In this document: positions 1 to 64,000 of the stretch, piece after piece
Position numbering within the stretch: the first letter of the stretch is position 1
Layout: the number at the start of each line of letters is the position of its first letter
Assembly (NCBI GenBank): GCA_964450605.1
Contig: CAYVEK010000001.1
Span: 8,430 to 72,429 of the forward strand
Length of the DNA: 64,000 bases
Direction of reading: 5' to 3'
Origin: an uncultured Candidatus Saccharibacteria bacterium
GTDB taxonomy: Bacteria > Patescibacteriota > Minisyncoccia > Phycocordibacterales > CAIZLB01
Translations under genes and position numbers: made by a program
The notes under the pieces: generated by a model
Databases searched by the model: none
The model's input: the letters and a program-made list of their open reading frames with translations, nothing else
Told to the model about the DNA's origin: nothing

Positions 1-2
1 GA

Positions 3-299
3 AAGGTAAGACTAGTAACAGATCTAGTTAAGGGTAAGCCTGTTCAAAAAGCGCTTACAACTTTGGAATTTACTCCAAAGCGAGCTGTAACAGCTGTTAA
101 AAAGCTTATTGAAAGTGCTATCGCTAACGCTACAAATGCAGGTATGGCAAAAGATTCTCTAAAGATTAAAAACATCACAGTAGATGAAGGTTTTACTCTG
201 AAACGAATCATGCCTCGAGCACGTGGTTCAGCGAGCCGAATTAATAAAAGAACATCACATATTCATGTGACATTAGACATAATCCAGGATAATAAATAG
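3..299 (+). CDS. rplV: 50S ribosomal protein L22, 5'-partial (runs off the window start)
   Basis: Frame-3 translation from base 3 ([43 protein letters not shown]...) matches the L22 family; gene order L22-S3-L16. Confidence 0.85.
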
Positions 300-309
300 A
301 TAACGAGAT

Positions 310-963
310 ATGACAAAAATAGTTCACCCATATTCACATAGACTTGGTATCATCAAAGATTGGAAATCTCGATGGTTTTCTTCTGATGCAGAGTTTCGAA
401 AAAACTTTAAAGGCGATATTATGATGCGAGAGTGGATTGATAAAAACCTAAAAGGTCAATTTATCGGTCTTACAGAGATCGAGCGAACAGCTAAAGTTAT
501 AAAGGTTATCATTCATACATCACGTCCTGGAATTGTGATCGGTAAAAATGGTGAAGGCTCAACAAAGATCCGAACATCTCTTGAAAAGATTTTGATTAAA
601 GCTGGAGATAAAAAACCTAATCTACAGGTTGAGATCGTAGAGATCAAAAACCCAGAGGCAAGTGCTTCAGTTGTAAGTCAAATGATCGCTGAGGGTATAG
701 AGAAGCGATTACCATATCGACGTGTTCTTAAACAGATCGTTGAGAAGGTTATGGCTGTAAAAGATGTTAAAGGAGTACGAATCTACCTAGGAGGTCGACT
801 TGCTGGTGCTGATATGGCACGAAGTGAGGAGATGAAACGAGGTCGAGTTCCTCTACAAACATTCCGAGCAGACATCGACTACGCTCGAAACAAAGCCCGA
901 ATGCCATATGGAGACATTGGTATTAAGGTTTGGATTTATAAAGGAGAGGTTTTCTCAAAATAA
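310..963 (+). CDS. rpsC: 30S ribosomal protein S3
   Basis: 217 aa; KH and S3 C-terminal domain motifs; position between L22 and L16. Confidence 0.95.
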   Translation: MTKIVHPYSHRLGIIKDWKSRWFSSDAEFRKNFKGDIMMREWIDKNLKGQFIGLTEIERTAKVIKVIIHTSRPGIVIGKNGEGSTKIRTSLEKILIKAGDKKPNLQVEIVEIKNPEASASVVSQMIAEGIEKRLPYRRVLKQIVEKVMAVKDVKGVRIYLGGRLAGADMARSEEMKRGRVPLQTFRADIDYARNKARMPYGDIGIKVWIYKGEVFSK

Positions 964-978
964 AATAATAGTAAACAT

Positions 979-1401
979 ATGTTATTTCCAAAAAAAGTAA
1001 AACATCGAAAATGGCAAGTGACTCGACGCAATGCTAAAGTGCTTGTTAAAAGAGTTGAGACACGAGGTACAACTGTTGCAAACGGTGCGTACGGCATGAT
1101 GGCTACAACTCAAGCTCGAATAACTTCAAACCAGATTGAATCTGCTCGAAAAGTTATCGCACGAAGTGTAGGTAAAACAGGACGAATCTGGACACGAATC
1201 TTCCCAGACCGACCTTATACTAAGAAAGCTGCTGAAGTACCCATGGGTTCAGGAAAAGGAGAGCCAGAGGGATTCTGCTTCGAGACTTTTGCTGGACGAG
1301 TATTGTTTGAAGTTGATGGAGTAACAGAAGATGTTGCAAAAGAAGCTTTCCGAAAAGCTGGGTCAAAATTACCAGTAAAAGTTAGAATGGTAACACGATA
1401 A
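979..1401 (+). CDS. rplP: 50S ribosomal protein L16
   Basis: 140 aa, MLFPKKVKHRKWQ... typical L16 N-terminus; operon position. Confidence 0.95.
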   Translation: MLFPKKVKHRKWQVTRRNAKVLVKRVETRGTTVANGAYGMMATTQARITSNQIESARKVIARSVGKTGRIWTRIFPDRPYTKKAAEVPMGSGKGEPEGFCFETFAGRVLFEVDGVTEDVAKEAFRKAGSKLPVKVRMVTR

Positions 1402-1410
1402 TAAACACGT

Positions 1411-1653
1411 ATGACACAAACAAAATCTAAAAAAAGAATATTAGAGGGAACAGTGGTATCAAACAAGATGAAAGATACTATTACTGTTAAAGTTGACCGA
1501 TTCGTTAAATTGCCAAAATACCAGAAATATGTTACTGTTTCTAAGAAGTACAAGGCACACGATGCTGGAAATACAAAGAATATCGGAGACAAAGTAACTA
1601 TTATCGAATGCGCTCCGATATCAAAAGATAAGAAGTTTACTTTGGTTAAATAA
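1411..1653 (+). CDS. rpsQ: 30S ribosomal protein S17
   Basis: 80 aa OB-fold protein (GTVVSNKMKDTITVKV...HDAGN...GDKVTIIECAPISKDK) typical of S17; starts 9 nt after the rplP stop with no L29 gene between. Confidence 0.9.
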   Translation: MTQTKSKKRILEGTVVSNKMKDTITVKVDRFVKLPKYQKYVTVSKKYKAHDAGNTKNIGDKVTIIECAPISKDKKFTLVK

Positions 1654-1662
1654 TACAAATAT

Positions 1663-2034
1663 ATGATACAGCCACAATCAATAGTTTCAATAGCAGATAA
1701 CTCAGGTGCCAAAATTGGTAAAGTTTTCAAAGTACTTGGAGCGGCTGCAAAGCGATATGCTCGAATAGGAGATACTGTTATTTTGTCAGTACAAAAAGCT
1801 GAGCCACGAAAAGGAACAAAAAAGAAAGATGTTCATAAAGCCGTTGTTGTTCGACAGCGACAGGCGTTCCGACGAAAAGATGGTTCATACATTCGTTTTG
1901 ATGAAAATGCAGTAGTTCTGATTGATAAAAACAAAGGAGAGCCAATAGCAGGTCGTATCTTCGGTCCTATTCCACGAGAAATCGCAGAAAAAGGTTATCA
2001 AACTATCGCGTCTAAGGCGCAAGAGATTGTATAG
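1663..2034 (+). CDS. rplN: 50S ribosomal protein L14
   Basis: 123 aa, MIQPQSIVSIADNSGAK... classic L14. Confidence 0.95.
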   Translation: MIQPQSIVSIADNSGAKIGKVFKVLGAAAKRYARIGDTVILSVQKAEPRKGTKKKDVHKAVVVRQRQAFRRKDGSYIRFDENAVVLIDKNKGEPIAGRIFGPIPREIAEKGYQTIASKAQEIV

Positions 2035-2077
2035 TCAAAAACATTATATATAACAAGAAACGTATAAGTCTAAACAT

Positions 2078-2290
2078 ATGATTAAAAAAGGACAAACAGT
2101 AAAGATACTATGCGGCGATGACAAAGGAAAGAAAGGAACTGTCATCAAAGTTTTTCCGTTGCAAGATAAAGTATTAGTAGAAGGTGTAAATATGAAAACT
2201 TCTCACAAGAAAGCTACTCAAGGCAAGAAAGGTGAGATCGTTCAAGTTGCTATGCCAATACATATATCAAACGTAGCAGCCGTTAAATAA
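2078..2290 (+). CDS. rplX: 50S ribosomal protein L24 (short form)
   Basis: 70 aa KOW-domain protein (KKGQTVKILCGDDKGKKGTVIKV) at the L14-L24-L5 position. Confidence 0.85.
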   Translation: MIKKGQTVKILCGDDKGKKGTVIKVFPLQDKVLVEGVNMKTSHKKATQGKKGEIVQVAMPIHISNVAAVK

Positions 2291-2306
2291 AGTTTAAAAA
2301 ATTTAT

Positions 2307-2855
2307 ATGACAAAAAATAAACACGTAACAGTAAAAGAAAAAGCAAAAACAGCCTTTGAAACACTTAAAGGTCAGTTTGGCTATAAAAATAAACTTCAAG
2401 CTCCACGAATCGAGAAGGTGGTTGTTTCTACAACAACAGGATCTATTAAAGATCTTAAAAAACGAGATTTGATGGGTGATCGAGTTTCTAAAATAACAGG
2501 CCAGAAACCAGTTGTTACAACAGCTAAAAAATCTATTGCTACATTTAAACTTCGAACAGGTGATGCATCTGGATATAAAGTTACTCTACGAGGAGACAAG
2601 ATGTGGGCGTTTCTTGAGAAAGTTGTTAACATCGCATTCCCACGAACAAAAGACTTCCGAGGTGTTACTGCTACAGGTATAGATAGTATGGGAAACTTCT
2701 CATTCGGTATTAAAGAAAACACTGTGTTCCCAGAAACATCAGATGAAAACATTCAAGATATCTTCGGTCTTGGTGCTACAGTTGTGACTACAAGTAAAAA
2801 TAAAGAAGAAACAAAGGCCTTCCTGGAAATGCTTGGCTTCTTATTTAAAAAATAA
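2307..2855 (+). CDS. rplE: 50S ribosomal protein L5
   Basis: 182 aa; L5 family similarity; operon position. Confidence 0.95.
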   Translation: MTKNKHVTVKEKAKTAFETLKGQFGYKNKLQAPRIEKVVVSTTTGSIKDLKKRDLMGDRVSKITGQKPVVTTAKKSIATFKLRTGDASGYKVTLRGDKMWAFLEKVVNIAFPRTKDFRGVTATGIDSMGNFSFGIKENTVFPETSDENIQDIFGLGATVVTTSKNKEETKAFLEMLGFLFKK

Positions 2856-2885
2856 AATTTACTATACATAACGTAATATAAAAAT

Positions 2886-3071
2886 ATGGCAAAAAAATCA
2901 GTAATTGAAAGATCAAAAAAGAAACCAAAGTTTAAGAGTCGAGTAGTACGAAGATGCTTCCGATGCGGTCGAAAGCGAGGGTACATGAGAGACTTCGATA
3001 TGTGCCGAATCTGTTTCCGAGAGGCTGCAAACGAAGGATTGATCCCAGGAATTAAGAAATCATCATGGTAG
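2886..3071 (+). CDS. rpsN: 30S ribosomal protein S14 type Z (zinc-binding)
   Basis: 61 aa with CxxC...CxxC ([21 protein letters not shown]); typical S14-Z. Confidence 0.9.
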
Positions 3072-3103
3072 TAAAAACGTATTAAAGATTTTAAGAAAAA
3101 TAT

Positions 3104-3496
3104 ATGAATCACGGAATATCACAAATCATAAATAACCTAAAAAACGCTAATAGTGCAGGAAAAAGTACTACTGTGTTTGGTTTCTCAAAATTTAGAAAAG
3201 CTATTCTAGATAAACTTTCTGCACTAGGTTTTGTTGGAGGTGTTAAAGTTATCGGAACTGGTCCTATCCAGCACATCGAAGTTGAACTTTCATACGATGA
3301 GGCAGGAAAACCAAAGATACAAGGAGTACAACAAGTTTCAAAGTTTTCTCGACGAGCATATGGTTCATACCGAGAAGCTCATCAAGTAAAAAATGGATAT
3401 GGTGCATTACTTGTAAGTACACCTAAAGGAGTGCTCTCTGACAGTGAGGTTCGAAAAGAAAAGGTCGGAGGAGAGTTTCTGTTTAAAATCTGGTAA
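3104..3496 (+). CDS. rpsH: 30S ribosomal protein S8
   Basis: 130 aa; S8 family similarity; operon position. Confidence 0.9.
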   Translation: MNHGISQIINNLKNANSAGKSTTVFGFSKFRKAILDKLSALGFVGGVKVIGTGPIQHIEVELSYDEAGKPKIQGVQQVSKFSRRAYGSYREAHQVKNGYGALLVSTPKGVLSDSEVRKEKVGGEFLFKIW

Positions 3497-3527
3497 TACT
3501 ACAAAATAATCATTTAACGTCAAATAT

Positions 3528-4061
3528 ATGTCAAGAATTGGAAAACAAATCATCGAAATACCAGCAGGAACAACTGTTACAGTAAACAACAATGTTGTTA
3601 CAGTAAAAGGTCCTAAAGGAGAACTAACACGACAGTTTCGACCTATCGTAGATATTGTTGTTGATGGAAATACTGTTTCTTTTGTAAAGAAACAAGAGTC
3701 ATCTTTCGGACGATCTCTATGGGGAACATACGCTGCTCATGTTAAAAACATGATCAAAGGTGTAAATGAAGCATATGTAATAAAACTTATCCTAGAAGGA
3801 GTTGGATACAAAGGTGATGTTCAAGGAACAACACTAAACCTCGCACTTGGTTTTTCTCACCCTGTTAAAGTTCAGATTCCAGCTGGTCTTACTGTAACAG
3901 CAGAGAAAGGAACATTTACATTTACAAGTATCGACAAAGAATTGGTTGGAAGTTTTGCTGCCAAGATTCGAGCCTTGAAGAAGCCTGAACCGTATAAAGG
4001 AAAAGGATTCCGATATGATGGCGAAGTTATTGCTCGAAAACAAGGTAAAAAAGCTGCCTAA
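3528..4061 (+). CDS. rplF: 50S ribosomal protein L6
   Basis: 177 aa, MSRIGKQIIEIPAGTTVTV... classic L6. Confidence 0.95.
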   Translation: MSRIGKQIIEIPAGTTVTVNNNVVTVKGPKGELTRQFRPIVDIVVDGNTVSFVKKQESSFGRSLWGTYAAHVKNMIKGVNEAYVIKLILEGVGYKGDVQGTTLNLALGFSHPVKVQIPAGLTVTAEKGTFTFTSIDKELVGSFAAKIRALKKPEPYKGKGFRYDGEVIARKQGKKAA

Positions 4062-4098
4062 TCATTAAATCAAAATAAACGTAATTAATTAAAATTTT

Positions 4099-4440
4099 AT
4101 GAAACGAGTATATTTATCAAACAGAGACAGAATCAAAGCACGAATCCGTGCAAAGGTTAAGGGAACTGCAGAGCGCCCACGTCTAACTGTGTTCAAATCA
4201 AATAAATTTATCTACGCTCAGCTTATCGATGATGTTGCTGGAGTAACTCTCGCACAAGCAAATTCAGCTGAAATGAAAGATAAAAAGATGGATGCAGCTG
4301 TGAAAGTGGGAAAAGCTCTTGCTGAAGCTGCAAAAGCAAAGAAAATAACAAAGGCTGTATTTGACCGAAACGGTTATATCTTTACCGGTCGAGTACTAGC
4401 ACTAGCTGAAGCTGCTCGAGAGGGTGGACTAGAATTTTAA
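4099..4440 (+). CDS. rplR: 50S ribosomal protein L18
   Basis: 113 aa; L18 similarity ([21 protein letters not shown]). Confidence 0.9.
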
Positions 4441-4476
4441 TCAATTACGTAGTATATATAGATAATCAAAACAATT

Positions 4477-5094
4477 ATGACAGATCTACAAGAAAACATA
4501 AATACAACTGAGACTCCAGCTCCAGAAGCTACACAGTCTTCTCCTGCACCAGTTGCACATGGAAATCGACGACCGCCTTTCCGAAAAAATCCACGACAAG
4601 ATCGAGGTGACAAACGAGGTCCTAAACGAGAACCTAAAGCTAAACCAGAGTTTGACCAGAAAATCGTTGATATTCGACGAGTGACTCGAGTTACTTCAGG
4701 AGGACGAAAGTTTAGTTTTGCGGTTGCAGTTATTGCTGGTGACCGAAAAGGACGAGTTGGTTTTGGAACAGGAAAAGGGCTGGACACAGCAGTTGCAGTA
4801 GACAAAGCATATCGAAAAGCAAAGAAAAATCTAATACAGATTCCTCTTACAAAAAATGGATTGATTCCTCACGATGTATTTGCAAAATACGCAAGTGCAC
4901 GAGTTGAAATCCGACCAGCACCCGGAAAGGGAGTTGCTGCAGGATCAGCAGTTCGAGATGTGCTAGAGCTAGCAGGTGTTAAAGATGTTATCGGAAAGAT
5001 TCGATCAGGTTCAAAGAACAAGATGAACAACGCCCGAGCAGCTATATCAGCTCTAAGTATGCTTAATACAAAAAAGAAAGTAAAACATTTATAA
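4477..5094 (+). CDS. rpsE: 30S ribosomal protein S5 with ~60-aa P/R/K-rich N-terminal extension
   Basis: 205 aa; S5 core (RVTRVTSGGRKFSFAVAVIAGDRKGRVGFGTGKG); low-complexity N-terminus. Confidence 0.9.
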   Translation: MTDLQENINTTETPAPEATQSSPAPVAHGNRRPPFRKNPRQDRGDKRGPKREPKAKPEFDQKIVDIRRVTRVTSGGRKFSFAVAVIAGDRKGRVGFGTGKGLDTAVAVDKAYRKAKKNLIQIPLTKNGLIPHDVFAKYASARVEIRPAPGKGVAAGSAVRDVLELAGVKDVIGKIRSGSKNKMNNARAAISALSMLNTKKKVKHL

Positions 5095-5101
5095 AAAACA
5101 T

Positions 5102-5545
5102 ATGCAGCTACATACACTTAAAAGAAATACAAAAAGAAAAGTAAAACAGCAAGTTGGACGTGGTTCAAAACGAGGTAAAACTTCTGGACGAGGTCAAAAA
5201 GGACAGACATCACGTGCTGGACGAAAACTTCGACCTGAGATCCGAGAGGTGATCAAGAAGATTCCTAAACTACGAGGACAGAATAAAAACTCTTTCAGTG
5301 AGAGCCGAGTTCGACCTATAGTTTTGAATCTATCTGATCTTGCTTCAGTTCCTGCTGGAACAGTTCTTACACCAAAAACTTTTGTTGATCTAAAACTTGT
5401 TTCTCTTGTAAAAGGTAAAGTTCCTGCCATTAAAGTTCTGGGAGATGGAGAGATTACACAAGCATTAACAATTAAGAAGGTTGCAGTTTCTGCATCTGCA
5501 ACAGCAAAAATAGAAAAAGCAGGCGGAAAAGTATATGCTATCTAA
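5102..5545 (+). CDS. rplO: 50S ribosomal protein L15
   Basis: 147 aa Gly/Arg-rich N-terminus (GRGSKRGKTSGRGQKGQ) typical of L15; follows S5 directly with no L30 gene. Confidence 0.9.
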   Translation: MQLHTLKRNTKRKVKQQVGRGSKRGKTSGRGQKGQTSRAGRKLRPEIREVIKKIPKLRGQNKNSFSESRVRPIVLNLSDLASVPAGTVLTPKTFVDLKLVSLVKGKVPAIKVLGDGEITQALTIKKVAVSASATAKIEKAGGKVYAI

Positions 5546-6812
5546 ACTAAAATTCATATTTACTGATAAAACACTAAGAAACCGAGTACTCGCGTGTCTT
5601 GGTGTTTTGGCTATTTTTAGAGCTTTGTCAGCTATTCCTGTTCCAGGAGTAAATACAGACGCTCTTCAAGCTGTTCTTGGAGAAAATAGTTTCTTTCAAG
5701 TTCTTAACCTGTTTTCAGGAGGAGGACTATCTAGTTTATCTATCTTGATGCTTGGAGTTGGTCCATACATCACTGCGTCTATCATCATACAGTTGCTGAC
5801 TATGGTGTTTCCAAAAATGAAACAGCTACAGCAAGAAGAGGGTACAGCTGGACGACAGAAGATTTCACAGTACAGTAGACTTCTAACTATACCTCTTGCA
5901 CTTGTTCAAACTTTTGCACTTGTTTCTCTTATCTCTCGACAATCACCACAGGTATTTGGAGAGCTTACATCTTTTGCATTCCTTCAGATCGCTATTATCG
6001 TAGTTGCATCATCAGTACTTCTTATGTGGCTTGGAGAAAGACTTTCTGAGTATGGTTTAGGAAACGGTATCTCTCTGATTATTGCGGGAGGTATTATCGC
6101 AAGTATGCCACAGAGTATCTCACGAATCTGGGCTACATTTGATGCCACACAGGCTCCTGGATTTATAGCAATACTTGCTGTTGCTATTGCTGCTATCTGG
6201 CTTATTGTGTTCGTTACAGAAGCTGAGCGACCTATAGAGGTTACATATGCTCGACAAGCTCGATCATTGTCTACACAAGGTGCGGGTGGATCAAGTAAGT
6301 CATATATGCCTATTCGTTTGAATCAGGCCGGAGTGATGCCTATCATCTTCGCTCTTACTCTTTTGATGTTCCCAACATTTATAGCAAACTTTATATCAGG
6401 TTCTTCAGTTGAGATCTTGAGAAATATCGGTTTGTTTGTAACTCGATGGATGCAAAATGGATGGGTATACGGAATACTATACTTTGTACTTGTATTTGTA
6501 TTTACGTACTTCTACACAGCTATCACTTTTGATCCAAAACAGATTGCAGAAAACCTACAGAAGCAGGGTGCGTTTGTTCCGGGTATACGACCAGGTGATC
6601 AGACAGTTGATTATATGTCACGAATCGTAACAAAGACTACATTTATCGGAGCTTTGTTTCTAGGAATAGTCGCGATACTTCCATCAGTTATCCAAGGTCT
6701 TACAGGTATAAATAGTATCAAGATCGGTGGAACAGGTATATTGATCGTTGTTTCAGTTGTTATCGAAGTTCTAAAGAAAATTGATGCACAGGTTGGTATG
6801 CGACAGTACTAA
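5535..6812 (+). CDS. secY: preprotein translocase subunit SecY
   Basis: 425 aa polytopic membrane protein with SecY similarity; operon position. Confidence 0.95.
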   Translation: MLSKLKFIFTDKTLRNRVLACLGVLAIFRALSAIPVPGVNTDALQAVLGENSFFQVLNLFSGGGLSSLSILMLGVGPYITASIIIQLLTMVFPKMKQLQQEEGTAGRQKISQYSRLLTIPLALVQTFALVSLISRQSPQVFGELTSFAFLQIAIIVVASSVLLMWLGERLSEYGLGNGISLIIAGGIIASMPQSISRIWATFDATQAPGFIAILAVAIAAIWLIVFVTEAERPIEVTYARQARSLSTQGAGGSSKSYMPIRLNQAGVMPIIFALTLLMFPTFIANFISGSSVEILRNIGLFVTRWMQNGWVYGILYFVLVFVFTYFYTAITFDPKQIAENLQKQGAFVPGIRPGDQTVDYMSRIVTKTTFIGALFLGIVAILPSVIQGLTGINSIKIGGTGILIVVSVVIEVLKKIDAQVGMRQY

Positions 6813-6830
6813 TATCTGATGTGATATACT

Positions 6831-7445
6831 GTGGGTATGACAAAACTTCCACAAACGATTATCTTTATGGGTCGATCTGGCTCAGGTAAAGGTACGCAGG
6901 TAGAGCTTCTTCGGGCACATCTCGAACAGCAAGGTTATAGTGATTTTATTGATCTACAAACAGGTTCTTTGTTCCGAGAGTTCATAACCGGAGATACGCT
7001 TACAGCTCATCTCGCCAAAGAGATATACACAGAAGGTGGTAAGGATTATGATTTTTTGGCCACATATTTGATTATTGATTTTTTCAATAAAAAATATTCA
7101 GGCAAAGAGAGCTTGTTTGTTGATGGTAATCCTCGTTCAAAACTAGAAGCGGAACTATTTACAGGTATTCTCAATTTTTATAAAAGATTTGATGAATCTC
7201 AGTTCAGTAAACCGATAGTTATTTATGTCGATGTAAGCCATGATTGGGCTATAGATAAGTTAAAGAAGAGGGGTAGAGCAGATGATTCAATGATCGAAAA
7301 TATGGAACGCAAGATGTCATGGTTTGATACTGAAACTATCCCTGCAGTAGAATATCTCAAACAAGATCCTCGATATAAGTTTATTCATGTAAACGGTGAG
7401 CAGAGTATAGAAGAAGTTCATCAAGAAATAGTAAGTAGATTATAA
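6831..7445 (+). CDS. adk: adenylate kinase (divergent)
   Basis: P-loop GRSGSGKGTQ, NMP-binding TGSLFRE, DGNPRS and RGRADDS motifs; secY-adk-map order; start may be the ATG at 6837. Confidence 0.8.
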   Translation: MGMTKLPQTIIFMGRSGSGKGTQVELLRAHLEQQGYSDFIDLQTGSLFREFITGDTLTAHLAKEIYTEGGKDYDFLATYLIIDFFNKKYSGKESLFVDGNPRSKLEAELFTGILNFYKRFDESQFSKPIVIYVDVSHDWAIDKLKKRGRADDSMIENMERKMSWFDTETIPAVEYLKQDPRYKFIHVNGEQSIEEVHQEIVSRL

Positions 7446-7446
7446 A

Positions 7447-8223
7447 ATGATTCAGATATATTCAAAAGACGAAATAGAAGTTTTGCGAGAAGGGGGAGAA
7501 CTCCTTTTTCGTATTTTGAGTGCATTGAAAGAAAAAACTGTTGACGGGGTTGATACTTTTACACTGAATCAGTACGCGCTAGAGTTATGTGAAAAACATG
7601 ACGCTAAACCTGCTTTTCTAAATTATAAACCTCATGGAGCGCCACGTCCTTTTCCTGGGGCGTTGTGCTTGTCGATAAATGATGAGGTTGTTCACGGTAT
7701 TCCAAATGAAAAAAATAGAGTTTTGAAAAACAGCGACGTTGTGGTTCTTGATATGGGTATTTTGTATAAAGGTATGTATACCGACAGTGCTATCACAACA
7801 GTGATAGGGGGTGATGATAAAAATCCGGTCGGTGCAAAGATGGTAGAGGTTGCTGAAAAAGCCCTATATGCTGCGATCGATGCAGTAAAACCGGGTATAC
7901 GAACAGGAACTATTGGACACATCATAGAACAAACTGTAAAAACAAACAGTAAATTTTCAATACCACATGAGCTTGGGGGACATGGTATAGGTAAAACTAT
8001 TCATGAAGATCCATTTATGCCGAACTTTGGTAAAAAAGGAGAGGGTCCGATACTGCGAGAGAGTATGGTTCTGGCTATAGAACCGATACTTGCAGAAAAA
8101 AAACCACACCTAAAAGTTTTAAAAGATGGATACACATATGTAACTGTTGATAAAGGATTAAGTGTTCATGTTGAACATACTATTGTGGTAACAAAAGACG
8201 GGGCAGAGATTTTGACGAGATAA
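7447..8223 (+). CDS. map: methionine aminopeptidase type I
   Basis: 258 aa; MAP pita-bread fold motifs (DVVVLDMG, HGIGKTIHEDP, VLAIEP). Confidence 0.9.
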   Translation: MIQIYSKDEIEVLREGGELLFRILSALKEKTVDGVDTFTLNQYALELCEKHDAKPAFLNYKPHGAPRPFPGALCLSINDEVVHGIPNEKNRVLKNSDVVVLDMGILYKGMYTDSAITTVIGGDDKNPVGAKMVEVAEKALYAAIDAVKPGIRTGTIGHIIEQTVKTNSKFSIPHELGGHGIGKTIHEDPFMPNFGKKGEGPILRESMVLAIEPILAEKKPHLKVLKDGYTYVTVDKGLSVHVEHTIVVTKDGAEILTR

Positions 8224-8243
8224 TATTGTGTTATAATATACGC

Positions 8244-11200
8244 ATGACATTTTTTAAACGTATTTGTGTATTTTTACTTATAGTAGGTTTTGTATTTGGA
8301 ATAATTCCTATTCAAAAATATAAAGGTTTCGAGCCAACTAAGGTTCATGCTGCAGATCCATGGTGGAATAACGGTTGGACAAAAAGAATGAAGATTACTT
8401 TTGCTAACGGATCACGAGGAGCTTTAACTGATTTTCCTGTTCAAGTCGCTCTAAACTCTGGAAGAGTTACGTATGGAAACTTTAAAGCAGGTGGGGCAGA
8501 TGTTAGATTTGTTGACGCTGACGGTTCGACTTTGTTGAACTATGAAATAGAGAAGTGGGATACATCAGGAACATCTACATTGTGGGTTAAAATACCGCAG
8601 ATAGATAGTGCGTCAGATACTGATTATATATACATGTATTATGGAAACACTGGAGCATCTGCTGTTGCAACTACTACAGGTGTCTGGGATTCTAGTTATG
8701 TTACAGTGCAACACTGGGGTGAGGATCCGACAGGTGCAGCTCCGCAGTTTCAAGACAGTACTGTGAACAATAAAGACGGTACAGCGTCATCTTCTCAGGT
8801 TGGAGGTCCTGTAGTCGCCACAACACTCTCTGGTAGATTTGGAAGTGGTCTTGATTTTAATGGAAATACTCATTTTGTTGATGAAGGTGAGACACAGCTC
8901 GCACCTCTTCCAAATGGTTCAGCCGAGTTCTGGTTTGATATAGATACTATGGCAGCGTCTTCTACGAACAGGTATCTATTTTCTCGAGTAAAGTCTGGAG
9001 CAAACGATGGGGAGCTTAGAGTTTATGTTGATACTACTTCAGGATCTGTGAACCGAGATAAGATTGTCTTTCAGATAGAGTGTACGGTTCCTTCTTCTAT
9101 AAGCCCTATAGCAACATCAACAGCCTCAACAACTATCGATAGCTGGTATCATGTAACGGCAGTTTGGGATGATGACACTGCGGGTGCTATGAAGTTATAT
9201 GTAAACGGTACTCAGGTTGGATATTCAAATACAACAACTTGTGGATCAGAAGCTACTGCAGTTGTTACTATGGCAGGTAAAAACAATGCCTTAAACAACG
9301 GTTATTTTGATGGCCAGATGGATGAACTTCGAGTTTCTTCTGTTGCTCGTTCTGCTGACTGGATAAACGCTTCTTATGTTTCGGGTGTCGATGGTTTGAA
9401 TACATATGCAGGTGTTGAAAATCAACCTGATGCAGTTCCTCCTGTTATATCTTCTATCGCATCATCAACGACTGATACTACGGCAACTATCACCTGGACA
9501 ACAGACGAGTCTGCTACATCTACTGTTAACTACGGATTGACAACAAGTTATGGTTCAGCATCTTCTTCAAACACTGGAACAACTAACCATTCAATACAAC
9601 TAACCGGCCTCACGCAAAGTACGACGTATAATTTTCAAATATCTGTTTGGGATACATCTAGTAACTTGGCTACATCTTCAAACTTAACGTTTAGAACAGC
9701 TGCGGCAACTCCTCCTGGACAACCTACAAGTGTAACAGTGTATCCATATGATAATAGGGCACATTTACGATGGACGGCTTCGACGGGTACTGTGACAGAT
9801 TATAAGATAGAGTACAAACTTTCTTCGGAGCCTACTACTTGGACATTGTTTAATGATGGAGTCTCAACTGCAACCACAACTATGGTTACAGGTCTTACAA
9901 ACAATGTTGCATATGATTTTAGAATAACAGGTACAAATGGAGGTTCGGATGGAACAGTTTCGGCAACGGTTAGTACGACACCTAGTTATTTGATGACTTT
10001 TGTAAATCCAACCATAGCTAACGGAAACTCGACATCATCTACAACCATAACAGCCTACGCTTCAACCACATCAGGACTTACTCCTTCTTATTTTACCTTT
10101 AGACTTGAGACGTCAGGAGGTTCTCTTGTATCAAACTCTACAACAACTACACGGTGGGGAGATTTCTCTTTGAATCACCTAACAGAGTTATCACATAAGG
10201 TAGATATTGCTATAACGAGTGATTTGTCTGGACATGTGTACGTTCCGACAACAAATACTTTGTTTACGGTTCATAATAATCAAAATGTTCTAACTGAACT
10301 TAACAGAGATGGAACACTAGCAAGTAGTTCAAGACCAACTATTACATGTAGTGCCTGCGGTGATATAGAGGATATTACATTGGTTTCAAGTGTTGCCTCT
10401 ACAACTGCTGGAGGATATGATCATACATTTATGATTTCTACTGAGGATGTTGATACAAATAACTTGCAGATATTCAGAATAGTTGTCCACTCAAAAGGTG
10501 CGGTTACGGTAAATAGAAATGATTATTTTTCAACCGGTATCGCCGCCTCATCTACAAATGATGGACTTGAAGGTATCGCGTATAACGCAAACACGGATAC
10601 ATATTTTGTGTCTGTAGAAGGTCAGGCCACACAAACGACCCGTCCTCGTCTGTATGAAGTAACCCTTGGCTCGGGTCACAGTGCAACATCTGTTCCTGTT
10701 TGTACAAACATCAACTTCCGTGATTATTTAACAGAGGATAATACTGTTGCTTACGGAAACACTGCATACGCAGATATATCTGGTCTTGATTTTTCAACCT
10801 CTACAAATCGTCTGTATGTGATATCTCATAAAGCTGACAAGATATTGGAGGTGGATGTTGCAAATCGAAATAGTTGTTCTGTCTTAAATCAATTACCCAT
10901 AGCAATGCGTGCTGACAGTGGTCCAAATCATGATTTTCAAATGCCTGAAGGTGTTGCGTGGGATGCTACAGGAGATTATATGTATGTTTCAGCCGAACTA
11001 AGTTACTGGTCTATTTGGAGAACAAACACATATACAGTTCAAAAAACATTTACAGGTTTGACTCCTGGCACATATAACTTGTACACAAGTGTAACTGATG
11101 CTTTTGGAAATACTTCTACAACTACAGCTAGATCATTTACGGTCTTTACTCCTGACACAACTGCCCCTGTTATATCAAATATCGCATCTTCTACAACTGA

Positions 11201-12179
11201 TACAACTGCAACTGTTACCTGGGACACAAATGAAAATGCATCATCATCAGTTCGATATGGAACATCACCTGGTGTATATACAGGCATATCATCATCTACT
11301 GCAGATTTAAGTCACTCAGCAACTCTTACAGGATTATCAAGAGATACAACATATTACTTCTCTGTATTGGCACGTGATCCTTCTGGTAACGTTTCGACTT
11401 CAACAGAGCGATCATTTAAAACACAAGTAAGCGGTTCTCCGGTTGTTACTGTCCAAGCAGCTTCATCTATCTCGACAAGTAGTGCTACGCTCAATGCGAC
11501 GTTAGTTGATGATGGAAATGCTTCAACTACATCATGGGGATTTGAATATGGTCCAACAACCTCGTACGGAACAGTGGTTTCTGTTGGAGGGTTTATACCA
11601 AACAGTACACCGTATTACATATCTATTACAGGCCTGAATCCGGCAACGACTTATTATTTTAGGGGAGTTGTAACAACTACTTTCGGAACAGCTTCTTCAA
11701 GTGGAACTAGCTTTGTGACAGCCTCAATCACACCCGACACCCCACCCGTCATCGGCCCCGTCGGAGGCTCATCAGGTGGAGGTGGTGGAGCAGGAGCTCA
11801 GCAACCACAACAACAGAACAATAACCAACAGCCTCAACCTCAAAACAACAAACCAGAACCCAACACCCCAGCAGAAGCCCTCCAAAACCTCGGTGCCCAA
11901 GGTGTAGTCATCAAAAACATACAAGCACCAGGTAAGAAGAACCTAGACGTCAAAAACATACAAAAGATACTAAACGCAGACAAAGCAACCCAGATAGCCA
12001 AGAAAGGCCCAGGATCTCCAGGTAAAGAAACAGACCTCTATGGAGCAGCCACAAAAGCTGCAGTAGGTAAATTCCAGATAAAACACGGAATACTCAAGTC
12101 TCCAAAGGACAAAGGCTACGGTATCGTAGGTCCTGCAACCCAAAAGAAGATGAATGAGTTGGTCAAGGGGAAGAAGTAG
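8244..12179 (+). CDS. giant surface protein: signal/anchor, DUF2341-like, LamG-like (Laminin_G_3), multiple fibronectin-III-like repeats, Q/N/P-rich linker, C-terminal peptidoglycan-binding-like domain
   Basis: Uninterrupted 1311-aa ORF (the track starts at TTG 8226; ATG 8244 preferred). DUF2341-like block (WTKRMKITF...DFPVQV...DVRFVDADGSTLLNYEIEKWD...LWVKIP...YIYMYYGN). LamG-like end (GYFDGQMDELRVSSVARSADWINASY). Two FN3-like repeats (ISSIASSTTDTTATITWTT / ISNIASSTTDTTATVTWDT). C-terminus resembles PG_binding_1 (LYGAATKAAVGKFQIKHGIL...GIVGPATQKKM). Confidence 0.7.
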   Translation: MTFFKRICVFLLIVGFVFGIIPIQKYKGFEPTKVHAADPWWNNGWTKRMKITFANGSRGALTDFPVQVALNSGRVTYGNFKAGGADVRFVDADGSTLLNYEIEKWDTSGTSTLWVKIPQIDSASDTDYIYMYYGNTGASAVATTTGVWDSSYVTVQHWGEDPTGAAPQFQDSTVNNKDGTASSSQVGGPVVATTLSGRFGSGLDFNGNTHFVDEGETQLAPLPNGSAEFWFDIDTMAASSTNRYLFSRVKSGANDGELRVYVDTTSGSVNRDKIVFQIECTVPSSISPIATSTASTTIDSWYHVTAVWDDDTAGAMKLYVNGTQVGYSNTTTCGSEATAVVTMAGKNNALNNGYFDGQMDELRVSSVARSADWINASYVSGVDGLNTYAGVENQPDAVPPVISSIASSTTDTTATITWTTDESATSTVNYGLTTSYGSASSSNTGTTNHSIQLTGLTQSTTYNFQISVWDTSSNLATSSNLTFRTAAATPPGQPTSVTVYPYDNRAHLRWTASTGTVTDYKIEYKLSSEPTTWTLFNDGVSTATTTMVTGLTNNVAYDFRITGTNGGSDGTVSATVSTTPSYLMTFVNPTIANGNSTSSTTITAYASTTSGLTPSYFTFRLETSGGSLVSNSTTTTRWGDFSLNHLTELSHKVDIAITSDLSGHVYVPTTNTLFTVHNNQNVLTELNRDGTLASSSRPTITCSACGDIEDITLVSSVASTTAGGYDHTFMISTEDVDTNNLQIFRIVVHSKGAVTVNRNDYFSTGIAASSTNDGLEGIAYNANTDTYFVSVEGQATQTTRPRLYEVTLGSGHSATSVPVCTNINFRDYLTEDNTVAYGNTAYADISGLDFSTSTNRLYVISHKADKILEVDVANRNSCSVLNQLPIAMRADSGPNHDFQMPEGVAWDATGDYMYVSAELSYWSIWRTNTYTVQKTFTGLTPGTYNLYTSVTDAFGNTSTTTARSFTVFTPDTTAPVISNIASSTTDTTATVTWDTNENASSSVRYGTSPGVYTGISSSTADLSHSATLTGLSRDTTYYFSVLARDPSGNVSTSTERSFKTQVSGSPVVTVQAASSISTSSATLNATLVDDGNASTTSWGFEYGPTTSYGTVVSVGGFIPNSTPYYISITGLNPATTYYFRGVVTTTFGTASSSGTSFVTASITPDTPPVIGPVGGSSGGGGGAGAQQPQQQNNNQQPQPQNNKPEPNTPAEALQNLGAQGVVIKNIQAPGKKNLDVKNIQKILNADKATQIAKKGPGSPGKETDLYGAATKAAVGKFQIKHGILKSPKDKGYGIVGPATQKKMNELVKGKK

Positions 12180-12205
12180 AACAAGACCTCAGATAAATCA
12201 AGCTA

Positions 12206-12239
12206 ATACCACATGTGACAGTGTGGTATTATTGTTTGT
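12206..12239 (+). terminator. intrinsic terminator after the giant surface-protein gene
   Basis: ATACCACA-tgtgacag-TGTGGTAT, perfect 8-bp stem, followed by TATTGTTTGT. Confidence 0.5.
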
Positions 12240-13955
12240 ATGAAATATCTAAACATACTACTGATTAGTCTAATAGTTATACTTGGGGTATTTTTTCTGT
12301 TTACGAAAAAAGTAGAAGGCCCTGTCATAAGTGATAATGAATCATTACTAATGACTAGTAGTGTGCAGATGGTGGTAGCTTCAAGTAGTTCTATTGTATC
12401 TGGTATTACATTTACAAATGATACATATAAGTTATTCCTAACTCAGGAAAGTGAAGATAATACATATGCAGATTTTACATATACTAAACAAGGTGTGATA
12501 GATACAGGTCCGTTCGCGGGGTATACAAAACTTTTAGTTACTAGAACATATGATGGACCTTCGCTTGATGGTTTGGGAGTTTTTGCGTTTATAACAAAAG
12601 ATTTTAAAACTTTTTTGGTCACAAAGCAGTATTCGTTCGTATCTGATGAATATCAAAAGTTTAATAAGGATACTGTTTTAGGTGTTGTTGATTTCAAAAT
12701 CAGCCATCCCGAGAAAATAGAATACAATGGACTTACTTTCTCTAGAAATGAGTTTTTTCAAAAAAATGATTATACTCGTATAAGTAAAGGTCAAAAACTA
12801 TTTGATATAGATAGGCTTACAGCATATGCGGAAGATATTGATTATGATGATAAGATTATCAGTTCCTATATAAAAGGAACATCACGAATATGGCTTGAAG
12901 ATGCATATGGTGTTGTATTTGCGTACAGTCCTTATGTAAGAGAGGCTGAAGGTGTTGTTTTTTCAAATAACGACTTTATTGATTCTAAGAAAGTATATAC
13001 AGTTTATGGAGACGCTATTCCAGAAATGTGTGGTGCTTTCTATTCAAATAAGATTTTACAAAACTTGAAAACAGAAGATCTTGTAAAAGTAACAGCTACT
13101 AAAACTGGTGTAGAGATGTATGCTCTGAAAGATAAAAATCATCCACTACTCAAGGCACAATATCAAAGAAAGATAGAGAATCAGAAAATGTATTTTACTG
13201 AAGTAAATCCTGAATATAAAAAAATTCCAACATACAATGAATACGTATCTCAATATCCAATACTTATATACAAAGACATCTGGAACAGGTGGAATGCAAT
13301 AGGTGAATTTCAATATAAAGTTGATGGAGGATGTGGTAAGCCAGTGATCTATCTTTATCCGCCAAAGCCTACAGATATCTCTATTTCATTTGTAAAACCA
13401 GTACGGCTAACTGCTGATATTCCATCATATGACGGAGGTTGGAATGTTAGAGCTGATAGTTTTGGAAATCTAACCGATTTGCAACCAGATAAAACTGATT
13501 GTAATAAGATAAATTCAAAAAAACTTGGTTTGGAATACGCAAAAGATGCATGTCTTTCAGGTGTGTATCCATATATCTACTGGGCAGGTGATGTAAAGGC
13601 AAAATATCCTAAGGCACAAGAAGGTTTTATTGTTACACGAGCAGATCTTAAAAAAACGCTTGAAGAAAAATTGGCATATATAGGTTTATCTGACAAAGAA
13701 ATAAAGGACATGGTTGAGTACTGGTATCCATATATGTATGAAAAAGGTTTTTCATACTATAGATTAACCTTCTTTCAGAATAAAGAAATGAACTCATTTG
13801 TGCCCATGAATGTATATCCACGTCCAGATAGTGTGGTACGTGTATTTCTAGATTGGGAAGGTTTAGATGAAGAAATCTTCATAAAACCTCAGTTGCTACA
13901 AAAGATAGACCGAAAGGGTTTTACACTTGTTGAGTGGGGTGGTTTGAAAAAGTAA
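12240..13955 (+). CDS. hypothetical membrane-anchored/secreted protein (571 aa)
   Basis: Long ORF with N-terminal hydrophobic segment (LNILLISLIVILGVFFLF); no recognisable family. Confidence 0.5.
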   Translation: MKYLNILLISLIVILGVFFLFTKKVEGPVISDNESLLMTSSVQMVVASSSSIVSGITFTNDTYKLFLTQESEDNTYADFTYTKQGVIDTGPFAGYTKLLVTRTYDGPSLDGLGVFAFITKDFKTFLVTKQYSFVSDEYQKFNKDTVLGVVDFKISHPEKIEYNGLTFSRNEFFQKNDYTRISKGQKLFDIDRLTAYAEDIDYDDKIISSYIKGTSRIWLEDAYGVVFAYSPYVREAEGVVFSNNDFIDSKKVYTVYGDAIPEMCGAFYSNKILQNLKTEDLVKVTATKTGVEMYALKDKNHPLLKAQYQRKIENQKMYFTEVNPEYKKIPTYNEYVSQYPILIYKDIWNRWNAIGEFQYKVDGGCGKPVIYLYPPKPTDISISFVKPVRLTADIPSYDGGWNVRADSFGNLTDLQPDKTDCNKINSKKLGLEYAKDACLSGVYPYIYWAGDVKAKYPKAQEGFIVTRADLKKTLEEKLAYIGLSDKEIKDMVEYWYPYMYEKGFSYYRLTFFQNKEMNSFVPMNVYPRPDSVVRVFLDWEGLDEEIFIKPQLLQKIDRKGFTLVEWGGLKK

Positions 13956-13958
13956 ATA

Positions 13959-14534
13959 TTACTTTTTGCCAAACAAATTTTTAACTTTGTTAAACATTCT
14001 ATAAAGACCGGTTTTTCGTTCTTCTTTCAGAGATGTCTGTTCTGTGACAAAGTTTGTCTGGGCTATAGGCATCTTATCAGTAGTGGTTATTATACCTGGT
14101 TCCGTCGAATCACGTGATAATGCCTCAAGTTTCTCTCTAGATTCTTTTATCCTTTGCTGATGTTGCTGAATAGCTCTTTCTTCAGCTTTATAATCATCTG
14201 TACCCACATCTGTTCGATCATCGAAGACATCGTGAAGGTTTTCAAGTAAATTTTCTGAGGCATCGATTGCCCAAGTTTCTCGTGTATGTATTATATTGTG
14301 CACTGTCTCGCGTAGGCCGTGTTCTCGGGTAAGAGCTTCTAAAGGGTATACACCTTTTTCTATCTGTCCTATTAGAAAGATGAGATCGTGCACTGTAGGT
14401 TTTGATCCATCTGTTGTGTCTATATTTGTAACCAAGGTATCTATAAATTCAGGACTTTGTTGTAACAAGAATTCATATAGATCTTCAAACTTATTGTATG
14501 CGGGTATAAATTCATATTGTTGTGGTGTTTCCAT
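13959..14534 (-). CDS. hypothetical acidic protein (191 aa)
   Basis: ORF directly downstream of miaA on the minus strand; no family recognised. Confidence 0.45.
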   Translation of the reverse strand: METPQQYEFIPAYNKFEDLYEFLLQQSPEFIDTLVTNIDTTDGSKPTVHDLIFLIGQIEKGVYPLEALTREHGLRETVHNIIHTRETWAIDASENLLENLHDVFDDRTDVGTDDYKAEERAIQQHQQRIKESREKLEALSRDSTEPGIITTTDKMPIAQTNFVTEQTSLKEERKTGLYRMFNKVKNLFGKK

Positions 14535-14538
14535 GCGT

Positions 14539-15435
14539 CTATTGTATCATTAGTTTAATACTTTTTTGTAATAGGTCTGTATCCGATATATCGAGCCAGT
14601 GTATGGATTTGTTCTTCCTAAACCAAGTTCTTTGTCTCTTGGCATAGTGCCATATGGCGTAGAAAAGTTGTTCTTTGAACTGTTCAAGGGTTATTTCTTT
14701 TTGTAGATACTTTGACGTATATGCATATTCTAAGCCAAGTTGCTGCATACGTTCGTAAGTAAGTATTCCTTGTTGCAAGAGTTGTTCAGATTCCTCGATC
14801 ATACCTTGTTCTAGACGACGATCTATACGTTTTTTTATTTTATCTTTTAATACATCATCAGCTCCATCAAGACCTATATATACAACGTCATATATATCTT
14901 TTTTTTCGAGTGGTGGTATGGAACCTAGTTCTGTAAGTATTTCTATTGCACGAATTATCTTTCTTTTATTTTTCAGATCGACGTTGTGAGGCTGTTCTTT
15001 ATTTAGTTTTTTAAATATACTTAATAACTCCTCTGTATTTTTTGTCTCGAGTTCCGTGCGCAGTGTTTGGTTTATAGGTACGTCGGGGAAGTGTATATCA
15101 TGAACAATACTGTCTATATATAAGCCAGTACCTCCGCAGAGTATAGGGATATTGCCTCGGCTATAAATATCGTCTATGACTTTCTTTGAATCTTTGATAA
15201 AGAAATCTGCAGTATATGTTTGATCAGGGTTTACAGTATCAAGCATATGATGAGGTACACCATGCATCTCTTCGCTGGTTATTTTTCCTGTACCTAAGTC
15301 TAATTTTTTGTATATCTGTCGAGAGTCGGTTGATAGTATCTCAGCATTGCCTAGATGCAGAGCTAAAGCAACGGCTAGGTCACTTTTTCCTGTGGCAGTT
15401 GGTCCGCATATAACTATCATCTTTGGTTTTTGCAT
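14539..15435 (-). CDS. miaA: tRNA dimethylallyltransferase
   Basis: P-loop ICGPTATGKS at N-terminus and overall MiaA similarity (TDSRQIYKKLDLGTGK). Confidence 0.85.
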   Translation of the reverse strand: MQKPKMIVICGPTATGKSDLAVALALHLGNAEILSTDSRQIYKKLDLGTGKITSEEMHGVPHHMLDTVNPDQTYTADFFIKDSKKVIDDIYSRGNIPILCGGTGLYIDSIVHDIHFPDVPINQTLRTELETKNTEELLSIFKKLNKEQPHNVDLKNKRKIIRAIEILTELGSIPPLEKKDIYDVVYIGLDGADDVLKDKIKKRIDRRLEQGMIEESEQLLQQGILTYERMQQLGLEYAYTSKYLQKEITLEQFKEQLFYAIWHYAKRQRTWFRKNKSIHWLDISDTDLLQKSIKLMIQ

Positions 15436-15559
15436 TGTTTAGAGAATAGCACAGATTATACAAATTACGATACTTTTTTGAGTGTTTGGGAAGTGGAAAG
15501 TAAAGGTGTTTGGGTGGATTATTATAGTGAGGGTTATGTAGCCCTTTGCTCTATGCTTA

Positions 15560-15777
15560 GAATCCGCCAACTCTACTTCACTTTCAAGTGGTGGTGGACG
15601 TTTCGGACAAAAAGAGTGCCGGTAAAGCCTCTTCAATCTGAAGCTGTCCACTCCACCTCTCAAGATGAGGGATACGTTCAACTGGAGCTTTTTTAAGGCT
15701 TCTCGGCCCGCCGGAGAAAGGCTCAAAACCTGGTCAAACCCATGTTCAGAGCCTCCTCCGGAGGGTTTTTCTTTTTG
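15560..15777 (+). ncRNA. candidate structured non-coding RNA (identity unresolved) ending in a terminator-like hairpin
   Basis: Plus-strand segment lying between two minus-strand genes; long-range helix GGUGGUGGAC (15590-15599) / GUCCACUCCACC (15646-15657); small hairpins; hairpin CCGGAGAAAGGCUC...GAGCCUCCUCCGG then UUUUUCUUUUU (15711-15777); locally elevated GC. Confidence 0.3.
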
Positions 15778-15821
15778 CAGAGACTTGGTCCTTACAGGGC
15801 CAGTACACTAGGCTTTTTGTT

Positions 15822-15905
15822 TGGTGCCGGAGAAGAGACTTGAACTCTTACGGGTTGCCCCGCGCGATTTTGAGTCGCGTGCGTCTACCATTCCGCCACT
15901 CCGGC
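15822..15905 (-). tRNA. tRNA-Leu (anticodon CAA), class II with long variable arm, CCA encoded
   Basis: Reverse complement reads GCCGGAGTGGCGGAATGGTAGACGCACGCGACTCAAAATCGCGCGGGGCAACCCGTAAGAGTTCAAGTCTCTTCTCCGGCACCA; anticodon loop CUCAAAA; T-arm AAGAG-TTCAAGT-CTCTT; 7-bp acceptor stem. Confidence 0.85.
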
Positions 15906-15928
15906 TTACGTGCTATACTATAGCATAT

Positions 15929-16552
15929 ATGAAAAAACGTTCAATCCTCATCCTTGTACTCCTCATCCTTGTTGCCGGAGGTGTAACTTTCTATGTTAAA
16001 AATAAGACTACACATCATTTCATAGATAGTAGTATTACAAGTTCTGATGCTGCAATAAAAGCTTTTATCGAAATGATGATTCCTCATCATCAGGAGGCTG
16101 TTAGAACTTCAGAGCAGGTCTTAGCTGATAAAAGCATAGAAAATTTTGATCTACGAATTATCGCTGGACGTATAGTAGATGCTCAGACTTTTGAGATCAT
16201 ACAAATGATCAGTTGGTACGAAGATTGGTTTAAGATGGAGTACGATATAACAGGTATGTCGCACACTCATCACTATATGCCTATGATGAATACTGCAAGT
16301 ACAACAGGTGTGGTTCTTGAGAAAAACTATGTTAAAGGTATGATAAAACATCACAAAATGGCTATTGAGATGGCTCGAGAACTCATAGCGGCTTTTGATA
16401 AATATGAGGGAAGTAAAACTATCGGTGATGGAGATTTGGTTATACATGAATCTCATCCAAACATAGATACTATACGTCAGTTTGCACAGAAGATTATTGA
16501 TGTACAAAGCAAAGAAATTGAACAATTGTCCAGCTTGAAGTTTGACAGATAG
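15929..16552 (+). CDS. DUF305-family protein (four-helix-bundle, His-rich), N-terminal membrane anchor
   Basis: Repeated MIPHHQEA / MIKHHKMAIEMA motifs typical of DUF305; the track ORF 15821 is trimmed to ATG 15929 because its 5' part overlaps the tRNA. Confidence 0.6.
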   Translation: MKKRSILILVLLILVAGGVTFYVKNKTTHHFIDSSITSSDAAIKAFIEMMIPHHQEAVRTSEQVLADKSIENFDLRIIAGRIVDAQTFEIIQMISWYEDWFKMEYDITGMSHTHHYMPMMNTASTTGVVLEKNYVKGMIKHHKMAIEMARELIAAFDKYEGSKTIGDGDLVIHESHPNIDTIRQFAQKIIDVQSKEIEQLSSLKFDR

Positions 16553-16569
16553 TGCTATAATAGAAGAGT

Positions 16570-16725
16570 CTCCCAATTATAGTTGGCTTAACAATTTTTT
16601 TAAGGGAGGCCGTCGTAGAGGAAAGCTGAGGCTTTCATCTCGGGTCACCCACCTGAGTTTATCTTAGGTCCAACTCCATTGGGAGGCTTCAAGGCGAGTT
16701 AGTTTACTGACTCTTCTTGAAGCCT
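16570..16725 (+). promoter_or_regulatory. GC-rich structured 5' leader (candidate riboswitch or attenuator) upstream of the VanZ-like gene
   Basis: Closing helix CUCCCAAU (16570-77) / AUUGGGAG (16678-85); internal hairpin GAAAGC-UGAG-GCUUUC; 9-bp helix GGCUUCAAG (16685-93) / CUUGAAGCC (16716-24) ending 2 nt before the ATG at 16726. Confidence 0.3.
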
Positions 16726-17130
16726 ATGGTAGACAGATACAATTACAAAAAGATATTGACTGTCGCTTTTATAACACTATTTTTTATTTTAGGTATAAAT
16801 GAGTTAGCTGTAGATTATCATATATATTTTATATATAAATGGTTTGATACACCCATGCATTTTTTAGGAGGATTTGGTGTAGGTATACTGTGTATCGGTT
16901 TACTTAGATTTTTTCTTAATAAAGAAAAGTATGATTCAAAAAAAACTTTCTGGTATGCAGTACTAGGTGTTTTTGCAATAGGTGTTGTTTGGGAACTAGT
17001 TGAAGTTTTTTATAAAGTCTCTGTTATTTTTGGTGGAGTATTTTGGTTTGATACAATAAAAGATTTGCTTATGGATGTATTTGGTGGAATACTTAGTTAT
17101 ATATGTTTCCGTCATCGCTTAAAAAAATAA
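16726..17130 (+). CDS. small polytopic membrane protein, VanZ-like (tentative)
   Basis: 4 predicted TM segments; WELVEVF...D...DLLMDVFGGILSY resembles VanZ-family motifs; the track starts at TTG 16717. Confidence 0.45.
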   Translation: MVDRYNYKKILTVAFITLFFILGINELAVDYHIYFIYKWFDTPMHFLGGFGVGILCIGLLRFFLNKEKYDSKKTFWYAVLGVFAIGVVWELVEVFYKVSVIFGGVFWFDTIKDLLMDVFGGILSYICFRHRLKK

Positions 17131-17156
17131 GTGAATCAACAGGGTATAAAGAATAT

Positions 17157-18548
17157 ATGCGCATCACTTTTTGTGGTGGGGTGACATCTGTTACTGGTGC
17201 AAACTTTCTTTCTGAAATACATAAGAGCGACGGAACAGTTCTAACCTTTTTGGTTGATTGCGGTATGGAACAGGGTACTGATAGGGCGAAAGTTTACAAT
17301 GCTTCACCTTTTGTATTTAATCCTGCAAAAGTTGATATATTACTCGTCACACATGCTCACATGGATCACATAGGTCTTATTCCAAAACTAGTACGGCACG
17401 GATTTCGAGGAACTATATACAGTACACCTGAAACAAGAGATCTATCTGTATTTATGTTGGAAGATTGCTTAAAACTCGTTACACAAGAGGCTGACGAGGC
17501 TGGGGTTGACCCTCTGTTTGAAGCACAAGATGTTCGACATGCTTTCGAACTTTGGAAGACTATACCATATCATAAAGATTTTACATTGTTTAAACATAAA
17601 AAAGAAAAAGTTACAGTTTTTTTGAAAGATGCAGGCCATGTGCTTGGTTCTTCTATGTTTGAAGTATCTGTTCCTTTAAATGGAGAGACAAGAAAAGTTT
17701 TATTTACAGGAGATCTGGGAAACAGTCCAGCACCAATACTCAAAGACACTGAAAAGATAGAAGGTGTTGATTATGTCATTATGGAAAGTGTGTATGGTGA
17801 CAGAAATCATGAAGATAAACCAGAACGATTGCGAAAATTACAACAGGCCATAGAAGATACCATCGAAAGACAGGGCATACTTCTTGTACCGTCATTTTCA
17901 CTAGAAAAAACACAAGAAGTTTTGTATGAGATAAACAGATTATTTGAAGACGGTGTTGTAAAAGAGATACCGTTATATCTTGATTCACCTCTAGCAACGA
18001 AGCTTCTGCCTATATATAAAAAATATACAAAAGATTATAACAGTGAAGCGACTGAGCGGAGAAGAAGAGGTGATGATATCTTAAACTTTAAAACGCTAAA
18101 AATAATACATGACGCAGAAGAGTCTAAGGCTATAAAGTTTACAAAGAATCCAAAGATCATCATGGCAGGTTCAGGTATGTCGACTGGAGGACGTATACTT
18201 CATCATGAGTTGAACTATATAAGTGATAAAAAAACTATACTGTTATTTATGGGATTTCAAGCACTTGGAACACTTGGACGAGAGATACGAGACGGTGCAA
18301 AACAAGTAACTATATACGGTCATCAAGTTCCTGTGCATGCCGAGATACGGACCATAGATGGATATTCAGGACACAAAGATTCAGATCACCTCGTTTCTTT
18401 TGTTGAGGATACTGCACAGTCAGTACGTAGAGTTTTTGTGGCTATGGGTGAGAGTAAATCTGCACTATTTCTTGTACAGAGATTGCGAGATTATCTTGGT
18501 GTTGATGCTATACATCCACAAGACGGTGATAACTTTATCATCTCGTAA
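17157..18548 (+). CDS. metallo-beta-lactamase fold / beta-CASP ribonuclease (RNase J / CPSF73-like)
   Basis: HxHxDH motif (THAHMDH), beta-CASP region, C-terminal RMMBL-like motif (GYSGHKDSDHL); start trimmed to ATG 17157. Confidence 0.75.
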   Translation: MRITFCGGVTSVTGANFLSEIHKSDGTVLTFLVDCGMEQGTDRAKVYNASPFVFNPAKVDILLVTHAHMDHIGLIPKLVRHGFRGTIYSTPETRDLSVFMLEDCLKLVTQEADEAGVDPLFEAQDVRHAFELWKTIPYHKDFTLFKHKKEKVTVFLKDAGHVLGSSMFEVSVPLNGETRKVLFTGDLGNSPAPILKDTEKIEGVDYVIMESVYGDRNHEDKPERLRKLQQAIEDTIERQGILLVPSFSLEKTQEVLYEINRLFEDGVVKEIPLYLDSPLATKLLPIYKKYTKDYNSEATERRRRGDDILNFKTLKIIHDAEESKAIKFTKNPKIIMAGSGMSTGGRILHHELNYISDKKTILLFMGFQALGTLGREIRDGAKQVTIYGHQVPVHAEIRTIDGYSGHKDSDHLVSFVEDTAQSVRRVFVAMGESKSALFLVQRLRDYLGVDAIHPQDGDNFIIS

Positions 18549-18595
18549 AAAAGTGTGTTGGGCAATTACATGTAAGATTTGTTATTATATAACAT

Positions 18596-19591
18596 ATGAC
18601 AAATCACAGAGTATATGTAACACGAGCTATACCTCAAAATGGTATAGATCTATTGAGAGATAGGGGATACGAGGTTGTGATCGGCGAAGATATTAAACCT
18701 CTTAAGCCTGGTGCGTTGTATAAGATTTTAAAAAAGGCTGAAAAAGAAGGCAAAGGGTATGATGCGGTTCTTACACTTCTTACAGACAAAGTAAATGCAG
18801 ATATAGTTACATATGCTCCAAAACTAAAAGTGGTGTCAAACTATGCTATAGGATATGACAACTTAGATGTAAAAGGTTTATCTGACAAACAAGTTGTTGT
18901 GACAAATGCTCCAGGTGAATACTGTGCAACAGTGGCTGAGCATGTAGTAGGTCTCATACTTTCACTGGTTCGAAATATTACTCGCGGAGACAGATTTGTT
19001 CGAGCAGGTCTGTACAAAGGTTGGGATCCTATGCTTTTTGTTGGGCAGGATATATCTGGAAAAACACTTGGTCTGATAGGTGCAGGACGTATAGGTGAGA
19101 AGGTTGCCCAGTTTTTAAAATCAGCTTTCAATATGAATATTGTATATTTTGATACTCGACAAAATGAAATGCTCGAGAAAAATTATTCCGCACAAAAAGC
19201 ACAGTCTTTAGATGAGCTTTTAGAAAAGGCGGATGTGGTATCTATTCACGTTCCACTTCTTCCATCTACTCGACATATGGTAGATGAATCATTTATAAAA
19301 AAGATGAAAAAAACAGCATATCTTATAAACAGTTCACGTGGTCCAGTTGTCGATGAGAAGGTTCTTATAAAAGCCCTAAGACGAGGCTGGATACAGGGTG
19401 CTGGGCTTGATGTATTTGAATTTGAACCAAAAATTTCTCGAGGATTACGACGTCTTTCAAATGTTGTGATGACGCCACATATCGCATCTGCAAGTGATGA
19501 AGCAAGAAATGAAATGTCTCGCATAGCATGTGAAAATATAATTGATGTATTTGAAGGAAGAACTCCAAAAGGATTAGTCAGACCACAATAA
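18596..19591 (+). CDS. D-isomer-specific 2-hydroxyacid dehydrogenase (glyoxylate/hydroxypyruvate reductase family)
   Basis: NAD-binding GLIGAGRIG; catalytic-domain similarity. Confidence 0.8.
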   Translation: MTNHRVYVTRAIPQNGIDLLRDRGYEVVIGEDIKPLKPGALYKILKKAEKEGKGYDAVLTLLTDKVNADIVTYAPKLKVVSNYAIGYDNLDVKGLSDKQVVVTNAPGEYCATVAEHVVGLILSLVRNITRGDRFVRAGLYKGWDPMLFVGQDISGKTLGLIGAGRIGEKVAQFLKSAFNMNIVYFDTRQNEMLEKNYSAQKAQSLDELLEKADVVSIHVPLLPSTRHMVDESFIKKMKKTAYLINSSRGPVVDEKVLIKALRRGWIQGAGLDVFEFEPKISRGLRRLSNVVMTPHIASASDEARNEMSRIACENIIDVFEGRTPKGLVRPQ

Positions 19592-19613
19592 ACCGTGATA
19601 TACTTTTACACAT

Positions 19614-20219
19614 ATGAAAGTAACTTCAAGTATTCAAAAAGATATTAAGAAAGCATATCTGACTCCAAAGATAGGAGTAAGTGCATCTGCTGACGGTAGT
19701 TTTCTAAGTCAGGATGCTTGTGAGGTAGGTAAACAGCTTGGTAAAGAGATTGTTGAACAAGGAGGTATTATCGTAACAGGCGCCTCTACTGGTTTTCCAT
19801 ATTGGTCTTCTATGGGGGCTAAGCAGGCAGGAGGCCTATCTATCGGTTTTTCTCCAGCAGTGAGTCCAAAAGAACACACTGATGTGTATAGACTGCCTCT
19901 TGATTATATGGATCTTATTTCTTTTACAGGCTTTGGATATCCAGGACGAGATCTTATTTTTACCCGATCATGCGACGGTATCATCATTGGTCCCGGTCGT
20001 ATAGGTACTATACATGAGTTTACTATCGCTTTTGAAGACGAAAAACCTATGGGAATACTAGAAAGTGATTGCTGGGAAACTGATGAAGTTTTAAAACTTA
20101 TCATTGAAAAAAGTCATAGAAAAAATAGATATATCGTTTTTGATAATGATCCAAGAAGACTTGTAACAAAAGTTATGAATCTAGTGCGAGAGAAGTGGGA
20201 AGCTGAGGGGAGGTTGTGA
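19614..20219 (+). CDS. LOG/TIGR00725-like Rossmann-fold protein
   Basis: VTGASTGF...PGRIGTIHEF resembles LOG-family GGGxG / PGGxGT motifs. Confidence 0.55.
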   Translation: MKVTSSIQKDIKKAYLTPKIGVSASADGSFLSQDACEVGKQLGKEIVEQGGIIVTGASTGFPYWSSMGAKQAGGLSIGFSPAVSPKEHTDVYRLPLDYMDLISFTGFGYPGRDLIFTRSCDGIIIGPGRIGTIHEFTIAFEDEKPMGILESDCWETDEVLKLIIEKSHRKNRYIVFDNDPRRLVTKVMNLVREKWEAEGRL

Positions 20220-20256
20220 TTTGCAGTGTGGTGTGAGTGTGTGAGATAATTTATTT

Positions 20257-20955
20257 ATGAAAAAAATAATTATCGCATTAGTACTGATAGTAGGTGTTGG
20301 CTTCATTGTATTTTCAAGTATAAAAAAATCTGAGTTTTCAAATGAAAAAAACCGCGCAGCAACACTTATGTTGGGTGATGAATCTGATGAATCAGGAAAT
20401 ATACTTCTTGATCAAGAAGATGAAGATTCTCATGAAGATAATTCAAATATAAGTGGTTCTGAAATGGTAAAGCCGATAGTTGGTTGTAGAAATCCAATGG
20501 CGTGTAATTTCGATGAAACTGCTACTGTCAACGGAGGTATGTGTGATTATGCTTTCTGGTCTGCGCCTAAAAGCTCAGAACCTTCAGAGCTATTTCCAAA
20601 AGAATTTTATTTTGTAGAGCCTGATCATACTGTACGTCTAAATCCTAAACCATTCGAATCAAAAAATAATACAGATTCAAAAGAAGCTTTTATAAAAGTT
20701 GTACCTAAGAAAGTATGTCAGGCATCTGGTTGTGTGGCGCTTAGTATCATACGGTTCTCTATGCCAGCAGGAGAGTTGCCTGTTATTACAGATCCAGCAT
20801 TTAAACCTACAATTGAAACAAAAGGATGGGTTACTAAAAAGACAGCTAATGCTGTTATAGGAATGAAAGCTTGTGATCAAGCTCAGAAACCTGTAGTGCC
20901 AGCAAAATATAAACAAGATCCGATTCGACTCGATCCAAAATCTAAAACTAGATAA
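20257..20955 (+). CDS. hypothetical secreted/anchored Cys-containing protein (232 aa)
   Basis: N-terminal signal/anchor; acidic low-complexity stretch; several Cys. Confidence 0.5.
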   Translation: MKKIIIALVLIVGVGFIVFSSIKKSEFSNEKNRAATLMLGDESDESGNILLDQEDEDSHEDNSNISGSEMVKPIVGCRNPMACNFDETATVNGGMCDYAFWSAPKSSEPSELFPKEFYFVEPDHTVRLNPKPFESKNNTDSKEAFIKVVPKKVCQASGCVALSIIRFSMPAGELPVITDPAFKPTIETKGWVTKKTANAVIGMKACDQAQKPVVPAKYKQDPIRLDPKSKTR

Positions 20956-20967
20956 CCGATCAAAATC

Positions 20968-21000
20968 AAAAAACCGAGTCGGTGATGACTCGGTTTTTTG
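20968..21000. terminator. bidirectional intrinsic terminator between convergent genes
   Basis: AAAAACCGAGTC-ggtgat-GACTCGGTTTTTTG, 7-bp stem, A-run 5' and T-run 3'. Confidence 0.6.
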
Positions 21001-21013
21001 ATTTGTTAGCGTA

Positions 21014-21361
21014 TTACGCGATAACTGATTTTACAAATCTTTCAAATACAGCTGGTTCATTCTGGGCCATATCAGCCATGATCTTTCGATCAACTTCGAT
21101 ATTTTTCTTTTTAAGTGTCCCGATGAATTTACTGTATGTAAGACCGTGAGTTCGTAGTGCTGCGTTTATCTTAACATTCCACAATCTTCGAAAATCTCCT
21201 TTTTTATCTCGTCGATGAGTGAAAGCTGTGTTAAGTGAGTGAACAATCTGTTCGTAGGCTAGTTTTTCTTTACTTTTTCTTGGACCACGAAAACCTTTTG
21301 CCATCTTTAGAACATTTCGTCGTGTTTTCGCTGCATGAACTCCTTTTTTTACTCGTACCAT
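21014..21361 (-). CDS. rplT: 50S ribosomal protein L20
   Basis: 115 aa; MVRVKKGVHAAKTRR... classic L20. Confidence 0.95.
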   Translation of the reverse strand: MVRVKKGVHAAKTRRNVLKMAKGFRGPRKSKEKLAYEQIVHSLNTAFTHRRDKKGDFRRLWNVKINAALRTHGLTYSKFIGTLKKKNIEVDRKIMADMAQNEPAVFERFVKSVIA

Positions 21362-21403
21362 ATGTTTAACGTATTAGATTAATGTAGATAAATAGGGGAT
21401 TGA

Positions 21404-21595
21404 TTATAGATGTGCTAAGAAACGTCGTTTCTCTTTTGATGTCATACTAAAATCAGTCATTCGTTTTTTTGCGAGCTGTTTTCGTCCACTCTCCTTAGCG
21501 TTGAAGTGTCCGTGTCCAGTTCCTCGAACTTTGATTTTGCCATTTTTACTTACTTTAAGTCTTTTGGCGAAAGATTTATTTGATTTTACTGCCAT
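21404..21595 (-). CDS. rpmI: 50S ribosomal protein L35
   Basis: 63 aa basic protein; L35 similarity; infC-rpmI-rplT order. Confidence 0.9.
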   Translation of the reverse strand: MAVKSNKSFAKRLKVSKNGKIKVRGTGHGHFNAKESGRKQLAKKRMTDFSMTSKEKRRFLAHL

Positions 21596-21686
21596 ACTTT
21601 TTGTGCAAATTATAATTAATAAGTCTCGAGGCGAGAACCACTAAGGGTTCTACTTCTAGTGCCTTGTCGACGGATCATGTCGTTGA

Positions 21687-22244
21687 TTATTTCTTTTTTT
21701 CAATCACCAAAGCCGGTCCTTTAGGTCCTTTTTTGATGGGAACAGATATTCGATAATCTACTGATATAAGGTTAAGGTATTTTTGAAGCTTTTCCTGTAA
21801 AAAGGCATCATCGAGGATGAATTTTGATCGTCCTGAGATAAATAGCTCTACTTTTACCTGATTGCCTTCTTCGAGCCATTCTGAGGCTTTTTTAGCCTTC
21901 ATAGATAGGTCGTTTTCTCCAGTACCTATCTTTATCTGAATATTCTTAATCTCAACGACTCGGGCAGTAGCTTTTGAGGCTTTCTGCTTCTTGTTCTCGT
22001 CATACTGAAATTTACCATAATCCTGGATTTTTGCAACAGGCGGGTTGGCATTTGGAGATATCTCTATAAGGTCAAGGCCGGCCTCTTCGGCAAGGGCTCG
22101 GGCAGCAGAATTGCTCATCACACCGAGATTATTGCCTTCAGCGTCGATAACTCGTAGTTCAGGCGCTTTTATATAGTGGTTTATATTGATTCGAGGGGTA
22201 TTATTTCGGGGATTGTTGTAGGAGTTGTTGTATGGTTGAGCCAA
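21687..22244 (-). CDS. infC: translation initiation factor IF-3
   Basis: IF3 N- and C-domain similarity (LRVIDAEGNNLGVMS...; KVELFISGR...); true start may be a non-ATG codon. Confidence 0.9.
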   Translation of the reverse strand: MAQPYNNSYNNPRNNTPRININHYIKAPELRVIDAEGNNLGVMSNSAARALAEEAGLDLIEISPNANPPVAKIQDYGKFQYDENKKQKASKATARVVEIKNIQIKIGTGENDLSMKAKKASEWLEEGNQVKVELFISGRSKFILDDAFLQEKLQKYLNLISVDYRISVPIKKGPKGPALVIEKKK

Positions 22245-22565
22245 GGTTTTTGTGTGTTTTGCTTAAATTATCTTTGTTTTTATAGGGATATTGTAGCAGG
22301 GGGATGGGGATGTGGCAAGGGGGTTAGATGATTATGTAAATGTTTTCAGGCCAGTGAATCATTACGATGATATTGACATATTGGATAATTATGATATGCA
22401 ATATATAATATAGAGTACATTGAAATTTTGCGAGATCACCGTAGCTACAAGCTGTCTAATTCCTAGACATTTTCTAGCTACGGTGACACAGGTTATCCTC
22501 TGGCAAATCACAATCATAGGACACGTTCAAAAGAACACGTCCACATCCAATAGAACAAACACGTC

Positions 22566-23168
22566 ATGGCTGACACGTCTGAAATGATTAGTCTCCCGCA
22601 GGCCCTCGAACTCGCGCATGCGCTTCTGCGCAACGGTTGGAAGCCAGCCGATGTGAAGTGGCTCAGCGTTGGCGAACGCCTCGCAGCGGTCCTTCCTCTG
22701 GTGCGAGGAACGGCTGAGATCAAGATCGTCAAACATCTGATTGATCTTGCAGTCGATCCCTTCGTTCCCGACAGTTGCAAAGGCGTCGAGCATCACGAAA
22801 AAGGCGCCACAGACTTCGAATGGGATCCGGCCAAGGTTCGCCTCCATATCTCCGAGAACCAGAAAGACAGCAAGAAGGTCGAAGGTAACGAGCTCCGCAA
22901 GGAGCTCGCTAAAGAAATGTCGTTCAATGCCAACCTTCTGGACTACCTCCTGAAGAATCCGCACCTCATTCCCGAGGAGTGGAAGAAAGATGAGGCGGGC
23001 AACACCCGCTACATCTACATCTACTTCTGGGGGACGATCTACCGCGGCTCCGATGACTACCAGTGTGTCCGCTACCTCTACTGGAATGGTACGGAGTGGG
23101 ACTGGGACGTCGATTGGCTCGACAGTCATTGGGAATCAAGCTACCCTGCTGCTTGTCTCGCAAAGTAG
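22566..23168 (+). CDS. hypothetical protein (200 aa) encoded on a GC-rich island; Trp/Tyr/Asp-rich C-terminus
   Basis: Clean 603-nt ORF with GC3-rich codon usage (CGC/CTC/GAG) unlike its flanks; about 55% GC against about 38%; own terminator downstream; no family recognised. Confidence 0.55.
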   Translation: MADTSEMISLPQALELAHALLRNGWKPADVKWLSVGERLAAVLPLVRGTAEIKIVKHLIDLAVDPFVPDSCKGVEHHEKGATDFEWDPAKVRLHISENQKDSKKVEGNELRKELAKEMSFNANLLDYLLKNPHLIPEEWKKDEAGNTRYIYIYFWGTIYRGSDDYQCVRYLYWNGTEWDWDVDWLDSHWESSYPAACLAK

Positions 23169-23258
23169 GCTAGACTTCAAGTCTTGTCCACTTCGGTCTG
23201 GCCCTTCGGCGATTTATCGCCAAACGCTCAGGAAGATACAGCGTTCGTAAACTTCCGG

Positions 23259-23286
23259 CCCTGTGCATTCGCGCAGGGTCTTTTCA
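23259..23286 (+). terminator. intrinsic terminator of the island-1 gene
   Basis: CCCTGTGC-ATTC-GCGCAGGG, 8-bp stem with one GU wobble, then TCTTTTC. Confidence 0.6.
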
Positions 23287-23425
23287 TATATAAATTATGA
23301 CAGGTATTTAAACTGTGTCTAAGAGTAGAATATTCGCCAATCTTGATAACGATTCAAAACCGCAGGCCTTAAAATTTTATTTCGGACTTTTAAAACATGG
23401 AAACATCAGAAAACTGCAAGATCTT

Positions 23426-24499
23426 TTACAAAACCCCCTTAAACACTCCAACAATCTTTTCCAAAAACTTATCCCACAAACTTCGATTTAACCACTCGGC
23501 GTATTTTACAGTTTCTGAATTTTCATGAAGTTTCGCTATGTCTTTTTTTACAGTTTCAACAGTTATATCATCTCGCACAAAAACTCCATTTTCAAAGTTG
23601 TATCGAAGTGAGATATTGTCGAGGTTTAGACTTCCTATAAAAACAGTATCGTCCAGTATGGATACTTTTGCATGTAACATGTCTCTACAAAGGTGAATAC
23701 GTACTCCTTGTTTTAATAGTTTTGTAAAATATGTCCGAGCTGCTATATCAACCGTTCGATAGTCGGTATTTTGAGGAAGGTATATATCAACTTCAACCCC
23801 TTTTCTTTTTGCGCGTAAAATTTCAGATACAAATTGTCTACCAGGTACAAAATACGGAGCGATGAGAGTTATGCTTCGAGTTGCTGATTTTAGTAGTTTC
23901 AAATACGTATAATATATGTGACGTGCTCGCAAAAGAGGGGCTTGATATGCGTATTGATGCGTATGAAGTGGGTCAAGACTGTAAGAAAACTTTTTTTCAT
24001 GATGAAAACGAATACTTCGTCTCTTTGCATATCGAAGCATGTTTTTAAAATCAGCTACTGCTCGGTGTATCACATGCTCATTTGTAATAGGTAGGTTTGC
24101 ATCAATCCAGTTTTGTGTTTTATTTCCTATGCACCATCCTCCCATGTACACAATCTTATTATCTATGATAAGCGATCGTTTATGATTGCGAAAAAACCAT
24201 GAGCGTTTGTTTTTGAAGCTCCAAGGAGTGAGCCAGTTAAAATATTCTATATGAACTCCAGCAGTTGTTGCATTTTTTTCTTCGCGACTACCGCTCAAGT
24301 CTCGTGCACCGAGTGCGTCGAAAAGACAGTGTACTTTAACTCCATGTGAAGCTTTATGTGCGAGAGCTTTTATAAAACTTTTGCCGATTTCGTCGTTGTC
24401 AAAATAAAACGTCTGAAAAAATATTTCATGTTCTGCCTGCTGTATTGCAGAGAGGAGTTCGTCTACGATATCAGATGTTTTTTTGACAATAGGGTTCAT
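23426..24499 (-). CDS. phospholipase D / cardiolipin synthase-like protein (two HKD-type motifs)
   Basis: Second motif LHAKVSILDD...IGSLNLD (HxKxxxxD...GSxN); first motif degenerate (NHKRSLIIDN). Confidence 0.65.
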   Translation of the reverse strand: MNPIVKKTSDIVDELLSAIQQAEHEIFFQTFYFDNDEIGKSFIKALAHKASHGVKVHCLFDALGARDLSGSREEKNATTAGVHIEYFNWLTPWSFKNKRSWFFRNHKRSLIIDNKIVYMGGWCIGNKTQNWIDANLPITNEHVIHRAVADFKNMLRYAKRRSIRFHHEKKFSYSLDPLHTHQYAYQAPLLRARHIYYTYLKLLKSATRSITLIAPYFVPGRQFVSEILRAKRKGVEVDIYLPQNTDYRTVDIAARTYFTKLLKQGVRIHLCRDMLHAKVSILDDTVFIGSLNLDNISLRYNFENGVFVRDDITVETVKKDIAKLHENSETVKYAEWLNRSLWDKFLEKIVGVFKGVL

Positions 24500-24502
24500 G
24501 TA

Positions 24503-25690
24503 TTATTTTACTTTAGCAAAATTGAATTTACCTTTTTGTAATACATCTCCGGATGATAGGGTAGTAGACATATCTTCAACGACAGAACCATTTATCTTTA
24601 CACCTTTTTCCTCAAGAACTCTTCGAGCTTCACTTTTACTTTTCACAAGATTACTTTGAACGAGTGCACTCACTACGTCTTTTTCTGCACCTAGTTGAAA
24701 TTCAGGAACGTCTGTAGGTATCTCTTTGTCTTGTATGGTTTTCTTAAAGTATTCATCAGCCTTGTCTGCTTCAATGTCGCTGTGATACATAGAAACAAGT
24801 GTGTGAGCGAGTTTCTTTTTTGCATCCATCGGATGAAGAGAATTATTTGCAAGTTGTGTTTTTATCTCTTCAACTTCTGCCATAGGTACTCGAGTGAGTA
24901 GTGTAAAATAATCTACGATTAATTCGTCTTGCATACTCATAACTTTTCCATACATTGTATTTGGATCATCCATCAAGTTTATAGTGTTACCCCAACTTGA
25001 ACTCATTTTTCTTCCGTCGAGTCCGTTTACGATAGGGCACATCATTATCTGTTGTTCTGGTTGTCCATATAGCTTTTGTAGTGTTCGTCCAGCAAGTAGG
25101 TTGAATCGCTGGTCAGTTCCTCCGAGCTCAACATCTGCATGTAGTGCTACAGAGTCGTATCCTTGCATAAGAGGATACATAAGTTCACGCATAGATACTC
25201 GAGATCCACTCTCTATACGTTTTGCTATAAGTTCTCGACCAATAAAATCATTGATAGAAAAAGCATCAGCCTGTTTACATACTTCAAGATATGACAACTT
25301 TGACAACCATTCACTGTTTCGTACAACTTCAACTTTTGATATGTCGAGTATTTTTCCAACCTGCTCGAGATATGTTTCCATATTTTTCTTAACCGTATCT
25401 TCGACAAGCATTGGTCGTTCTGCGTTTTTATCAGAAGTATCACCGATAACTCCAGTAAAATCACCGATCAAAAAGATAACTTGATGACCAAGATTTTGAA
25501 AATCTCGAAGCTTTAAAAGGGGGATAGTTCGTCCTAGGTGGATGTTTGGACTTGTAGGGTCTATACCGAGTTTTATACGAAGAGGTTTACCTTCGGCAAG
25601 TTTCTTTTTAAGTTCTTCTTCGTGAATGATCTCAACAACACCTCGTTTGAGCAGGGTGGTTGTCAGGTCGTCTGTATGTGTATGTGCCAT
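24503..25690 (-). CDS. tyrS: tyrosyl-tRNA synthetase with C-terminal S4-like domain
   Basis: HIGH-region HLGR, GHQVIFLIGDFTGVIGD, KMSSS motif, C-terminal S4-like RRVLEEKGVKINGSVV. Confidence 0.85.
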   Translation of the reverse strand: MAHTHTDDLTTTLLKRGVVEIIHEEELKKKLAEGKPLRIKLGIDPTSPNIHLGRTIPLLKLRDFQNLGHQVIFLIGDFTGVIGDTSDKNAERPMLVEDTVKKNMETYLEQVGKILDISKVEVVRNSEWLSKLSYLEVCKQADAFSINDFIGRELIAKRIESGSRVSMRELMYPLMQGYDSVALHADVELGGTDQRFNLLAGRTLQKLYGQPEQQIMMCPIVNGLDGRKMSSSWGNTINLMDDPNTMYGKVMSMQDELIVDYFTLLTRVPMAEVEEIKTQLANNSLHPMDAKKKLAHTLVSMYHSDIEADKADEYFKKTIQDKEIPTDVPEFQLGAEKDVVSALVQSNLVKSKSEARRVLEEKGVKINGSVVEDMSTTLSSGDVLQKGKFNFAKVK

Positions 25691-25780
25691 AATATATGTA
25701 GTATGCGGGTTTTTGGAGTGGGTGGCAAGGGGGTACTTTATATACTGAAATCCCGCTAAAACTATGCTACTATCAAAAAT

Positions 25781-28760
<2,980 letters not shown>

Positions 28761-28767
28761 ACCGTGC

Positions 28768-29003
28768 AAATAAAAACCCGCCCTCAGTCGTTCTTTGTGT
28801 GCTTGTTCGATACCCAAACCAAATATGCACTGAAACGAAAGAGGGACGGGCTCCATTTGAAAGAGGGGGTACCTACTAAACACTGATCTGTAGCCGCAAG
28901 CAACCAATAACGGTTCCAAATGCTCTGGTTCATCAGCAACCCCTCTTTCTCCCGAAAGTTCTTGTTACATATAATCATAGTGTGTTTATGACTTATATGC
29001 AAA
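28768..29003 (-). ncRNA. candidate structured RNA (second of two minus-strand transcripts in the tgt/dnaE spacer)
   Basis: Minus strand: long-range helix AAAGAGGGG/CCCCUCUUU; 3' helix CCCGUCCCUC (28841-50) / GAGGGCGGG (28777-85) followed by UUUUUAUUU; no credible ORF. Confidence 0.3.
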
Positions 29004-29141
29004 TAAAAAAAGGACCGCATCGCGCGTTTCCACGCGATGCGGTTGGAATTCGGGTCACAGGCGAAGTGACCCAAATCCACTTTTGGAACGGCCCGGCGAC
29101 CAAACCGGGACCGTTGTTCCTCGTTACCAACAAAGTGCTGT
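29004..29141 (-). ncRNA. candidate small RNA (about 138 nt, three GC-rich hairpins) with own promoter and terminator
   Basis: Minus strand: hairpins GGAACAACGGUCCCGG...CCGGGCCGUUCC and GGGUCAC-uucgccu-GUGACCC; terminator CCGCAUCGCG-uggaaacg-CGCGAUGCGG (10-bp perfect stem, 29016-29043) then UCCUUUUUUUAUUU; no start codon or ORF in the transcript. Confidence 0.5.
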
Positions 29142-29146
29142 CAACA

Positions 29147-29175
29147 AGTATAACCTTGCGGTTAAGTATTGTCAA
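29147..29175 (-). promoter_or_regulatory. near-consensus sigma70-type promoter for the candidate sRNA
   Basis: Minus strand TTGACA (29175-29170), 17-nt spacer, TATACT (29152-29147). Confidence 0.5.
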
Positions 29176-29185
29176 CATATTGTGT

Positions 29186-29223
29186 AAAAAAATGAACCCG
29201 GGGGAACCTGTGTCCCCCCGGGT
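29186..29223 (-). terminator. intrinsic terminator of dnaE
   Basis: Minus strand GACCCGGGGGGAC-acag-GUUCCCCCGGG then UUCAUUUUUUU. Confidence 0.6.
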
Positions 29224-29318
29224 CTGGCAGCTGGGAGAAAGTCTGACCTTAATCCCTTCGCACCAAGCGGTGGACGGATGGGCAGCTCCAGCATCTATTT
29301 TGTATCATATCCAAGATA

Positions 29319-32300
29319 TCATGTCAATCTCTTCGCATGCTCATACACCAACCCCTTTTTATCCTCACGTTCAGACACTTTTCCTTTGAGAACGATACAG
29401 GCTTCGTTTTGTATGATGGCTCGAGCATCAGCTACCTGCTTAGGGAAGACAACAACCTCTATCTCTCCAGATAAATCCTTGAGCGTAAAGAAAATAATTT
29501 TTTTCATCGGGTCTTTTTTTGTTGGAATCTCTTTGACATTTTCAACGATCCCTCCAAGTATGTATGTTTTTTCTTCTTTTCCTTCAACTTTTACTTTGGC
29601 TATGTCAGTATCACGACTTTCTAAAATCTTTCTGTATTTATCAAGCGGGTGGCCTGAGATATAAAAACCAAGCAATTCTTTTTCCCACACCAAGTATTGC
29701 TGTTTCTGCGAAAAATCAATTTCTTTTTTAGCATGAACAGTTGTTGTTTCTTTAACAGGTTCTGTTTCAGCAAATAAACTAAAAAGATCTCCTTGTGATA
29801 CATCTTTTTTTGCTTGCTCTCGGTTATAGTCTAGATAACGATCAAGATTATCGAGAAGTTCCATACGATCTCCAAAAGAATCCATAGCACCTGATTTTAT
29901 AAGTGCTTCCATAGATTTTTTATTTAAACTTCTTTCTTGTATTCGTTCGAGGAAATTTTCTATTGTAGTAAATGGCCCATTGTTTTTTCTATTTTCTATA
30001 ATCACATCAGCTATAGCTTCTCCAAAGTTTTTAATACTATATAAACCAAAACGTATAGCATCTTTTTGGACACCGTCCACTTCTTGATAATTTTTAACAA
30101 CGGTAAATGTTCCAAAACTTTCATTGATATCTGGTGGAAGTATAGCGATACTCATACGTCGACACTCTTTTATAGATATAGCTACCGCATCAGTATCTCC
30201 GGCCTCAGCACTCAATATGGCGGCCATGTACTCACTAGGGAAGTTAGCCTTTAGATATGCGGTTATATATGAGACTCGTCCGTACGACACTGAGTGCGCT
30301 TTGTTAAATCCATACGCGGCAAATGGTTCAATCCATTTCCATACATCACGTGCTTTTTGATCAGACCATCCACTATGAGACACGCATCCTTTGATAAATT
30401 TTTCTTTTTGTAAGGCCATCTCTTCAGGAATCTTTTTACCTACAGCTTTTCGAAACTTATCAACTTCACCCCAACTGTATCCCGCGATCTTGTGAGCCAT
30501 CATGAGCAAGTCATCTTGATACACAAGCACTCCATATGTTTTATACAAAATCTCCTCAAGCAGAGGATCGGCATAGGTGATAAGGGAAGGGTTATGTTTT
30601 CGCTCTATATACAACGGGATGAACTGTATGGGTCCAGGTCGATACAAGGCAACCATGGCGTTGATGTCGTGTATTGTCGTTGGTTTAAGTTCAACGAGGT
30701 ATTTTGTCATACCTTCACCGTTTAATTGAAAGAGATCTTCAGTTTCTCCGCGTGCGAGAAGTTCAAATGTTTTTTTATCATCAAGAGGTAAGTTATCGAT
30801 ATCAAGATCAATACCAAAATTTCTCTTAACCATCTGTTTACACTCGAAAATAATTTTCAAGTTTTTTAATCCCAAGAAGTCGAATTTCAAAAGACCGGCT
30901 TCCTCGATAGAGTACATGTCATACTGACTGATGATTTTATTTTCACCTTTTGTATCGTACTGAAGAGCTGTAAAATCAGTAAGCTCTGTGGGAGCTATAA
31001 CCACTCCAGCTGCGTGTACAGAGATGTGACGTGCACAACCTTCAATCTTCTGTGCCATATCTATGATAGTCTTTACATCTATATCTTTCTCGTAGAGTTC
31101 TTTAAGTTCAGGTGTTATTTCAAGTGCGTGTTCTATAGTCATCGGGAAACCTTGAGATCCCATCGGTATGAGTTTAGAGATCTGGTCTCCGAGTGAGTAT
31201 GGATATCCAAGTGCTCGCGCTACATCGCGCACACTTCCTTTAGCAGCCATCGTTCCAAATGTTCCGATCTGTGCCACTTTATCTATGCCGTATTTTCGAC
31301 GAGCATAATCCACCATGTCATCACGTCTGTTATCGGCGTAGTCCATATCGATATCCGGTGCAGAAGGTCGTTCCGGGTTCAAGAAACGTTCAAAAGGAAT
31401 CTGGAATTCAAGAGGGTCTATGTGAGTAATACCAGATAGATATGTCACCATAGATCCAGAAACAGAACCTCGAATGTTTGAGAGGATTTCGTTTTCTTTT
31501 GCAAATGCCAAAAGATCAGACACAATCAAAAAGTAAGGAGAATATCCTTTTGTTTTAATAACTTCAAGTTCGTATTCAACTCGTTGTAAAACTTCAGGTG
31601 TTTTTTCGACATTTCTTTTTTCAAATCCTGCATACACAACATCTCTCAAAGCTTCATCAGCATTTTTTCCTTCAGGAAGTTCTATTTTAGGAAATACCCA
31701 TTTACCAAGTTCTATAACCACATCGCACATATCAGCGATTTTTGTAGTATTTGCAACTGCTTGTTTGAACAGTGTGTCGAGTTCTGGATTTTGTTCATCT
31801 GAAAAAAGTTCATCAACACGAGTGGGGGAGATAAAAGAATAATCAATATCATCTTCTGTAAAACGTTCAGGAGAGTTTGTTTGTACAGACATCATTGTTG
31901 ATCGAGCCTTTTTGTCTTCAGGATCCATGTACAGCACATCGTTTGTTGCAACCGGCTGTATATTGTATTTTTGTATAAAACGTAATACCCGTGATTCGAT
32001 TTGGTTGTCGTCCACGATTTCATTATGGCGAGTTATCTCATAAAACACATTTGGAGCCCCGTATGTATTTTGTAAAAAGGTAAATTCTTTAAGTGCAGAT
32101 TCTTCATCGTCCATCTTGAGCGCATCGGTGACTTTACTATGCAAAAAGGGGACAATGCATATAAAATCGGAATTATATTTTTGTATCAGCTCTGCATCTA
32201 TTCGAGGTTTATAGTAGTAACCTTCGAGGTTTGAATCTGTAACAAGTTTTATAAGATTTAAATATCCTTGGTAGTTCTTTGCCAGCAAAATATGTCGAGT

Positions 32301-32555
32301 TCTTTTGGTATCGAGTCGACCTTCTTTATCATGACGAGTTCTGTTTGCTACATAAAAATCAACACCGATAATAGGTTTTATATTTGCTGATTTGCATTCT
32401 TTGTAAAATTCTATAGCTGCATAGAGGTTTCCGTTGTCAGTAAGCGCTAAAGCATTCATACCATAAGACACTGCTCGTTTAACCAAATCCGGTATTTTAG
32501 GAACTGCCTGCAAGAGACTATAGTGGCTGTGAACATGGAGATGAACGAAAGACAT
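29319..32555 (-). CDS. dnaE: DNA polymerase III alpha subunit
   Basis: 1078 aa; N-terminal PHP domain (MSFVHLHVHSHYSLL) and pol III alpha core. Confidence 0.95.
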   Translation of the reverse strand: MSFVHLHVHSHYSLLQAVPKIPDLVKRAVSYGMNALALTDNGNLYAAIEFYKECKSANIKPIIGVDFYVANRTRHDKEGRLDTKRTRHILLAKNYQGYLNLIKLVTDSNLEGYYYKPRIDAELIQKYNSDFICIVPFLHSKVTDALKMDDEESALKEFTFLQNTYGAPNVFYEITRHNEIVDDNQIESRVLRFIQKYNIQPVATNDVLYMDPEDKKARSTMMSVQTNSPERFTEDDIDYSFISPTRVDELFSDEQNPELDTLFKQAVANTTKIADMCDVVIELGKWVFPKIELPEGKNADEALRDVVYAGFEKRNVEKTPEVLQRVEYELEVIKTKGYSPYFLIVSDLLAFAKENEILSNIRGSVSGSMVTYLSGITHIDPLEFQIPFERFLNPERPSAPDIDMDYADNRRDDMVDYARRKYGIDKVAQIGTFGTMAAKGSVRDVARALGYPYSLGDQISKLIPMGSQGFPMTIEHALEITPELKELYEKDIDVKTIIDMAQKIEGCARHISVHAAGVVIAPTELTDFTALQYDTKGENKIISQYDMYSIEEAGLLKFDFLGLKNLKIIFECKQMVKRNFGIDLDIDNLPLDDKKTFELLARGETEDLFQLNGEGMTKYLVELKPTTIHDINAMVALYRPGPIQFIPLYIERKHNPSLITYADPLLEEILYKTYGVLVYQDDLLMMAHKIAGYSWGEVDKFRKAVGKKIPEEMALQKEKFIKGCVSHSGWSDQKARDVWKWIEPFAAYGFNKAHSVSYGRVSYITAYLKANFPSEYMAAILSAEAGDTDAVAISIKECRRMSIAILPPDINESFGTFTVVKNYQEVDGVQKDAIRFGLYSIKNFGEAIADVIIENRKNNGPFTTIENFLERIQERSLNKKSMEALIKSGAMDSFGDRMELLDNLDRYLDYNREQAKKDVSQGDLFSLFAETEPVKETTTVHAKKEIDFSQKQQYLVWEKELLGFYISGHPLDKYRKILESRDTDIAKVKVEGKEEKTYILGGIVENVKEIPTKKDPMKKIIFFTLKDLSGEIEVVVFPKQVADARAIIQNEACIVLKGKVSEREDKKGLVYEHAKRLT

Positions 32556-32637
32556 GTGGGTTTATTATAGCTGATTTTGGGGTAAGAAAAAACCCTACTT
32601 TTTGTAGGATTTTTTCGATTTCTATGGTTTATTTTTT

Positions 32638-33411
32638 CTACTTCTTACTCAAAAGCTCATCAATGATAGGTGACACAACCTCATAAGGAAGTGCTCCTAG
32701 ACTCTTACCATCACTAGATACAAGAGGTATCTGCTGATCTTTGTATAGTATCACTGTATAAGGTGTTCCTCGTGCGCCAGCCTTAGTTCCTGCATCATAC
32801 GCCTCTTTGATCTTGTCTGCGTATTTACCACTATCAAGACATGCTTGAAACTTCGCTTTATCAACTCCTTGTTTTACAGCGATATCTGTAAGCTTTGAGA
32901 GCACAAGTCCTTCTTTGTTGTGATCTATAGAAGCATACACTGCATCAAGATATGTCCAAAATGCATCTTTTCCAGCAAGTTCATTTACACACTCTGTTGC
33001 TTCAGCTGCTTTGGCAGCATTCTTGTGAAGTGGATCTTTTCCATATGAAAGAGGGAAATGTCGATATACCCAAGCAAACTTTTTGTCTTTTCCATATGCT
33101 TTATATGCCTGTTCCATAGTAACTTGGTATAACTGACAGAATGGGCACTCGATGTCTGAATATTCAACAAAAACAACATCAGCATCTTTGTCTCCTCGTA
33201 TATGATCAACTGAAGATATAGGGGCAACTTCTATCTTTTCTTGTTGTTCAAGTGCTTTGTTTACAAGAGCTGAACCGTCCTTGTTCATGTTTGGTTTATC
33301 GTAATAAAGACCGACTGCTATAAGTGCTCCAGCTATAAGTATAGATATAGGTGTAAGCCATTGAGCTTTATTCATTCTAGGTTGTGATGTTGTTTGTGTT
33401 GTATTTTCCAT
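32638..33411 (-). CDS. DsbA-like thiol-disulfide oxidoreductase, membrane-anchored
   Basis: Thioredoxin-fold CPFC active site (YSDIECPFCQ); N-terminal TM. Confidence 0.7.
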   Translation of the reverse strand: MENTTQTTSQPRMNKAQWLTPISILIAGALIAVGLYYDKPNMNKDGSALVNKALEQQEKIEVAPISSVDHIRGDKDADVVFVEYSDIECPFCQLYQVTMEQAYKAYGKDKKFAWVYRHFPLSYGKDPLHKNAAKAAEATECVNELAGKDAFWTYLDAVYASIDHNKEGLVLSKLTDIAVKQGVDKAKFQACLDSGKYADKIKEAYDAGTKAGARGTPYTVILYKDQQIPLVSSDGKSLGALPYEVVSPIIDELLSKK

Positions 33412-33453
33412 AATGTTTTTGATTATATCAAGTATGTAAAGTGTCAGCTACTT

Positions 33454-34035
33454 TTAAAAAGGCAAACTGTATGTCATACGAACATCTTGTTCTAAGGTTT
33501 TTTCCCAGTTTCTGGTGTCTAAAGGTACTGTTCTCTTGTCTTTGCCGTCCATGTAAAAGAGCTTCTGTTCTCGCATAGCATACTCATATACATCTTTTGT
33601 AACCTCGACATCTTTCATACAATAGTCGATTATCTTTTGTATCTCACCTTTTTTCCACCATGTTATAGCTTCGAGTCCATTTCCACTTTTACCCTTATCG
33701 AGAGTGGCCTGTGCAACAGAATCTAAGCCTACACGACGACCGATAACTTTTTGTATTTCTTTAAGTAGGTCGACGTGGCGAAGCTTCGTGAGGTCACCGT
33801 TGTAATATTTATTCAATACAGGAAGGTCAAAATGATCTCCGTTGTATGTAACAATCAAATCTGCCGCTTCAAGTATTGGCCAAAGAGAGGGCAGAGTTTC
33901 TATGGTAAAGCTGCTGTATTTTTTTGTATCTGATTCGTATATACACATGACCGAGAGATCAAGTGCTGTGGGATCATTTTTACCAACCTCTGCAAATGTG
34001 TTCTGCGTTTCAATATCAAGTACAACTTTTTTCAT
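33454..34035 (-). CDS. RNase H-like 3'-5' exonuclease domain protein (DEDDy-type)
   Basis: Exo motifs VLDIET (DxE), YNGDHFDLPVL, YCMKDVEVT (YxxxD). Confidence 0.55.
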   Translation of the reverse strand: MKKVVLDIETQNTFAEVGKNDPTALDLSVMCIYESDTKKYSSFTIETLPSLWPILEAADLIVTYNGDHFDLPVLNKYYNGDLTKLRHVDLLKEIQKVIGRRVGLDSVAQATLDKGKSGNGLEAITWWKKGEIQKIIDYCMKDVEVTKDVYEYAMREQKLFYMDGKDKRTVPLDTRNWEKTLEQDVRMTYSLPF

Positions 34036-34040
34036 GAAAG

Positions 34041-34442
34041 CTATTTTAACACATTTTGTTTTTCTTTAAATGTGAAAATAAAATTAGCCGAGAAACTCCA
34101 AATATATACAAGTCCTGCAGCAATGATTCGTGCCCACAATGTTGGAACGTTCCACCATTCGATCATCATATACATAAATCCCATAGTGAGGAGTACACCA
34201 ACAATAGCTATTATTAGAAATAATATATAACCAGTTTTTACATTTTGTTGTGTTCCTTTAAAAACCCAAAGATGATTTATTCCGTAGTTAATAAATGTAG
34301 CAAAAATAAATACAAGAGGCACTGCTATGAGATAGTGCATATGTGCGTATGTAATAAGTACATACAGTAAAGCAAAATCAAATACAAAAGCACTTCCACC
34401 CGCAACGCCGTATTTTAAGAATTTTTTGAAGACTGTAAGCAT
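34041..34442 (-). CDS. GtrA-family membrane protein
   Basis: 133 aa, 4 TM, LKYGVAGGSAFVFDFALLYVL typical of GtrA. Confidence 0.6.
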   Translation of the reverse strand: MLTVFKKFLKYGVAGGSAFVFDFALLYVLITYAHMHYLIAVPLVFIFATFINYGINHLWVFKGTQQNVKTGYILFLIIAIVGVLLTMGFMYMMIEWWNVPTLWARIIAAGLVYIWSFSANFIFTFKEKQNVLK

Positions 34443-34453
34443 GGTTGAGTTTA

Positions 34454-36346
34454 TTATACACCTTTCTCACTTTGATACAGTTCTTTGTACAGATCACATG
34501 TTTTGAGCAACTCATTGTGTGTTCCGTCGCCGATTATTTTACCTTGATCAAATACGAGTACGCGTGTCGCTGCGAGCGGTATGTCGGATATGTTATGGCA
34601 AACAAAGAGAACTATTTTTGATGGATCTATTTTTGAAATATTTTCAAAAATCTTTTTAGCAGATATTGCGTCGATTGCGGCGGTTGGTTCATCAAGTATA
34701 ACTATAGGTGCATTTTTGTAAAATGTTCGAGCGAGGGCTAGTTTCTGCCACTGGCCTTTTGATGGTTTTACTCCCTTAAAAGAAACACCGAGCTGTTGAG
34801 TGTATCCATCTTTCCATTTTTCTATAAACTCATCTGCTGTTGCTAGTTGAGCAGCTTCTTTTACTCGGTCCATATCAGGGTTGTCTATCTCTGATAGGGC
34901 GATATATTCGTGAGTTTTTAGACTAGACTGGGCATAGTCTTGGAATAGTGTTGAGTAGTGTTTTTGGAGTTCGAACTGTGCTGTTTCTTTTGTGTCATTT
35001 CCAAATATAGATACTGTTCCTGTTGTCGGTTGATACAAGTTTAGGAGTAACTGTATAAGTGTTGTTTTTCCGTTTCCATTTTTTCCTACAATTGCAATAC
35101 GTTCGCCTGGGTACATAGATAGATTCTCGACCTGAAGAAGAAATGGTTCTTTTTTCTTTGCATCTTTCGTGCTTTCTTGCATTTTTAATCCAAAATATTT
35201 TTCAGATATTTTATCTATTTCTTCATTAAGTTTTCGCATCTCATTAAACTTAACTTCTGGATATGTAAAAGTAACATTTTGTATTTGTATACCTTTTTCA
35301 TATTCTGATTTAAGGTCAACACCGCTCAATTTCTCTGTGTTTTCTGTCGTCTCTAAATATAAGAATAGATATTTACAAGCTATAACGTTTTCATATTGAT
35401 CTGGTAAAAACCAAGAAAGCTCTTGCAGAGTTCCTTGCAGTCTAAAAATCTGCATTGTGATAAGTGTTGTTTGTCCAATAAGCAGGGCTCCATTTATCGC
35501 TTCTTTCAAAACAAAATATTCTATAAAAAATGCTACTCCAACAGCTAATAGGTTTGCAACATAAGTTATGTTTATATATTTTCTCCAAACACTGTATTGA
35601 TCTTTTCTATTCCACTCTCTACGTTCTTTAAATATATCCAGCATTCTAAATGCTGATCCAGATACTTTTGTATCTTTTAGTGCAACATAATGCATAAAAT
35701 GGTCTCCATACACACCTGTTATTCTTTGATACATTAAATTTTTCTCCCAGTTCTTTCGCATAGCAAACTGTTGAGTAAAAGAAATAGAAAATGTAGGTAT
35801 GGCTGATAGAAGTATTATTAAACTAAAGATAGGATTAAAACTAAATATAATACCTGCTGCGAATACTGAGTTAATAAGTATTCGTATGAGAGTTGGAATA
35901 TTGGTTATAATATTCATCTGAGATTGAAAACCAGCCCCACTATATTGTATTCGCTGGTTCAAGGTATCATAGTCTTCAGAGTCTATAAAAGGTATTGTGA
36001 AAGCTGATTTCTTTTTTTGTCTTTCTACATCAACAAGTACACGCATCTTTGATTGCCAAACCCAGTTTATTCTACGACTTATCCAATCGAAAGTTTCATC
36101 AAGTATTTGCAATCCTACGATCACAAAAAATATTGGCAATATAATACTCATCGCACCAGTTCCAAAGTTCTGTTGTAATTGGTCAGCAAGTTTTGCGTTT
36201 GCAATACTCAAAACGTTGGCTATGGCAGGGAATAGCAACAAAATACCAAGTCGGCCAGCTGTGCCGAGCCTGTCAAAACGGTAGATGTATTTTAAACAAA
36301 GCCAGAGTACGCGTATGTACTCTTTGATGGTGTAAAAATATTTCAT
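34454..36346 (-). CDS. fused ABC transporter permease/ATP-binding protein (type I exporter)
   Basis: N-terminal 6-TM domain; Walker A GKNGNGKTT; signature SKGQWQ; Walker B ILDEPT. Confidence 0.8.
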   Translation of the reverse strand: MKYFYTIKEYIRVLWLCLKYIYRFDRLGTAGRLGILLLFPAIANVLSIANAKLADQLQQNFGTGAMSIILPIFFVIVGLQILDETFDWISRRINWVWQSKMRVLVDVERQKKKSAFTIPFIDSEDYDTLNQRIQYSGAGFQSQMNIITNIPTLIRILINSVFAAGIIFSFNPIFSLIILLSAIPTFSISFTQQFAMRKNWEKNLMYQRITGVYGDHFMHYVALKDTKVSGSAFRMLDIFKERREWNRKDQYSVWRKYINITYVANLLAVGVAFFIEYFVLKEAINGALLIGQTTLITMQIFRLQGTLQELSWFLPDQYENVIACKYLFLYLETTENTEKLSGVDLKSEYEKGIQIQNVTFTYPEVKFNEMRKLNEEIDKISEKYFGLKMQESTKDAKKKEPFLLQVENLSMYPGERIAIVGKNGNGKTTLIQLLLNLYQPTTGTVSIFGNDTKETAQFELQKHYSTLFQDYAQSSLKTHEYIALSEIDNPDMDRVKEAAQLATADEFIEKWKDGYTQQLGVSFKGVKPSKGQWQKLALARTFYKNAPIVILDEPTAAIDAISAKKIFENISKIDPSKIVLFVCHNISDIPLAATRVLVFDQGKIIGDGTHNELLKTCDLYKELYQSEKGV

Positions 36347-36441
36347 ATCGTATCACTGTACCTTTTTGTCAAACACCGTGTCAAGACACCCCTTGTATTT
36401 TGTCAAGGGGGTGATATAATACAAGTATAGATGTGATGGGT

Positions 36442-37737
36442 CTACAAACTCTTCACTTCAAACTTCTTATCCCGAGCTTCGTTTTCTCCAATAACAACGA
36501 TATTTTTTATACCCAGTTTTTCAGCCAGTTTTATATTGTCAGCATATTTTCGAGCGGTGTAGTTTACGGCTACGTTTTTATTTTCTGCTCGGAGTTCGTT
36601 TGCCACTTCGTCGGCGTAAGAAAGTAGGGCATCTTCTTCTTCCATCACACATACAAGAGTTGCTGTGGATGCTTCATATGCAGGAACAAGATTTCTTGAT
36701 TCGAGAAAGTTTATCATCGCCACATCTCCCATACCAAAGCCTATACCAGATATAGGTGATTCGTCGTTTGTTCCTTCAAATAGATCTACGAGATTATCAT
36801 ATCGTCCACCACCAAAGAGTGCGCGGTTATTTTCTGGATTTGTATCATATACTTCAAAAACAAGTCCTGTATAATAATCCAAACCTCGCACAACCTCTAC
36901 GTCAAAAGTTACGTTTGTTATACCAGCTTCGGCACATAGATCCATTACATCAACTATGTACTGAAAAGACTCATTTGATTCAGGAAAACTTTTTACAAGT
37001 TCGAGATCGTCGGGATTATTTAAGTTCAGTAGTTTTTTATCTGTTAGTGATGAAAATTCTTTTGCAAATTCTTCAGGTGATATTTTATTTTTCTTATCAA
37101 TCAGTTTTTGTAATTGTGTTGCTTTATCACCAGTAAGTCCGTAGTACTCTTTATAGAGCGCGTTTACAAAGAGACGAGAGTTTATCTTTATTTCATAATC
37201 TTCAGGTTTAGCCTTAAACTCTGTCATAATCTTTTCGACTGTTTTTAAAATCTCAACGTCATATCTGATATTTGGTTTTTTTGTAAGTAGGTCAACATTT
37301 AACTGCCAAAACTCTCGAAGTCGTCCTCGCTGAGGTCGTTCATATCGAAAACAGTTTGGAATAGAGAAAAGACGAAGAGGAAAGCCGAGTTCTCGTTTTT
37401 TTCCTGCAACCATACGTGCGAGTGTAGGTGTCATCTCAGGACGAAGTGTTACTTCACGTTCACCACGATCGACAAATGTGTAGGTTTGTTCATTTACAAG
37501 TTCTTGACCTGACTTAGCTTTGTATATTTCTGAATTTTCTAATACAGATGCGTCGTACTCTTCATAACCAAAAGATTGAACAGCTTTTCTCCATGTATTA
37601 AATAGGTAATGTTGAACAAAAAGATCGGCAGGGTAAAAATCTCGAACCCCTTTATAGGATTCGGTTGATAGTTTTTTTGTATTGTCTTTTTCGTTCGTCA
37701 TGTTGCTATTTATATCATAATATTGTGAAGTTGGCAC
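36442..37737 (-). CDS. hisS: histidyl-tRNA synthetase
   Basis: Class II motifs and HisRS similarity (YKGVRDFYP...); start may be an internal Met. Confidence 0.9.
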   Translation of the reverse strand: MPTSQYYDINSNMTNEKDNTKKLSTESYKGVRDFYPADLFVQHYLFNTWRKAVQSFGYEEYDASVLENSEIYKAKSGQELVNEQTYTFVDRGEREVTLRPEMTPTLARMVAGKKRELGFPLRLFSIPNCFRYERPQRGRLREFWQLNVDLLTKKPNIRYDVEILKTVEKIMTEFKAKPEDYEIKINSRLFVNALYKEYYGLTGDKATQLQKLIDKKNKISPEEFAKEFSSLTDKKLLNLNNPDDLELVKSFPESNESFQYIVDVMDLCAEAGITNVTFDVEVVRGLDYYTGLVFEVYDTNPENNRALFGGGRYDNLVDLFEGTNDESPISGIGFGMGDVAMINFLESRNLVPAYEASTATLVCVMEEEDALLSYADEVANELRAENKNVAVNYTARKYADNIKLAEKLGIKNIVVIGENEARDKKFEVKSL

Positions 37738-37770
37738 CCCGGTATTTTTTCATGTATGCTCTGTATATAT

Positions 37771-38529
37771 ATGACAAAAATTGTCCTACATATTTATAAT
37801 TTAAAAAAAACAGGGTCTTCTTTTTCTGATCTGAACATATCTCGTGCTGAAGAGGGTTATTTTTCTGCCTACAAAAACATCGGTTACACACCACTCCAAG
37901 TTCTCGAAGAGATACAGTCACAACTTCCTGAAAAGGTATCGATGACATATGTTGGACGCCTGGACCCCATGGCTGAGGGTTGGTTCGATATAGTTTTTAA
38001 TGGAGATATGGATCTCAAAGCTCGATTGATGCAAAAAGATAAAGTGTATGAGATTGAGATATTATTTGGTGTAAGTACTGATACTGGAGATGTTTTAGGG
38101 CTTGTGCGGGCGTTCGAATCAAAACATGTTGATGAAGGTGAGTTGAAAAAAGTTTTAACGAAGACTGTTGGAAAACATACATGGAAATATCCTCAATATT
38201 CTTCACCGCACATAGCTGACCCTGAGGCGGATAAGTCTAAAGACATAGAAATATATGCTATTTCTGATGCGAAGCTTGGTGACATTTCTTCGTTGGAGTT
38301 ACGAAAAAATATTTTTGATAAACTTGATTCATCTCGTATGCCAGGAGATTTTCGTCTTGAACTTATACGCGAAGAGTGGGAAGGTGTTTTTAAAGATCAT
38401 GAAGTTAATCTACAAATCTGCTCTTGTAAAGTCTCTTGTTCAACGGGAACATATATGAGAACTTTGGCTGAGGTTGTGGGTCGGGAGTTGGATGTTCCTG
38501 CGGTGGTGTTTAGTATTAAGAGGATTTAA
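37771..38529 (+). CDS. truB: tRNA pseudouridine synthase, TruB family
   Basis: Catalytic motif YVGRLDPMAEGW and TruB fold. Confidence 0.7.
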   Translation: MTKIVLHIYNLKKTGSSFSDLNISRAEEGYFSAYKNIGYTPLQVLEEIQSQLPEKVSMTYVGRLDPMAEGWFDIVFNGDMDLKARLMQKDKVYEIEILFGVSTDTGDVLGLVRAFESKHVDEGELKKVLTKTVGKHTWKYPQYSSPHIADPEADKSKDIEIYAISDAKLGDISSLELRKNIFDKLDSSRMPGDFRLELIREEWEGVFKDHEVNLQICSCKVSCSTGTYMRTLAEVVGRELDVPAVVFSIKRI

Positions 38530-38579
38530 TCTTTTCTTCAACATTTCTTTACCACTCCTTTTGATTTTCTCTAATACTC

Positions 38580-39719
38580 ATGTGTTTTACTTGTTGTGTG
38601 AATCCACAAGTAATACAAGACGTACATACATTTTTAGAAAGTTTGTTCGAACAAGCTGTGTCTTTAGGTGCGTCTGATATACATATAGATCCACATGAGC
38701 AAACTGTTCATATACGTATGCGTGTTTCAGGAATGTTGCATGAACATAAAACTATTTCAAAAAATAGATTTGATATATGTATAGGAAAGATAAAAGTTTT
38801 GTCTTCACTTCGATCGGATGTGCACGACAGAACTCAGGACGGAAGATTTTATTTTACTGCCAAGTCAGGAGAACGTATTGATATGCGAGTGTCTATTGCT
38901 CCAACTTTTTTTGGAGAAAATTGCGTATTGAGGCTTTTGCGCTCTCATAATAGAAAAAGAAAAAGCTTTTTTGAGTTGGGTATGACAGAGGTTCAGACGT
39001 ATCACTTAAAACAGGCTTTATCAAAAAGTTCAGGACTTGTCATAGTTGCTGGTCCTACGGGGTCTGGTAAGACGAGTACGTTGTATTCTGTGTTGCAGTA
39101 TTTATCGACCGGCATAGATGACGACATAGCCAACCTGGAAGAACATATGGTGACTGATAAAAACATAGTCACAATAGAAGATCCTGTAGAGTCAGTTGTT
39201 TCTAAGACCAGACAGATACAAGTTTCTCCTGATACAGGCTTTGGTTTTAAAGAAGCGTTAAAAGGTATATTAAGACAGGACCCTGATGTTGTTATGATAG
39301 GTGAGATACGAGACAAAGACACAGCACTTGCAGCTATACAAACAGCACTAACAGGCCATCTTGTTTTAACAACTATACATGCTCCAAATGCTTCATCGAT
39401 TATTCCAAGACTTATAGATATGGGTATAGAACCATACCTCATCTCGTCATCTGTGTCACTTATATTGAGTCAACGTTTAGTTAGAGTTTTTGATTATAAT
39501 CTTGGTTTGTATGGAGATCGGGTTGGAGTGTTTGAGATAGTTCCAGTTGATGTCTCTATGAGAGAGCTTATTCATCAAAGAAAAACACCATATGAGATCG
39601 AAAAACATATCTCTGATTCAGGTCATGTTCTTTTACGTGATGCTTGTAGAGATATATATTCCAGACACGTAACAACTGAAGAAGAGATTAACAGGATTAA
39701 CTTAGATATTTTTTTATGA
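38580..39719 (+). CDS. type II secretion / type IV pilus assembly ATPase (GspE/PilB/ComGA-like)
   Basis: Walker A VAGPTGSGKTST and GspE N-terminus (ASDIHIDPHEQTVHIRMRVSGML). Confidence 0.75.
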   Translation: MCFTCCVNPQVIQDVHTFLESLFEQAVSLGASDIHIDPHEQTVHIRMRVSGMLHEHKTISKNRFDICIGKIKVLSSLRSDVHDRTQDGRFYFTAKSGERIDMRVSIAPTFFGENCVLRLLRSHNRKRKSFFELGMTEVQTYHLKQALSKSSGLVIVAGPTGSGKTSTLYSVLQYLSTGIDDDIANLEEHMVTDKNIVTIEDPVESVVSKTRQIQVSPDTGFGFKEALKGILRQDPDVVMIGEIRDKDTALAAIQTALTGHLVLTTIHAPNASSIIPRLIDMGIEPYLISSSVSLILSQRLVRVFDYNLGLYGDRVGVFEIVPVDVSMRELIHQRKTPYEIEKHISDSGHVLLRDACRDIYSRHVTTEEEINRINLDIFL

Positions 39720-40762
39720 AAACTATAAAACACATGCAAACACGATCACTGTGGTACAAAAAGATATTTTTCTATCTCAAGTCGGGCCAATCAGTTGCTG
39801 ATGCCTTAAAAAACTCTAATACTGATCGGTATATAGAAGATATAACAAAAAAAGTTTTATCAGGTGAAAAGCTGAGTACTGCGTGTGTGTCTTGTAAAGA
39901 CGATATTTTCACGTCAACGGAGGTGTCACTTATACAGACAGCAGAATATACAGGAACACTACAAAAAGTATCTATATTTTTGAGTGATGTGTTAAAAAAC
40001 TGGTATACACAAAAACAAAAACTTTTTACTATGGCTATATATCCGTGTGTTGTTCTATTGCTTACGGTGGGACTACTCGTGGGTATACTTGGATTTATTG
40101 TTCCTAAAATAAAACCTTTGTTTTCAGATTTGCCACATATACCATTTACAACAAAACTATTGATGTGGGGCAGTGACATGTTTCTTTCATATTGGTCTAC
40201 TGGACTTTTGATGTGTATAGTTTTTTTGCTTATACACGTATCCATATCAAAACATCGTGTATATGAGGCATATCTAAAAAAGATAAAAACATATATTCTT
40301 TTACATACACCGTATATAAAAGATGTATATATATTTTGGAATATAGATAGGTGGACGCATGTTTTTTCTATCTGCCTCGAAAATAACATATCACTTGAGC
40401 AGTCTTTTTCTTTAGCGACGCAGACTATTGAAAATGAATACATTAAAGCATCTTTTTTGAAATCTCTCACTAAAATACAACAAGGTGTGCCGTGCTCAGA
40501 TTCATTGTCAGAACTTCCGGACACTATATATAAAAATATAAAAGATTGGTACTCGGTTATACGTTCAGGAGAATCATCATCTTCACTTAAAGATGTATTC
40601 AATGTGTTCTATGTCTATATGCACGAACAGTTAACTGGTCTGTTTGAAAAAACTCAAAAATACATAGAACCCGCACTTATACTCGGTATAGGTGGAATAG
40701 TTCTCCTTGTCGCAGTATCAATCATATTACCCATGTACCAACTAACCCAATCAATACAATGA
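39716..40762 (+). CDS. type II secretion system F-family platform protein (PilC/ComGB-like)
   Basis: 348-aa polytopic membrane protein immediately after the ATPase with 4-nt overlap. Confidence 0.6.
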   Translation: MKTIKHMQTRSLWYKKIFFYLKSGQSVADALKNSNTDRYIEDITKKVLSGEKLSTACVSCKDDIFTSTEVSLIQTAEYTGTLQKVSIFLSDVLKNWYTQKQKLFTMAIYPCVVLLLTVGLLVGILGFIVPKIKPLFSDLPHIPFTTKLLMWGSDMFLSYWSTGLLMCIVFLLIHVSISKHRVYEAYLKKIKTYILLHTPYIKDVYIFWNIDRWTHVFSICLENNISLEQSFSLATQTIENEYIKASFLKSLTKIQQGVPCSDSLSELPDTIYKNIKDWYSVIRSGESSSSLKDVFNVFYVYMHEQLTGLFEKTQKYIEPALILGIGGIVLLVAVSIILPMYQLTQSIQ

Positions 40763-41928
40763 ACTCAAGAGGATTTTCTTTAATAGAGATTGTTGTAGCG
40801 TTGGCAGTTTTTCTGATCACAACTGTATCAGTTTTATCTTTTTATGATAAAACTTTTTCTAACGCTGAATCTGTTGTGTTTAAACCTTTACAGCTTCTAC
40901 CACAAGCTCTTTCAGAGTATTCGTATGAAAAAAAAGTTTGCCCTGAAAATAGTTTAAACAATGAAGTAAAAGAGATATCTCTGTCTTCTTATATTTCAAC
41001 CTCAACCCGACTTACTGGAATCTTTATAAATAACAACAGACAATTAATCATAACAACAGACTCAGCTTCGACTACTGAAGCAGATGTTTTTATCTTTGAT
41101 ATTGATGAATCATATAACCTATTTTTGGTTAGCAAACTCGATGTCGGTCCTGGTATAACCTCTGCTCGATATATTAGTGATATCTTATATGTGTTAAATA
41201 CAAGCGTATCTTCTCATATAAAATCATTCAAAATATCTCAAAACTCTATCCAGCAAATCTCCTCATTAAAAATACCATCACTCGCTACAAGTTATTCACT
41301 TCCCAAAACGATACTTGTTCGACAAGGAAAAATATTTATAGGCTCAGAAAAAAATAGTGGTGGTGGGGAATTATTTATTTTATCATTCGATTTTAAAACA
41401 GGAGTCATAACATCAATCGACCGAGAGATAGAGATTGGTGGGCAAGTAAATGCTATTGAAAATTATGGTTCGTATATGGTAGTTGCTACAGCCGGAGACC
41501 CAGAACTCAGAATCTTTGATGAACAGGGTGTGTTAGTTAGTTCTTATGATGCTGATCTTGCTCTTGGGAATGGTAAAAGTGTTTTTACACTATATCCGTA
41601 TATGGTGCTCGGCAGAACTATAGGTAGTGGAGAATTGCATGTTTTTAATTTTAAAAATAGTTCAACGACGGAACTTCTTTCTACCGACAGGTTGCACGGA
41701 ACAGCTGATGCTATGGTGAAAACCGATCTCGATAATATATTTGTTTTTACATCAAATACAGAAAAGGAGTTGCAAGTTTGGTCGTATAAAGATATCAATA
41801 AAACCGGAATCCTTCATCATAAATCCGACATTGATTTACCGAACAGAATATCAGCATTTACATGTGATGTATCACATCTATATATAGCTCTAACTCAAAA
41901 TGATTTACCATATGTATACATCAAATAA
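40759..41928 (+). CDS. large pseudopilin-like protein with prepilin-type N-terminus (389 aa)
   Basis: N-terminus MNSRG/FSLIEIVVALAVF (class III signal, Glu at +5). Confidence 0.6.
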   Translation: MNSRGFSLIEIVVALAVFLITTVSVLSFYDKTFSNAESVVFKPLQLLPQALSEYSYEKKVCPENSLNNEVKEISLSSYISTSTRLTGIFINNNRQLIITTDSASTTEADVFIFDIDESYNLFLVSKLDVGPGITSARYISDILYVLNTSVSSHIKSFKISQNSIQQISSLKIPSLATSYSLPKTILVRQGKIFIGSEKNSGGGELFILSFDFKTGVITSIDREIEIGGQVNAIENYGSYMVVATAGDPELRIFDEQGVLVSSYDADLALGNGKSVFTLYPYMVLGRTIGSGELHVFNFKNSSTTELLSTDRLHGTADAMVKTDLDNIFVFTSNTEKELQVWSYKDINKTGILHHKSDIDLPNRISAFTCDVSHLYIALTQNDLPYVYIK

Positions 41929-42364
41929 AAAATACAAAAGAGGTATCACTGTGTTGGAGATGGTTTTATATATGGCAATATTTTCTGTATTTATAACAGG
42001 TTCTTTTTATATAAGTTTTTATATACAAAAAGTCTACGAAAAGAATGTTTCTCTATATATACATAAGTCAGCAGTTTATTTCTTTCTACACCTTGTCCAA
42101 CAACATGCTCTGCACGCTGATAGTGTTGATGTACATACTGATCCTGTAACAAAGCAGTTGTGTCTTGGATATGTATATAAAAACAATATAAGAAAAACAT
42201 CGTGCATATATCCCGAAACTCGTTTTAGAGATGTGTATATAAAACGCGTGACTGATAATAACAAAACATTATCCAGTTCTTCTATCTACTACATATATAT
42301 AGAATGGGGAGAAGGTCAGTTTGTAAAAGAATATTTGTATATACCAAAATCTTTGAGTCTGTGA
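41900..42364 (+). CDS. pseudopilin-like protein with prepilin-type N-terminus (154 aa)
   Basis: KRG/ITVLEMVLYMAIFSVF prepilin-like cleavage/methylation motif. Confidence 0.55.
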   Translation: MIYHMYTSNKKYKRGITVLEMVLYMAIFSVFITGSFYISFYIQKVYEKNVSLYIHKSAVYFFLHLVQQHALHADSVDVHTDPVTKQLCLGYVYKNNIRKTSCIYPETRFRDVYIKRVTDNNKTLSSSSIYYIYIEWGEGQFVKEYLYIPKSLSL

Positions 42365-42379
42365 TAGAGTAAAAAATCC

Positions 42380-43492
42380 ATGAAGGCTTATTTCCCAAAA
42401 CTCGATACACTCAGATTTTTTGCATTTCTCATTGTGTTTATTTCGCACACCTTTTTCTTTTTATTTGACGCCAGCCAAAGTACTGTGTTTTGGCAAAAGT
42501 ATGGATCGAAAATATTTGGGCACGGGGAAGTGGGTGTTCACATATTCTTCACTTTAAGTGGTTTTTTGATTATGTTTTTAGCATTGAAAGAGCTGCAAAA
42601 AAATAATAGCTTTTCTGTAGCTGGTTTTTTTAAACGAAGAATACTTCGTATCTGGCCTCTGTATTTCTTGGTGCTGTCTGTGGGGTTTTTAATTTCGAAC
42701 ATACCTGAACAGGTAACAGGTTGTTTTAACAAGTTCTGGTATTTTTTAGGTAACACTTGTGTTGCACAGGTGTCAGCCTTGTCTTCTCTAGAGGTGCATA
42801 CTATAACACCACTTTGGTCTATTTCTGTTGAAGAGCAGTTTTACATTGTATTTCCGTTCTTGTTTCTATATTTTGCCTGGAGTATAAAAAATAGATTTCC
42901 ATTCAGAAAACTGATTATCGCCCTTGTTGCTGTAAGTCTTATTCTTTTTTCATTCCTGATGAGATATATCAACGCAGATAATTGGTCATATATCAGTTAT
43001 GCCACTGCTTCAGTTTTACCATCACTGTTTGCTGGTATAGGACTGGGTTATGTTGTATATCGTAAAAAGGATACATATATAGCTCGTATTCAAAAAAAGT
43101 CGAAGCGATGGTTTTTGACCGCAATCCTATTGTTTCTTTCAGCTCTATATTTAAAATATCAAGGATCTGTCGGTGTTGCTCTGTATATAGTGCCACTGGC
43201 ATGTGCAACAGGTATTTGGATTTGTTTAGGTATTAAAGATAGTTCAAATATGAATACTGTAGACGATACACGGTTAAAACCAACAGTGTATCTTGGAAAG
43301 ATTTCTTATGGATTGTATGTATATCATATGTTTATGATGGTCTTTGTAAATAAACTGTTTTCAACAGTCCCAGGTTCAATGACTTCTCTGGCTTTAGTTG
43401 TTACTAAAGCCGTTCTTGTCTTTTCGGCAACTGTTCTGACTGCTCATCTTTCATACAAATACATTGAAAAATGGTTTTTGTCTTTTAAATGA
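42380..43492 (+). CDS. acyltransferase family 3 (membrane O-acyltransferase)
   Basis: LDTLRFFAFLIVFISH N-terminal motif; 10-TM topology. Confidence 0.7.
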   Translation: MKAYFPKLDTLRFFAFLIVFISHTFFFLFDASQSTVFWQKYGSKIFGHGEVGVHIFFTLSGFLIMFLALKELQKNNSFSVAGFFKRRILRIWPLYFLVLSVGFLISNIPEQVTGCFNKFWYFLGNTCVAQVSALSSLEVHTITPLWSISVEEQFYIVFPFLFLYFAWSIKNRFPFRKLIIALVAVSLILFSFLMRYINADNWSYISYATASVLPSLFAGIGLGYVVYRKKDTYIARIQKKSKRWFLTAILLFLSALYLKYQGSVGVALYIVPLACATGIWICLGIKDSSNMNTVDDTRLKPTVYLGKISYGLYVYHMFMMVFVNKLFSTVPGSMTSLALVVTKAVLVFSATVLTAHLSYKYIEKWFLSFK

Positions 43493-43508
43493 AAATATGT
43501 TATAGTTT

Positions 43509-44765
43509 TTGCTATACATGTCAACAACGTTTGAGTTAGTGTATGCGGTAATTCTATTCCTGGCCATATATATCCAGGTGTTTTTCTTGTTAATTTTTTT
43601 TGAGCACAAGAAAAAGGTTTCTCGTAAAAACATAACACCAACATTGTCAGAAAGTGAAAAGCTCTCAGTAACATTTCTTCTACCTTCTTGGAACGAAGCG
43701 GAAACTGTGTGTGGAACAATCAGCTCAATACTTAATGTTGAATATCCCAAAGAAAAATTACATATCATTGCTGTTGACGATGGAAGCAAAGATAACACAT
43801 GGGAGATTTTACAACAGTACAAAGATCACCCTCAAATCACATTGATTCATAAAGAAAATGGGGGAAAGTTTACTGCTCTTAACGCAGCGCTTCCTCATGT
43901 TAAAACAGATCTTGTGGTTTCTTTTGATGCTGATACTAAAATAAATCCAGATGCACTTCACAAAGCTGTACCTCATTTTGTTCATGATTCTGAACTTATG
44001 GCGCTCGGCGGAACTGTTTTGATCGATCATCCAAAAACATTTGCACAAAAAGCTCAGGAGATAGAGTATCAAACATTTTCATTTACTAAAAAAATGTTAG
44101 GCTTTGCTGGTGCTGTGCTTGTTGTTCCTGGAGCATTTTCAATGTTTAGAAGAGAAGTTTTTGATAAAGTTGGGGGATATAAGCACGCATACCTACTCGA
44201 AGACGCTGAATTGACCATGAGATTGCACGCACATGGATTCAAGATTGATCATTGTCATGATGCTATTGTGTGGACGAAGGGTCCAGCAACAATTAAGGGT
44301 TTGTTTAAGCAAAGACTTCGATGGAGTTATGGTTTTATTAAAAATGCGGTCGACTATCGATATATGTTTTTAAATAAAAAATTTGGAAACTTTGGACTTT
44401 TTACACTACCTATGAGTGTGTCCGCATATATACTTCTTGTGTTTATATTTTCTTATTCTATATATAAAGTCAGCATCGCGTTCATGGCTTGGATTCAAAA
44501 ACTAATGCTCGTTGGGTGGAGCGGTATAGAGTTTCGGGTGTGGGATCCATTTTTCTTCGACACAAAAGCTACAACAATAATGTCATTATTTATATATGGG
44601 GCTATTATTACCGGATTCTTTCTTGGTCGATATATTTCAAGAACTAAAAAGAAAAATTTTCACAACATTCCTTACTTTATTATAGTATATGGATATATCG
44701 CCCCGTTTTGGGTTATGAAATCTATATATAACTGGATTTTTGGAGGAAAAGTTACCTGGCGATAA
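43509..44765 (+). CDS. family-2 glycosyltransferase, likely processive membrane synthase
   Basis: DDGSKD, FDADT (DxD) and QRLRWSYG (QxxRW) motifs; C-terminal TM segments. Confidence 0.8.
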   Translation: MLYMSTTFELVYAVILFLAIYIQVFFLLIFFEHKKKVSRKNITPTLSESEKLSVTFLLPSWNEAETVCGTISSILNVEYPKEKLHIIAVDDGSKDNTWEILQQYKDHPQITLIHKENGGKFTALNAALPHVKTDLVVSFDADTKINPDALHKAVPHFVHDSELMALGGTVLIDHPKTFAQKAQEIEYQTFSFTKKMLGFAGAVLVVPGAFSMFRREVFDKVGGYKHAYLLEDAELTMRLHAHGFKIDHCHDAIVWTKGPATIKGLFKQRLRWSYGFIKNAVDYRYMFLNKKFGNFGLFTLPMSVSAYILLVFIFSYSIYKVSIAFMAWIQKLMLVGWSGIEFRVWDPFFFDTKATTIMSLFIYGAIITGFFLGRYISRTKKKNFHNIPYFIIVYGYIAPFWVMKSIYNWIFGGKVTWR

Positions 44766-44816
44766 GTAGCTTTTGAGGGCTGGAGATATTATTAAAAATA
44801 GCGTAGTATACACATC

Positions 44817-45524
44817 ATGAACTGGAAACGATACTTATATACATTCATTATCACTCTTTTTATCTTTACGTTTGCTATTTGGATTAGCAACAAGTTTAAC
44901 GATGAAAAAATAGATTCACTTCGAGGTCTTGGAAACCAGATCAGTCTCGATATTCTTTCTGCTGAGACACGGTTTTCATTGCTTCAAAAAACATCTTGTG
45001 AACATATTGTTGATCAAGCTTCAAGTACTATTGGTTTTAACGCCGAGCTTCAGGATCTTGCGTCTCGTATAAAGTTTATGGAAAGTCAGCTTGGGTATGA
45101 AAACGTGGATGTTATCGCGCTTAAGAAAAACTACATTCTTTTACAGATAAAAGATTACCTTTTGAGTAAAGAGTATCATGATCGATGTAAACAAAATACA
45201 GTTTCTATACTGTATTTCCACGGATATGATTGTAAAGATTGTATTAATCAATCAATCATACTTGATAAAATCGTGAGTGATTATCCTGAGATACGAGTGT
45301 ACTATTTTGATCTCACAACATACACTCCAGCACTTGCTACTCTTGCTTCAGTCTTTAAGGTTATTAAAACACCGACTCTTGTTATAAATGACAAGGTTTA
45401 TACAGGTTTCCAGGATTTACAAAAAGTTGAGTCATATATTCCAGAGATTAAAAAGTGGAAAAAAGATAAAGAAAAAATAAAAAACACAGCAACATCAACT
45501 GCTACTTCAACTAAGAAAAAATAA
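44817..45524 (+). CDS. membrane-anchored thioredoxin-like protein
   Basis: N-terminal TM; CKDC motif in thioredoxin-like context. Confidence 0.5.
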   Translation: MNWKRYLYTFIITLFIFTFAIWISNKFNDEKIDSLRGLGNQISLDILSAETRFSLLQKTSCEHIVDQASSTIGFNAELQDLASRIKFMESQLGYENVDVIALKKNYILLQIKDYLLSKEYHDRCKQNTVSILYFHGYDCKDCINQSIILDKIVSDYPEIRVYYFDLTTYTPALATLASVFKVIKTPTLVINDKVYTGFQDLQKVESYIPEIKKWKKDKEKIKNTATSTATSTKKK

Positions 45525-45529
45525 CAGCT

Positions 45530-46273
45530 ATGAAAAGAGATCAATTAAAAGACGGGCATCTACATCCTATAACCCAAGCTATTCAACAGTTTGTTGATAT
45601 ATTCTCTGAGATAGGCTTTTCGCTATACAATGGCCCAGAGATAGATACAGAGTGGAAGATTTTTGATGCCCTACGTGTCGCAAAAGATCACCCTGCTCGA
45701 GATGCTCAAGATACGTTCTGGCTTCCTCCTTCATATAATAGAGGCGGTGAAAAGATTCTTCCGCGAACACATACATCAAATGCACAGATTATTTGTATGA
45801 ATGATGTAAATAAACCGCTACCTATACGTATTATCTCTGCAGGAAAAGTTTTTCGAAATGAAGCGACTGATGCAACTCATGAGGCAGAGTTTCATCAACT
45901 TGAAGGGGTATGTGTAGATAAAGATGTGTCAATGGCTGATTTAAAAAACACACTCACATATGTGTTTAAAAAGTTTTTCAATGATGAAAATCTACAATTG
46001 CGTTTCAGGGCAAGTTATTTTCCATTTACTAAACCAGGTGTAGAAGTAGATATCTTATGGAAAGATCGATGGCTTGAAGTATGTGGTGCAGGGCTCACTC
46101 ATGAAGAGGTTCGGCAACATGGTCTAAGTGGACGTATGTCCGCAGAGGAAATAAAACAATATAGCGGCTTTGCGTTTGGTATGGGTCTTGAACGTTTGGT
46201 TATGCTTAAATACGGCATTGATGATATTCGTGACATGTCGAGCGGTGATATTAGATTTAGTAGATGGTTTTAA
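45530..46273 (+). CDS. pheS: phenylalanyl-tRNA synthetase alpha subunit (short)
   Basis: Class II core (FRNEATDATHEAEFHQLEG; FGMGLERLVML). Confidence 0.9.
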   Translation: MKRDQLKDGHLHPITQAIQQFVDIFSEIGFSLYNGPEIDTEWKIFDALRVAKDHPARDAQDTFWLPPSYNRGGEKILPRTHTSNAQIICMNDVNKPLPIRIISAGKVFRNEATDATHEAEFHQLEGVCVDKDVSMADLKNTLTYVFKKFFNDENLQLRFRASYFPFTKPGVEVDILWKDRWLEVCGAGLTHEEVRQHGLSGRMSAEEIKQYSGFAFGMGLERLVMLKYGIDDIRDMSSGDIRFSRWF

Positions 46274-46285
46274 TTTTTAAAATAT

Positions 46286-48313
46286 ATGTTGATCTCACAC
46301 AACTGGCTTAAAGGCTATTATACAAATAAAGAATTAGTACCTACTCCTGATAAAGTTGCAGAGCTTTTCACAATGCGGGCATTTGAGGTGGAGAGCATGG
46401 AAGAAAAAGATGGAGATACTATATATGATATCAAGCTGACTGCTGATCGAGCCCCTTATGCTTATGCACTTAGATATGTAGCACTCGAGCTAGCACTTCT
46501 TGTTCCCGAACTCATTCTTTCCCCAGAAGTCTACAATCTATATACTGCAGACATTGCAGTTGATGATATTGCATATACAACAGATACAAATCTTGTAGAT
46601 GCAGAAGTTAAAGACGATTGTCAGATGTATTCGCTTACAAAGATAGAAGGTGTTGCAAATAGTACAAGTCCGGATTGGGTAAAAATGGGCATCGAGACAC
46701 TTGGACAACAAAGTCGAGGTGTTGTTGTTGATCTGACAAACTTTGTTATGTTCGACAGTGGTCAGCCACTTCATGCATTTGATGCAGATAAAGTAGAAGG
46801 GCAGATACATGTAGGAAAAAGTCTAGAAGCGGAAAAGATAACAATACTCGGCGGAAAAGAGATCGCTCTTCCTACAGGAACTCTTGTTATACGAGATGAT
46901 AAAGATATACTCGCTATCGCTGGAGTCAAGGGTGGTGTCAAGGCGGAAGTAGATGCAAATACTAAAAACATATATCTTGAGTCAGCTCATTTTAATTCTG
47001 TAAAAGTAAGACGAACTGCTCGAGGTCTAAATCTTTTAAATGATTCTTCAAAACGATTTGAACAAAATTTAACAGCTGAACGATTTTTGGTTGGACAGCA
47101 AACTTTTCTACATATGATCAAGTATGTTTTTCCTGATGCAAAAGTCGGAGAGCTCAAAGTATCATCAGATATAGAAACACTTCTTGATGCAACCAAATTG
47201 ACAAAGATAATAGTAGATATCACATCTGCATCTGTCGCTATAAACAAAGAAGACGATAGAGTTCCTGCACTACTGCGAGAATTTATAGAAAACATATTGC
47301 CTAAAACTGGTGCAAAAATAGAAAAGAAAGATGAGAATACATATATAGTAACCGCTCCGCACTATCGTTCTGATCTTGTTTCTCAAGCAGATGTTGTTGA
47401 TGAGTTTTTGCGAAATAAAGGATATGACTTTTTAGAATACAAAGAACCTGCTAAACATAAAGTAGAGGGTCTTGAGAATCCTATGGATAAACTTGAGGCG
47501 GTCATTCGAGATTATTTTATACACGCAGGATTTGACGAAGTAAAACTACATACGTTGGTTGATAATAAAGAGCAATCTGATGCAGTTCTTCTTGATAACG
47601 CCTTAACTTCTGAGAGAAATAGTTTGAGAGGGAATCTGTCAACAAACATGTCAAGAGTTTTGGAACAAAACTTGAAGCACCTAGATCTGGTCTCAGAAGA
47701 TAGAACAGTATATAGAGATCAAGATAAGGTAAAGTTGTTTGAGATTGGAAAAGTTTTTGAAACTAAAGGTGATGATGTTGTGGAGAAAAATCATCTTGTG
47801 TTTGGTGTGGCTATGGTTAAGTGGCCAAAAGGGCAGAGTACAGAAAATTTTCTACATGACAGATTAATCGAGTTAGATGCAGAGCTGAGAGTTGATTCAA
47901 AAGAATTAATTAAGAAAAATAAAGATTGTTTTGAAATAGATTTAGATTTATTAATGTCACTTATTCATCCAAAACAGTTTGAAGAACGTTTAGGTAGTAT
48001 TTTAAGATATCAATCTCCAGCAAAAATAAATTACAAAAAAGCCTCAGTTTACCCAGCCATGTCACGAGACATTGCTTTCTTCGGATCAAATGATCAAACA
48101 GAAGTTGCTGAATTTATAAAAGCTCAAGTTGTAAAATGTCCGCTCATAGAAAATCATTTCTGTTTCGATATTTTCTCAAAAGAAGATAAAACCTCATATG
48201 CATATCGGTTTGTATTTCAATCATACGAAAAAACTCTAACAGAAGAAGGGGTGAGTGTGTTTATGAATGAGATTGCTGAAGCTGTAAAAGAGAAGGGGTG
48301 GGCAGTGAGATAG
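46286..48313 (+). CDS. pheT: phenylalanyl-tRNA synthetase beta subunit (reduced, 675 aa)
   Basis: Follows pheS; B3/B4 and B5 region similarity. Confidence 0.85.
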   Translation: MLISHNWLKGYYTNKELVPTPDKVAELFTMRAFEVESMEEKDGDTIYDIKLTADRAPYAYALRYVALELALLVPELILSPEVYNLYTADIAVDDIAYTTDTNLVDAEVKDDCQMYSLTKIEGVANSTSPDWVKMGIETLGQQSRGVVVDLTNFVMFDSGQPLHAFDADKVEGQIHVGKSLEAEKITILGGKEIALPTGTLVIRDDKDILAIAGVKGGVKAEVDANTKNIYLESAHFNSVKVRRTARGLNLLNDSSKRFEQNLTAERFLVGQQTFLHMIKYVFPDAKVGELKVSSDIETLLDATKLTKIIVDITSASVAINKEDDRVPALLREFIENILPKTGAKIEKKDENTYIVTAPHYRSDLVSQADVVDEFLRNKGYDFLEYKEPAKHKVEGLENPMDKLEAVIRDYFIHAGFDEVKLHTLVDNKEQSDAVLLDNALTSERNSLRGNLSTNMSRVLEQNLKHLDLVSEDRTVYRDQDKVKLFEIGKVFETKGDDVVEKNHLVFGVAMVKWPKGQSTENFLHDRLIELDAELRVDSKELIKKNKDCFEIDLDLLMSLIHPKQFEERLGSILRYQSPAKINYKKASVYPAMSRDIAFFGSNDQTEVAEFIKAQVVKCPLIENHFCFDIFSKEDKTSYAYRFVFQSYEKTLTEEGVSVFMNEIAEAVKEKGWAVR

Positions 48314-48316
48314 GTT

Positions 48317-48706
48317 TTATAAATTATTTAAACCTAGTGAGAATATTATCGCACAGCCTCCAATGCCTATAATAGCAACAACAAATAGTGTGAGAATTAT
48401 ATTTGCAATGATATTGCCAGGACGATCGGGTAGACGAGGGAATTGAGAAGGATTTATTTCTGTTAGTCTATTTCTTATTTTTTGTATTTTACGAGCATAC
48501 ATACTTCCTATTAGACTACCAAATAGATATACAGTAAAACCAATATTAAATAATGATGCGCCTAATTTAAAAGGTCCATTAAAATGCAAAACTCCTCCTA
48601 AAAGCATTAGTCCTAAGGCTAAAGAGTTTATTTTCTGAAAAAATGCATATTTTTTCTCCAAATACTTGAGTTGATTTTGCAGATCTAATGTTGAATTTGT
48701 ATCCAT
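48317..48706 (-). CDS. small membrane protein, paralog B (129 aa)
   Basis: Shares architecture and C-terminal ...INPSQFPRLPDRPG...IIGIGGCAIIFSLG with the upstream paralog. Confidence 0.5.
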   Translation of the reverse strand: MDTNSTLDLQNQLKYLEKKYAFFQKINSLALGLMLLGGVLHFNGPFKLGASLFNIGFTVYLFGSLIGSMYARKIQKIRNRLTEINPSQFPRLPDRPGNIIANIILTLFVVAIIGIGGCAIIFSLGLNNL

Positions 48707-48734
48707 ATATACTATGTTATCAAATAAAAAACTT

Positions 48735-49157
48735 TTAACCTAAAACAGAACCCCAACCAAAGAAGGCAAAGCATCCTCCAACACCGATAATTGCTAAGGT
48801 TAATAATACTAAAAAAATAGTTCCGAGTACTCCTGCCACACCACGGTGGTATGGTTTAAATCCGGAAGGATTTATAGAGGCTAGTTTATTTTGTAATAAA
48901 TGCGCAGTTGAATTTTTCGAAGATATTTGTATAGAGCCTACTAGAAATAATACCAGTCCAAGAGTGAGGGGGATAAGTCCAACAATCAACGCACTTTCTT
49001 TATCAACCAATAAACTGCAAAGTCCTGCGCCAACAAGCATAAAGAAAAGACCTGCAAGCATAACCCTGTTTGCACTTTGTTTTTTCTGAGTAACTAGATT
49101 TAGTTTCTTTTGAAGATCTTGTGTTTGAGATGTATTTAAATTTGGTTCTATTTCCAT
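48735..49157 (-). CDS. small membrane protein, paralog A (141 aa from ATG 49157)
   Basis: C-terminus ...INPSGFKPYHRGVAG...IIGVGGCFAFFGWG; the track's longer ORF (GTG 49238) would read through the rSAM terminator. Confidence 0.5.
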   Translation of the reverse strand: MEIEPNLNTSQTQDLQKKLNLVTQKKQSANRVMLAGLFFMLVGAGLCSLLVDKESALIVGLIPLTLGLVLFLVGSIQISSKNSTAHLLQNKLASINPSGFKPYHRGVAGVLGTIFLVLLTLAIIGVGGCFAFFGWGSVLG

Positions 49158-49173
49158 ATAGTAAAAGTTTAGC

Positions 49174-49212
49174 AAATAAAAAGTCGCCGGACCAGGTAAA
49201 CTGGTCCGGCGA
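49174..49212 (-). terminator. intrinsic terminator of the radical-SAM gene
   Basis: CGCCGGACCAG-uuuac-CUGGUCCGGCG, 11-bp perfect stem (49185-95 / 49201-11), then UUUUUAUUU on the minus strand. Confidence 0.65.
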
Positions 49213-49237
49213 TTCGTTGATGAGGTAGACGGTTGCA

Positions 49238-50671
49238 CTAAAGCATCAAATCCGACAGACCGTTATAGAACTCACAAAACGAGTCCAAACGACCATCTTC
49301 TCCCATGACGGCTGTACAACATCTGTCTGTACGGTTACAGCTCCAGTTGTGGGCCGGACCACCAAATGTCATGAAGGGTTTTATCGATAGTCTGAACGCT
49401 TGAAGCGCATCCTCCATACTTACATGCATCGATCCGGCTTCGGTAGTCTCGCAACCGCAGAGGTGAACATCTTCTTGGTCGTAATTTATCCTGTCGGCCA
49501 AGAATGATGTTAGGGGCAAGCGCTCAGCAAGAGGCATGTCTCTGACCATACAGGTTACAGTCTTCCGATTTATCCAACCAATATGTTGACAGTTTGGATC
49601 TCCGCAAGGGAGCGGGAATATGCTGTTTTCATCCAGCACGCCATTCGCCTGATGAATCAGGTGGTTTATGACGTGTCCGGAGTCTACAAGTGCGGAGAAT
49701 TCTCCGTCAATTCTTCCTCCGCCGAAACGAGGCTGGTAGTTGACCCCTTTGACCACTGGGCATGACATGCCCAACAGGGCCACTTTCCACAAGTCGCAAA
49801 GGTTTTCGTGTACCACTGTCATGGCTAGTGTGGTGGACACACCTGTGGTCGGTAATTTTTCCAGGACTCTGAGTTCGTGGGTATGGAAGTTGCCCCCGGC
49901 AAGCACGCCTTGTGCCGGCGTTGATGGTCCGTTGAATTTGAGGTAGATGTGCACTTTGCGAAGATTCGCGATGGCTTTTAACTGTTCCGCAAAGTTGGCG
50001 TCCAACAACTTTGTTCCGTTGGTGTTGACCATCACCACGTGGATGTCTGGATTTTCCTGACACCATGTGAGTATGTCAAAGAATTGAGGATGAAGAGTTG
50101 GTTCACCTCCAGACAGCTGGAGGATTTCGATATAACCCCTCTTGTTTAGCAGTTTTTGAATCCTCGACTTTACTTCGTCTAAGGGAATAAAGGTGACATC
50201 GCCACCTCCTGCTTTGGGCGAAGCGGCCAAACATGTGGGACAACTCCAGTTGCAGGAACGCACTATCTCCAACAAGACAACGCAAGGGCTGAGTTTGTCG
50301 AAGTGGTCACCTTGTCCAACTTGCGGATCTTCCATAGTGGCATTTTTGCCAAGTGTAGATACTGCTGCATCGTCGCTGGACCTGCAGGCACAGGTTGCTC
50401 CGCAGGCTCCATCAGTAGGCTCTGCTTTGTAGAAAAAACGAGCGTCTGACATGACAATCGTTTGTGCGATGTGTTGGCATGCTGTGCAGGCAAATTGCAT
50501 ACGGATACGCTCTGGTTGTCTGTCTTCAAAAACCCCGCTGTACATGTAGCGAGAGGGTCCAAGAGGATCTTTTTCTTCAGATGCTGGGACTTTGACCCAG
50601 GTGGCAGATGTGCGCACCCTGCAGTTCGGACATACGGTAAAACCGCGAGAAATGATAGGGTAAGTTTGCAT
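49238..50671 (-). CDS. radical SAM enzyme (SPASM/twitch-like) with N-terminal Cys4 zinc-ribbon/rubredoxin-like module, on a GC-rich island
   Basis: CNWSCPTC (CxxxCxxC); SGGEPTL SAM-binding motif; VMVNTNGTKL; N-terminal CPNC...CTAC; C-terminal CGDPNC...C, CGCETT, CNRTDRCC clusters; about 52% GC. Confidence 0.8.
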   Translation of the reverse strand: MQTYPIISRGFTVCPNCRVRTSATWVKVPASEEKDPLGPSRYMYSGVFEDRQPERIRMQFACTACQHIAQTIVMSDARFFYKAEPTDGACGATCACRSSDDAAVSTLGKNATMEDPQVGQGDHFDKLSPCVVLLEIVRSCNWSCPTCLAASPKAGGGDVTFIPLDEVKSRIQKLLNKRGYIEILQLSGGEPTLHPQFFDILTWCQENPDIHVVMVNTNGTKLLDANFAEQLKAIANLRKVHIYLKFNGPSTPAQGVLAGGNFHTHELRVLEKLPTTGVSTTLAMTVVHENLCDLWKVALLGMSCPVVKGVNYQPRFGGGRIDGEFSALVDSGHVINHLIHQANGVLDENSIFPLPCGDPNCQHIGWINRKTVTCMVRDMPLAERLPLTSFLADRINYDQEDVHLCGCETTEAGSMHVSMEDALQAFRLSIKPFMTFGGPAHNWSCNRTDRCCTAVMGEDGRLDSFCEFYNGLSDLML

Positions 50672-50728
50672 GGTAGTGGTGATTGTTAAAGTTCTTGTTG
50701 TTTCGGTAGCAAACCTAGCCTATCACAC

Positions 50729-51466
50729 CTACACCTTCCTCATCAATCGAAGCAGACTTACTCCGTACCCTAAAACTACTATCGCACTTGTCCACTGAAT
50801 AGCAGTTAATCCTCCAATGAGTGGATGTACTGGTTTAATAAATTCAACAAAAAATCTAAAACCAAAATATCCTACAGCAAAAAGTCTAAAAAATATTCCA
50901 CTACCTACCAGATCACTTCTTTTTTTCATAAATAAACTTAGGCCAATCCATAAAAAGCCAACAACAAGTATTTCGTATAAAGATGTTGGATGTCGAAGTA
51001 GTCCATCTCCTTGATCCATGGCCCAAGGAAGAGAAGAAACAAGGCCAACAGTTTGATCTCTTACACCAACAAGAAAACAGCCAATGCGTCCGATAATTAC
51101 ACCAAGGGCAATCGGTCCAACCATAATGTCTCCGACAGAAGTTTTAATTTTTAAAAACTTTTTTACAATCTCTATTCCTAGTATTCCTCCGGCAATACCA
51201 CCAGCAACAGTCTTAACCGCATAATAGTACATCCAATGTGGAGGATTGAAAAATAATTCAGGACGCTCAAGCGCTGCTATAAGTCGGGAACCTATAAGTG
51301 CTCCAGCTGCAGCACCAATAAGAAGGATGGTTTTTTGTGATACGGATGATTCACTTGAATTCACTTTTTTATAGATACGAGAATAATACCAAGCGGGAAT
51401 AAGTAGAGAAAAAGTATCTGTTAAAAAATGAACCCATAATGGAGCATGGCCGGGGGTAAATAACAT
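50729..51466 (-). CDS. lgt: prolipoprotein diacylglyceryl transferase
   Basis: GRIGCF and LRHPTSLYE Lgt signatures; 245 aa polytopic. Confidence 0.8.
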   Translation of the reverse strand: MLFTPGHAPLWVHFLTDTFSLLIPAWYYSRIYKKVNSSESSVSQKTILLIGAAAGALIGSRLIAALERPELFFNPPHWMYYYAVKTVAGGIAGGILGIEIVKKFLKIKTSVGDIMVGPIALGVIIGRIGCFLVGVRDQTVGLVSSLPWAMDQGDGLLRHPTSLYEILVVGFLWIGLSLFMKKRSDLVGSGIFFRLFAVGYFGFRFFVEFIKPVHPLIGGLTAIQWTSAIVVLGYGVSLLRLMRKV

Positions 51467-51541
51467 AATAATATTATTGCATTTGAGTTTTAATTAATCT
51501 AGGCAATCCGTTAAGGGTTAAATTTATGTTATAATCTAAAA

Positions 51542-52396
51542 ATGGATTCAGAAAGATTAGCTGAAAAGATAGATAGAGCAGAAAACTCACTTCCTCAGAC
51601 AAAAGAAGATGTGCTTGGTTTTATACACCGACGTGTGCATCGACTTGAACAACTTGGTGGAGAAAAAGCAGTTGAGGCGGTTATTAAAAAATTAGATCAA
51701 AAATTTGATTGTAGGAAAACTCCTGAAGGTTTTCAATATATACATGATGGAGAGGTTAGATATGAGATAAAGGGTGAGATTCTTTCTTTTAAAGATATAC
51801 AGAGAAATCCTGAGGTTGATAGTGCCACCAGTCTTCTTTGGGATAGAATAAAGGGTCTTAAACAACATATGGAAAATATTGTTTTTATAAAAAATCCAGT
51901 TATAGTTTTTCCTGGACAGGAGATTAGTATTTCTGACCATGACTACAAGTCAACATACATATTTTATGAAATCAATGATTTAAATTATCAACAACATGAT
52001 AAAGCCTTAAGTTTGTATGTAGATACTGCTCATGTTGCAAAGGCAGATATAAATGAAGATTATGTGTTAATAAGCCTTCCAACTGCTGTAGACAGTATTT
52101 TAAATCTATTCATGATACTACATGAAATAGGTCACTCACGTATTACGGATCAAGATTCTTCAACTTTTAGTTCTGCTGAAGTCCGACCGATCTATGGAAA
52201 GGTTCAGCGTGGAGAAAATGTAAATCCGGCAGAGGCTGGTGTAGTTCTTGAACATGAAAGATTAGCGAATGATTTTGCAAAACGTGTAATCGCGGGAGAA
52301 TTCTATGATCTGGTCAGTGAAGAAGATCTTATGTGTTTAGAAGCTTACAATGAAAGTAGTTACGCACAAGGGTTGTATTCGCAATTATCTGCGTAA
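51542..52396 (+). CDS. hypothetical protein with HExxH motif (possible zinc metallopeptidase-like)
   Basis: LFMILHEIGHSRI motif; otherwise unrecognised. Confidence 0.4.
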   Translation: MDSERLAEKIDRAENSLPQTKEDVLGFIHRRVHRLEQLGGEKAVEAVIKKLDQKFDCRKTPEGFQYIHDGEVRYEIKGEILSFKDIQRNPEVDSATSLLWDRIKGLKQHMENIVFIKNPVIVFPGQEISISDHDYKSTYIFYEINDLNYQQHDKALSLYVDTAHVAKADINEDYVLISLPTAVDSILNLFMILHEIGHSRITDQDSSTFSSAEVRPIYGKVQRGENVNPAEAGVVLEHERLANDFAKRVIAGEFYDLVSEEDLMCLEAYNESSYAQGLYSQLSA

Positions 52397-52447
52397 ATAT
52401 ATCATAGGCAGAGTGTAGTGCACGTACTTTTGTGATATTATCAGACT

Positions 52448-55400
52448 ATGAATATTTTATATAAATATCTGTATCTATTACTATTAATACCCAGCGTTAT
52501 TTTCGCCCAAACAACCATCCCTGATCCAAACGCGCCGATGCGTCTTGATGGTTTTCAGAATCCGTTTGCACAGGCAGATGGAACGGTAAATTGTTTTGAC
52601 TACTATTCATTTGGTAGTGTTCAAGCAGAATTTACTCCATCAGTTACACAAGTTGTTGCCGGTACAAAGATAACTTTCAAAGGATTGCTTCATAATAAAA
52701 ATCAGTATCCTGTTGTAAATGGATCTTTTATTGTTAAAATCTTCAAGACAAATGAATCTTCAGAAAAAAATATTTTTGGACCAGATGTTGTTGATGAGTT
52801 TATTGTAAAAAAAGATGTGTCCCTAAACGCAAGTAGTGCGGTACCTATTTCATTTGATTGGAAAGTTCCTAGTCATGCACCGTCGGGCACATACAAGGCT
52901 GTAGCTTTTTTTACAGTTGCAGATAAATTTAACCTACTAGGGCTTACCTTTACTGATGATGTGATAGGTAATTCTGCAAACTTCGCCGTCTTGGGAGAAA
53001 ATTCAGATTTTATTGGTTTTAATAAAACAAAAGTATTTGTTGACGGTAATCAATATTTTTTTGCCGCATATCCTCCAAGAGTTAGCGGAACATCAAGTAT
53101 CCCTGTTGAGGCTGAATTGCAAAATCCAACATCACAGATAAAAAGAGTTAAGGTCTTGTGGGAAGTTTACTCGTGGGATGCTCAATCTGAAAAAAACTTT
53201 TTGACGAGTTCGACTACCTTTGTAACGCTGCAACCAAAATCAAGTCTTAAAACTTCAATGGCTGTTTGGCATACAGAAAAACCTGTATATTATGTACGAG
53301 CAACAGCTTTGTATGAAGATAGTAAGTCTATTTTAGGAGTTCGTTTTGTTCGTAGAGATATAAATGATGCTCGTATCAACTTTCCATCAGTACAATCATT
53401 TCCTCTAAAAAAGGGTGAGAAAAACGGTTTATTTTCTTGCTTACACTCTATAAGTGATACTGCAGAAGCTCCTTCAGGAACACTTAAACTTACTCTCACA
53501 GATTTGAAGGACAACGTTATTCATAAATATGAGTACTCAGGTGTTATTACGGGTAATATGATGGGCGTTCAGGAAGCGTTCACTCCTGAAAAAGATTTTG
53601 ATAATGTCAAATTAAAAGCAGAGCTTATTTCAAATGGAAAAACTGTTGATTCTTCCGAGCTTATATATATGTGTGAAAATATAAATCCAAAAGATTGTAA
53701 ATCAAATACTAAAACAATCGCGCTCATAGCAGTTGTCCTGTTTGCGATTATTGCGGCATTTATCTTTAGAAAAAAATATAAAAAAGAAATAATCACAATA
53801 TTCCTGTGTTCTATCTTCTTTGGTCCTCACATGACTTTTGCAAAAGATGTTCAGTGGAATCAGACAGTAAACAGAGGTTTCTCTTATTATTTTGATAGCA
53901 CTGCGACTCCGGATATCACTACACCTTTTTGGCATATCGGTTTATTGTCTCCAAACATTACAGTAAGATATTCTGCTCAAGTTACAAATGCTGACACGGG
54001 TGCAGTTATTGCTGATGGATCAAATGTATCTCCTGGAACAAAATTAAATTTTACATTTTCTCCACATACATCATCTGATATCTATTGGTTTGGTACAGGA
54101 TTTTCAACCGATAGCCCATATGGAGAATGGGGATCTATAACAACTCCTCCCGCCATCACTTGTCAGACAAAAGATTTTGTAAATTACGATACATCTCCAC
54201 CTCCACTAAACTTTGCAATTTATATTCCTCTTGTTATAGCTCCGCCAACGAAAAGTCTTACTAACACATCTGGAATGACTTGTGTTGATTTGAACTCAAC
54301 AACAAAGCAGTGCACAGTTACTGGAACAGGCGCATTAAATCCTACATTTCAATTTGATCAAACATCAGGAAAGTTTTTCTATAGACTAAAAGGAACAAAT
54401 TATTATGGAGGTCGATGTATAGGAACAAATGTTCCCATGGAAGTCATAACATCGACAACAGGTCATGAACCGTATACTTTGTCAGTACCTGGACAAAGTA
54501 TTACATACAACCTTGTCAGTGTTTCTAACTCACAACCTCCAACTGCACCAGTTATAACTGGTCCTACAACGGGATATGTAAATGAAGTTTATACATTTAA
54601 TTTCAAATCAACTGACCCTGATAACGATCAGGTTAGATACGGAATAGATTGGTCTGGAGGAAACACTGTAAATGAATGGGTTCCCGGATCTGGCTATGTT
54701 CCCGATGAGACTGATCAAACTTCTACAAAAAGTTGGACGACTCCAGGAACGTACACTTTCAAAATCAAAGCTCAAGATAATCAAGGTGCCGATTCTGGAT
54801 GGACTACACATACAATAGTCATAAGTAATAACCCAGACCACTGTACCAACATCTCCGGCTCTCAAGCATCAGCGCTCTTCCAAGCTCATGGTAGAGACTA
54901 CTTCCAATCACTAGATGATGGTAAACTCTACTTTGTCCCATCAAGTGCATCTTCACCACAGGTTTGTGCAGTAGACATGTGTGCAGATACATCAGCGATA
55001 GAAGAGGATATACCAGCAGGCTATGTATGGAACCCGTCAGGTGTAACAGCATATCAACAATACTCATGTGTGCTTGATACACCAGAGGTATGCTCATGTT
55101 CAGGTAGAACATACAATTGTTCTGATAATGGCGTGCAAACATCATCAACTCCAAATGCACCTCAATGTGCACTAACTGCATCATGTTCATACGCACAGCC
55201 AACAGGAAACCAGGTGACATTTAACTACACCGCAACAAATGTGCTAGGCTCACTCATCAATGGAGGGTCTCAAGCGTTTACAATACCGACAACAGGACAA
55301 GGAACGATATCAGACAGTAGAGTATTGAGTAATACAGGTGATGGGCAAACATCAACGGCGGCGTGTTCGTATAACTACGTAAGTACTGATCCTAAGATTG

Positions 55401-55645
55401 TGAGTTTTGTTGCGTCAAAAGTTGTAGCACAAGGTTCTCAATGTACCTTTACATGGCAAACAGCAGATATGACAGCTTGCACTCTTAGTGGTGAAAGTGT
55501 TAGCTTAACAGGAAACAGGTCATATTCAACCAGTGCGGGCAAGAACATAACCAAAACACTGTCTTGTACAACCAACGAACAAGTTCCTCAAACTGTAGCT
55601 ATGACCAGAACATGCTTTGTGAAGCCGGAGGTGGAGGAGAGGTAG
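52448..55645 (+). CDS. large secreted/surface protein (1065 aa) with signal peptide, internal hydrophobic segments and a PKD domain
   Basis: N-terminal signal (LLLLIPSVIFAQT); PKD-like block (YTFNFKSTDPDNDQVRYGIDWSGGN...GTYTFKIKAQDNQG); TM-like stretch IALIAVVLFAIIAAFIF. Confidence 0.6.
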   Translation: MNILYKYLYLLLLIPSVIFAQTTIPDPNAPMRLDGFQNPFAQADGTVNCFDYYSFGSVQAEFTPSVTQVVAGTKITFKGLLHNKNQYPVVNGSFIVKIFKTNESSEKNIFGPDVVDEFIVKKDVSLNASSAVPISFDWKVPSHAPSGTYKAVAFFTVADKFNLLGLTFTDDVIGNSANFAVLGENSDFIGFNKTKVFVDGNQYFFAAYPPRVSGTSSIPVEAELQNPTSQIKRVKVLWEVYSWDAQSEKNFLTSSTTFVTLQPKSSLKTSMAVWHTEKPVYYVRATALYEDSKSILGVRFVRRDINDARINFPSVQSFPLKKGEKNGLFSCLHSISDTAEAPSGTLKLTLTDLKDNVIHKYEYSGVITGNMMGVQEAFTPEKDFDNVKLKAELISNGKTVDSSELIYMCENINPKDCKSNTKTIALIAVVLFAIIAAFIFRKKYKKEIITIFLCSIFFGPHMTFAKDVQWNQTVNRGFSYYFDSTATPDITTPFWHIGLLSPNITVRYSAQVTNADTGAVIADGSNVSPGTKLNFTFSPHTSSDIYWFGTGFSTDSPYGEWGSITTPPAITCQTKDFVNYDTSPPPLNFAIYIPLVIAPPTKSLTNTSGMTCVDLNSTTKQCTVTGTGALNPTFQFDQTSGKFFYRLKGTNYYGGRCIGTNVPMEVITSTTGHEPYTLSVPGQSITYNLVSVSNSQPPTAPVITGPTTGYVNEVYTFNFKSTDPDNDQVRYGIDWSGGNTVNEWVPGSGYVPDETDQTSTKSWTTPGTYTFKIKAQDNQGADSGWTTHTIVISNNPDHCTNISGSQASALFQAHGRDYFQSLDDGKLYFVPSSASSPQVCAVDMCADTSAIEEDIPAGYVWNPSGVTAYQQYSCVLDTPEVCSCSGRTYNCSDNGVQTSSTPNAPQCALTASCSYAQPTGNQVTFNYTATNVLGSLINGGSQAFTIPTTGQGTISDSRVLSNTGDGQTSTAACSYNYVSTDPKIVSFVASKVVAQGSQCTFTWQTADMTACTLSGESVSLTGNRSYSTSAGKNITKTLSCTTNEQVPQTVAMTRTCFVKPEVEER

Positions 55646-55716
55646 GATAAAACAATGATTATGCCTATATAGCTAGGTAGCACAGCGTTGATATAGTTGG
55701 TATAATAAGAGACATT

Positions 55717-57837
55717 ATGGCAGACAAACCAGCAAAGAAATCAACCTATGACGCGAGCGCTATTCAAGTTCTCGAAGGTCTAGAACCAGTACGAAAACGA
55801 CCAGGTATGTACATTGGTACAACAGGTCCAGACGGTTTACATCATTTGATTAACGAGATTTTTGATAACTCTCGTGATGAAGCTATGGGAGGTCATGCTG
55901 ATCGTATAGAGGTTGCTCTTCTTCCACACGGTTATGTGCGAGTTGTTGATAATGGTCGAGGTATTCCAACAGGTATACATCCAAAAACAAAAGTATCTGC
56001 ACTCGAAACTACTATGACCGTTCTTCATGCTGGAGGTAAGTTTGGTGGAGAGGGATATAAAGTATCTGGAGGTTTGCACGGTGTAGGTGCGTCTGTAGTA
56101 AACGCGCTGTCTGTTCATACTTCTGTTACTGTACACCAAGATGGTGGAAAATTTTTTCAAGAGTACGAGATAGGAAAACCAAAAGCCTCTGTTAAAAAGA
56201 TAGGTACTTCAAAAGTTCATGGAACAATAGTGATGTGGAAAGCTGATGATACTATCTTTAAAGATGGTATTAATTATGATTGGAACAGAATCACATCATA
56301 TTTACGACAACAGGCATACCTGCTCAAAGGTTTAAAGATTCACGTGGTTGATCTTCGGGAAAATGAGATGTCAGAAAAAGAGATGTTTAAGCTAACATCA
56401 GAATGCATATATCTGTATGATGAAGGTCTTGTTTCTCCATCAATGAGTTATTATTTCGAAGGAGGGCTTCGATCAATGGTTGTGTTTTACAATCAACATC
56501 AAAAACCAATTCATAAAAATATCTTCTATGTTGATAAAGAATATACATCAAGTGATAAAGGTGTAGAAGGAAAAAGTGTGATGGTTGAGATAGCTTTGCA
56601 GTATGTTGATGATATAAATATCAAACTTGTTCCATTTGCCAACAACATTTATAACCCAGAACACGGAACACATGTTACAGGTTTTAAAACTGCACTTACT
56701 CGAACTCTTAATACCTATGGAAAGAAAAATAATCTCATAAAAGATGATGAATCATTTACAGGAGATGATGTTCTTGAGGGTATATGTGCTGTTGTCTCTG
56801 TAAAACTACAAGAGATTCAGTTTGAAGGACAGACAAAAGCAAAACTTGGTTCTACAGAAGCTCAATCTGCGACAAGTTCTGTATTCGGTGAAGCATTTGC
56901 AGAATTTCTAGAAGAACATCCTGAAGAAGCAAAGGCAATCATTGCCAAAGTTGTGATGGCTGTACGAGCTCGAAAAGCTGCTAAAGCTGCTAAGGATTCT
57001 ATTCTTCGAAAAGGAGCACTTGAAGGCATGACGCTTCCAGGAAAACTTTCTGACTGTCAGAGTAGAAAAGCTGAGGAGTCTGAGTTGTTTATCGTAGAGG
57101 GAGACTCTGCTGGAGGTACGGCTGTTGCTGGGCGAGATCGAAAAACACAAGCAGTGTTACCACTTCGAGGAAAAATTTTGAACATCGAACGTGCACGTCT
57201 TGATAAGATACTGGCATCAGAGCAGGTTCGAAACTTGGTTGTAGCACTTGGAACAGCGATCGGTGATGTGTTTGATATTACAAAACTTCGATATCACAAA
57301 GTGATTATTGCAACCGATGCCGATGTTGACGGTGCTCATATTCGAACACTTATACTTACACTTTTGTATAGATATTTTAAACCATTGATCGAAGGTGGTT
57401 ATATATACATTGCACAACCCCCTCTATATAAGATAAAGTATGGAAAAGAGTTGGTGTACGCATATTCAGATGATGAGAAAAATACATTTCTAAAAAGTAT
57501 CGGTTTTGAAGGTTTAGATGTAAAAGATCCTGTTGAAGGTGAAGAGGGGGAAGAGTCTGCTGAGGTGACAGAGGAGTCAGATGAAGATGATGGAAAAGAT
57601 GATGGTAAAACTCGAACAAAGAAACCTTTCATACAACGATACAAAGGTTTGGGAGAGATGAATGCTGAAGAGCTAGGTGAGACAACTATGGATGCTAAAA
57701 AACGAGTTCTAAAACAGGTTCGTATTGATGATATTGTTGAGACAGATAGAGTTATAGACGTACTCATGGGAACAGATGTTGTTTCTCGAAAAAGCTTTAT
57801 ACAAACAAACGCTAAGAACGCTCATCTCGATATCTAA
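55717..57837 (+). CDS. gyrB: DNA gyrase subunit B
   Basis: GHKL ATPase (INEIFDNSRDEA), transducer, TOPRIM (EGDSAGG) and C-terminal domain; acidic insertion near the C-terminus. Confidence 0.9.
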   Translation: MADKPAKKSTYDASAIQVLEGLEPVRKRPGMYIGTTGPDGLHHLINEIFDNSRDEAMGGHADRIEVALLPHGYVRVVDNGRGIPTGIHPKTKVSALETTMTVLHAGGKFGGEGYKVSGGLHGVGASVVNALSVHTSVTVHQDGGKFFQEYEIGKPKASVKKIGTSKVHGTIVMWKADDTIFKDGINYDWNRITSYLRQQAYLLKGLKIHVVDLRENEMSEKEMFKLTSECIYLYDEGLVSPSMSYYFEGGLRSMVVFYNQHQKPIHKNIFYVDKEYTSSDKGVEGKSVMVEIALQYVDDINIKLVPFANNIYNPEHGTHVTGFKTALTRTLNTYGKKNNLIKDDESFTGDDVLEGICAVVSVKLQEIQFEGQTKAKLGSTEAQSATSSVFGEAFAEFLEEHPEEAKAIIAKVVMAVRARKAAKAAKDSILRKGALEGMTLPGKLSDCQSRKAEESELFIVEGDSAGGTAVAGRDRKTQAVLPLRGKILNIERARLDKILASEQVRNLVVALGTAIGDVFDITKLRYHKVIIATDADVDGAHIRTLILTLLYRYFKPLIEGGYIYIAQPPLYKIKYGKELVYAYSDDEKNTFLKSIGFEGLDVKDPVEGEEGEESAEVTEESDEDDGKDDGKTRTKKPFIQRYKGLGEMNAEELGETTMDAKKRVLKQVRIDDIVETDRVIDVLMGTDVVSRKSFIQTNAKNAHLDI

Positions 57838-57875
57838 AAAGGCGGGTAGGGGTATGTGGATAACTTGTCATTTAG

Positions 57876-57903
57876 TTGACAGGTTATCTTTATGTTGTAT
57901 ACT
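57876..57903 (+). promoter_or_regulatory. near-consensus sigma70-type promoter upstream of the island-3 gene
   Basis: TTGACA (57876-81), 16-nt spacer, TATACT (57898-903); about 65 nt upstream of ATG 57970. Confidence 0.4.
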
Positions 57904-57969
57904 TAAGTCAGTGCCATATTCGCGCACCTTGAAATATTGTCGTCTGTAAAGCGACCTTCAGGGTGTTAG

Positions 57970-59049
57970 ATGTGGTCTCCAATTCAACTTATGAACTCAA
58001 CATCAGCAGCGGTTTTCCGTCTTGTTGTTTTGGTCTTGATGATCCTGTTCACAGCAGGGGCCTCAAAGGCTGAGACCTACAAAGCGGTTGTTACCGATTT
58101 TAGCTTGAGTTTTAATCCGCCGGATCCTCTAGATCCATTCAAGAACTCAAGTTCTAACCTGCACATGACGGACATGTCGCAGGTTTCGGCCGAAACGACG
58201 GTGTACTTCTCCGTTCGTTTTCGGTTTCTCGGGGATACTTCGGGCCAGTGGCTCTCTGTGAGTCAGCCGAACTTTCCCGGCAGTAACTCCTTCACGATGA
58301 TGGGTCAGAAGGAGCAGGGTGGTGGTGTACGCTACCCAAACGGTCTCGGAGGTGCTCAAAACATCTCTATTGCGGGTTCGGTCTACACTGGCTACGACTA
58401 TCCGAAGAATCCAAATCCTACAACAGGTGGGGCGTGGATCTACGGCAAAGACGTCGCGGGGAATATCGTCACCCCAACCGGGAGTCCGATCAAGGATCCT
58501 GGTGCCGTGCCGTTCAATGGCGGGGCCTATATGGTCAACTCTAACCCCAATCTTCGGGTATACGAGTTTTCCGTTATCGGAGCCCGTCGGAAGTTCGGCT
58601 CGTCGTTTGTGTCAGGGGTTAATAACCTCAGGGCTCAAGCCGCCCTGACCGGCGCTAAGTTCAACCTCTTTGTTGACGTGACAAGCAGTATTGGGGTCGA
58701 CTCGGTACTAGGCCCGACAGAAGGGTGCAAGTGCTATCTTCAGTATCCTGAGTGGTTGCGCTTCCCAACGATCTATGTCGGCGATCAGTTTGGTCCGGTC
58801 AAACTCGACCTTCAAATACTGTCGGTTGGAAATTTCCTGATCAAAAATGGTCGCTTGTCGACCATGATCCTGCAAAGGTCGGGAGATCTTCGTAACTGGT
58901 ACACAGTACCAGCGGTCGATTACTCGATCTCAAATCTGGTCAACGGCGACACCGCCCTGACCATGATCGGATTAGGAAGTCAAACCACTCACCTGTCCAT
59001 CCCTCCGCAGGACGGGCCAAACTGCTTCTACCGCCTCGCGTACCCATAA
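57970..59049 (+). CDS. hypothetical secreted protein (359 aa) on a GC-rich island
   Basis: GC3-rich codon usage; signal peptide (AAVFRLVVLVLMILFTAGASKA); Gly/Asn/Pro-rich; no family recognised. Confidence 0.55.
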   Translation: MWSPIQLMNSTSAAVFRLVVLVLMILFTAGASKAETYKAVVTDFSLSFNPPDPLDPFKNSSSNLHMTDMSQVSAETTVYFSVRFRFLGDTSGQWLSVSQPNFPGSNSFTMMGQKEQGGGVRYPNGLGGAQNISIAGSVYTGYDYPKNPNPTTGGAWIYGKDVAGNIVTPTGSPIKDPGAVPFNGGAYMVNSNPNLRVYEFSVIGARRKFGSSFVSGVNNLRAQAALTGAKFNLFVDVTSSIGVDSVLGPTEGCKCYLQYPEWLRFPTIYVGDQFGPVKLDLQILSVGNFLIKNGRLSTMILQRSGDLRNWYTVPAVDYSISNLVNGDTALTMIGLGSQTTHLSIPPQDGPNCFYRLAYP

Positions 59050-59121
59050 CGCGCGGGGCACAGCCACAGACGACACCTACACGGAACACCGCCCCAACTG
59101 GCGCGGTGTTGCAGAAAAACG

Positions 59122-59166
59122 AAACCGCCGGGGTCCTTCATTGGATCCCCGGCGGGTTTTTTCGTT
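59122..59166 (+). terminator. intrinsic terminator of the island-3 gene
   Basis: CCGCCGGGG-tccttcattggat-CCCCGGCGG, 9-bp perfect stem, then GTTTTTTCGTTT. Confidence 0.65.
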
Positions 59167-59178
59167 TAGATTTTAAAT

Positions 59179-60564
59179 CTAGTTTATATAGATACCTACT
59201 GTCTGTGAGTTATCACTTTCATTTGATTCACTTACGTTGTTGTATGAATCGAGTTGTATTGAGAGTGTTTGATTTCCTCGTATAAGATCTGTCAGATCAA
59301 AATATACGATTTGTTCTCCACCTGCTTGTATAGGTCCGTTTGATGAAGAGAACTCTCGATATCCACTTCCGATATTTTGTACTCCAAGACGTGTGGTCCA
59401 TGAGTTGTTAAAATATCCTCCAGTGTTTCGAACTCGTACTCGCACAGAAACTCGTTCACCGTATGGTATAGAAGTACTCTGGTAAAATGATCCACCGATC
59501 ATTCGTCCAACTTCCACACTTGATATCATCAAGTTAGGGTTTCCGTTGTTATAGTCGTAGTTGTAAGAGTTTCCACAGTTATACCATCCGTAGATGTGAC
59601 TGTAACACTGGTTTTGATACGGATAGTAGTTGTTGTAGTTGTTATTATTGTATCCGTTACAGTATCTATTTCCGTATGAGTCTGTATAACATCCAGAATC
59701 GTATGGATAATTGTAGTTATTGTTATAGTTTGTATTTCGAATATTTCTTAGCTCAACATTTAACACGTTGTCAGATTCATTTGTTTCTCGTATAGAGTTT
59801 TCTGGATCTGCTTGTATCTGCACGACAGGTGTACCTCTTGAAGTATCTATTCCTGTAAATCGAGCTTCCGCTGTATATGAACTTTCACCTGGAATAGTTG
59901 AAAGATTTGTCATATTTTTAAGTCTGTCATTTGTATCTATGGCAGGCATTGTAACTCGAAGAGTCCATGGGCCCGTAGCTCCAGCTTCTTCATTTAAGAT
60001 TTTGAATCGAACAGACACTGTATCATTTGTATTAAATGTATTTGTCTGAACAAATTGACCTGTACTATCTATAATACCAACTGATGAAAGAGTTAGTTTT
60101 ATATTTTTACTTAGTGGTACATATGTCGGTGTAGTTGTTCTAGGTAAGACATAAGATGTGTAATCTGTCTCGTATACATACTTAACAGGGGTTACAGTTT
60201 TCTTTGTTGTTGTTTTTACAGTAGATGTGTTTACTTTATTTGGATTTGTTACCTGTGCGGGAGTGTTTACATATGTTGTATCTACATCATCTGCTTTTGT
60301 GTCAGTTGAGTTGTTAGAGTTATCTGGTTGAATAACAACACCATTCAAACCATTTGCAGTTGGTGCAACTGGCTGGGAAGTGGTTGTATCAGCAGACTTG
60401 TTTGCAGTTTTTTCGTCGGTTAAACCTCCGATAGAAACTGTTGCAGAGGCCAGGTTATTTATAGCTTTAGGTATAAGATTAAAAATCTTCATACTAATGA
60501 ATACCAAAAGTATAACCAAGATCAAAATAAGGCCTACTCGTAGAATTGTTCGTAAAATATTCAT
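59179..60564 (-). CDS. membrane-anchored surface protein with two CARDB-like domains and an Asn/Tyr-rich low-complexity linker
   Basis: N-terminal TM; two ...NESDN... domain ends (ETNESDNVLNVEL; ESNESDNSQTVGIYIN) typical of CARDB; N/Y-rich stretch NYNNNYNYPYDSGCY...NNNNYNNYYPYQNQCY. Confidence 0.55.
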   Translation of the reverse strand: MNILRTILRVGLILILVILLVFISMKIFNLIPKAINNLASATVSIGGLTDEKTANKSADTTTSQPVAPTANGLNGVVIQPDNSNNSTDTKADDVDTTYVNTPAQVTNPNKVNTSTVKTTTKKTVTPVKYVYETDYTSYVLPRTTTPTYVPLSKNIKLTLSSVGIIDSTGQFVQTNTFNTNDTVSVRFKILNEEAGATGPWTLRVTMPAIDTNDRLKNMTNLSTIPGESSYTAEARFTGIDTSRGTPVVQIQADPENSIRETNESDNVLNVELRNIRNTNYNNNYNYPYDSGCYTDSYGNRYCNGYNNNNYNNYYPYQNQCYSHIYGWYNCGNSYNYDYNNGNPNLMISSVEVGRMIGGSFYQSTSIPYGERVSVRVRVRNTGGYFNNSWTTRLGVQNIGSGYREFSSSNGPIQAGGEQIVYFDLTDLIRGNQTLSIQLDSYNNVSESNESDNSQTVGIYIN

Positions 60565-60643
60565 AATGCTTGTATTATATAGCTTTTTTAACTGTTTGTC
60601 AAGTTATACAAAGTGCTATAATACCCCCGTAGAAAAGACACCT

Positions 60644-61324
60644 ATGGCAACAGAAATATTCAGCGCTGACGAGAAAAAATTCATTAAAAAGCTTATAAAA
60701 TGGGGCTTAATTATTGTTGTAGCCATAGCCGTACTTTCTGGTCTGTCTCAGGTAATAAATGTCTATCAAACAGAAGGTTCTGCAGGGTTAAAAAGACTTG
60801 TTACAGACGGAGAAGACCTTGCAACGCTTCAAGCTGTAAATGGCGGTAAAAAGGTAGAGTCTATAGTAGGTATTCAGTCAAATACAGGAGAACTTCCATT
60901 GTCCATAGAAGTTCCATCACTAGGTATTCAATCAAATATACAATCACCAGTAGTTCAAACTGTAAAAGTGCTAGATGACGCTCTTAATAGAGGTCCTGTA
61001 TACTATCAAGGATCCGGAACACCGGGTGAAAGAAATATGCTTGTGTTTGGTCACAGTACCGGCTTTAGTATTGTTCGAAATAAAGCATATCAAGTATTTA
61101 ATAATATAAAGAAAGCTCAGGTGGGTTCATACATATATATAAGGACGACAAGCGGTGTTCATACATACAAAACGGTAAATGTACGTCGAGCCAGCAAGTA
61201 CAGTACGTGGGTTGATTTTAATAGCTCAAAACCTATGTTGACATTAGCCACATGTGATAGCTTTGGTAAGGCTTCCGACCGTTGGGTACTCGAGGCAGAG
61301 TATATAGGTTTTGAGAAACGATAA
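60644..61324 (+). CDS. sortase-family transpeptidase
   Basis: N-terminal TM; catalytic His (LVFGHSTG), TLxTC motif (LTLATCDS) and Arg (RWVLEAEY); start trimmed to ATG 60644. Confidence 0.7.
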   Translation: MATEIFSADEKKFIKKLIKWGLIIVVAIAVLSGLSQVINVYQTEGSAGLKRLVTDGEDLATLQAVNGGKKVESIVGIQSNTGELPLSIEVPSLGIQSNIQSPVVQTVKVLDDALNRGPVYYQGSGTPGERNMLVFGHSTGFSIVRNKAYQVFNNIKKAQVGSYIYIRTTSGVHTYKTVNVRRASKYSTWVDFNSSKPMLTLATCDSFGKASDRWVLEAEYIGFEKR

Positions 61325-61364
61325 GTTCTTGCCTTAAAATCCTTATCGTGCTATATTATTTCTC

Positions 61365-61670
61365 ATGTTAACAATACGACTACAGAGAGTTGGACGAAAG
61401 AACGACTCATCATACCGATTGGTTGTAATCAATTCAAAATATGCCGCAAAAAGTGGTAAGGCTATTGCAATACTTGGTTCAGCTGATTTTCGAAAAAAAG
61501 CTATTCTTGGAGAGTCTTTAAAGGCAGACAAGATAAAAGATTATATTTCTAAAGGGGCAACAGTTTCTGATACAGTGCACAACTTACTTGTTGATGCTGG
61601 TATCGTAAAAGGAAAAAAGATCAATGTTCTTCCTAAAAAAGCTCCTATCAAAAAAGAGCAGACAGCATAG
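61365..61670 (+). CDS. rpsP: 30S ribosomal protein S16
   Basis: MLTIRLQRVGRKNDSSYRLVV... classic S16. Confidence 0.9.
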   Translation: MLTIRLQRVGRKNDSSYRLVVINSKYAAKSGKAIAILGSADFRKKAILGESLKADKIKDYISKGATVSDTVHNLLVDAGIVKGKKINVLPKKAPIKKEQTA

Positions 61671-61697
61671 TTGCTTGTAATAAATATTTTGTAAAAA

Positions 61698-61733
61698 ACT
61701 TTATCCGGTTGCACTATCGGATAAAGTTTTTTA
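61698..61733 (+). terminator. intrinsic terminator after rpsP
   Basis: ACTTTATCCG-gttgcactat-CGGATAAAGT, 10-bp perfect stem, then TTTTTT. Confidence 0.5.
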
Positions 61734-61772
61734 CAATTAGAGTATTACAAATAAAAACACGAATAAACACAT

Positions 61773-62030
61773 ATGACACTAGAAGAAGCAGATGTAGCAT
61801 TTCTAACATTTATCATCAAGTCAATGGTTGACAATCAGGATGCAGTAAAAGTAACACGAACAGTAGATGAGATGGGTGTGCTTTTGAATCTTGTAGTTGA
61901 TAAGGCTGATATGGGAAAAGTGATTGGAAGAGATGGTTCAACAGCAAAAGCAATTCGAACTATACTTCGTGTGTTTGGTATGAAAAATAATGCACGAGTT
62001 AATCTAAAAATTAACGAGCCTGCAGAATAA
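61773..62030 (+). CDS. KH-domain RNA-binding protein (YlqC/UPF0109-like)
   Basis: 85 aa with KH GxxG-type core (MGKVIGRDGSTAKAIRTIL); typical neighbour of rpsP. Confidence 0.7.
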   Translation: MTLEEADVAFLTFIIKSMVDNQDAVKVTRTVDEMGVLLNLVVDKADMGKVIGRDGSTAKAIRTILRVFGMKNNARVNLKINEPAE

Positions 62031-62058
62031 AGTTATACACATATAACGTAAAATACTG

Positions 62059-62088
62059 TTGACATCACTGTTGGCATAAAAGTATACT
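62059..62088 (+). promoter_or_regulatory. candidate sigma70-type promoter upstream of mreB
   Basis: TTGACA (62059-64), 18-nt spacer, TATACT (62083-88). Confidence 0.4.
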
Positions 62089-62169
62089 ATAAATGTTCTT
62101 TGCGAACTCGAAAATATCCGCCAAAAAGCGGGTATTTTTGTTTGTGAATATGTGCTATATTCAAGTCAC

Positions 62170-63249
62170 ATGTTTCAAAAGATTTTTCAGAAATTCATAC
62201 AAAGCAGAAAGGGTGGAAAAGCTGGTCCCGGCATCGGTATTGATCTTGGTACAACAAACACACTCGTATATATAGAAGATAGGGGTGTGGTTATCGACGA
62301 ACCATCAGTTGTTGCTTTAAATCAAAAAACAAATCAGGTGGTTGCTGTAGGAAATCAGGCTAAGATTATGCTCGGTAAAACTCCCGGACACATAGCTGCA
62401 ATACGGCCGCTGGTTGACGGTGTTATCTCTGACTTTGAAGTTACTGAAGAGATGCTTGCATATATATTAAGAAAGACTATGGAAGTTCTTAAAGCATCTT
62501 CGATACCTCGTGTTGTTATTGGTGTACCATTTGGAGTTACAAACGTGGAACGACGAGCTGTTCGTGATGCAGCTGCAAGTGCTGGAGCTAAAGAAATATA
62601 TATCATCGAAGAACCTATGGCTGCCGCTGTTGGAGTAGGTCTTCCTATAAAAGAAGCGCGAGGGAGTATGATTGTTGATATTGGTGGAGGTACTACAGAT
62701 ATCGCCGTGATATCTCTTGGAGGAATAGTTCGGGGTAAAAACTTAAAAGTAGCAGGTGATAGATTTAATACTGATATTATTTCGTATATTAGAAATGAAT
62801 TTAAACTTTTGATAGGAGAAAAAACTGCTGAGCAGATAAAGATAGAACTATCAAATGTAATGCCTGGAAACCCTCCTGCAGAAGCTGCTGTGCGTGGTCG
62901 TGATCTTGTAACTGGTTTGCCTAAAGAAATATTTGTAACAGAAGAAGATATACATGACGCGATACATTTATCAGCCGACTCATTGTTTGAAGCTGTTAAA
63001 GAAGTTCTTGAGTCAACTCCACCAGAGATACTTGCAGATATTATGACAAATGGTATTTATCTATCTGGAGGAGGTGCTTTGATCAAGAATCTCGATGCCG
63101 CATTTACGGAATATTTAGGTATCAAGGTTAAGGTTGCTCACGACCCTCTAACGGCTGTTGCTCGAGGTGCTGGTATGATCGCTGGCGATATGGATACATA
63201 TCGTGATTTAATAATAGAAAATGAAGATGAACTTCCTATCAGGCGTTAA
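62170..63249 (+). CDS. mreB: rod shape-determining protein MreB
   Basis: Actin-fold motifs GIDLGTTNT, DIGGGTTD and overall MreB similarity; the track starts at 62152, MFQKIF start at 62170 preferred. Confidence 0.9.
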   Translation: MFQKIFQKFIQSRKGGKAGPGIGIDLGTTNTLVYIEDRGVVIDEPSVVALNQKTNQVVAVGNQAKIMLGKTPGHIAAIRPLVDGVISDFEVTEEMLAYILRKTMEVLKASSIPRVVIGVPFGVTNVERRAVRDAAASAGAKEIYIIEEPMAAAVGVGLPIKEARGSMIVDIGGGTTDIAVISLGGIVRGKNLKVAGDRFNTDIISYIRNEFKLLIGEKTAEQIKIELSNVMPGNPPAEAAVRGRDLVTGLPKEIFVTEEDIHDAIHLSADSLFEAVKEVLESTPPEILADIMTNGIYLSGGGALIKNLDAAFTEYLGIKVKVAHDPLTAVARGAGMIAGDMDTYRDLIIENEDELPIRR

Positions 63250-63400
63250 ATCAAAATCAGTCTTAGGGCGAAAGCTTTCGAATCGATATTTATCGAGAGA
63301 TGCTTTTACATCTACAAATAGAGCAGGCGGTAGAGGTGTTAGACGATTGGGAAGTGTGTTCAAGACACGAAGGAGTCTGTTCGAGGTGAAGTTTACGGTA

Positions 63401-64000
63401 ATGAAAGTATTGCTGCTAGTTTTTGTTTTTATTTTACTTATTTATACAATACCAACATTTCGATATATGATTCATGGTCAACTTGTCCAATACATGTTAA
63501 CCGATGATCAAAAGGCTGTGTATGCCGAAAAACGAGAAGGTGAGTTTTTTGTCGCTCCAAAGTATGGAGCAACCGATGCTTTTATTATGAAGGTTGATGA
63601 AGCTTCGGTTTATGAAGGTAATGATATAGTTTCTGATGCACTTGAAGATTATCCAGTCGGTTCTCTTGTGAAAGATGGTGATTCAGTATATATAAAACTA
63701 TTTTCTGATCCAGAGTTTAAAAATAACTTTTTTATAAAAGTTAAAGAAAAAACTCAAAAGTCTATTGTTGCAGAAACAGAAAATGCATCTTCTTCACCTG
63801 CCACTACAACGGAGGTGGTGCAAGTTGAGCACACATCTTTTCAGTCAACTGTGTTCACAGGATCTGGTTATGGAGAGTTGGTGGCAAAATTGCCTCCACA
63901 AGAAGGAAACATTAAAGAAGGAGATTTGGTGTACGTACAAACTACACAGGGCTTAAAACCTTTTGCGGTTGTGAGTCGTATAACTGATGAAAATTCATCA
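63401..64000 (+). CDS. putative MreC-like protein, 3'-partial (runs off the window end)
   Basis: Open frame from ATG 63401 to the window end (absent from the ORF track because it has no stop); N-terminal TM; position after mreB; weak MreC-like C-terminal motif (GDLVYVQTTQGLKPFAVV). Confidence 0.4.
   Translation, partial: MKVLLLVFVFILLIYTIPTFRYMIHGQLVQYMLTDDQKAVYAEKREGEFFVAPKYGATDAFIMKVDEASVYEGNDIVSDALEDYPVGSLVKDGDSVYIKLFSDPEFKNNFFIKVKEKTQKSIVAETENASSSPATTTEVVQVEHTSFQSTVFTGSGYGELVAKLPPQEGNIKEGDLVYVQTTQGLKPFAVVSRITDENSS

Follow-up and report, generated by a model that had tools for sequence, protein, structure and literature searches.

In the 64,000-nucleotide stretch of DNA analysed here (the window), a gene for a predicted surface protein of 1311 aa begins a few nucleotides behind map, the last gene of a ribosomal-protein operon. 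This raises the question of whether the giant gene interrupts the operon and is expressed through it, or is a gene of its own in a region that follows the operon. We consider the latter likely, and suggest that the product is a Sec-exported, non-covalently wall-attached surface protein whose gene lies in a variable interval with its own promoter and terminator. The host is an ultra-small bacterium of the Paceibacteria (Parcubacteria, CPR).

The ribosomal-protein operon and its end

The tail of an S10/spc ribosomal-protein operon occupies positions 63..8223 on the plus strand, as identified by Pfam, by tblastn with E. coli proteins and by the gene calls of L090, a Logan contig that is near-identical to the window and has the same arrangement. 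The order is L22, S3, L16, S17, L14, L24, L5, S14, S8, L6, L18, S5, L15, SecY (5535-6812), Adk (6837-7445) and Map (7447-8223, stop codon 8221-8223), which bears out the canonical order up to map given in the preliminary description. The order L22 through L15-secY-adk-map is common to the window and the spc/alpha operon of model bacteria such as Bacillus subtilis, except that the window has no L29 gene between L16 and S17 and no L30 between S5 and L15. The model operon continues from map with infA-rpmJ-rpsM-rpsK-rpsD-rpoA-rplQ, whereas the window and 62 Paceibacteria loci do not. None of these seven genes gave a significant tblastn match anywhere in the 64-kb window, the best match having E=0.013 at 24539-24640, inside an ORF at 24503-25690. 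As positive control, E. coli L14, S8, L5, S5, L20 and IF3 found their window orthologs at E values of 5e-15 to 5e-44, and the earlier statement that infA through rplQ are absent from the window therefore stands.

Relatives were sampled as 80 SecY-anchored loci of GTDB species representatives, 62 of which contain map. InfA, L36, S13, S11, S4, RpoA and L17 gave no match at E<=1e-4 in the 80 loci (best E=0.099), and in none of the 62 was infA-rplQ found downstream of map in up to 8.6 kb examined, whatever gene comes next. The first gene after map is a non-ribosomal gene on the same strand in 51 of 59 loci, and the gap to a same-strand next gene is 100 nt or less in 40 of the 59. Those identified include a VirD4/TraG-like ATPase, PurD and NDK. 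It is thus normal in this clade for map to be followed closely by a non-ribosomal gene. Genes are also inserted between secY and adk (29/61 relatives) and between adk and map (11/61), and synteny with the nearest relatives breaks off exactly at map.

Since the operon ends at map throughout the clade, the break is not caused by the giant gene. The preliminary description had the giant gene truncating the operon; comparison across relatives confirms that infA-rplQ are missing after map, but this is shared by all 62 loci and independent of the giant gene. With map as the clade's normal operon end, the giant gene stands after the operon, not inside it. The infA-rplQ genes would be located elsewhere in the genomes of this class, and the giant gene sits in a variable interval past the natural operon end.

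The giant gene and its product

An ORF at 8226-12179 on the plus strand was confirmed in the window. Its start is likely ATG 8244 and not TTG 8226, giving a gene at 8244..12179 (+) that encodes 1311 aa and is supported by the ORF, Pfam and ortholog gene calls. ATG 8244 is the called start in contig L090, and in the 96%-identical strain L081 the ortholog (P0001) is called from the equivalent position. The 1311-aa ORF reported behind map is therefore a real gene, and the tight same-strand junction is confirmed as well, with a gap of 20 nt (8224-8243) instead of the 21 nt given earlier. The junction is identical in the independent assemblies L081 and L090, which rules out an assembly chimera. The mature protein has a mass of about 135 kDa, a pI of 4.9 and a Ser+Thr content of 26%.

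The features described below are all encoded on the plus strand. The protein begins with a putative Sec signal peptide (aa 1-36, 8244..8351), read from the translation, with basic residues K5/R6, a 17-residue hydrophobic core (I7-I23) and the residues VHA followed by AD. An AADAWWN motif after the hydrophobic stretch is kept in aligned orthologs. Next come DUF2341 (PF10102, aa 84-147, 8493..8684; 54.3 bits, Pfam cut-off 23.4), found in 16/16 orthologs, and Laminin_G_3 (PF13385, a concanavalin-like lectin domain, aa 224-374, 8913..9365; 63.7 bits, cut-off 27.6), found in 11/16. They are followed by an FN3-like repeat at about aa 395-485 and by fn3 (aa 493-578, 9720..9977; 58.6 bits in two stretches, with PDB FN3 matches). 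The middle of the protein is a YjiK-like "SdiA-regulated" beta-propeller (PF06977, aa 648-918, 10185..10997; 74.3 bits, cut-off 21), matching profile positions 12-241 of 249; this domain and fn3 are present in all 16 orthologs. Behind it lie Pur_ac_phosph_N, which is FN3-like (aa 981-1060, 11184..11423; 56.5 bits in two stretches), a second FN3-like repeat at about aa 1066-1160, a Gly/Gln/Asn/Pro-rich linker at about aa 1170-1215 and a C-terminal PG_binding_1-like domain (PF01471, aa 1235-1303, 11946..12152; E=2.8e-4). With 21.4 bits, the last is just under the Pfam cut-off of 23, but it is recognised in 13/16 orthologs (best E=2.1e-18), and alignment of the C-termini shows the motif to be conserved. 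Of the domains named in the preliminary description, DUF2341, Laminin_G_3 and fn3 are hence above cut-off and PG_binding_1 is sub-threshold in this protein. The propeller was absent from that domain list and was found by Pfam.

The propeller resembles E. coli YjiK in both sequence and predicted fold. A phmmer comparison of this region with PDB 3qqz gave E=1.2e-5. An AlphaFold2 model of aa 585-965 has a pLDDT of 84.8 and a pTM of 0.86, and its top Foldseek match is 3qqz (E=2.4e-13, TM (target) 0.79, 23% identity); the modelled fold is superposable on YjiK. The 3qqz chain is the C-terminal domain of YjiK, about 250 residues, whereas in the giant protein of 1311 aa the propeller forms one module among several. 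Residues Cys702-x-x-Cys705, Cys820 and Cys878 are conserved in the ortholog alignment.

We infer secretion, wall anchoring and adhesion of the protein. A cleavable signal peptide would be followed by a DUF2341 beta-sandwich with a LamG lectin-like module, two FN3 domains, the propeller, FN3-like spacers, the low-complexity linker and PG_binding_1. Most likely, the C-terminal domain holds the protein on peptidoglycan and the FN3 stalk carries the propeller and, at the tip, DUF2341/LamG away from the cell, where they would bind a ligand or host in the manner of an adhesin. An adhesin of the Gram-positive type, anchored by sortase (LPXTG) or SLH domains, was rejected, as the C-terminus, which ends in ...MNELVKGKK, has no LPXTG sorting signal or hydrophobic tail and the protein has no Pfam match to SLH.

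The protein belongs to the known large DUF2341/LamG/FN3 surface proteins of Patescibacteria, which occur in archaea as well. Large Patescibacteria proteins with DUF2341 have been reported, and a role in adhesion or host interaction was inferred for them (PMC11809585). Like these giants, the protein exceeds 1000 aa and carries DUF2341 and Laminin_G_3 at the N-terminus, followed by FN3/Ig repeats; the giants have a signal peptide, to which the putative one of this protein would correspond. Homologs number in the hundreds and come from Parcubacteria, Asgard and Thermoplasmatota archaea, Methylomirabilis and actinomycetes. Unlike the other giants, the subfamily found in the window adds the mid-protein propeller and the C-terminal PG_binding_1; PF06977 is present in only 16 among the 120 homologs listed. 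A tie between DUF2341 and MotA/TolQ/ExbB systems had been pointed out, but Pfam lists MotA_ExbB (PF01618) for none of the 120 best homologs, and the neighbouring genes, both in the window and at loci L084, L086 and L088, include no MotA/ExbB gene. With 0/120 listed homologs, this link appears irrelevant here.

Promoter-like element and terminator-like hairpin

The 20-nt gap contains TGTTATAAT, a consensus extended -10 element (TG-T-TATAAT, 8229..8237, +) located 6 nt upstream of ATG 8244, which predicts a leaderless mRNA. A consensus scan also found a -35-like hexamer, TTGACG, in the last codons of map (8212..8217, +); the spacer is 14 nt to TATAAT, which is sub-optimal, and 16 nt to an overlapping TAATAT. 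Some 19 further genes of the window begin behind the same extended -10 layout; TGNTANNNT with a gene-opening ATG 5-10 nt on was counted 24 times in the window, whereas control offsets gave counts of 2-9. In the 80 relatives (1.36 Mb), distances of 6 nt and 7 nt from -10 to ATG form a sharp peak, with 69 and 55 cases respectively, where the background is about 7. The giant gene thus has the modal "leaderless" spacing of the clade, a layout that goes without a Shine-Dalgarno sequence.

Leaderless mRNAs with a -10 element at a fixed distance from the start codon are well documented in Actinobacteria (Mycobacterium) and in Deinococcus. The layout here is similar in having a -10-like hexamer 6-7 nt before the ATG and no Shine-Dalgarno sequence, and differs in being an extended -10 (TGn) and in belonging to a low-GC CPR lineage. 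In the literature searched, no paper described such a layout for Patescibacteria.

Orthologs of the giant gene carry comparable elements. TGATATAAT lies 8 nt before the start in L085 and TGATAAAAT 7 nt before it in L086; in L084, where the gene is not next to map, TGATAAAAT is again present, 8 nt before the start. An extended -10 thus precedes all three orthologs checked, irrespective of their neighbours. This element is most likely the giant gene's own promoter, and we infer that transcription would begin with the A of the ATG or an adjacent nucleotide, most likely giving a leaderless mRNA.

The junction of map with the giant gene shows no terminator, and RNA folding of 8195-8260 gave no stable structure there (z=+0.37). 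The earlier claim on the gap is thus correct as to the missing terminator, but a promoter-like extended -10 is present, as judged by its motif. Without a terminator in a 20-nt gap, the giant gene may be co-transcribed with the ribosomal operon, and its expression may be raised by read-through from map, although this would not be the designed mode. Behind the giant stop codon, an 11-bp perfect hairpin followed by TTGTTTGT (12204..12231, +; RNA fold) resembles a terminator, with -18.3 kcal/mol, z=-3.4 and 1 of 200 shuffles as good. This hairpin, which overlaps the -10 element of the next gene, would end the giant gene's transcription unit.

Genomic context and alternative explanations

Adjacency of map and the giant gene was found in three species-level lineages, namely the window species, L085 (Map 71% identical) and L086/L087 (SecY 77%), between which the giant protein is 56-64% identical. 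Among the 80 GTDB species representatives, the giant gene follows map in 0 of the 62 loci that contain map. Other orthologs, 53-58% identical, occupy unrelated contexts, behind NUDIX in L082/L083, behind an 868-aa protein with no Pfam match in L084 and behind dsbB in L088. The adjacency is therefore limited to a narrow subclade only. Its occurrence in three lineages indicates that it is not a recent event, and selection rather than inheritance may account for it.

The giant gene might still be functionally part of the ribosomal operon and be transcribed mainly by read-through from map, giving a very high, growth-coupled level of an interaction or adhesin protein. The close same-strand junction without a hairpin or terminator, its identity in two assemblies and its persistence in L085 and L086/L087 despite the divergence of the protein are in line with this, as is the fact that many relatives pack genes 0-20 nt behind map with no detectable -10, so that read-through past map probably occurs in the clade. 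We nevertheless regard this explanation as unlikely. The extended -10 stands at the modal leaderless spacing and also before orthologs away from map, the operon ends at map regardless of the next gene, orthologs are found in unrelated contexts and the nearest GTDB relatives (SecY 67-69%) carry other genes behind map. Further, codon adaptation to the ribosomal-protein set is low, at 0.554 compared with 0.72 for SecY, and few genes in the window have a codon usage less like that of ribosomal-protein genes. The preliminary interpretation is borne out in part, but its view of an adhesin embedded in, and expressed via, the ribosomal operon is unlikely on these results. With the operon ending at map in all relatives and a promoter-like element of its own, the giant gene appears to be a case of fairly ordinary gene placement. 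A possible, if rather doubtful, alternative is that the interval from the giant gene to tRNA-Leu (approximately 8.2-15.9 kb) is a strain-variable islet at a recombination hot spot, in which the position behind map has no functional meaning. Synteny stops at map and resumes at a conserved pilin-like/beta-CASP/SLOG block (16717-20219 in the window), leaving a variable interval of 8.5 kb; in 26 loci the block lies 1-9 kb after map. A tRNA-Leu(CAA) gene (15822..15905, -) is inside the interval. Homology with strain L081, which is 96% identical, extends no further than the giant stop codon, and in L081 a paralog of the giant protein replaces the 571-aa gene that follows in the window. The operon tail also varies in its cargo among relatives: between secY and adk there are secreted PKD/Ig proteins and a binding protein of an ABC transporter, and in L001 map is followed by a PG_binding_1 protein. 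However, neither an integrase nor a transposase was identified, no direct repeats were noticed in an analysis not aimed at repeats, the giant gene differs little in GC content (0.40-0.41) from the window as a whole (mean about 0.38), and the adjacency to map persists in three species-level lineages.

As for the protein, it could be a secreted, wall-tethered enzyme and not an adhesin, with a catalytic propeller (phytase-, esterase- or lactonase-like) and with LamG/FN3 as substrate-binding accessories; we find this improbable. There is weak Phytase-like (PF13449) similarity in the giant protein (E=1.6e-4) and in 13/16 orthologs (best E=2.7e-6), lower-ranking Foldseek matches include luciferin-regenerating enzyme and glutaminyl cyclase, and Cys, Asp, Glu and His columns are invariant in the propeller. 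Yet the enzyme matches are to generic propellers (TM 0.36-0.46) and no catalytic-family HMM is above threshold. YjiK, by far the best match, is not known to have enzymatic activity, and the YjiK-like propeller family has no known function. A lectin-like tip, an FN3 stalk and a wall anchor would moreover be typical of binding proteins, in keeping with the adhesin-like surface protein that we favour.

The second protein of 571 aa described behind the giant gene is encoded by a real ORF (12240..13955, +) with an N-terminal hydrophobic membrane helix. Its pairing with the giant gene is not conserved. The protein has no Pfam match, and its AF2 model (pLDDT 80.3) has no PDB fold match. A motif scan found an extended -10-like element, TG-G-TATTAT (12224..12232, +), 7 nt before ATG 12240, and the protein family is represented under two source names, both Patescibacteria lineages.

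The end of the ribosomal-protein operon

The genome belongs to the Paceibacteria/Parcubacteria (CPR, Patescibacteria). The best GTDB representatives, labelled as Parcubacteria, Paceibacteria or Nomurabacteria MAGs, share 67-69% identity with it in SecY. On the plus strand the genes are ordered as L22, S3, L16, S17, L14, L24, L5, S14, S8, L6, L18, S5, L15, SecY, Adk and Map, followed by a giant ORF and a 571-aa ORF. ORF calls together with Pfam and tblastn searches confirmed this arrangement, as given in the preliminary description. The genes for L16 (979-1401) and S17 (1411-1653) are only 9 nt apart, with no L29 gene between them. The L30 gene is absent between S5 and L15 (4477-5545); loss of L30 is a known CPR trait.

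The stop codon of map lies at 8221-8223 (+). A tblastn search with the E. coli InfA, L36, S13, S11, S4, RpoA and L17 gave no significant match in the 64-kb window, in agreement with the absence of infA-rplQ noted earlier. The best match (E=0.013) was at 24539-24640, within the ORF 24503-25690. The search was sensitive enough, because the control queries L14, S8, L5, S5, L20 and IF3 recovered their orthologs in the window with E values of 5e-15 to 5e-44.

The operon had been described as truncated after map by the giant gene. We compared it with 80 loci of GTDB species representatives that were anchored on SecY (43-69% identical) and extended by up to 10 kb in either direction. None of the 62 loci that contain map encodes InfA, L36, S13, S11, S4, RpoA or L17 at E<=1e-4, whatever follows map, and the strongest match to this set among all 80 loci had E=0.099. 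The operon therefore ends at map across the class Paceibacteria, and the giant gene sits past the normal operon end of the clade. Insertion of the giant gene as the cause of the infA-rplQ loss was rejected, since relatives without it also lack these genes after map. Exactly at map, the window ceases to be syntenic with its four nearest representatives. The ribosomal operon only looks broken: throughout the class it normally ends in this way, and an adhesin insertion is not the cause. No new mechanism follows from this finding, which does correct a tempting misreading.

The giant surface protein and its 571-aa neighbour

The long ORF after map is listed from TTG 8226. The most likely start is ATG 8244, because gene calls on both a strain with a 96% identical giant protein (L081) and a near-identical Logan contig (L090) use that ATG. 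This gives a protein of 1311 aa (8244-12179, +) and a gap to map of 20 nt; the gap is as tight as first reported, but one nucleotide shorter than the 21 nt stated. An assembly chimera at the junction was rejected, as L081 and L090 have the same junction. An exact-sequence look-up with the giant protein or SecY gave no match; L090 was reached through the 571-aa protein.

Pfam searches identified DUF2341 (aa 84-147, 54.3 bits), Laminin_G_3 (aa 224-374, 63.7 bits), fn3 (aa 493-578 and a second stretch, 58.6 bits), SdiA-regulated (aa 648-918, 74.3 bits) and the FN3-like Pur_ac_phosph_N (aa 981-1060, two stretches, 56.5 bits). PG_binding_1 (aa 1235-1303) scored 21.4 bits, below the cut-off of 23. 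The four domains originally proposed were thus essentially right, with PG_binding_1 marginal, and the largest domain, a propeller, had been missed. True orthologs of the giant protein exist at 53-96% identity. DUF2341, fn3 and SdiA-regulated are present in all 16 orthologs examined and PG_binding_1 in 13 of them (best E=2.1e-18); the C-terminal call is rescued by homology because of these 13 matches.

The propeller matches E. coli YjiK (PDB 3qqz) by sequence (E=1.2e-5). An AlphaFold2 model of aa 585-965 (pLDDT 84.8, pTM 0.86) had 3qqz as its top Foldseek match, with E=2.4e-13, a TM score of 0.79 and 23% identity. The N-terminus resembles a Sec signal peptide, with K5/R6, a hydrophobic stretch I7-I23 and a putative cleavage site VHA|AD, and orthologs keep AADAWWN just past the hydrophobic stretch. 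The mature form has a mass of about 135 kDa, a pI of 4.9 and a Ser+Thr content of 26%; a Gly/Gln/Asn/Pro linker lies upstream of the PG-binding domain. No LPXTG motif, SLH domain or MotA/ExbB domain was found in it. DUF2341 had been linked to MotA/TolQ/ExbB-type systems. This link did not hold here, as PF01618 (MotA/ExbB) is absent from the Pfam lists of all the 120 homologs listed.

Large DUF2341-containing proteins have already been noted in Patescibacteria and read as adhesion or host-interaction factors (PMC11809585). The giant gene is a new member of this known group of large CPR surface proteins with DUF2341, LamG and FN3. Within the group it falls in a defined subfamily with the order DUF2341-LamG-FN3-YjiK propeller-FN3-PG_binding_1, whose members may be the proteins by which uncultured ultra-small bacteria contact a host or substrate. 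In such a protein the C-terminal domain would hold the molecule on the peptidoglycan, and the FN3 modules would carry the propeller and the DUF2341/LamG tip outward, where they would serve in binding.

The 571-aa ORF (12240-13955, +) encodes a protein anchored in the membrane by an N-terminal helix, with no Pfam, NCBIfam or PDB sequence match. We found 44 homologs, one of them with a Pfam domain. Among the few with a source name, two are assigned to Patescibacteria lineages, and the weakest match is a Crocinitomicaceae (Bacteroidota) MAG. The family has invariant Cys264 and Cys365 and a GCGKPVIYLYP motif. The AF2 model is fairly confident (pLDDT 80.3, pTM 0.68), and Foldseek found no fold match to it in the PDB (best E=0.017, TM about 0.1). 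NCBIfam searches were uninformative for the giant protein, for the 571-aa protein and for their neighbours. A role as conserved partner of the giant gene was rejected, because L081 and four contigs with orthologs (L084, L085, L086 and L088) carry other genes downstream.

Expression signals

Shine-Dalgarno sequences are essentially lacking in the window genome. The 20-nt gap between map and the giant gene reads TATTG-TG-T-TATAAT-ATACGC, followed by ATG. It holds an extended -10 element on the plus strand (TG 8229-8230, TATAAT 8232-8237) 6 nt upstream of the ATG, and TTGACG lies at 8212-8217 (+) within map. The same element precedes three giant orthologs irrespective of context (TGATATAAT+8 in L085, TGATAAAAT+7 in L086 and TGATAAAAT+8 in L084). 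An 11-bp perfect hairpin followed by TTGTTTGT is found past the giant stop codon (12204-12231; -18.3 kcal/mol, z=-3.4). Judged from sequence, the giant gene has promoter-like and terminator-like signals of its own.

We counted cases of TGNTANNNT with an ATG 5-10 nt downstream that begins a reading frame of at least 60 codons, with six-nt windows further downstream as controls. This layout occurs 24 times in the window versus 2-9 times at the control windows, and about 19 of the 24 are gene starts, including those of the 571-aa gene, adk, gyrB and a 1065-aa protein. The 571-aa gene is preceded by its own TGGTATTAT+7 element, and the window has eight TGNTATAAT sites, four of them 6-10 nt upstream of a gene start. 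In the 80 loci (1.36 Mb) we measured the distance from TGNTANNNT to an ATG that begins a reading frame of at least 100 codons. There is a sharp preference for 6 nt (69 cases) and 7 nt (55 cases), with a background of about 7 cases. Such a peak would be expected with transcription starting at the A of the ATG, and from known promoter geometry it would imply widespread leaderless mRNAs in this class. A bolder reading, which we consider improbable, is that leaderless mRNAs driven by extended -10 elements are the dominant start of transcription units across the class. In the literature searched we found no paper that addresses leaderless transcription in Patescibacteria/CPR. The 6-7 nt signature matters for gene calling and expression predictions in CPR bacteria.

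An extended -10-like TGATATACT is also located 6 nt upstream of the adk ATG at 6837, in the short gap after secY (6819-6839), which points to internal promoters in the tail of the operon. For adk itself, the start listed at GTG 6831 is probably two codons too early; the call on L090 gives 202 aa.

The giant gene had been proposed to be an adhesin-like gene placed inside the ribosomal operon so as to be strongly expressed, and not separated from map by any signal. There is indeed no stable structure between map and the giant gene (z=+0.37), so read-through from map is possible, and could contribute to expression, yet is not needed. The promoter-like extended -10 element in the gap speaks against a lack of separation. 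The giant gene has one of the lowest values of codon adaptation to the ribosomal-protein genes of the window (0.554; SecY 0.72, GyrB 0.71), which argues weakly against expression at the ribosomal level. Strong expression through embedding is not the reading we favour. What the preliminary description observed is confirmed, and its interpretation is partly supported.

Variable genes in the tail of the operon

In the same species, map is adjacent to the giant gene in L081, with an identical junction, and in L090. Relatives closer than the GTDB representatives keep this adjacency: L085 (Map 71% and giant 64% identical, gap about 48 nt) and L086/L087 (SecY 77%, Map 70% and giant 56% identical, gap 52 nt), the latter with the order S8…SecY-Adk-Map-giant-transketolase. 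None of the 62 map-containing loci among the 80 representatives fetched has the giant gene after map. The adjacency is present only in close relatives and was therefore inherited within a narrow subclade. Orthologs at 53-58% identity that do not follow map are found after NUDIX (L082/L083) and dsbB (L088), and the ortholog in L084 is preceded by an 868-aa protein without a Pfam match.

The neighbours downstream of the giant gene differ every time. Between L081 and the window, DNA homology ends at the stop codon of the giant gene despite the 96% identical protein. Where the window (12180-13955) has the 571-aa gene, L081 (4508-6052) has a giant paralog (LamG-FN3-propeller), 52% identical over 269 aa covering FN3 and the start of the propeller. 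This difference is strain-level cassette variation of surface proteins.

At least 1 kb of sequence follows map in 59 loci; in 51 of them the first gene after map is on the same strand, and 40 of these 51 genes start within 100 nt of map. The gene varies by locus; those identified encode a ~910-980-aa VirD4/TraG-like ATPase, PurD or NDK. The ATPase (TrwB_AAD_bind, TraG-D_C) follows map in most relatives (L002:12930-15800, L003:12955-15828, L004:8443-11385 and many other loci), often with a small T4SS-pilin-like protein and a beta-CASP RNase after it. No VirD4-like gene was found anywhere in the 64-kb window. A pilin-like/beta-CASP/SLOG block is found at 16717-20219 in the window and 1-9 kb after map in 26 loci. 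The 8.5 kb between map and this block in the window hold the giant gene, the 571-aa gene, a 191-aa ORF, miaA, tRNA-Leu(CAA) and a DUF305 gene, and are lineage-specific cargo in a variable interval.

The tail upstream of map is porous as well. An ORF of at least 90 aa lies between secY and adk in 29 of 61 loci and between adk and map in 11 of 61. Among those between secY and adk are two PKD/He_PIG/Kre9 Ig-like proteins with a signal peptide, of 1000 aa (L031:11710-14712) and 507 aa (L029:11298-12821). In L013 an ~8-kb run of ORFs lies between secY and adk, and the first (L013:11473-12651) encodes a periplasmic binding protein. Directly after map, L001 encodes a 926-aa secreted protein with PG_binding_1 and InlB repeats (Flg_new_2; L001:6309-9089). 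Both the stretch that follows map and the secY/adk/map junctions are thus variable cargo sites, which differ even between strains with 96% identity.

One could go further and read the secY-adk-map tail in Paceibacteria as a preferred docking site for strain-variable surface and secreted genes, which would be expressed by read-through from the strongest constitutively expressed operon together with their own leaderless extended -10 promoters. The giant gene, the PG_binding_1/InlB-repeat protein in L001 and the PKD/Ig proteins in L029 and L031 speak for it; we nevertheless consider it improbable. If true, host-interaction proteins would combine a high, growth-coupled basal level with independent control. 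The variable cargo tail, which also takes up secreted proteins, and the leaderless signature may outrank the giant gene in interest.

Other features of the window were also recorded. A 385-bp, relatively GC-rich non-coding spacer (15436-15821) between miaA (-) and tRNA-Leu(CAA) (15822-15905, -) contains CCTCCGGAGG-type hairpins; Rfam matched nothing in it even at E<=1, the only match being the adjacent tRNA-Leu. A 1.2-kb stretch of elevated GC (about 0.44) at 22245-23425 has no Pfam or Rfam match and holds two antiparallel 200-aa ORFs (22527-23129, -, and 22566-23168, +) that overlap almost fully. A type IV pilus-like cluster (38580-42364) encodes a T2SSE ATPase (38580-39719), a T2SSF platform protein (39716-40762) and a 389-aa protein that carries a methylation motif at its N-terminus (40759-41928), and ends with a second pilin-like ORF (41900-42364). 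The cluster is 30 kb from the giant gene and without link to it. A second large secreted protein of 1065 aa is encoded at 52448-55645, with a putative signal peptide and no Pfam or NCBIfam match. Its gene is preceded by TGATATTAT, 6 nt and ATG, and over 418 aa the protein shares 31% identity with an ORF found downstream of map in L003.

Follow-up and report, generated by a model that had tools for sequence, protein, structure and literature searches.

The 386-bp gap (15436-15821) between miaA and the tRNA-Leu(CAA) gene of an uncultured Candidatus Saccharibacteria bacterium probably harbours an unannotated small protein gene on the plus strand, with a heavily folded mRNA and a long intrinsic terminator. 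Positions refer to the window, i.e. the whole stretch of 64,000 nucleotides that was analysed. The proposed gene would form a self-contained unit, made up of a -10-like box (~15520-15528), a short stem-loop (15529-15546), an ORF of 47 codons (15553-15696) and the terminator (15705-15776), and its transcription would converge with that of the tRNA-Leu gene. We infer the transcription start, the translation, the function of the protein and the role of the folded message from the sequence. The initial annotation had put forward a structured RNA candidate at this site. The plus strand, the non-random fold and the terminator are supported, whereas the non-coding status is not.

The gap is bounded on the left by miaA (14539-15435) and on the right by tRNA-Leu(CAA) (15822-15905; ARAGORN and Rfam, 58.1 bits), both on the minus strand, with the tRNA gene convergent to the small gene and serving as the right-hand conserved anchor. 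Its size agrees with the ~380 bp given initially for a gap between two minus-strand genes, and the GC content is indeed elevated (0.44-0.54 over 15500-15800 versus 0.38 in the whole window). The complete gap folds with -135.3 kcal/mol (z -4.46) on the plus strand versus -110.3 kcal/mol (z -2.72) on the minus strand. This better fold, together with the plus-strand intrinsic terminator in which the unit ends, bears out the original choice of strand. Moreover, all the features that had been listed were recovered in the gap. The long-range helix (GGUGGUGGAC/GUCCAC(UC)CACC) is the outermost section of a hairpin of 69 nt (15588-15656). The hairpin CCGGAGAAAGGCUC...GAGCCUCCUCCGG (CCGGAG...CUCCGG) is part of a 63-nt hairpin of 23 bp (15705-15767) that is followed by UUUUUCUUUUU, and the AGGGU...GCCCU hairpin is found at 15529-15546, where it is weak when taken alone (z -1.9). 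Both listed ORFs (15430-15696 on the plus and 15439-15726 on the minus strand) exist as well.

The part of the gap beside miaA (15436-15519) is a divergent control region in common with that gene. Besides the putative extended -10 box of miaA it contains two blocks, AAATTACGATACTTTTT and GGGAAGTGG, that have been retained in the window and in the related contigs L081, L089, L093, L001 and L092, whereas everything downstream of them differs. The box, TGCTATTCT on the minus strand, would be the promoter of miaA, considering that it precedes the start codon by 9 nt. The plus-strand unit itself may be driven from the A/T-rich, -10-like box TATTATAGT (15520-15528), a putative promoter element that a sigma-70 scan of the region did not call. 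Equivalent boxes are found 2-6 nt ahead of the hairpin in every allele (TATACTATAT in L094, GATTAAAGT in L093, TATTATATATAA in L083 and CATTATGTA in L001). The hairpin in question is the plus-strand stem-loop GAGGGUU-AUGU-AGCCCUU (15529-15546; -7.8 kcal/mol), and hairpins of different sequence occupy the same position in L094, L093/L089, L083, L001 and L092. It would sit at the start of the transcript or close to it, and within the RNA only if the putative start permits.

The ORF (15553-15696, plus strand) consists of 47 codons and a TAA stop, MLRIRQLYFTFKWWWTFRTKRVPVKPLQSEAVHSTSQDEGYVQLELF, and its product begins with MLRIRQLYFTFKWWWTFR. It encloses the 69-nt hairpin on the same strand (-32.8 kcal/mol, z -5.5), which none of 200 shuffles matched in folding. 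The terminator (15705-15776) was found both by folding and by a terminator scan of the plus strand, and has the GC-rich stem-loop and the U-tract (15766-15776) that are expected on a transcribed strand. Its 63-nt hairpin (-35 kcal/mol, z -4.8) has CCTGGTCAAACCCATGTT as core sequence. The window, L081 and L093 agree in all 23 base pairs, and the differences in this element (four in L093, one in L081) are all located in bulges and internal loops. On the minus strand no U-tract follows any hairpin of the gap, and no promoter-like site was found within it, the sole such site being the tRNA-Leu promoter (15944-15917).

Each of the comparative arguments for coding is modest by itself; together they are fairly strong. 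The copy of the ORF in L081 is intact and encodes 42 of the 47 residues identically (89%). The two copies differ by 12 nucleotides, distributed 1/4/7 over the three codon positions, and by no indels, versus five indels in the flanks within the gap. A more diverged homologue, MKKIVQYFLIRLKWWWTFRLTKTRVQNTHLEEPVVSSTTSPVGEQLEFQFS, is present in L094/L095 (BLASTP, 37% local identity, E 2e-6). When aligned globally with the window, 21 of 46 residues are identical, seven of them through different codons (e.g. TTT/TTC, CGG/AGG and AGA/CGG), at an overall DNA identity of 71% (29% divergence), and the differences are distributed 20/16/27. The spacing of the shared anchors (ATG, AAGTGGTGGTGGACGTT, CCACCTCTC and CTGGAG) differs by 3, 9 and -6 nt between the two sequences, such that all length differences are multiples of three. 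In addition, the reading frame is open on one strand only: the plus-strand ORF has been kept whole in the window, L081 and L094/L095, and the minus-strand ORF (15439-15726) is interrupted in L081. The initial annotation considered the ORFs composition-driven and named a protein-coding homologue as the observation that would speak against its proposal. Because the plus-strand ORF, read from an internal ATG, is intact in L081 and has a diverged homologue in L094/L095, such a homologue has essentially been found.

Some of the measures call for a more careful reading. For the family of alleles that share the KWWW motif, a sample of three sequences only, the differences sum to 21/20/34 over the codon positions, which is marginal (p ~0.09). 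When the pair L086-L087 is added to the window-L081 and window-L094 pairs, the sum is 42/40/71 (chi-square, p ~0.003). Of the dinucleotide shuffles, 99.5% yielded a shorter ORF. For the window/L094 pair a good alignment (score 65 versus 71) is also obtained in the antisense frame, because conserved patches of DNA dominate the alignment. The GC3 of the ORF is about twice the mean of the genome (0.51 versus 0.275), and its leader would be ~20 nt, whereas the genes of this genome are mostly leaderless, with -10 boxes typically 6-10 nt ahead of the ATG in the 36 long genes of the window. The absence of a Shine-Dalgarno sequence is no objection to the ORF, since none of these 36 genes has one. Gene finders left the ORF uncalled in the window, L081 and L094.

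Among genomes, the MiaA protein of the window has its best match in a metagenome-assembled genome of Candidatus Saccharibacteria. The syntenic contigs of related Saccharibacteria were retrieved via homologues of MiaA and of the DUF305 protein, and the conserved order is miaA, gap, tRNA-Leu, DUF305, DUF2238 and a beta-CASP nuclease. The arrangement of miaA, a variable slot, tRNA-Leu and DUF305 is shared by L001, L081, L082, L083, L092 and L093. Across the related loci the first 60-85 nt beside miaA are conserved and the remainder of the gap varies by relative. On the equivalent of the plus strand the layout is common: an A/T box, a short hairpin, variable in sequence and missing from L082, an ORF of 38-100 codons that starts with ATG, and a terminator hairpin with a U-tract. 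Eight independent alleles in total carry such an ORF, extending from the hairpin upstream of it to the terminator (the window, L094, L093, L082, L083, L001, L086 and L092). Dinucleotide shuffling gave shorter ORFs in 98.6-99.9% of cases for each of them (combined p 3e-11), although these p-values are flattered because the ORFs themselves served to delimit the stretches. The ORF frame was the best one on the codon usage of the genome in 9 of 10 alleles. Within other alleles, the ORFs of L086 and L087 share 57% of their amino acids, with differences distributed 21/20/37 and one 6-nt indel, and those of L093 and L082 are 50% identical (E 2e-6). A search with the L001 ORF returned only itself and one relative at 81%.

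Strong folding is restricted to the KWWW family, i.e. the window, L081 (ORF body z -4.4) and L094 (whole unit z -7.0). The outer helix of the central hairpin, with arms GGUGGUGGAC/GUCCACUCCACC, pairs AAG UGG UGG UGG ACG (KWWWT) with GUC CAC UCC ACC (VHST). Thus, the Trp codons (UGGUGGUGG) would pair with C-ending Ser, Thr and His codons of the same mRNA, and the resulting hairpin may stabilise the message or throttle its translation. In L094 the outer helix is a perfect 11 bp, formed with UCG UCC ACC ACC (SSTT) around a different inner stem. It is invariant on the 5' arm, and the sequences align too poorly for the inner helices to be placed. Between the window and L081 the central hairpin has three changes in the loop and one of G-U to A-U. 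In the predicted fold, 11 of the 15 substitutions between the two fall on unpaired positions, which make up 30% of the total (p 0.0008); in a fold limited to the transcript these values are 10 of 15 and 39% (p 0.03). Two of the changes at paired sites turn G-U into A-U or G-C. Judging from this pattern, selection probably acts on the central hairpin as an RNA, in addition to the coding constraint. Runs of C-ending Ser and Thr codons are in themselves unusual at a genome GC3 of 0.275.

Considering the strength of the fold, the unit might be a stand-alone non-coding RNA of ~250 nt, with the ORF as a by-product of GC-rich, stop-poor sequence. We regard this as unlikely. It would be in line with the z-scores of the plus-strand fold (-4.5), of the two long hairpins (-5.5 and -4.8) and of L094 (-7.0), with the avoidance of paired positions by substitutions and with the 23 invariant pairs of the 3' hairpin in three sequences. 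The elevated GC content in an AT-rich genome, the atypical GC3 and the silence of the gene finders point in the same direction. However, the covariation check that had been proposed at the outset gave no double-sided change in any helix (0 of 75 pairs in window/L081, where pairs changed from G-U to A-U or G-C only), and the Rfam check gave no match to the gap at E<=10. Moreover, the ORF is kept at 29% DNA divergence, with in-frame changes in length and synonymous codons. The ORF bodies of other alleles in the slot are unfolded (z -1.8 to +1.5 in L093, L082, L083, L001, L086, L087 and L092) and nevertheless carry ORFs with a third-position bias. RNA structure cannot therefore be a conserved trait of the locus as a whole. 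In fact, a close strain has swapped the whole body of the unit and kept the terminator only. A GC-rich folding island next to a tRNA gene in the AT-rich genome of a bacterium of the Candidate Phyla Radiation (CPR) can mimic a non-coding RNA; in the present case the comparative evidence argues for a small protein gene.

Known structured RNAs were considered specifically. At the gathering threshold Rfam 15 returned only tRNA-Leu in the whole window, and at E<=10 the gap gave no RNase P, SRP, tmRNA or 6S RNA, the best match being one of 17.6 bits to a microRNA model. The weak resemblances to RNase P and SRP RNA that had been noted initially are thereby lost. The element shares with such RNAs the appearance of a GC-rich folding island, here beside a tRNA in an AT-rich genome. 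It differs from them in that it has no T-loop and is not conserved beyond one allele family. The strings GGUCAAACCCA, UUUCGGAC and CUCCACC, which we take to be tmRNA-like, led to the consideration of a tmRNA. That candidate was rejected: ARAGORN and the Rfam models made no call, the order of the strings is wrong, and the loop of CUUCA-AUC-UGAAG has 3 nt and is not a T-loop. Similarly, GGAGAAAGGCUC, presumably similar to RNase P CR-I, was dropped as no model matched.

The product of the small gene is predicted to consist of a Trp/Arg-rich, amphipathic N-terminal helix, RIRQLYFTFKWWWTFRTKR, and an acidic, disordered tail. AlphaFold2, run on the single sequence, places the helix at residues 3-20 (pLDDT about 76; mean over the protein 64), and the basic residues R3, R5, K12, R18 and K20 fall within it. 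The aromatic and basic N-terminal segment may resemble the Trp/Arg-rich membrane-active peptides, and the model suggests a putative membrane-surface or protein-binding peptide. A tryptic peptide of the product would be VPVKPLQSEAVHSTSQDEGYVQLELF. The gene is single-copy and the peptide is, on sequence comparison, a lineage-specific orphan. The product is absent from a collection of 15 billion proteins, a HMMER search against 1.84 billion representatives gave no homologue (one spurious translation of a tandem repeat was returned), and the small ORFs matched nothing in Pfam, NCBIfam, PHROGs or PADLOC. DNA pattern scans of viral contigs and JGI metagenomes gave no copies, the lineage being evidently absent there, and literature searches on small RNAs and small proteins of Saccharibacteria and on leaderless translation in CPR bacteria returned nothing relevant. 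The gene is thus missing both from automatic annotation and from the 15-billion-protein collection. In these respects it is similar to other unannotated bacterial small-protein genes of less than 50 codons, which have a promoter and an intrinsic terminator of their own: the unit is independent, has an ORF with an ATG start and a U-tract terminator, is missed by gene finders and is conserved only among close relatives. It differs from them in the folding of the message (z -4.5 to -7), in a GC3 of some twice the genome mean and in its position within a slot where alleles are swapped.

Type I toxin mRNAs such as hok, tisB and aapA also combine a very small ORF with a highly structured mRNA. The locus could accordingly be viewed as a type I toxin-antitoxin-like module or dual-function RNA, where the folded mRNA would limit production of a membrane-active, Trp/Arg-rich peptide and an antisense RNA, arising from putative read-through of the tRNA-Leu gene, which lacks its own terminator, would repress it. 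The small peptide with its predicted amphipathic, aromatic and basic helix (residues 3-20), the exceptional structure of the mRNA in both diverged KWWW alleles and the intergenic, tRNA-adjacent site are in agreement with this view. So are the convergent orientation of the tRNA-Leu gene, whose transcript could act as antisense, and the lack of a U-tract past any minus-strand hairpin. Nevertheless, it seems an improbable description of the locus. The predicted helix, with five basic residues, seems too polar for a transmembrane segment, and is probably not the hydrophobic transmembrane helix of the type I toxins. The predicted folds leave the region around the AUG (15547-15585) without pairing, and initiation is thus not visibly occluded. 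In addition, no dedicated antisense promoter was found on the minus strand of the gap, the gene is single-copy and without a PADLOC hit, and the sister alleles, which are acidic and rich in proline, do not look like toxins.

A comparison of slot contents with the flanking genes indicates that the slot is a hypervariable site between conserved anchors, the alleles of which appear to be exchanged by homologous recombination. The window has the KWWW ORF and a terminator of type A. L081, with 85.2% (miaA) and 75.2% (DUF305) DNA identity to the window in the flanks and 88% identity between the MiaA proteins, has the same combination, with a slot that is 94% identical. L093, which is much closer in the flanks (93.5% and 98.2%), carries MGDEEPEYELDGDLPPLLPPPPKEDEVPKPPSNHPELF in the slot, an acidic, Pro-rich ORF that is unrelated to that of the window and is followed by the window-type terminator A. 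L094 (DUF305 78.9%; miaA not on the contig) combines the KWWW ORF with terminator B, and L082 (74.3% and 77.1%) the acidic, Pro-rich ORF with terminator B. The two types of ORF and the two of terminator thus occur in every possible pairing, which indicates recombination. The tract of high identity between the window and L081 extends from about codon 75 of miaA to the tRNA gene: the gap is 91-99% identical, the flanking genes ~80%. Within codons 1-75 of miaA the silent differences amount to 0.12-0.19 per identical codon versus 0.22-0.48 elsewhere. Because these silent sites are lowered as well, and because the closer L093 holds a different insert, the identity of the gap to L081 would mostly reflect a recent recombination tract. 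High conservation of the gap was consequently dropped as proof of purifying selection on an RNA. The small gene would, on this evidence, be one of several fast-evolving small-protein alleles that are swapped by homologous recombination between the miaA promoter and the tRNA-Leu anchor.

The same observations could be taken to mean that the slot holds a decaying remnant without present function, either a pseudogene or the leftover of an integration at tRNA-Leu, and that the similarity to L081 results from recent recombination. Indeed, the slot lies beside a tRNA gene and includes a partial direct repeat of its 3' half. The repeat is a 30-nt stretch, AGAGACTTGGTCCTTACAGGGCCAGTACAC (15779-15808), that corresponds to the section of the gene for the T-arm and the variable arm: it aligns with 15833-15854 at 18 of 22 positions, a score that was equalled in 3 of 5000 shuffles. 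The stretch also corresponds to the 5' arm of a larger, Y-shaped element. L001, L083 and L085 carry the complete element and L093 a degraded form, whereas L081 and L082 lack it. Furthermore, the content is replaced between close strains, the identity to L081 reaches into miaA codons 1-75 in the pattern of a recombination tract, with the lowered silent rate, and some patches of DNA that the window shares with L001 and L089 fall into different reading frames. On the other hand, the ORF is intact in three sequences, one of them at 71% DNA identity, the indels avoid it, and hairpins and terminator alike have been preserved in full, which makes decay very unlikely. The more specific notion of a frameshifted pseudogene of the L001/L089 genes (LSSGGGRF resembles LSPGGDLF in another frame) was ruled out by the whole-length homology with L094 in the ATG frame. 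An integron cassette, with the long hairpin as attC site, was dropped by eye, since R'/R'' boxes are lacking and there is just one cassette.

Finally, the three consecutive Trp codons (UGG UGG UGG, UGGUGGUGG, 15589-15597) in a short ORF that stops 8 nt ahead of the terminator (15696 versus 15705), and the retention of the WWW motif in L081 and L094, are reminiscent of a Trp-sensing leader peptide of the trp attenuator type, but this possibility is effectively refuted by the gene order, since there is no same-strand gene downstream to regulate (the convergent tRNA-Leu gene is next, then DUF305 with its own promoter-like box), and it is further contradicted by the 32 codons that follow the Trp run, by sister alleles without Trp codons and by the lack of an evident alternative anti-terminator pairing in the folds.

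As a tentative and rather doubtful extension of this reading, the miaA/tRNA-Leu slot would be a polymorphic small-peptide locus, with KWWW, acidic Pro-rich (ELxGDLPP) and other alleles that mediate strain-specific interactions. If this were true, the peptides could act in the recognition between epibiont and host, in the discrimination of self from non-self or in toxicity. Polymorphic peptide loci are known from other bacteria, for example the comC and agrD pherotype loci, in which divergent alleles lie between conserved flanks. The present slot is similar to these in its conserved flanks, in the divergence of its alleles, in the discordance of the alleles with the phylogeny of the flanks and in the signs of recombination. 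It differs from them in that it has no adjacent gene for processing, export or sensing and no signal or leader motif, and a signalling role, which is suggested only by this analogy, is pure conjecture. The shuffling of alleles may reflect diversifying selection on small peptides of obligate epibionts. Likewise, the KWWW hairpin would, if true, be a translational brake on a membrane-active peptide, and the unit would be a regulatory RNA and a coding gene at the same time. The finding does not affect long-standing open questions.

The locus may also have practical uses. The slot is compact, easily amplified and anchored by the universally conserved miaA and tRNA-Leu, and could serve as a strain marker. 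The KWWW alleles, in which the codons of the Trp run pair with C-ending Ser and Thr codons and two constraints would thus overlap, may suit studies on the co-evolution of coding sequence and RNA structure. With respect to the origin of the alleles, all four ORFs of these combinations of ORF and terminator end in a [PL]-E-[LF] motif, and this shared ending hints at a common origin of the ORFs.

The intergenic region between the DUF305 and DUF2238 genes (16553-16716) has a GC content of 0.53 and is 91-99% identical to the related locus L081, compared with about 75-80% for the flanking genes. On the plus strand, with a core at 16581-16675, it matches the Rfam 6S RNA family at 16.9 bits (E 0.16), and the syntenic spot of a second related locus, L083 (1548-1673), reaches 25.9 bits. 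Both scores lie under the Rfam gathering score of 46.4. The region is likely a divergent 6S RNA gene. A second high-identity stretch of 100 nt is found at the junction of the DUF2238 and beta-CASP nuclease genes (17000-17100), where the window is 97% identical to L081 versus 68-84% for the adjoining coding sequence. The two genes overlap at 17103-17130, and the patch could reflect overlapping start and stop signals or could be another recombination patch.

Upstream, the DUF305 protein has a mechanically called ORF (15821..16552, plus strand, 243 aa) that starts at a TTG falling within the antisense of tRNA-Leu. Translation almost certainly begins instead at the ATG at 15929 (MKKRSIL...). The over-extended form is also present in public protein sets, at 242 and 256 aa (protein records P0126 and P0128 and the gene call of L081), and constitutes a recurrent annotation error.

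Beside the tRNA-Leu gene lies a Y-shaped element made up of two hairpins and the helix that closes around them, AGAGACUUG/CAAGUCUC(U), which is conserved. Complete copies are found in three related loci, L001 (about 2370-2460), L083 (about 2483-2573) and L085 (about 2845-2988), all listed on the minus strand. Every pair is Watson-Crick and hence compatible with either strand. The inner hairpins vary in sequence among the relatives; L001 and L083 differ by four double-sided compensatory pairs, and the fold of the L085 copy has a z-score of -4.45. The element is reduced to its first 30 nt in the window (15779-15808) and in the related locus L093, and is absent from L081 and its fellow relative L082. 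Its 5' arm partially direct-repeats the region of the T-arm and variable arm of tRNA-Leu (18/22 positions, p about 0.001). Three origins are conceivable for the element: it may have been left behind by an integration event at the tRNA, it may be a small mobile element with inverted repeats, or it may represent an RNA of a kind not yet described.

In L001, the slot between miaA and tRNA-Leu also holds an ORF of 100 aa (2552..2863, minus strand), the product of which ends in a Cys-rich tail, GDGCGECTHCTG, preceded by a long acidic, Gly-rich region. This arrangement recalls a ribosomal peptide precursor; the protein collection contained just one relative (81%).

With respect to translation signals, none of the 36 long genes of the window carries a Shine-Dalgarno motif, and in most of them a TAnAAT-like box, often accompanied by an upstream TG, ends 6-10 nt upstream of the ATG. 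At the sequence level, the lack of the motif together with the proximity of the box implies that mRNAs would be leaderless or near-leaderless genome-wide. Codon statistics were computed on 35 long genes of the window, among which a single gene stands out with a GC3 of 0.61 and a GC of 0.53 (genome means 0.275 and 0.38, respectively), and may be a recent acquisition.

What the first reader, a model, noticed from the sequence alone, without database searches (positions are those of the whole stretch)
22490..23290. GC-rich island 1: a single 200-aa orphan protein with its own structured 3' region, between infC and a phospholipase-D-like gene
GC is about 55-58% over about 800 bp against about 36-38% in the flanks. 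Codon usage differs (CGC/CTC/GAG against the host's CGA/AGA and T-ending codons). Many overlapping spurious ORFs on both strands are typical of high-GC DNA. The 3' end carries several GC hairpins (AGACTTCAAGTCT palindrome, GCC-CUUC-GGC, GGCGAUUUAUCGCC, AACGCU...AGCGUU) and an 8-bp-stem terminator. The protein has a Trp/Tyr/Asp-rich C-terminus (YIYIYFWG...WNGTEWDWDVDWLDSHW) and no recognisable family. Inference: recent horizontal acquisition from a high-GC donor, perhaps the host of an episymbiont, or a mobile cassette.
Basis: seen in the sequence. Interest (0 to 1): 0.6.

Follow-up and report, generated by a model that had tools for sequence, protein, structure and literature searches.

The report
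Solitary DGR variable-protein gene module
The GC-rich island is a lone copy of the hypervariable target gene of a diversity-generating retroelement that is common in Patescibacteria, so it is neither an orphan gene nor a fresh import from a high-GC donor; its high GC is a trait of the whole gene family.

Summary
The island is real: GC is 0.50-0.58 over 22500-23290 against 0.33-0.41 in the flanks, with C/G-ending codons and a structured 3' end plus terminator. The 200-aa protein is not an orphan. It has at least 946 homologs, all from Patescibacteria (CPR).

In about half of 80 related loci the gene is followed by a 123-bp template repeat, a bAvd gene and a reverse transcriptase. Of 433 substitutions between gene end and repeat, 411 lie at template adenines, which is the hallmark of a diversity-generating retroelement (DGR). 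The window holds only the target module (promoter, structured leader, ORF with variable region, 3' hairpins, terminator). There is no template repeat, Avd or RT in 64 kb.

The gene is GC-richer than its flanks in 78 of 80 species. Avd and RT in the same cassettes are not. The GC island is therefore a maintained family trait, not a mark of recent transfer from a high-GC donor. The cause of the gene-wide GC3 excess is unknown.

Two further conserved elements emerged, neither in Rfam: a covarying 5' leader RNA, and a three-tier hairpin after the variable region, which is remodelled in the window.

Verdict: a new member of a known kind, of moderate interest.

The parts
22373..22402 (+). Promoter of the module. 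The -35 box is TTGACA (22373-22378). After 18 nt comes TGCAAT (22397-22402), which aligns with the TATAAT of relatives.
   Evidence: Homology with L001, L002, L003 and L108 begins exactly at the invariant TTGACA, and the upstream DNA is unrelated. The consensus scan also proposes TGGATA-16-TATAAT at 22382-22409. The transcription start was not determined.
22427..22549 (+). Conserved structured 5' leader RNA of the target gene. Hairpin 1 is at 22436-22486, followed by a UCCUCUGGCAAA motif, then hairpin 2 at 22519-22542 (GGACACGUUC-AAAA-GAACACGUCC).
   Evidence: The 161-nt region 22415-22575, which contains it, folds at -47.8 kcal/mol, z = -5.9. Covariance model R1 scores it 125.6 bits and finds the element on the + strand directly upstream of the target gene in 62 distinct loci. 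Nearly all 20 pairs of hairpin 1 covary, and abundant G-U pairs indicate sense-strand RNA. There is no Rfam match.
22566..23168 (+). ORF of 200 aa, a homolog of the variable (target) protein of the Patescibacteria DGR clade. It has three N-terminal helices (residues 10-46) followed by a mixed alpha/beta domain that carries the variable region.
   Evidence: At least 946 homologs. All family-invariant residues are present. AlphaFold2 pLDDT is 92.6 for the full protein and 94.2 for residues 51-200. Homologs lie next to template repeat (TR), bAvd and RT.
23041..23163 (+). Variable-region (VR) equivalent: the last ~41 codons, YRGSDDYQCVRYLYWNGTEWDWDVDWLDSHWESSYPAACLA. Its 3' end, CCCTGCTGCTTGTCTCGCA, is identical to the VR/TR ends of L002 and L003.
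   Evidence: It aligns over 122-124 nt with the TRs of L108, L002, L003, L004 and L109. Mismatches fall at 41-48% of TR adenines against 13-27% of other bases. In 24 complete cassettes, 411 of 433 VR/TR substitutions are at TR adenines. No second copy exists in the window.
23169..23256 (+). Structured 3' untranslated region. It has a 9-bp stem GGCUAGACU/GGUCUGGCC directly after the stop codon, the hairpin GGCGA-UUUA-UCGCC, and the elements AACGCU..AGCGUU and GGAAG..CUUCC. It is a remodelled version of the family's post-VR hairpin.
   Evidence: Fold. It aligns with the 3' regions of L001 and L003. The family-wide three-tier hairpin (covariation; model R2 finds it just after the stop codon in about 70 other loci) is not detected here. 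Relative to L003, a 22-nt piece that holds its 3' halves is missing, as it is in the solo locus L001.
23257..23285 (+). Intrinsic terminator, GGCCCTGTGC-ATTC-GCGCAGGGTC followed by TTTTC. This is the right end of the conserved module.
   Evidence: Terminator scan. It is conserved in L001, L003, L004 and L005. In complete cassettes about 200 nt of conserved sequence and then the TR follow; in the window and L001, homology stops here.

Best explanation
The island is the target module of a diversity-generating retroelement (DGR) of the Patescibacteria-specific clade, present here on its own.

It is one transcription unit on the + strand:
- a promoter (22373-22402);
- a ~125-nt structured leader RNA;
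- a 200-aa ligand-binding-type protein whose last ~41 codons are the variable region (VR);
- a structured 3' region and a terminator.

Shown for the family: in complete cassettes a 123-bp template repeat (TR) lies 330-450 bp downstream, followed by bAvd and a reverse transcriptase. TR RNA is copied with errors at adenines, and the cDNA overwrites the VR. This rewrites AAY codons and diversifies the protein's binding surface.

Shown for the window: the VR carries that signature, but TR, Avd and RT are absent from all 64 kb, and the family's post-VR hairpin is remodelled.

Inferred: the gene is expressed as an ordinary, intact binding protein. About 55%: it is no longer being diversified. About 35%: it is a remote target of a DGR elsewhere in the genome.

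The GC-richness is a family trait with two layers:
- Near-absence of third-position A in VR and TR. This follows from DGR logic, because adenines are tolerated only where variation is wanted.
- A gene-wide excess of GC at third positions that declines towards the 5' end. Its cause is unknown. It is maintained in every host and is not a relic of a high-GC donor.
For: - Family size and taxonomy: at least 946 homologs, those named being from Patescibacteria; 381 species genomes.
- Cassette anatomy in L018 and L025: gene, spacer, TR with Asn codons where the gene varies, bAvd (PF22296), RT (PF00078, YIRYADD motif).
- About half of the 80 loci carry a TR and/or Avd/RT beside the gene; 39 have a clear TR. 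The closest homolog, P0002 (67%), is followed by bAvd.
- Adenine-specific VR/TR mismatches: 411 of 433.
- The window VR against heterologous TRs mismatches preferentially at TR adenines, and its 3' end is identical to theirs.
- No TR, RT or Avd in the window.
- Module limits and conserved leader, 3' region and terminator.
- The gene's GC exceeds its flanks' in 78 of 80 loci, mean +0.107, and in 19 of 21 further metagenome and viral loci.
- Within 24 cassettes: target +0.104, TR +0.093, spacer -0.005, Avd -0.041, RT -0.043 relative to flanks.
- Regression on flank GC: RT slope 0.87, target slope 0.42.
- Third-position A is 0.02-0.06 in the VR and 0.11-0.17 upstream. GC3 runs from 0.83 down to 0.61.
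- Literature. Roux 2021 (PMC8144416): DGR clade 2 is restricted to CPR, and its targets lack recognisable domains. Guo 2011 (PMC3240598): a hairpin downstream of the VR is needed for efficient retrohoming.
Against: - No TR or RT was found for this particular gene, so DGR action on it is inferred from homology and from the VR mismatch pattern, not shown.
- For 'no longer diversified': solo and TR-linked loci do not differ in VR third-position composition (A3 0.033 against 0.035), and most solos keep the canonical 3' hairpin. Solos in general may therefore still be served in trans.
- The gene-wide GC3 excess has no demonstrated cause.
Confidence: 0.85

Rival explanations
1. The gene is an active remote target. 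A DGR (TR, Avd, RT) elsewhere in the same genome still rewrites the variable region at 23041-23163 in trans.
For: - 25 of 64 loci with enough flanking DNA are solos. Their VR third-position composition cannot be told apart from that of TR-linked copies.
- The window VR composition resembles that of L108, which is a complete cassette.
- The 3' end of the VR is identical to the TR/VR ends of relatives, and a 9-bp hairpin still follows the stop codon.
- DGRs can act in trans on non-adjacent targets (Wu 2018, PMC5758913).
Against: [quoted passage not shown]
- There is no TR or RT in 64 kb.
- The family's three-tier post-VR hairpin is not detected, and a 22-nt piece of it is missing.
- The VR is identical in the two assemblies on record (NCBI, Logan), and neither contig breaks at it. 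By contrast, many contigs with complete cassettes end in Avd or RT.
Confidence: 0.35
2. One reading: a recent horizontal import from a high-GC donor outside the lineage (for example the episymbiont's host) that has not yet ameliorated.
For: Composition and tetranucleotide signature deviate strongly. Two other GC-rich single-gene islands in the window show that compositionally foreign genes exist in this genome. One of them is a near-ORFan.
Against: - Homologs are confined to Patescibacteria.
- The same GC excess is seen in 78 of 80 species, including relatives at 61-69% identity in equally AT-rich hosts.
- RT and Avd of the same cassettes are host-like.
- The module carries family-specific regulatory RNA elements.
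Confidence: 0.03
3. The GC-rich stretch is mainly a structured non-coding RNA or an antisense gene, and the 200-aa ORF is spurious.
For: A 200-aa antisense ORF spans the same DNA. Both untranslated ends are strongly structured.
Against: - The sense protein is conserved with 24 invariant residues among 28 sequences and a typical substitution pattern.
- It folds with pLDDT 92.6.
- The antisense ORF is the codon-aligned frame that stays open whenever TTA, CTA and TCA are avoided.
- There is no Rfam match.
Confidence: 0.02
4. Assembly chimera: foreign reads were joined into the contig.
For: The composition changes abruptly at both edges.
Against: A separate Logan assembly of run SRR11567528 gives the same order, infC - gene - PLD - tyrS. 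The edges coincide with a promoter and a terminator that are conserved in relatives.
Confidence: 0.01

Closest known systems
Variable (target) proteins of the Patescibacteria/CPR-restricted DGR clade ('clade 2' of Roux et al. 2021, PMC8144416; CPR DGRs of Paul et al. 2017 and Wu et al. 2018, PMC5758913)
   Same: The taxonomic range is the same. The protein is small, with no recognisable domain or transmembrane segment. The variable region is C-terminal. Homologs lie beside a TR, bAvd and an RT, with adenine-only VR/TR differences.
   Different: This copy stands alone, with no TR, Avd or RT within 64 kb, and its post-VR hairpin is remodelled. In the papers read here I found no report of the family-wide GC excess confined to target gene and TR, and the conserved leader RNA matches no Rfam family.
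Mtd of Bordetella phage BPP-1 and its target-site elements (IMH and the downstream hairpin/cruciform; Guo et al. 2011, PMC3240598)
   Same: The VR is C-terminal and ends in a constant GC-rich segment shared with the TR. A structure-conserved hairpin starts a few nt after the stop codon in the family.
   Different: There is no sequence similarity and no significant fold similarity to solved DGR variable proteins. The family hairpin has three tiers (4+4+6 bp with U-rich internal loops), not a single 8-bp GC stem with a GRNA loop. A conserved 5' leader is present, whereas in BPP-1 sequences upstream of the VR are dispensable for homing.
Non-adjacent or remote DGR targets (Treponema denticola, Trichodesmium; Wu 2018, PMC5758913; Paul and Eren 2022, PMC8867640)
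   Same: A VR-bearing gene lies far from any RT.
   Different: Those cases are defined by a matching TR in the same genome. Here none can be shown, because only 64 kb of the genome is available.
Horizontally acquired genomic islets (compositional islands)
   Same: Single gene, sharp compositional edges, different genomic context in different genomes.
   Different: The composition does not reflect a donor: it recurs in every host. Neighbouring genes of the same cassette are host-like. No integrase, tRNA site or direct repeats are present.

Membership tests
DGR variable (target) gene | Homologous to genes that lie beside a template repeat, an accessory Avd and a DGR-type reverse transcriptase | tested here: met
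   About half of the 80 related loci have a TR and/or Avd/RT beside the gene; 39 have a clear TR. Avd is PF22296 and RT is PF00078. The closest homolog, P0002, is followed by bAvd.
DGR variable (target) gene | The VR differs from its TR only, or almost only, at TR adenines | tested here: inconclusive
   Met for the family: 411 of 433 substitutions in 24 cassettes. For the window gene no cognate TR is available. Against heterologous TRs, mismatches hit 41-48% of adenines against 13-27% of other bases.
DGR variable (target) gene | TR and RT present in the same genome | tested here: not met
   None in the 64-kb window by blastn, tblastn and pattern search. The rest of the genome could not be searched. 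The RT family search was uninformative.
DGR variable (target) gene | Constant segment at the 3' end of the VR, shared with the TR (IMH-like) | tested here: met
   CCCTGCTGCTTGTCTCGCA at 23145-23163 is identical to the TR and VR ends of L002 and L003, and differs at one base from the TR of L108.
DGR variable (target) gene | Hairpin/cruciform just downstream of the VR | tested here: inconclusive
   The family-type three-tier hairpin is supported by covariation and found just after the stop codon in about 70 other loci, but not in the window. The window has a different 9-bp stem directly after the stop codon and lacks 22 nt that L003 has.
DGR variable (target) gene | C-type-lectin fold carrying the variable residues | tested here: inconclusive
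DGR variable (target) gene | Hypervariability of the VR within a population | not testable with these tools
   No reads are available. The two assemblies on record give an identical protein.
Recent horizontal import from a high-GC donor | Homologs in high-GC taxa outside the recipient lineage, and absent or host-like in relatives | tested here: not met
   Homologs are from Patescibacteria lineages. The GC excess is present in 78 of 80 species.
Recent horizontal import from a high-GC donor | The whole transferred unit shares the foreign composition | tested here: not met
   In complete cassettes only the target gene and TR are GC-rich. Spacer, Avd and RT are at or below host GC.
Known structured RNA family (Rfam 15) | Match at the gathering score | tested here: not met
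   There is no match in the island or in canonical relatives.

The most novel reading that the evidence does not exclude
Target genes of this DGR clade may live under a compositional regime linked to the retroelement. Synonymous sites across the whole gene, not only the variable region, are held GC-rich and A-poor in every host, with a gradient rising towards the variable region. Avd and RT, 1 kb away, follow the host. This would point to an unrecognised by-product or requirement of mutagenic retrohoming, such as biased repair or conversion spreading 5' from the homing site, or selection on the target transcript.

In addition, the covarying ~125-nt leader is absent from Rfam. It contains 'GAACACGU' copies that could pair alternatively with the start-codon region. 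It may be a new cis-regulatory RNA that controls expression of DGR variable proteins.
Probability: 0.3. Interest if true: 0.6.

Novelty: new member of a known kind. Interest (0 to 1): 0.4.

Why it matters
- It turns an apparent orphan 'foreign' gene into an identifiable part of a known hypermutation system. Compositional islands in small AT-rich genomes are therefore not always transfer scars.
- It adds three features of Patescibacteria DGRs that can be tested: the target gene and template repeat, but not the enzyme genes, are kept GC-rich in all hosts; a conserved leader RNA precedes the target gene; and about 40% of copies with enough flanking DNA stand alone.
- If the lone copies are served in trans, DGR surveys that require an adjacent RT undercount targets in these bacteria. 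If they are not, they show that diversified binders can be fixed and kept as ordinary genes.

Tried and rejected
- IS200/IS605-like single-gene element with end hairpins: rejected. There is no Y1 transposase or other Pfam match, the gene is mostly single copy per genome, and there are no terminal repeats or target duplications.
- Antisense 200-aa ORF as the real gene: rejected. It is the codon-aligned frame, kept open by the lack of A-ending TTA/CTA/TCA codons.
- Known RNA family: none.
- Defence-system protein: no PADLOC hit. Phage protein: no PHROG hit, and only 5 partial relatives in 2.9 million viral contigs.
- Conserved synteny with infC and PLD: not found. infC lies 3-5 kb away in only 3 of 80 loci, with other genes in between.
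- Near-identical population variants in JGI metagenomes, to look for VR variation: none closer than 58%.
- An RT on the same 295,575-bp contig, sought through the protein database: the RT family is too large and star-like (at least 8000 hits, all at 62-68% identity), so the test was uninformative.
- Co-divergence of target and RT: no rank correlation (Spearman -0.07), probably because of saturation, so it is not interpretable.
- Decay of solo copies: not seen. GC excess is 0.099 against 0.115, and VR A3 is 0.033 against 0.035.
- Paul et al. 2017 could not be read.

Full report
**Observation**

The island is real. In 200-nt windows GC is 0.505-0.58 from 22500 to 23299, against 0.33-0.41 on either side. 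The 800-bp window 22501-23300 is the 5th most deviant of 633 in tetranucleotide use. The three GC-rich islands of the window supply all 15 top places.

Codon use is as described. Arg is CGC 7 of 8 in the gene against CGA 71 of 108 in host genes. Leu is CTC 13 of 22 and Tyr is TAC 9 of 9. Third-position A is 0.11 against 0.33-0.39 in infC, PLD, tyrS and gyrB.

Overlapping ORFs on both strands exist. The 200-aa antisense ORF lies in the codon-aligned frame, which stays open when TTA, CTA and TCA are avoided. The 3' region folds strongly (-50 kcal/mol, z = -5.6) and ends in a 10-pair terminator at 23257-23280 followed by TTTTC.

A separate Logan assembly of run SRR11567528 shows the same order, infC - gene - PLD - tyrS. 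An assembly artefact is therefore unlikely.

**The protein is not an orphan**

It has no Pfam, NCBIfam, PHROG or PADLOC match. It does have at least 946 homologs at 47-67% identity, each about 190-200 aa long. Those that carry names come from Parcubacteria, Vogelbacteria, Andersenbacteria, Minisyncoccia and other Patescibacteria. A scan of one genome per species found relatives in 381 species.

Alignments show strong motifs: NANLLDYLLKNPHLIPEEWK and FFWGTIYR..G.L.VR.L.W. They are followed by a C-terminus in which W, L and PAA are fixed and the residues between them vary freely.

**What the family is**

In L018 and L025 the gene is followed, about 330 bp downstream, by a 123-bp copy of its last ~40 codons. 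This copy has Asn codons where the gene varies. In L018 the gene reads SLCVRCLYWLDSQWFWGYRWLGYGWNSNYPAALLAS and the copy reads NLYVRYLYWNDSQWNWSNNWLDNDWNSNNPAALLAT. Next come a bAvd gene (PF22296) on the opposite strand and a 331-aa reverse transcriptase (PF00078, YIRYADD motif).

About half of the 80 loci show a template repeat and/or Avd/RT beside the gene; 39 have a clear template repeat. In 24 complete cassettes, 411 of 433 substitutions between gene end and repeat lie at adenines of the repeat. That is the defining signature of a diversity-generating retroelement (DGR). The repeat is the template repeat (TR), the gene end is the variable region (VR), and the gene encodes the variable protein.

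This fits the literature:
- DGR 'clade 2' is restricted to Patescibacteria, and its targets lack recognisable domains (Roux 2021, PMC8144416).
- CPR DGRs tend to have one adjacent target (Wu 2018, PMC5758913).

**What is in the window**

Only the target module is present. No TR-like copy, RT or Avd is found anywhere in the 64 kb.

Homology with the closest relatives (L001, L002, L003, L108) starts exactly at a -35 TTGACA at 22373-22378. It runs through a leader, the ORF and the 3' region, and stops just after the terminator. In complete cassettes, about 200 nt of further conserved sequence and then the TR follow at that point.

The window VR (23041-23163) aligns with the TRs of relatives over 122-124 nt. 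It mismatches at 41-48% of their adenines but only 13-27% of other bases. Its last 19 nt are identical to the TR/VR ends of L002 and L003. The ORF is intact and keeps every family-invariant residue.

Context is not conserved among relatives. In L048 a solo copy sits between two genes whose homologs are adjacent in the window. In L109 a copy follows rplK. No target-site duplication or terminal repeat flanks the module.

**The GC-richness**

The gene is GC-richer than its flanks in 78 of 80 species (mean +0.107, up to +0.26; GC3 mostly 0.58-0.89), with host GC ranging from 0.33 to 0.61. The same holds in 19 of 21 further loci.

Within 24 complete cassettes only the target gene (+0.104) and the TR (+0.093) are enriched. 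The spacer (-0.005), Avd (-0.041) and RT (-0.043) are not. RT GC follows host GC (slope 0.87, r = 0.88). Target GC hardly does (slope 0.42, intercept 0.37).

The closest relatives, at 61-69% identity, also live in 0.34-0.41 GC hosts with gene GC of 0.53-0.565. The excess has therefore persisted far beyond any amelioration time.

Two layers can be separated:
- In the VR, third-position A is almost absent (0.02-0.06) and C dominates (0.52-0.56). This is expected if adenines are tolerated in the TR only where variation is wanted.
- Upstream, both A3 and T3 are roughly halved relative to the RT gene. GC3 declines from 0.83 in the VR to 0.61 at the 5' end.

The cause of the second layer is unknown. 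Candidates are biased repair or conversion spreading from the homing site, selection on the transcript, or frequent exchange of target modules. None was tested decisively. Target and RT divergence are uncorrelated, but both are near saturation.

**Conserved RNA elements**

The 5' leader (22427-22549) is detected by a covariance model built from nine sequences. It is found on the + strand immediately upstream of the target gene in 62 distinct loci, solos and paralog copies included. Hairpin 1 (22436-22486) covaries at nearly every one of its 20 pairs. Frequent G-U pairs mark it as a sense-strand RNA structure.

The family layout of the leader is: hairpin 1, then a CUGGCA motif, then hairpin 2 (GCAACACGUUC-NNNN-GAACACGUUGC), then a Shine-Dalgarno sequence (SD) and the AUG. 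A further GAACACGU copy lies just before the AUG. It could compete for the 5' arm of hairpin 2; this was not tested. The window's subclade lacks the SD, complete cassettes included. No Rfam family matches.

At the 3' side the family has a three-tier hairpin (4+4+6 pairs with U-rich internal loops) that starts 3-10 nt after the stop codon. It is supported by covariation (50 double changes against 17.9 in shuffles, 0 of 500 shuffles as high). Model R2 finds it just after the stop codon, on the + strand, in about 70 loci. It corresponds in position to the hairpin/cruciform that BPP-1 needs for efficient retrohoming (Guo 2011, PMC3240598).

The window, the solo L001 and L003 are not detected by this model. 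Compared with L003, the window and L001 lack a 22-nt piece that holds the 3' halves of the tiers. The window has a 5-nt insertion that creates a different 9-bp stem.

**Active or relic?**

For a relic:
- There is no TR or RT in 64 kb.
- The target hairpin is remodelled, and the same change is seen in another solo.
- CPR DGRs usually have adjacent targets.
- The VR is identical in the two assemblies on record (NCBI, Logan) and neither contig breaks at it, whereas many contigs with complete cassettes end in Avd or RT.

For a remote target:
- 25 of 64 adequately flanked loci are solos.
- Solos do not differ from TR-linked copies in GC excess (0.099 against 0.115) or in VR third-position A (0.033 against 0.035).
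- Most solos keep the canonical hairpin.
- The window VR resembles that of the complete cassette L108 in composition.

I put about 55% on 'no longer diversified' and 35% on 'remote target'. The rest of the genome could not be searched, and an RT search through the protein database was uninformative.

**Protein**

AlphaFold2 gives confident models: pLDDT 92.6 for the whole protein and 94.2 for residues 51-200. Three N-terminal helices are followed by a mixed alpha/beta domain that ends in the VR strands.

The best Foldseek matches in the PDB are C-type lectin domains (BDCA2, snaclecs, Bd2740 C-terminal domain), but they are not significant (E = 1.4-3, TM 0.36-0.46). A sequence profile finds no solved relative. 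The C-type-lectin fold expected of DGR variable regions is therefore plausible but unproven here. There is no signal peptide or transmembrane segment in the sequence (read directly from it), and the ligand is unknown.

**Verdict**

The finding is a real feature that was mislabelled. It is a solitary target module of a known kind of system, a Patescibacteria DGR, so it is a new member of a known kind.

The points beyond the known are observations that need follow-up:
- the GC excess confined to target gene and TR in all hosts;
- the conserved leader RNA;
- the three-tier post-VR hairpin;
- the high share of solo copies.

Noticed in passing
window 49238-50671 (-): Second GC-rich single-gene island (GC 0.47-0.54). 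It is a 477-aa Cys-rich radical SAM protein (PF04055) with weak viperin-like (pVip) PADLOC matches. Its third-position composition is also shifted towards C and G.
   Followed up: partly
window 57970-59049 (+): Third GC-rich island (GC up to 0.585). It is a 359-aa protein with a hydrophobic N-terminus, no Pfam or PADLOC match, and only one homolog (85% identity, on a 1.5-kb contig) among 5.8 billion proteins. It is a true near-ORFan, unlike island 1.
   Followed up: partly
window 22427-22549; relatives such as L027:1553-1674 and L034:5867-5987: Covarying ~125-nt leader RNA, found upstream of the target gene in 62 distinct loci and absent from Rfam 15. It is a candidate new cis-regulatory RNA motif for DGR variable-protein genes.
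   Followed up: yes
window 22519-22585: There are four copies of ACACGT: two in the arms of hairpin 2, one directly before the ATG and one just after it. In the wider family, GAACACGU recurs before the AUG, which allows alternative pairing with the 5' arm of hairpin 2. The window subclade has no Shine-Dalgarno sequence before the start codon.
   Followed up: partly
window 23010-23021: Tandem duplication of TACATC gives RYIYIYFWG where the family has RYIFFWG. The model's confidence dips locally there (pLDDT 81).
   Followed up: no
L003, L010, L043, L044, L108, L109, L110 (contig ends): Many metagenome contigs with complete cassettes stop inside or just after Avd or RT. This suggests that repeats or hypervariability break assemblies at these DGRs.
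   Followed up: no
L048:5249-7785: A solo target gene (GC 0.414 against 0.347 in flanks) lies between homologs of window ORFs 2307-2855 and 3104-3496, which are adjacent in the window. This is a clean presence/absence difference.
   Followed up: partly
L015:6001-9937, L043:5300-6558, L051:6001-7481: Some genomes carry two or three tandem or nearby paralogs of the target gene around one RT. Each paralog has its own leader element.
   Followed up: no
L004/L005/L003/L002, about 120-330 nt after the target stop codon: About 200 nt of conserved sequence (CGGTAGTAGGTGAATATGG...GGTGGTG..ATAGA) precedes the TR. It is presumably the 5' part of the TR-containing DGR RNA. It has no Rfam match and is absent from the window.
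   Followed up: no
L111-L115 (IMG/VR contigs): Only five viral contigs encode relatives, and these match only residues ~56-200. The N-terminal helical domain is missing.
   Followed up: no
L034:976-1105 (+): A LOOT RNA (RF03000, 71 bits) lies 5 kb upstream of the DGR in this locus. It is probably unrelated.
   Followed up: no
window 15825-15905 (-): A tRNA gene accounts for the small GC bump at 15501-16000.
   Followed up: no

Follow-up and report, generated by a model that had tools for sequence, protein, structure and literature searches.

GC-rich single genes in a low-GC Patescibacteria chromosome: a candidate DGR target, an lgt-linked radical SAM gene and a cassette-like gene for a secreted protein

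Classical horizontally acquired genomic islands have a composition that ameliorates over time. In replacement-type flexible genomic islands, hypervariable loci for surface proteins are swapped by homologous recombination via conserved flanks. Among radical SAM enzymes, we know of no description of linkage to lgt for the MJ0619/TrsS/Tes-like families. The Patescibacteria-restricted targets of DGR clade 2 are VR-bearing proteins without a transmembrane segment or a Pfam domain (Roux et al. 2021, PMC8144416), and a cruciform, a GC-rich inverted repeat adjoining the IMH, has been described downstream of the VR in DGRs (PMC5758913).

The window analysed here, a 64-kb stretch of DNA, is best explained as part of the low-GC chromosome of an ultra-small bacterium (Patescibacteria, Paceibacteria/Parcubacteria type), in which each of the three GC-rich segments is an accessory gene (I1, I2 and I3) unrelated to the other two (probability about 0.55). 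I1 is a full-length homologue of the clade 2 targets and, like them, has neither a transmembrane segment nor a Pfam domain; in contrast to the clade 2 loci, the copy in the window is without TR, Avd and RT. I2 resembles the MJ0619/TrsS/Tes-like enzymes in its above-threshold PF04055 match and in its best NCBIfam matches (TrsS and Tes), and differs from them in its constant linkage to lgt. I3 is similar to replacement-type flexible islands, with a constant slot, promoter, leader and terminator around an unalignable coding sequence, a signal peptide and a setting of surface genes; it differs in that the exchanged unit is a single coding sequence and every allele is GC-rich in an AT-rich host. 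The genes share atypical GC and codon usage with classical genomic islands, and I1 also their variable presence. However, all three are without an integrase, a tRNA site or direct repeats, their nearest homologues belong to the same phylum rather than to another lineage of matching composition, and I2 and I3 are unameliorated despite synonymous saturation between copies. Like integron cassettes, they are single promoter-less or self-contained ORFs with a structured 3′ element, but there is no IntI-like gene in the window, the 3′ elements are hairpins with T-runs of the terminator type, and I1 and I3 have predicted promoters of their own.

Composition and boundaries of the GC-rich genes

GC content is 0.381 across the window, and its ORFs have a median GC3 of 0.26 (MAD 0.028). 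When its ORFs of at least 100 aa are ranked by GC3, I1 (0.687), I3 (0.606) and I2 (0.521) are the top outliers, in agreement with the initial annotation, which had described three single GC-rich genes. Their codon tables are also atypical. C3 is the most enriched class (0.40, compared to 0.23 in the host), and GC1 and GC2 are somewhat raised as well, which would be expected under a pervasive mutational or foreign-origin effect and counts against a selection-type cause. At 100-nt resolution, the rise sets in at the start codon and stops past the terminator, with the 3′UTRs GC-rich as well. The ribosomal-protein genes of the window have a low GC3 (0.16–0.29). A strain-variable gene of 232 aa at 20257–20955 is AT-rich (GC3 0.185), and two further GC-raised stretches (15439–15820 and 28760–29320) are both non-coding.

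The initial annotation had also noted a lack of mobility genes and attachment features, and this holds: Pfam annotation of the ORFs of at least 100 aa identified no integrase, transposase or recombinase, the sole tRNA of the window is Leu-CAA (15822–15905), and no direct repeats were found flanking the three genes. Each gene is followed, 3′ of its stop codon on the coding strand, by a GC-rich stem-loop and a T-run, consistent with an intrinsic terminator. The perfect stems originally attributed to all three are present in I2 (12 bp) and in the core of I3, whereas the stem of I1 contains two G-T wobbles. A GC-rich hairpin with a T-run likewise terminates at least one native gene, dnaE.

I1, a DGR-type target gene in a variable slot

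The features of the I1 locus, which lies upstream of infC, are as follows.

22317–22323, no strand assigned: AAGGGGG, putative left arm of a terminator hairpin for PLD, with the right arm (CCCCCTT) at ~23433–23439
22324–23426, plus strand: I1 unit (leader, coding sequence, 3′UTR, terminator and AT-rich tail), a 1103-bp insertion compared to the empty site in L007
22436–22486, plus strand: leader inverted repeat, 23-nt arms, 87% complementary
22521–22578, plus strand: four ACACGT repeats across the start codon, spaced 14, 24 and 14 nt
22566–23168, plus strand: I1 coding sequence, 200 aa, member of a DGR variable-protein family
23041–23161, plus strand: approximate counterpart of the VR in DGR-linked homologues, placed by means of the alignment and the VR (121 nt) of P0079 in L014
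23257–23280, plus strand: predicted terminator hairpin, 10 pairs including the 2 G-T, followed by TTTTC

Far from being an orphan, as first thought, I1 belongs to a Patescibacteria-wide DGR variable-protein family with at least 946 homologues; those with names are all from Patescibacteria. Its DGR-linked homologues are 48–67% identical over the full length. In L014, a TR, bAvd and RVT_1 come after the homologue P0079, and all 16 mismatches of its 121-nt VR/TR pair are at TR adenines. A TR with adenine-only mismatches is present in 39 of the 78 species loci of the family. The regulatory surroundings are similar too. The homologues have a comparable upstream stem followed by a CCTCTGGCA-like box, and the ACACGT motif, of which four of the 18 occurrences in the window are at the I1 start, is kept upstream of many family members. 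The terminator hairpin is structurally conserved in the family, where it sits between VR and TR. In I1, the hairpin lies 89 nt past the stop codon and a T-run comes directly after it, so that it appears terminator-like, unlike the cruciform adjoining the IMH.

No second copy of any part of 22324–23426, such as a TR would be, was found within the 64-kb window, which also has no RT-type YxDD motif, no RT or Avd by Pfam annotation and no tblastn match to the RT or Avd of L014. Just 258 nt lie between the stop codon and the PLD gene. Thus, by homology and the conserved arrangement of leader, VR-like 3′ end and terminator, I1 is a putative stand-alone DGR target gene, with no TR, Avd or RT within 64 kb; a DGR may be located elsewhere in the 295-kb source contig. 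An AF2 model of I1 (pLDDT 85) gave no Foldseek hit below E = 2 against the PDB, a profile search against PDB sequences gave nothing relevant, and neither search recovered the C-type lectin fold expected of a VR domain.

The presence of I1 among relatives is sporadic. In L007, a more distant relative, the site is empty, with window position 22323 joined to 23427 and only AAAGC between them, which suggests that the insertion of I1 has split the PLD terminator hairpin. In the sister strains L005 and L006, infC–rplT is 99.2% identical and divergence from the window starts exactly at 22323. Their slot is occupied by a DGR target of another family, with VR/TR mismatches at TR adenines in 14 of 14 cases, indicative of an active target. 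The four-fold sites of I1 are unsaturated compared to L026 and L027 (identity 0.56, expected 0.33), so that recent horizontal spread of I1 itself is still likely.

The lgt-linked radical SAM gene and the exchangeable I3 cassette

I2 lies directly downstream of lgt (50729–51466).

49238–50671, minus strand: I2 coding sequence, 477 aa, radical SAM enzyme
49212–49184, minus strand: predicted I2 terminator, perfect stem, 5-nt loop, followed by CTTTTTATTT

PF04055 matches residues 135–298 of I2 with 55.3 bits (gathering cut-off 29.5), and the translation contains CNWSCPTC, a CxxxCxxC cluster motif. The best NCBIfam matches are TrsS (112.6, cut-off 490) and the tetraether lipid synthase Tes (74.3, cut-off 450); with scores far under both curated cut-offs, I2 was rejected as an equivalog of either. 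I2 had been credited with a promoter of its own, but it begins 57 nt past lgt and the gap contains no promoter-like site; it is probably co-transcribed with lgt. The same gene order is present in L020 and L193, and thus, with the window, in three diverged lineages. From this synteny, the pairing of lgt with I2 downstream of it appears to predate the split of three Paceibacteria lineages. No near-identical contigs for I2 and lgt are on record by exact protein sequence look-up. The nearest relatives of I2 are six Patescibacterial proteins. The next are from Verrucomicrobiota and similar lineages, at 38–43% identity, which makes an ancient origin outside the phylum plausible. The many homologues found beyond Patescibacteria carry PF23545 together with PF04055, and some sources label them "7,8-dihydro-6-hydroxymethylpterin dimethyltransferase".

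I3 is located between gyrB and a convergent CARDB gene, with surface-protein and sortase genes nearby.

57876–57903, plus strand: predicted I3 promoter, TTGACA, 16 nt, TATACT; kept in 6 of 6 aligned loci
57904–57990, plus strand: I3 leader with a TTCnnGCACCTTGA box, a hairpin (57939–57955) and a GGGTGTT box, from the alignment
57990–59066, plus strand: replaceable cassette, the coding sequence plus 17 nt; unalignable with strain L001
57991–59049, plus strand: I3 coding sequence for a secreted all-beta protein of 352 aa when read from the second ATG (359 aa from 57970)
59085–59164, plus strand: 3′UTR hairpin (59085–59110) and predicted terminator (59122–59158) with T-run, conserved between strains

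The I3 protein has a predicted signal peptide. Its family comprises 11 hits among 1.84 billion representatives, all restricted to this clade. The copies with context are all from the same low-GC clade, in the same slot and behind a common AT-rich leader, in which the stem sequence of the hairpin varies by locus while the hairpin is retained. The terminator has a 13-nt loop closed by a perfect CCGCCGGGG/CCCCGGCGG core and is followed by a T-run and preceded by an A-run. I3 occurs across its whole clade, with its alleles replaced: compared to L001, the cassette is 37% identical at the amino-acid level, whereas the flanks are 95–98% identical. I3 was not found in 79 more distant relatives, where gyrB directly adjoins the convergent CARDB-like gene. 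By these comparisons, I3 is a clade-restricted secreted β-rich protein, and strains swap its coding sequence as an allelic cassette. The turnover of I1 and I3 in the absence of mobility genes could be accomplished by homologous recombination in the conserved flanks.

Maintenance and possible causes of the GC excess

The GC excess extends to the relatives of all three genes. In the I1 family, GC3 is 0.70 compared to 0.445 in the flanks, and the gene exceeds its flanks in 75 of 78 species (Wilcoxon p = 4e-14). In the 20 loci of the family with an adjacent RT, GC3 is 0.643 for the target, compared to 0.412 for RT, 0.371 for Avd and 0.427 for the host, with the target higher in all 20 (p = 2e-6). 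The I2 copies in L020 and L193 have a GC3 of 0.45 and 0.60, compared to 0.21–0.39 for neighbouring genes, so that all three loci are GC-rich, and each of these copies has its own GC-rich terminator. All five same-slot alleles of I3 are GC-rich (0.50–0.65, flanks 0.27–0.35). At four-fold degenerate sites of conserved residues, identity is at chance level both between I2 orthologues and between I3 alleles, while their GC4 is 0.39–0.62, compared to 0.13–0.35 in lgt. The GC step falls at the start codon, and co-inherited leaders remain AT-rich. Since the excess recurs across the related genomes examined, persists through synonymous saturation in I2 and I3, and is missing from the host-like RT and Avd, we consider it a maintained gene-specific property and not the scar of a recent transfer. 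In the DGR papers searched there is no mention of target genes systematically exceeding their RT, Avd and host in GC3.

A tentative proposal, at less than even odds, is that a gene-specific force keeps some Patescibacteria genes 0.2–0.4 in GC3 above their host, against AT-biased mutation and up to synonymous saturation. If so, the force acts mainly on DGR variable-protein genes, in addition to I3-type and I2-type genes, and spares RT and Avd. Its cause may be selection on the coding sequence or the mRNA, which we regard as possible though somewhat short of an even chance; such mRNA or codon selection could reflect, for example, resistance to an AU-directed RNase or toxin, or deliberately non-optimal translation. 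A cause at this level is favoured by the GC step at the start codon, the AT-rich co-inherited leaders, the enrichment of C3 and the low GC3 of the strain-variable gene at 20257–20955. Classical translational selection for high expression fits poorly, since the ribosomal-protein genes have a low GC3. Alternatively, the force could be a conversion bias coupled to cassette exchange.

An unsampled GC-rich reservoir (high-GC Patescibacteria, phages or plasmids), from which the genes are repeatedly re-imported into low-GC genomes so that every copy is young and unameliorated, is an unlikely source of the excess. Strain-level gain and replacement are real for I1 and I3, the unsaturated four-fold sites of I1 are in line with recent import, and the I1 family is near native composition in some high-GC Patescibacteria (L014, L043, L048 and L080). 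Atypical GC of DGRs has also been taken as a sign of HGT (PMC5758913). However, even in the highest-GC hosts (L030, L056, L061 and L083), target GC3 (0.84–0.88) exceeds that of the flanks (0.61–0.65), and the five viral contigs with I1-like genes, not uniformly high in GC, do not constitute such a pool. As the adjacent RT and Avd are host-like, import would need the target, and a matching TR, to be replaced with RT and Avd left behind. The few members of the I3 family, with their single low-GC clade, slot and AT-rich leader, and the lgt synteny of I2 in three lineages also argue against a reservoir.

GC-biased gene conversion, in which frequent cassette exchange is accompanied by heteroduplex repair favouring G/C, seems more doubtful still. 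I1 and I3 are demonstrable sites of recombination or turnover, the 3′UTRs are GC-rich, and the excess is limited to the exchanged unit and missing from the adjoining RT and Avd. Nevertheless, the co-exchanged leaders are AT-rich, and so is the strain-variable 232-aa gene, which indicates that turnover alone is insufficient for GC-richness. I2 has no sign of exchange except a mild incongruence of pairwise identities. Moreover, reported effects of biased gene conversion in bacteria are far smaller than a GC3 shift of 0.25–0.4.

The initial annotation had instead proposed that a high-GC organism, for example a host cell, was the source of three recent, independent, gene-sized acquisitions, and that these may make up a distributed accessory module. 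Gene-sized gain stands for I1, inserted compared to L007, and for I3, absent from the 79 relatives and replaced within its clade. The high-GC donor, in contrast, is very improbable. The atypical composition, the self-contained units with terminators and the plausible extra-phylum ancestry of I2 would fit it, but the best hits of all three proteins are within the window's own lineage (Patescibacteria for I1 and I2, this clade only for I3), an outcome which the initial annotation had itself named as refuting, synteny is kept across diverged relatives, and I2 and I3 retain their GC alongside synonymous saturation. A module has no support: the three genes have no sequence, motif or regulation in common and are unrelated in function and history. 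Finally, despite the sharp compositional steps, co-assembly or binning of foreign GC-rich fragments into the contig has a negligible probability: the Logan assembly L002, from SRR11567528, matches the window at 100% identity for 13,538 bp including I1, other samples yielded independent ENA and Logan contigs in which the flanks and terminator of I3 are contiguous, the lgt–radical SAM junction recurs in many assemblies, and NCBI as well as Logan assemblies contain all three proteins.

Three GC-rich genes in a core genomic region

The window has a GC content of 0.381, and its ORFs have a median GC3 of 0.26 (MAD 0.028). Three ORFs lie far outside this range, in accordance with the initial annotation, which had described them as GC-rich single-gene islands:

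22566–23168, + strand: I1, predicted variable-protein gene of a diversity-generating retroelement (DGR), 200 aa, GC3 0.687
49238–50671, − strand: I2, radical SAM (rSAM) gene, 477 aa, GC3 0.521
57970/57991–59049, + strand: I3, secreted-protein gene, 359/352 aa, GC3 0.606

In each case, the GC content rises at the start codon and falls just past a hairpin and T-run (at 100-nt resolution). All three genes possess terminators, but the perfect GC-rich stems previously attributed to them reduce to that of I2, whose 12-bp perfect stem is the only long one. The I1 terminator consists of 10 pairs, including two G-T wobbles, and that of I3 pairs perfectly over a 9-bp core around a 13-nt loop. A strict hairpin scan of the 64 kb, requiring a minimum of 8 perfect pairs (6 or more of them G-C) and a T-rich tail, returned only the I2 terminator and a non-coding hairpin at 29014–29043. 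Native genes can likewise carry GC-rich terminators, as shown by the GC-rich hairpin and T-run at the end of dnaE.

Pfam annotation of essentially all window ORFs of at least 100 aa revealed a typical core region, with a ribosomal protein operon, secY, adk, map, infC-rpmI-rplT, tyrS, thrS, tgt, dnaE, hisS, truB, pilB/pilC, a pilin gene, pheST, lgt, gyrB, a sortase gene, rpsP and mreB. No integrase, transposase or recombinase was found among these ORFs, in line with the initial annotation, which had noted no mobility genes at the three islands, and the sole tRNA in the window is Leu-CAA (15822–15905). We found no target-site duplications or terminal inverted repeats at the three genes. Their proposed membership of a distributed module is not supported, as no motifs, repeats or paralogues are common to them.

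Co-assembly contamination, which had been raised as an alternative, is excluded, as is an assembly artefact. Over window positions 19631–33168, I1 included, a Logan assembly from run SRR11567528 matches at 100% identity; all three proteins are each on record in an NCBI and a Logan assembly, and the I2 and I3 junctions are seen again in independent assemblies from other samples. The earlier interpretation, repeated gene-sized acquisition from a high-GC host cell, is only partly supported: insertion or replacement is real for I1 and I3, but I2 is syntenic with lgt in two other lineages. The host-cell donor is contradicted by the named homologues of I1 and the closest relatives of I2, which are Patescibacterial, and by homologues of I3 in the same slot in contigs of relatives; nor is a donor shared by the three genes supported.

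I1, a predicted DGR variable-protein gene at a site that differs between strains

I1 has no match in Pfam, NCBIfam or PHROG. The named members among its at least 946 homologues are all from Patescibacteria (Parcubacteria, Vogelbacteria, Minisyncoccia and Andersenbacteria), and a scan of GTDB species representatives yielded 80 loci, essentially all in Patescibacteria MAGs. At one Minisyncoccia locus (L014), a repeat, a gene for the accessory protein bAvd and an RVT_1 gene come after the I1 homologue P0079. The last 121 nt of P0079 differ from the repeat at 16 positions, 16/16 of which are adenines of the repeat, and such adenine-only mismatches are the signature of a DGR. A template repeat (TR) with adenine mismatches is present at 39 of 78 species loci of the family. 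These sequence relationships identify I1 as a predicted DGR variable-protein gene. No TR for the I1 copy, and no reverse transcriptase (RT) or Avd gene, was found in the window, where only 258 nt separate the I1 stop codon from the neighboring PLD gene.

The leader of the I1 family (22436–22578 in the window, and upstream of the homologues in loci L025–L063) is conserved across the phylum. It comprises a stem, a box resembling CCTCTGGCA, an imperfect GACAnGTTC/GAACAnGTC pair and a set of ACACGT repeats overlapping the start codon and first codons (M-x-D-T); four of the 18 ACACGT copies in the window fall within 58 nt around the start of I1. This leader resembles an operator or RNA element. The 3′UTR of the family, including the terminator hairpin, is also conserved, and the TR is located past this hairpin in active DGRs. 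A 3′UTR design common to two different DGR target families (window 23169–23256; L005 about 560–656 in gene orientation; L027, L028 and L037) consists of short repeated CACTTnGG and CCTTnGA(C)C-like motifs located between the stop codon and a GC-rich terminator, past which the TR transcription unit is found.

Comparison with related contigs defines the slot. In L007, which is 79–88% identical to the window, position 22323 is joined to 23427 with only AAAGC between them, and I1 is, therefore, a 1103-bp insertion. Two sister-strain contigs, 99.2% identical to the window in infC-rplT, diverge from it at the same nucleotide (22323); in place of I1 they have another GC-rich gene, whose 248-aa product is only 26% identical to I1. 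The variable repeat (VR) and TR of this gene differ exclusively at TR adenines (14/14 mismatches), and the occupant is apparently an active DGR target:

L005 1–1583 and L006 1–1420 (sister strains): putative DGR target of the other family, GC3 0.70; in L005, VR 685–799 and TR 186–300

The I1 junction sits between AAGGGGG and CCCCCTT, without a target-site duplication, and we interpret these sequences as the paired arms of the hairpin that terminates PLD. Homologues of the C-terminal two-thirds of I1 are encoded on five viral contigs from IMG/VR (L105–L109), and the GC3 of the I1-like gene is above that of its contig in 5/5.

Another single-gene variable slot (20213–20958) lies between an LDcluster4 gene and rplT:

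20257–20955, + strand: 232-aa ORF, no match in Pfam, NCBIfam or PHROG, AT-rich with GC3 0.185

This ORF is missing from five sister contigs (L004, L005, L006, L009 and L010), where 20212 is joined to 20959, and a DUF2238 gene occupies the slot in L008.

A partner of lgt and a replaceable coding cassette

I2 scores above the radical SAM threshold; its NCBIfam matches, to TrsS and Tes, are all sub-threshold. The close relatives are six Patescibacterial proteins only (48–56% identity), one of them labeled Candidatus Pacebacteria, followed by a large set at 38–43% identity from Verrucomicrobiota and others with PF23545 and PF04055. The lgt-rSAM gene order is retained in two other lineages, L020 (Lgt 66% identical at the amino-acid level, with two small genes after the rSAM gene, as in the window) and L193 (Lgt 71% identical, with one small gene). 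The rSAM genes of these loci have GC3 values of 0.45 and 0.60, respectively, compared to 0.21–0.39 in their neighbors, and each has its own GC-rich terminator. Thus, I2 is an old partner of lgt. It starts 57 nt past lgt with no promoter-like site, and I2 is therefore probably the distal gene of an lgt operon, rather than an autonomous unit. Exact-protein-sequence look-ups of I2 and lgt returned nothing, although NCBI and Logan assemblies both have the exact I2 sequence in their indexes. Two small genes lie downstream:

48317–49160, − strand: two small paralogous membrane proteins, with counterparts after the rSAM gene in L020

The 167-aa ORF listed here has a GTG start at 49238 and passes through the I2 terminator, so that translation probably begins instead at the ATG of MEIEPNL, at about 49157.

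The third gene, I3, encodes a secreted protein confined to one clade. A word-indexed search found 4 relatives and an exhaustive profile search of 1.84 billion representatives 11; a protein-pattern scan of JGI metagenomes found none. In the AF2 model (pLDDT 79), a signal peptide precedes an all-beta structure, which has only weak Ig-like matches. Contig L001, from another sample, matches the window at 98% identity as far as 57989 and at 95% identity from 59067 on; the segment between these flanks holds an unalignable gene, also GC-rich (GC3 0.65), whose product is 37% identical to I3. The promoter, leader and 3′UTR with terminator are common to both. Three more distant contigs (L017, L018 and L191) have I3 homologues in the same slot (32–47% identity), with GC3 of 0.50–0.64 compared to 0.27–0.35 in the flanks, and that of L191 is followed by its own GC-rich hairpin and T-run. 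When the C-terminus of GyrB was used to collect 80 metagenomic loci, the closest locus (93% identity) was the only one to contain an I3 homologue. More distant relatives have a convergent CARDB-like gene directly after gyrB, corresponding to an empty I3 site.

Conserved elements of the I3 leader are the promoter, a TTCnnGCACCTTGA box and a hairpin, the last with a stem sequence that varies among loci. A possible short upstream ORF is seen in this leader (57904–57996; L001 2935–3100). In L001 it would encode 10 aa (ATGTGGTCTCCACTTCAACTCACACCATTATGA) and overlaps the main start codon; the window counterpart of its ATG is in frame with the main I3 ORF. A perfect 10-nt inverted pair (57938–57947, TGTCGTCTGT; 59066–59075, ACAGACGACA) flanks the cassette. 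Its right arm starts where L001 homology resumes and is only partly conserved in L001; given the size of the 1.7-kb region searched, we estimate that about one such pair is expected by chance. I3 was also considered as a DGR target, and rejected: it has no TR-like repeat, and its alleles differ along their whole length.

A CARDB surface protein and a sortase (59179–61324) adjoin I3, and a type IV pilus cluster (38580–41928) encodes a PilB-like T2SSE protein, a PilC-like T2SSF protein and a prepilin with an N_methyl motif. These genes fit a surface or host-interaction neighborhood.

Persistence and possible cause of the GC excess

Genes of outlying composition are routinely taken for recent horizontal transfers, an assumption on which surveys of horizontal gene transfer in Patescibacteria rely. 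The three textbook-looking islands analyzed here are long-resident or clade-internal genes. What distinguishes them from known kinds is a GC excess that is persistent and gene-specific, most clearly so in the DGR target family. The exact behavior of the I1 slot and the I3 cassette is likewise new, both being clean natural cases of single-gene replacement without any mobility machinery. If general, the excess would bias composition-based transfer calls in these genomes and would place DGR targets and other fast-evolving interaction genes under an unrecognized nucleotide-level constraint.

Across 78 species, the I1 family has a mean GC3 of 0.70 compared to 0.445 in flanking ORFs (Wilcoxon p 4e-14), with an excess above 0.05 in 75/78 and above 0.15 in 59/78. 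The regression on the host is target = 0.51 + 0.42 × host, and the excess is still present in the highest-GC hosts. At 20 loci where an RT adjoins the target, the GC3 of the target (0.643) exceeds that of RT (0.412), Avd (0.371) and the host (0.427), with a higher target value in 20/20 (p = 2e-6); RT shows no difference from the host (p = 0.31). Enrichment extends to the non-VR part of the gene, and the other DGR target family, in L005, has a GC3 of 0.70 compared to 0.22–0.37. At four-fold degenerate sites of conserved residues, I2 orthologues and I3 alleles have identities of 0.16–0.40, compared to about 0.25 expected from composition, and synonymous sites are, therefore, saturated in both. 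Since these copies retain a GC4 of 0.39–0.62, compared to 0.13–0.35 in lgt, inherited composition is not the explanation. The four-fold sites of I1 are not saturated with respect to loci L026 and L027 (0.56 compared to 0.33 expected), which makes a recent spread of I1 likely.

The step in GC content at the start codon, together with AT-rich co-inherited leaders, points to a constraint on the coding sequence or mRNA, and we favor selection at this level as the cause, at a probability of roughly 35–40%. An unsampled GC-rich reservoir is unlikely; phages as such a reservoir are not supported, as the five viral contigs with I1-like genes span GC contents of 0.31 to 0.54. Biased gene conversion appears somewhat less likely still. 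Adenine-specific depletion by DGR activity was rejected, as A and T are both depleted in non-VR third positions and copies without an adjacent RT have the same excess as RT-linked ones. Third positions are A 0.36, T 0.38, C 0.12 and G 0.14 in the window, and A 0.11, T 0.20, C 0.41 and G 0.28 in I1; in the I1 family as a whole, C is the main gainer (0.23 in hosts, 0.40 in targets), with little change in the A/T ratio (0.71 compared to 0.82 in the host). Transfer of a whole DGR cassette from a GC-rich donor fails as the sole cause because RT and Avd are host-like, high-expression codon bias because GC3 in the window is lowest in the genes for ribosomal proteins, and turnover alone because the strain-variable gene at 20257–20955 is AT-rich. 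According to Wu et al., the GC content of about 20% of whole DGRs differs from that of the host by 5% or more, which they attribute to horizontal transfer; we found no mention of a target-specific excess in the DGR and Patescibacteria literature searched.

Two non-coding stretches are also raised in GC, and an Rfam search returned no credible family for either:

15439–15820: between miaA and tRNA-Leu(CAA), GC about 0.44–0.48, without a convincing ORF; the only Rfam match in the region is the tRNA
28760–29320 (especially 29005–29320, − strand): between tgt and dnaE

The second stretch contains, past the GC-rich terminator of dnaE, a perfect TTGACA-17-TATACT promoter followed by ~140 nt of GC-rich hairpins that end in a second strong terminator (29043–29014). 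With a fold z-score of −7.8, it could be an undescribed small RNA gene.
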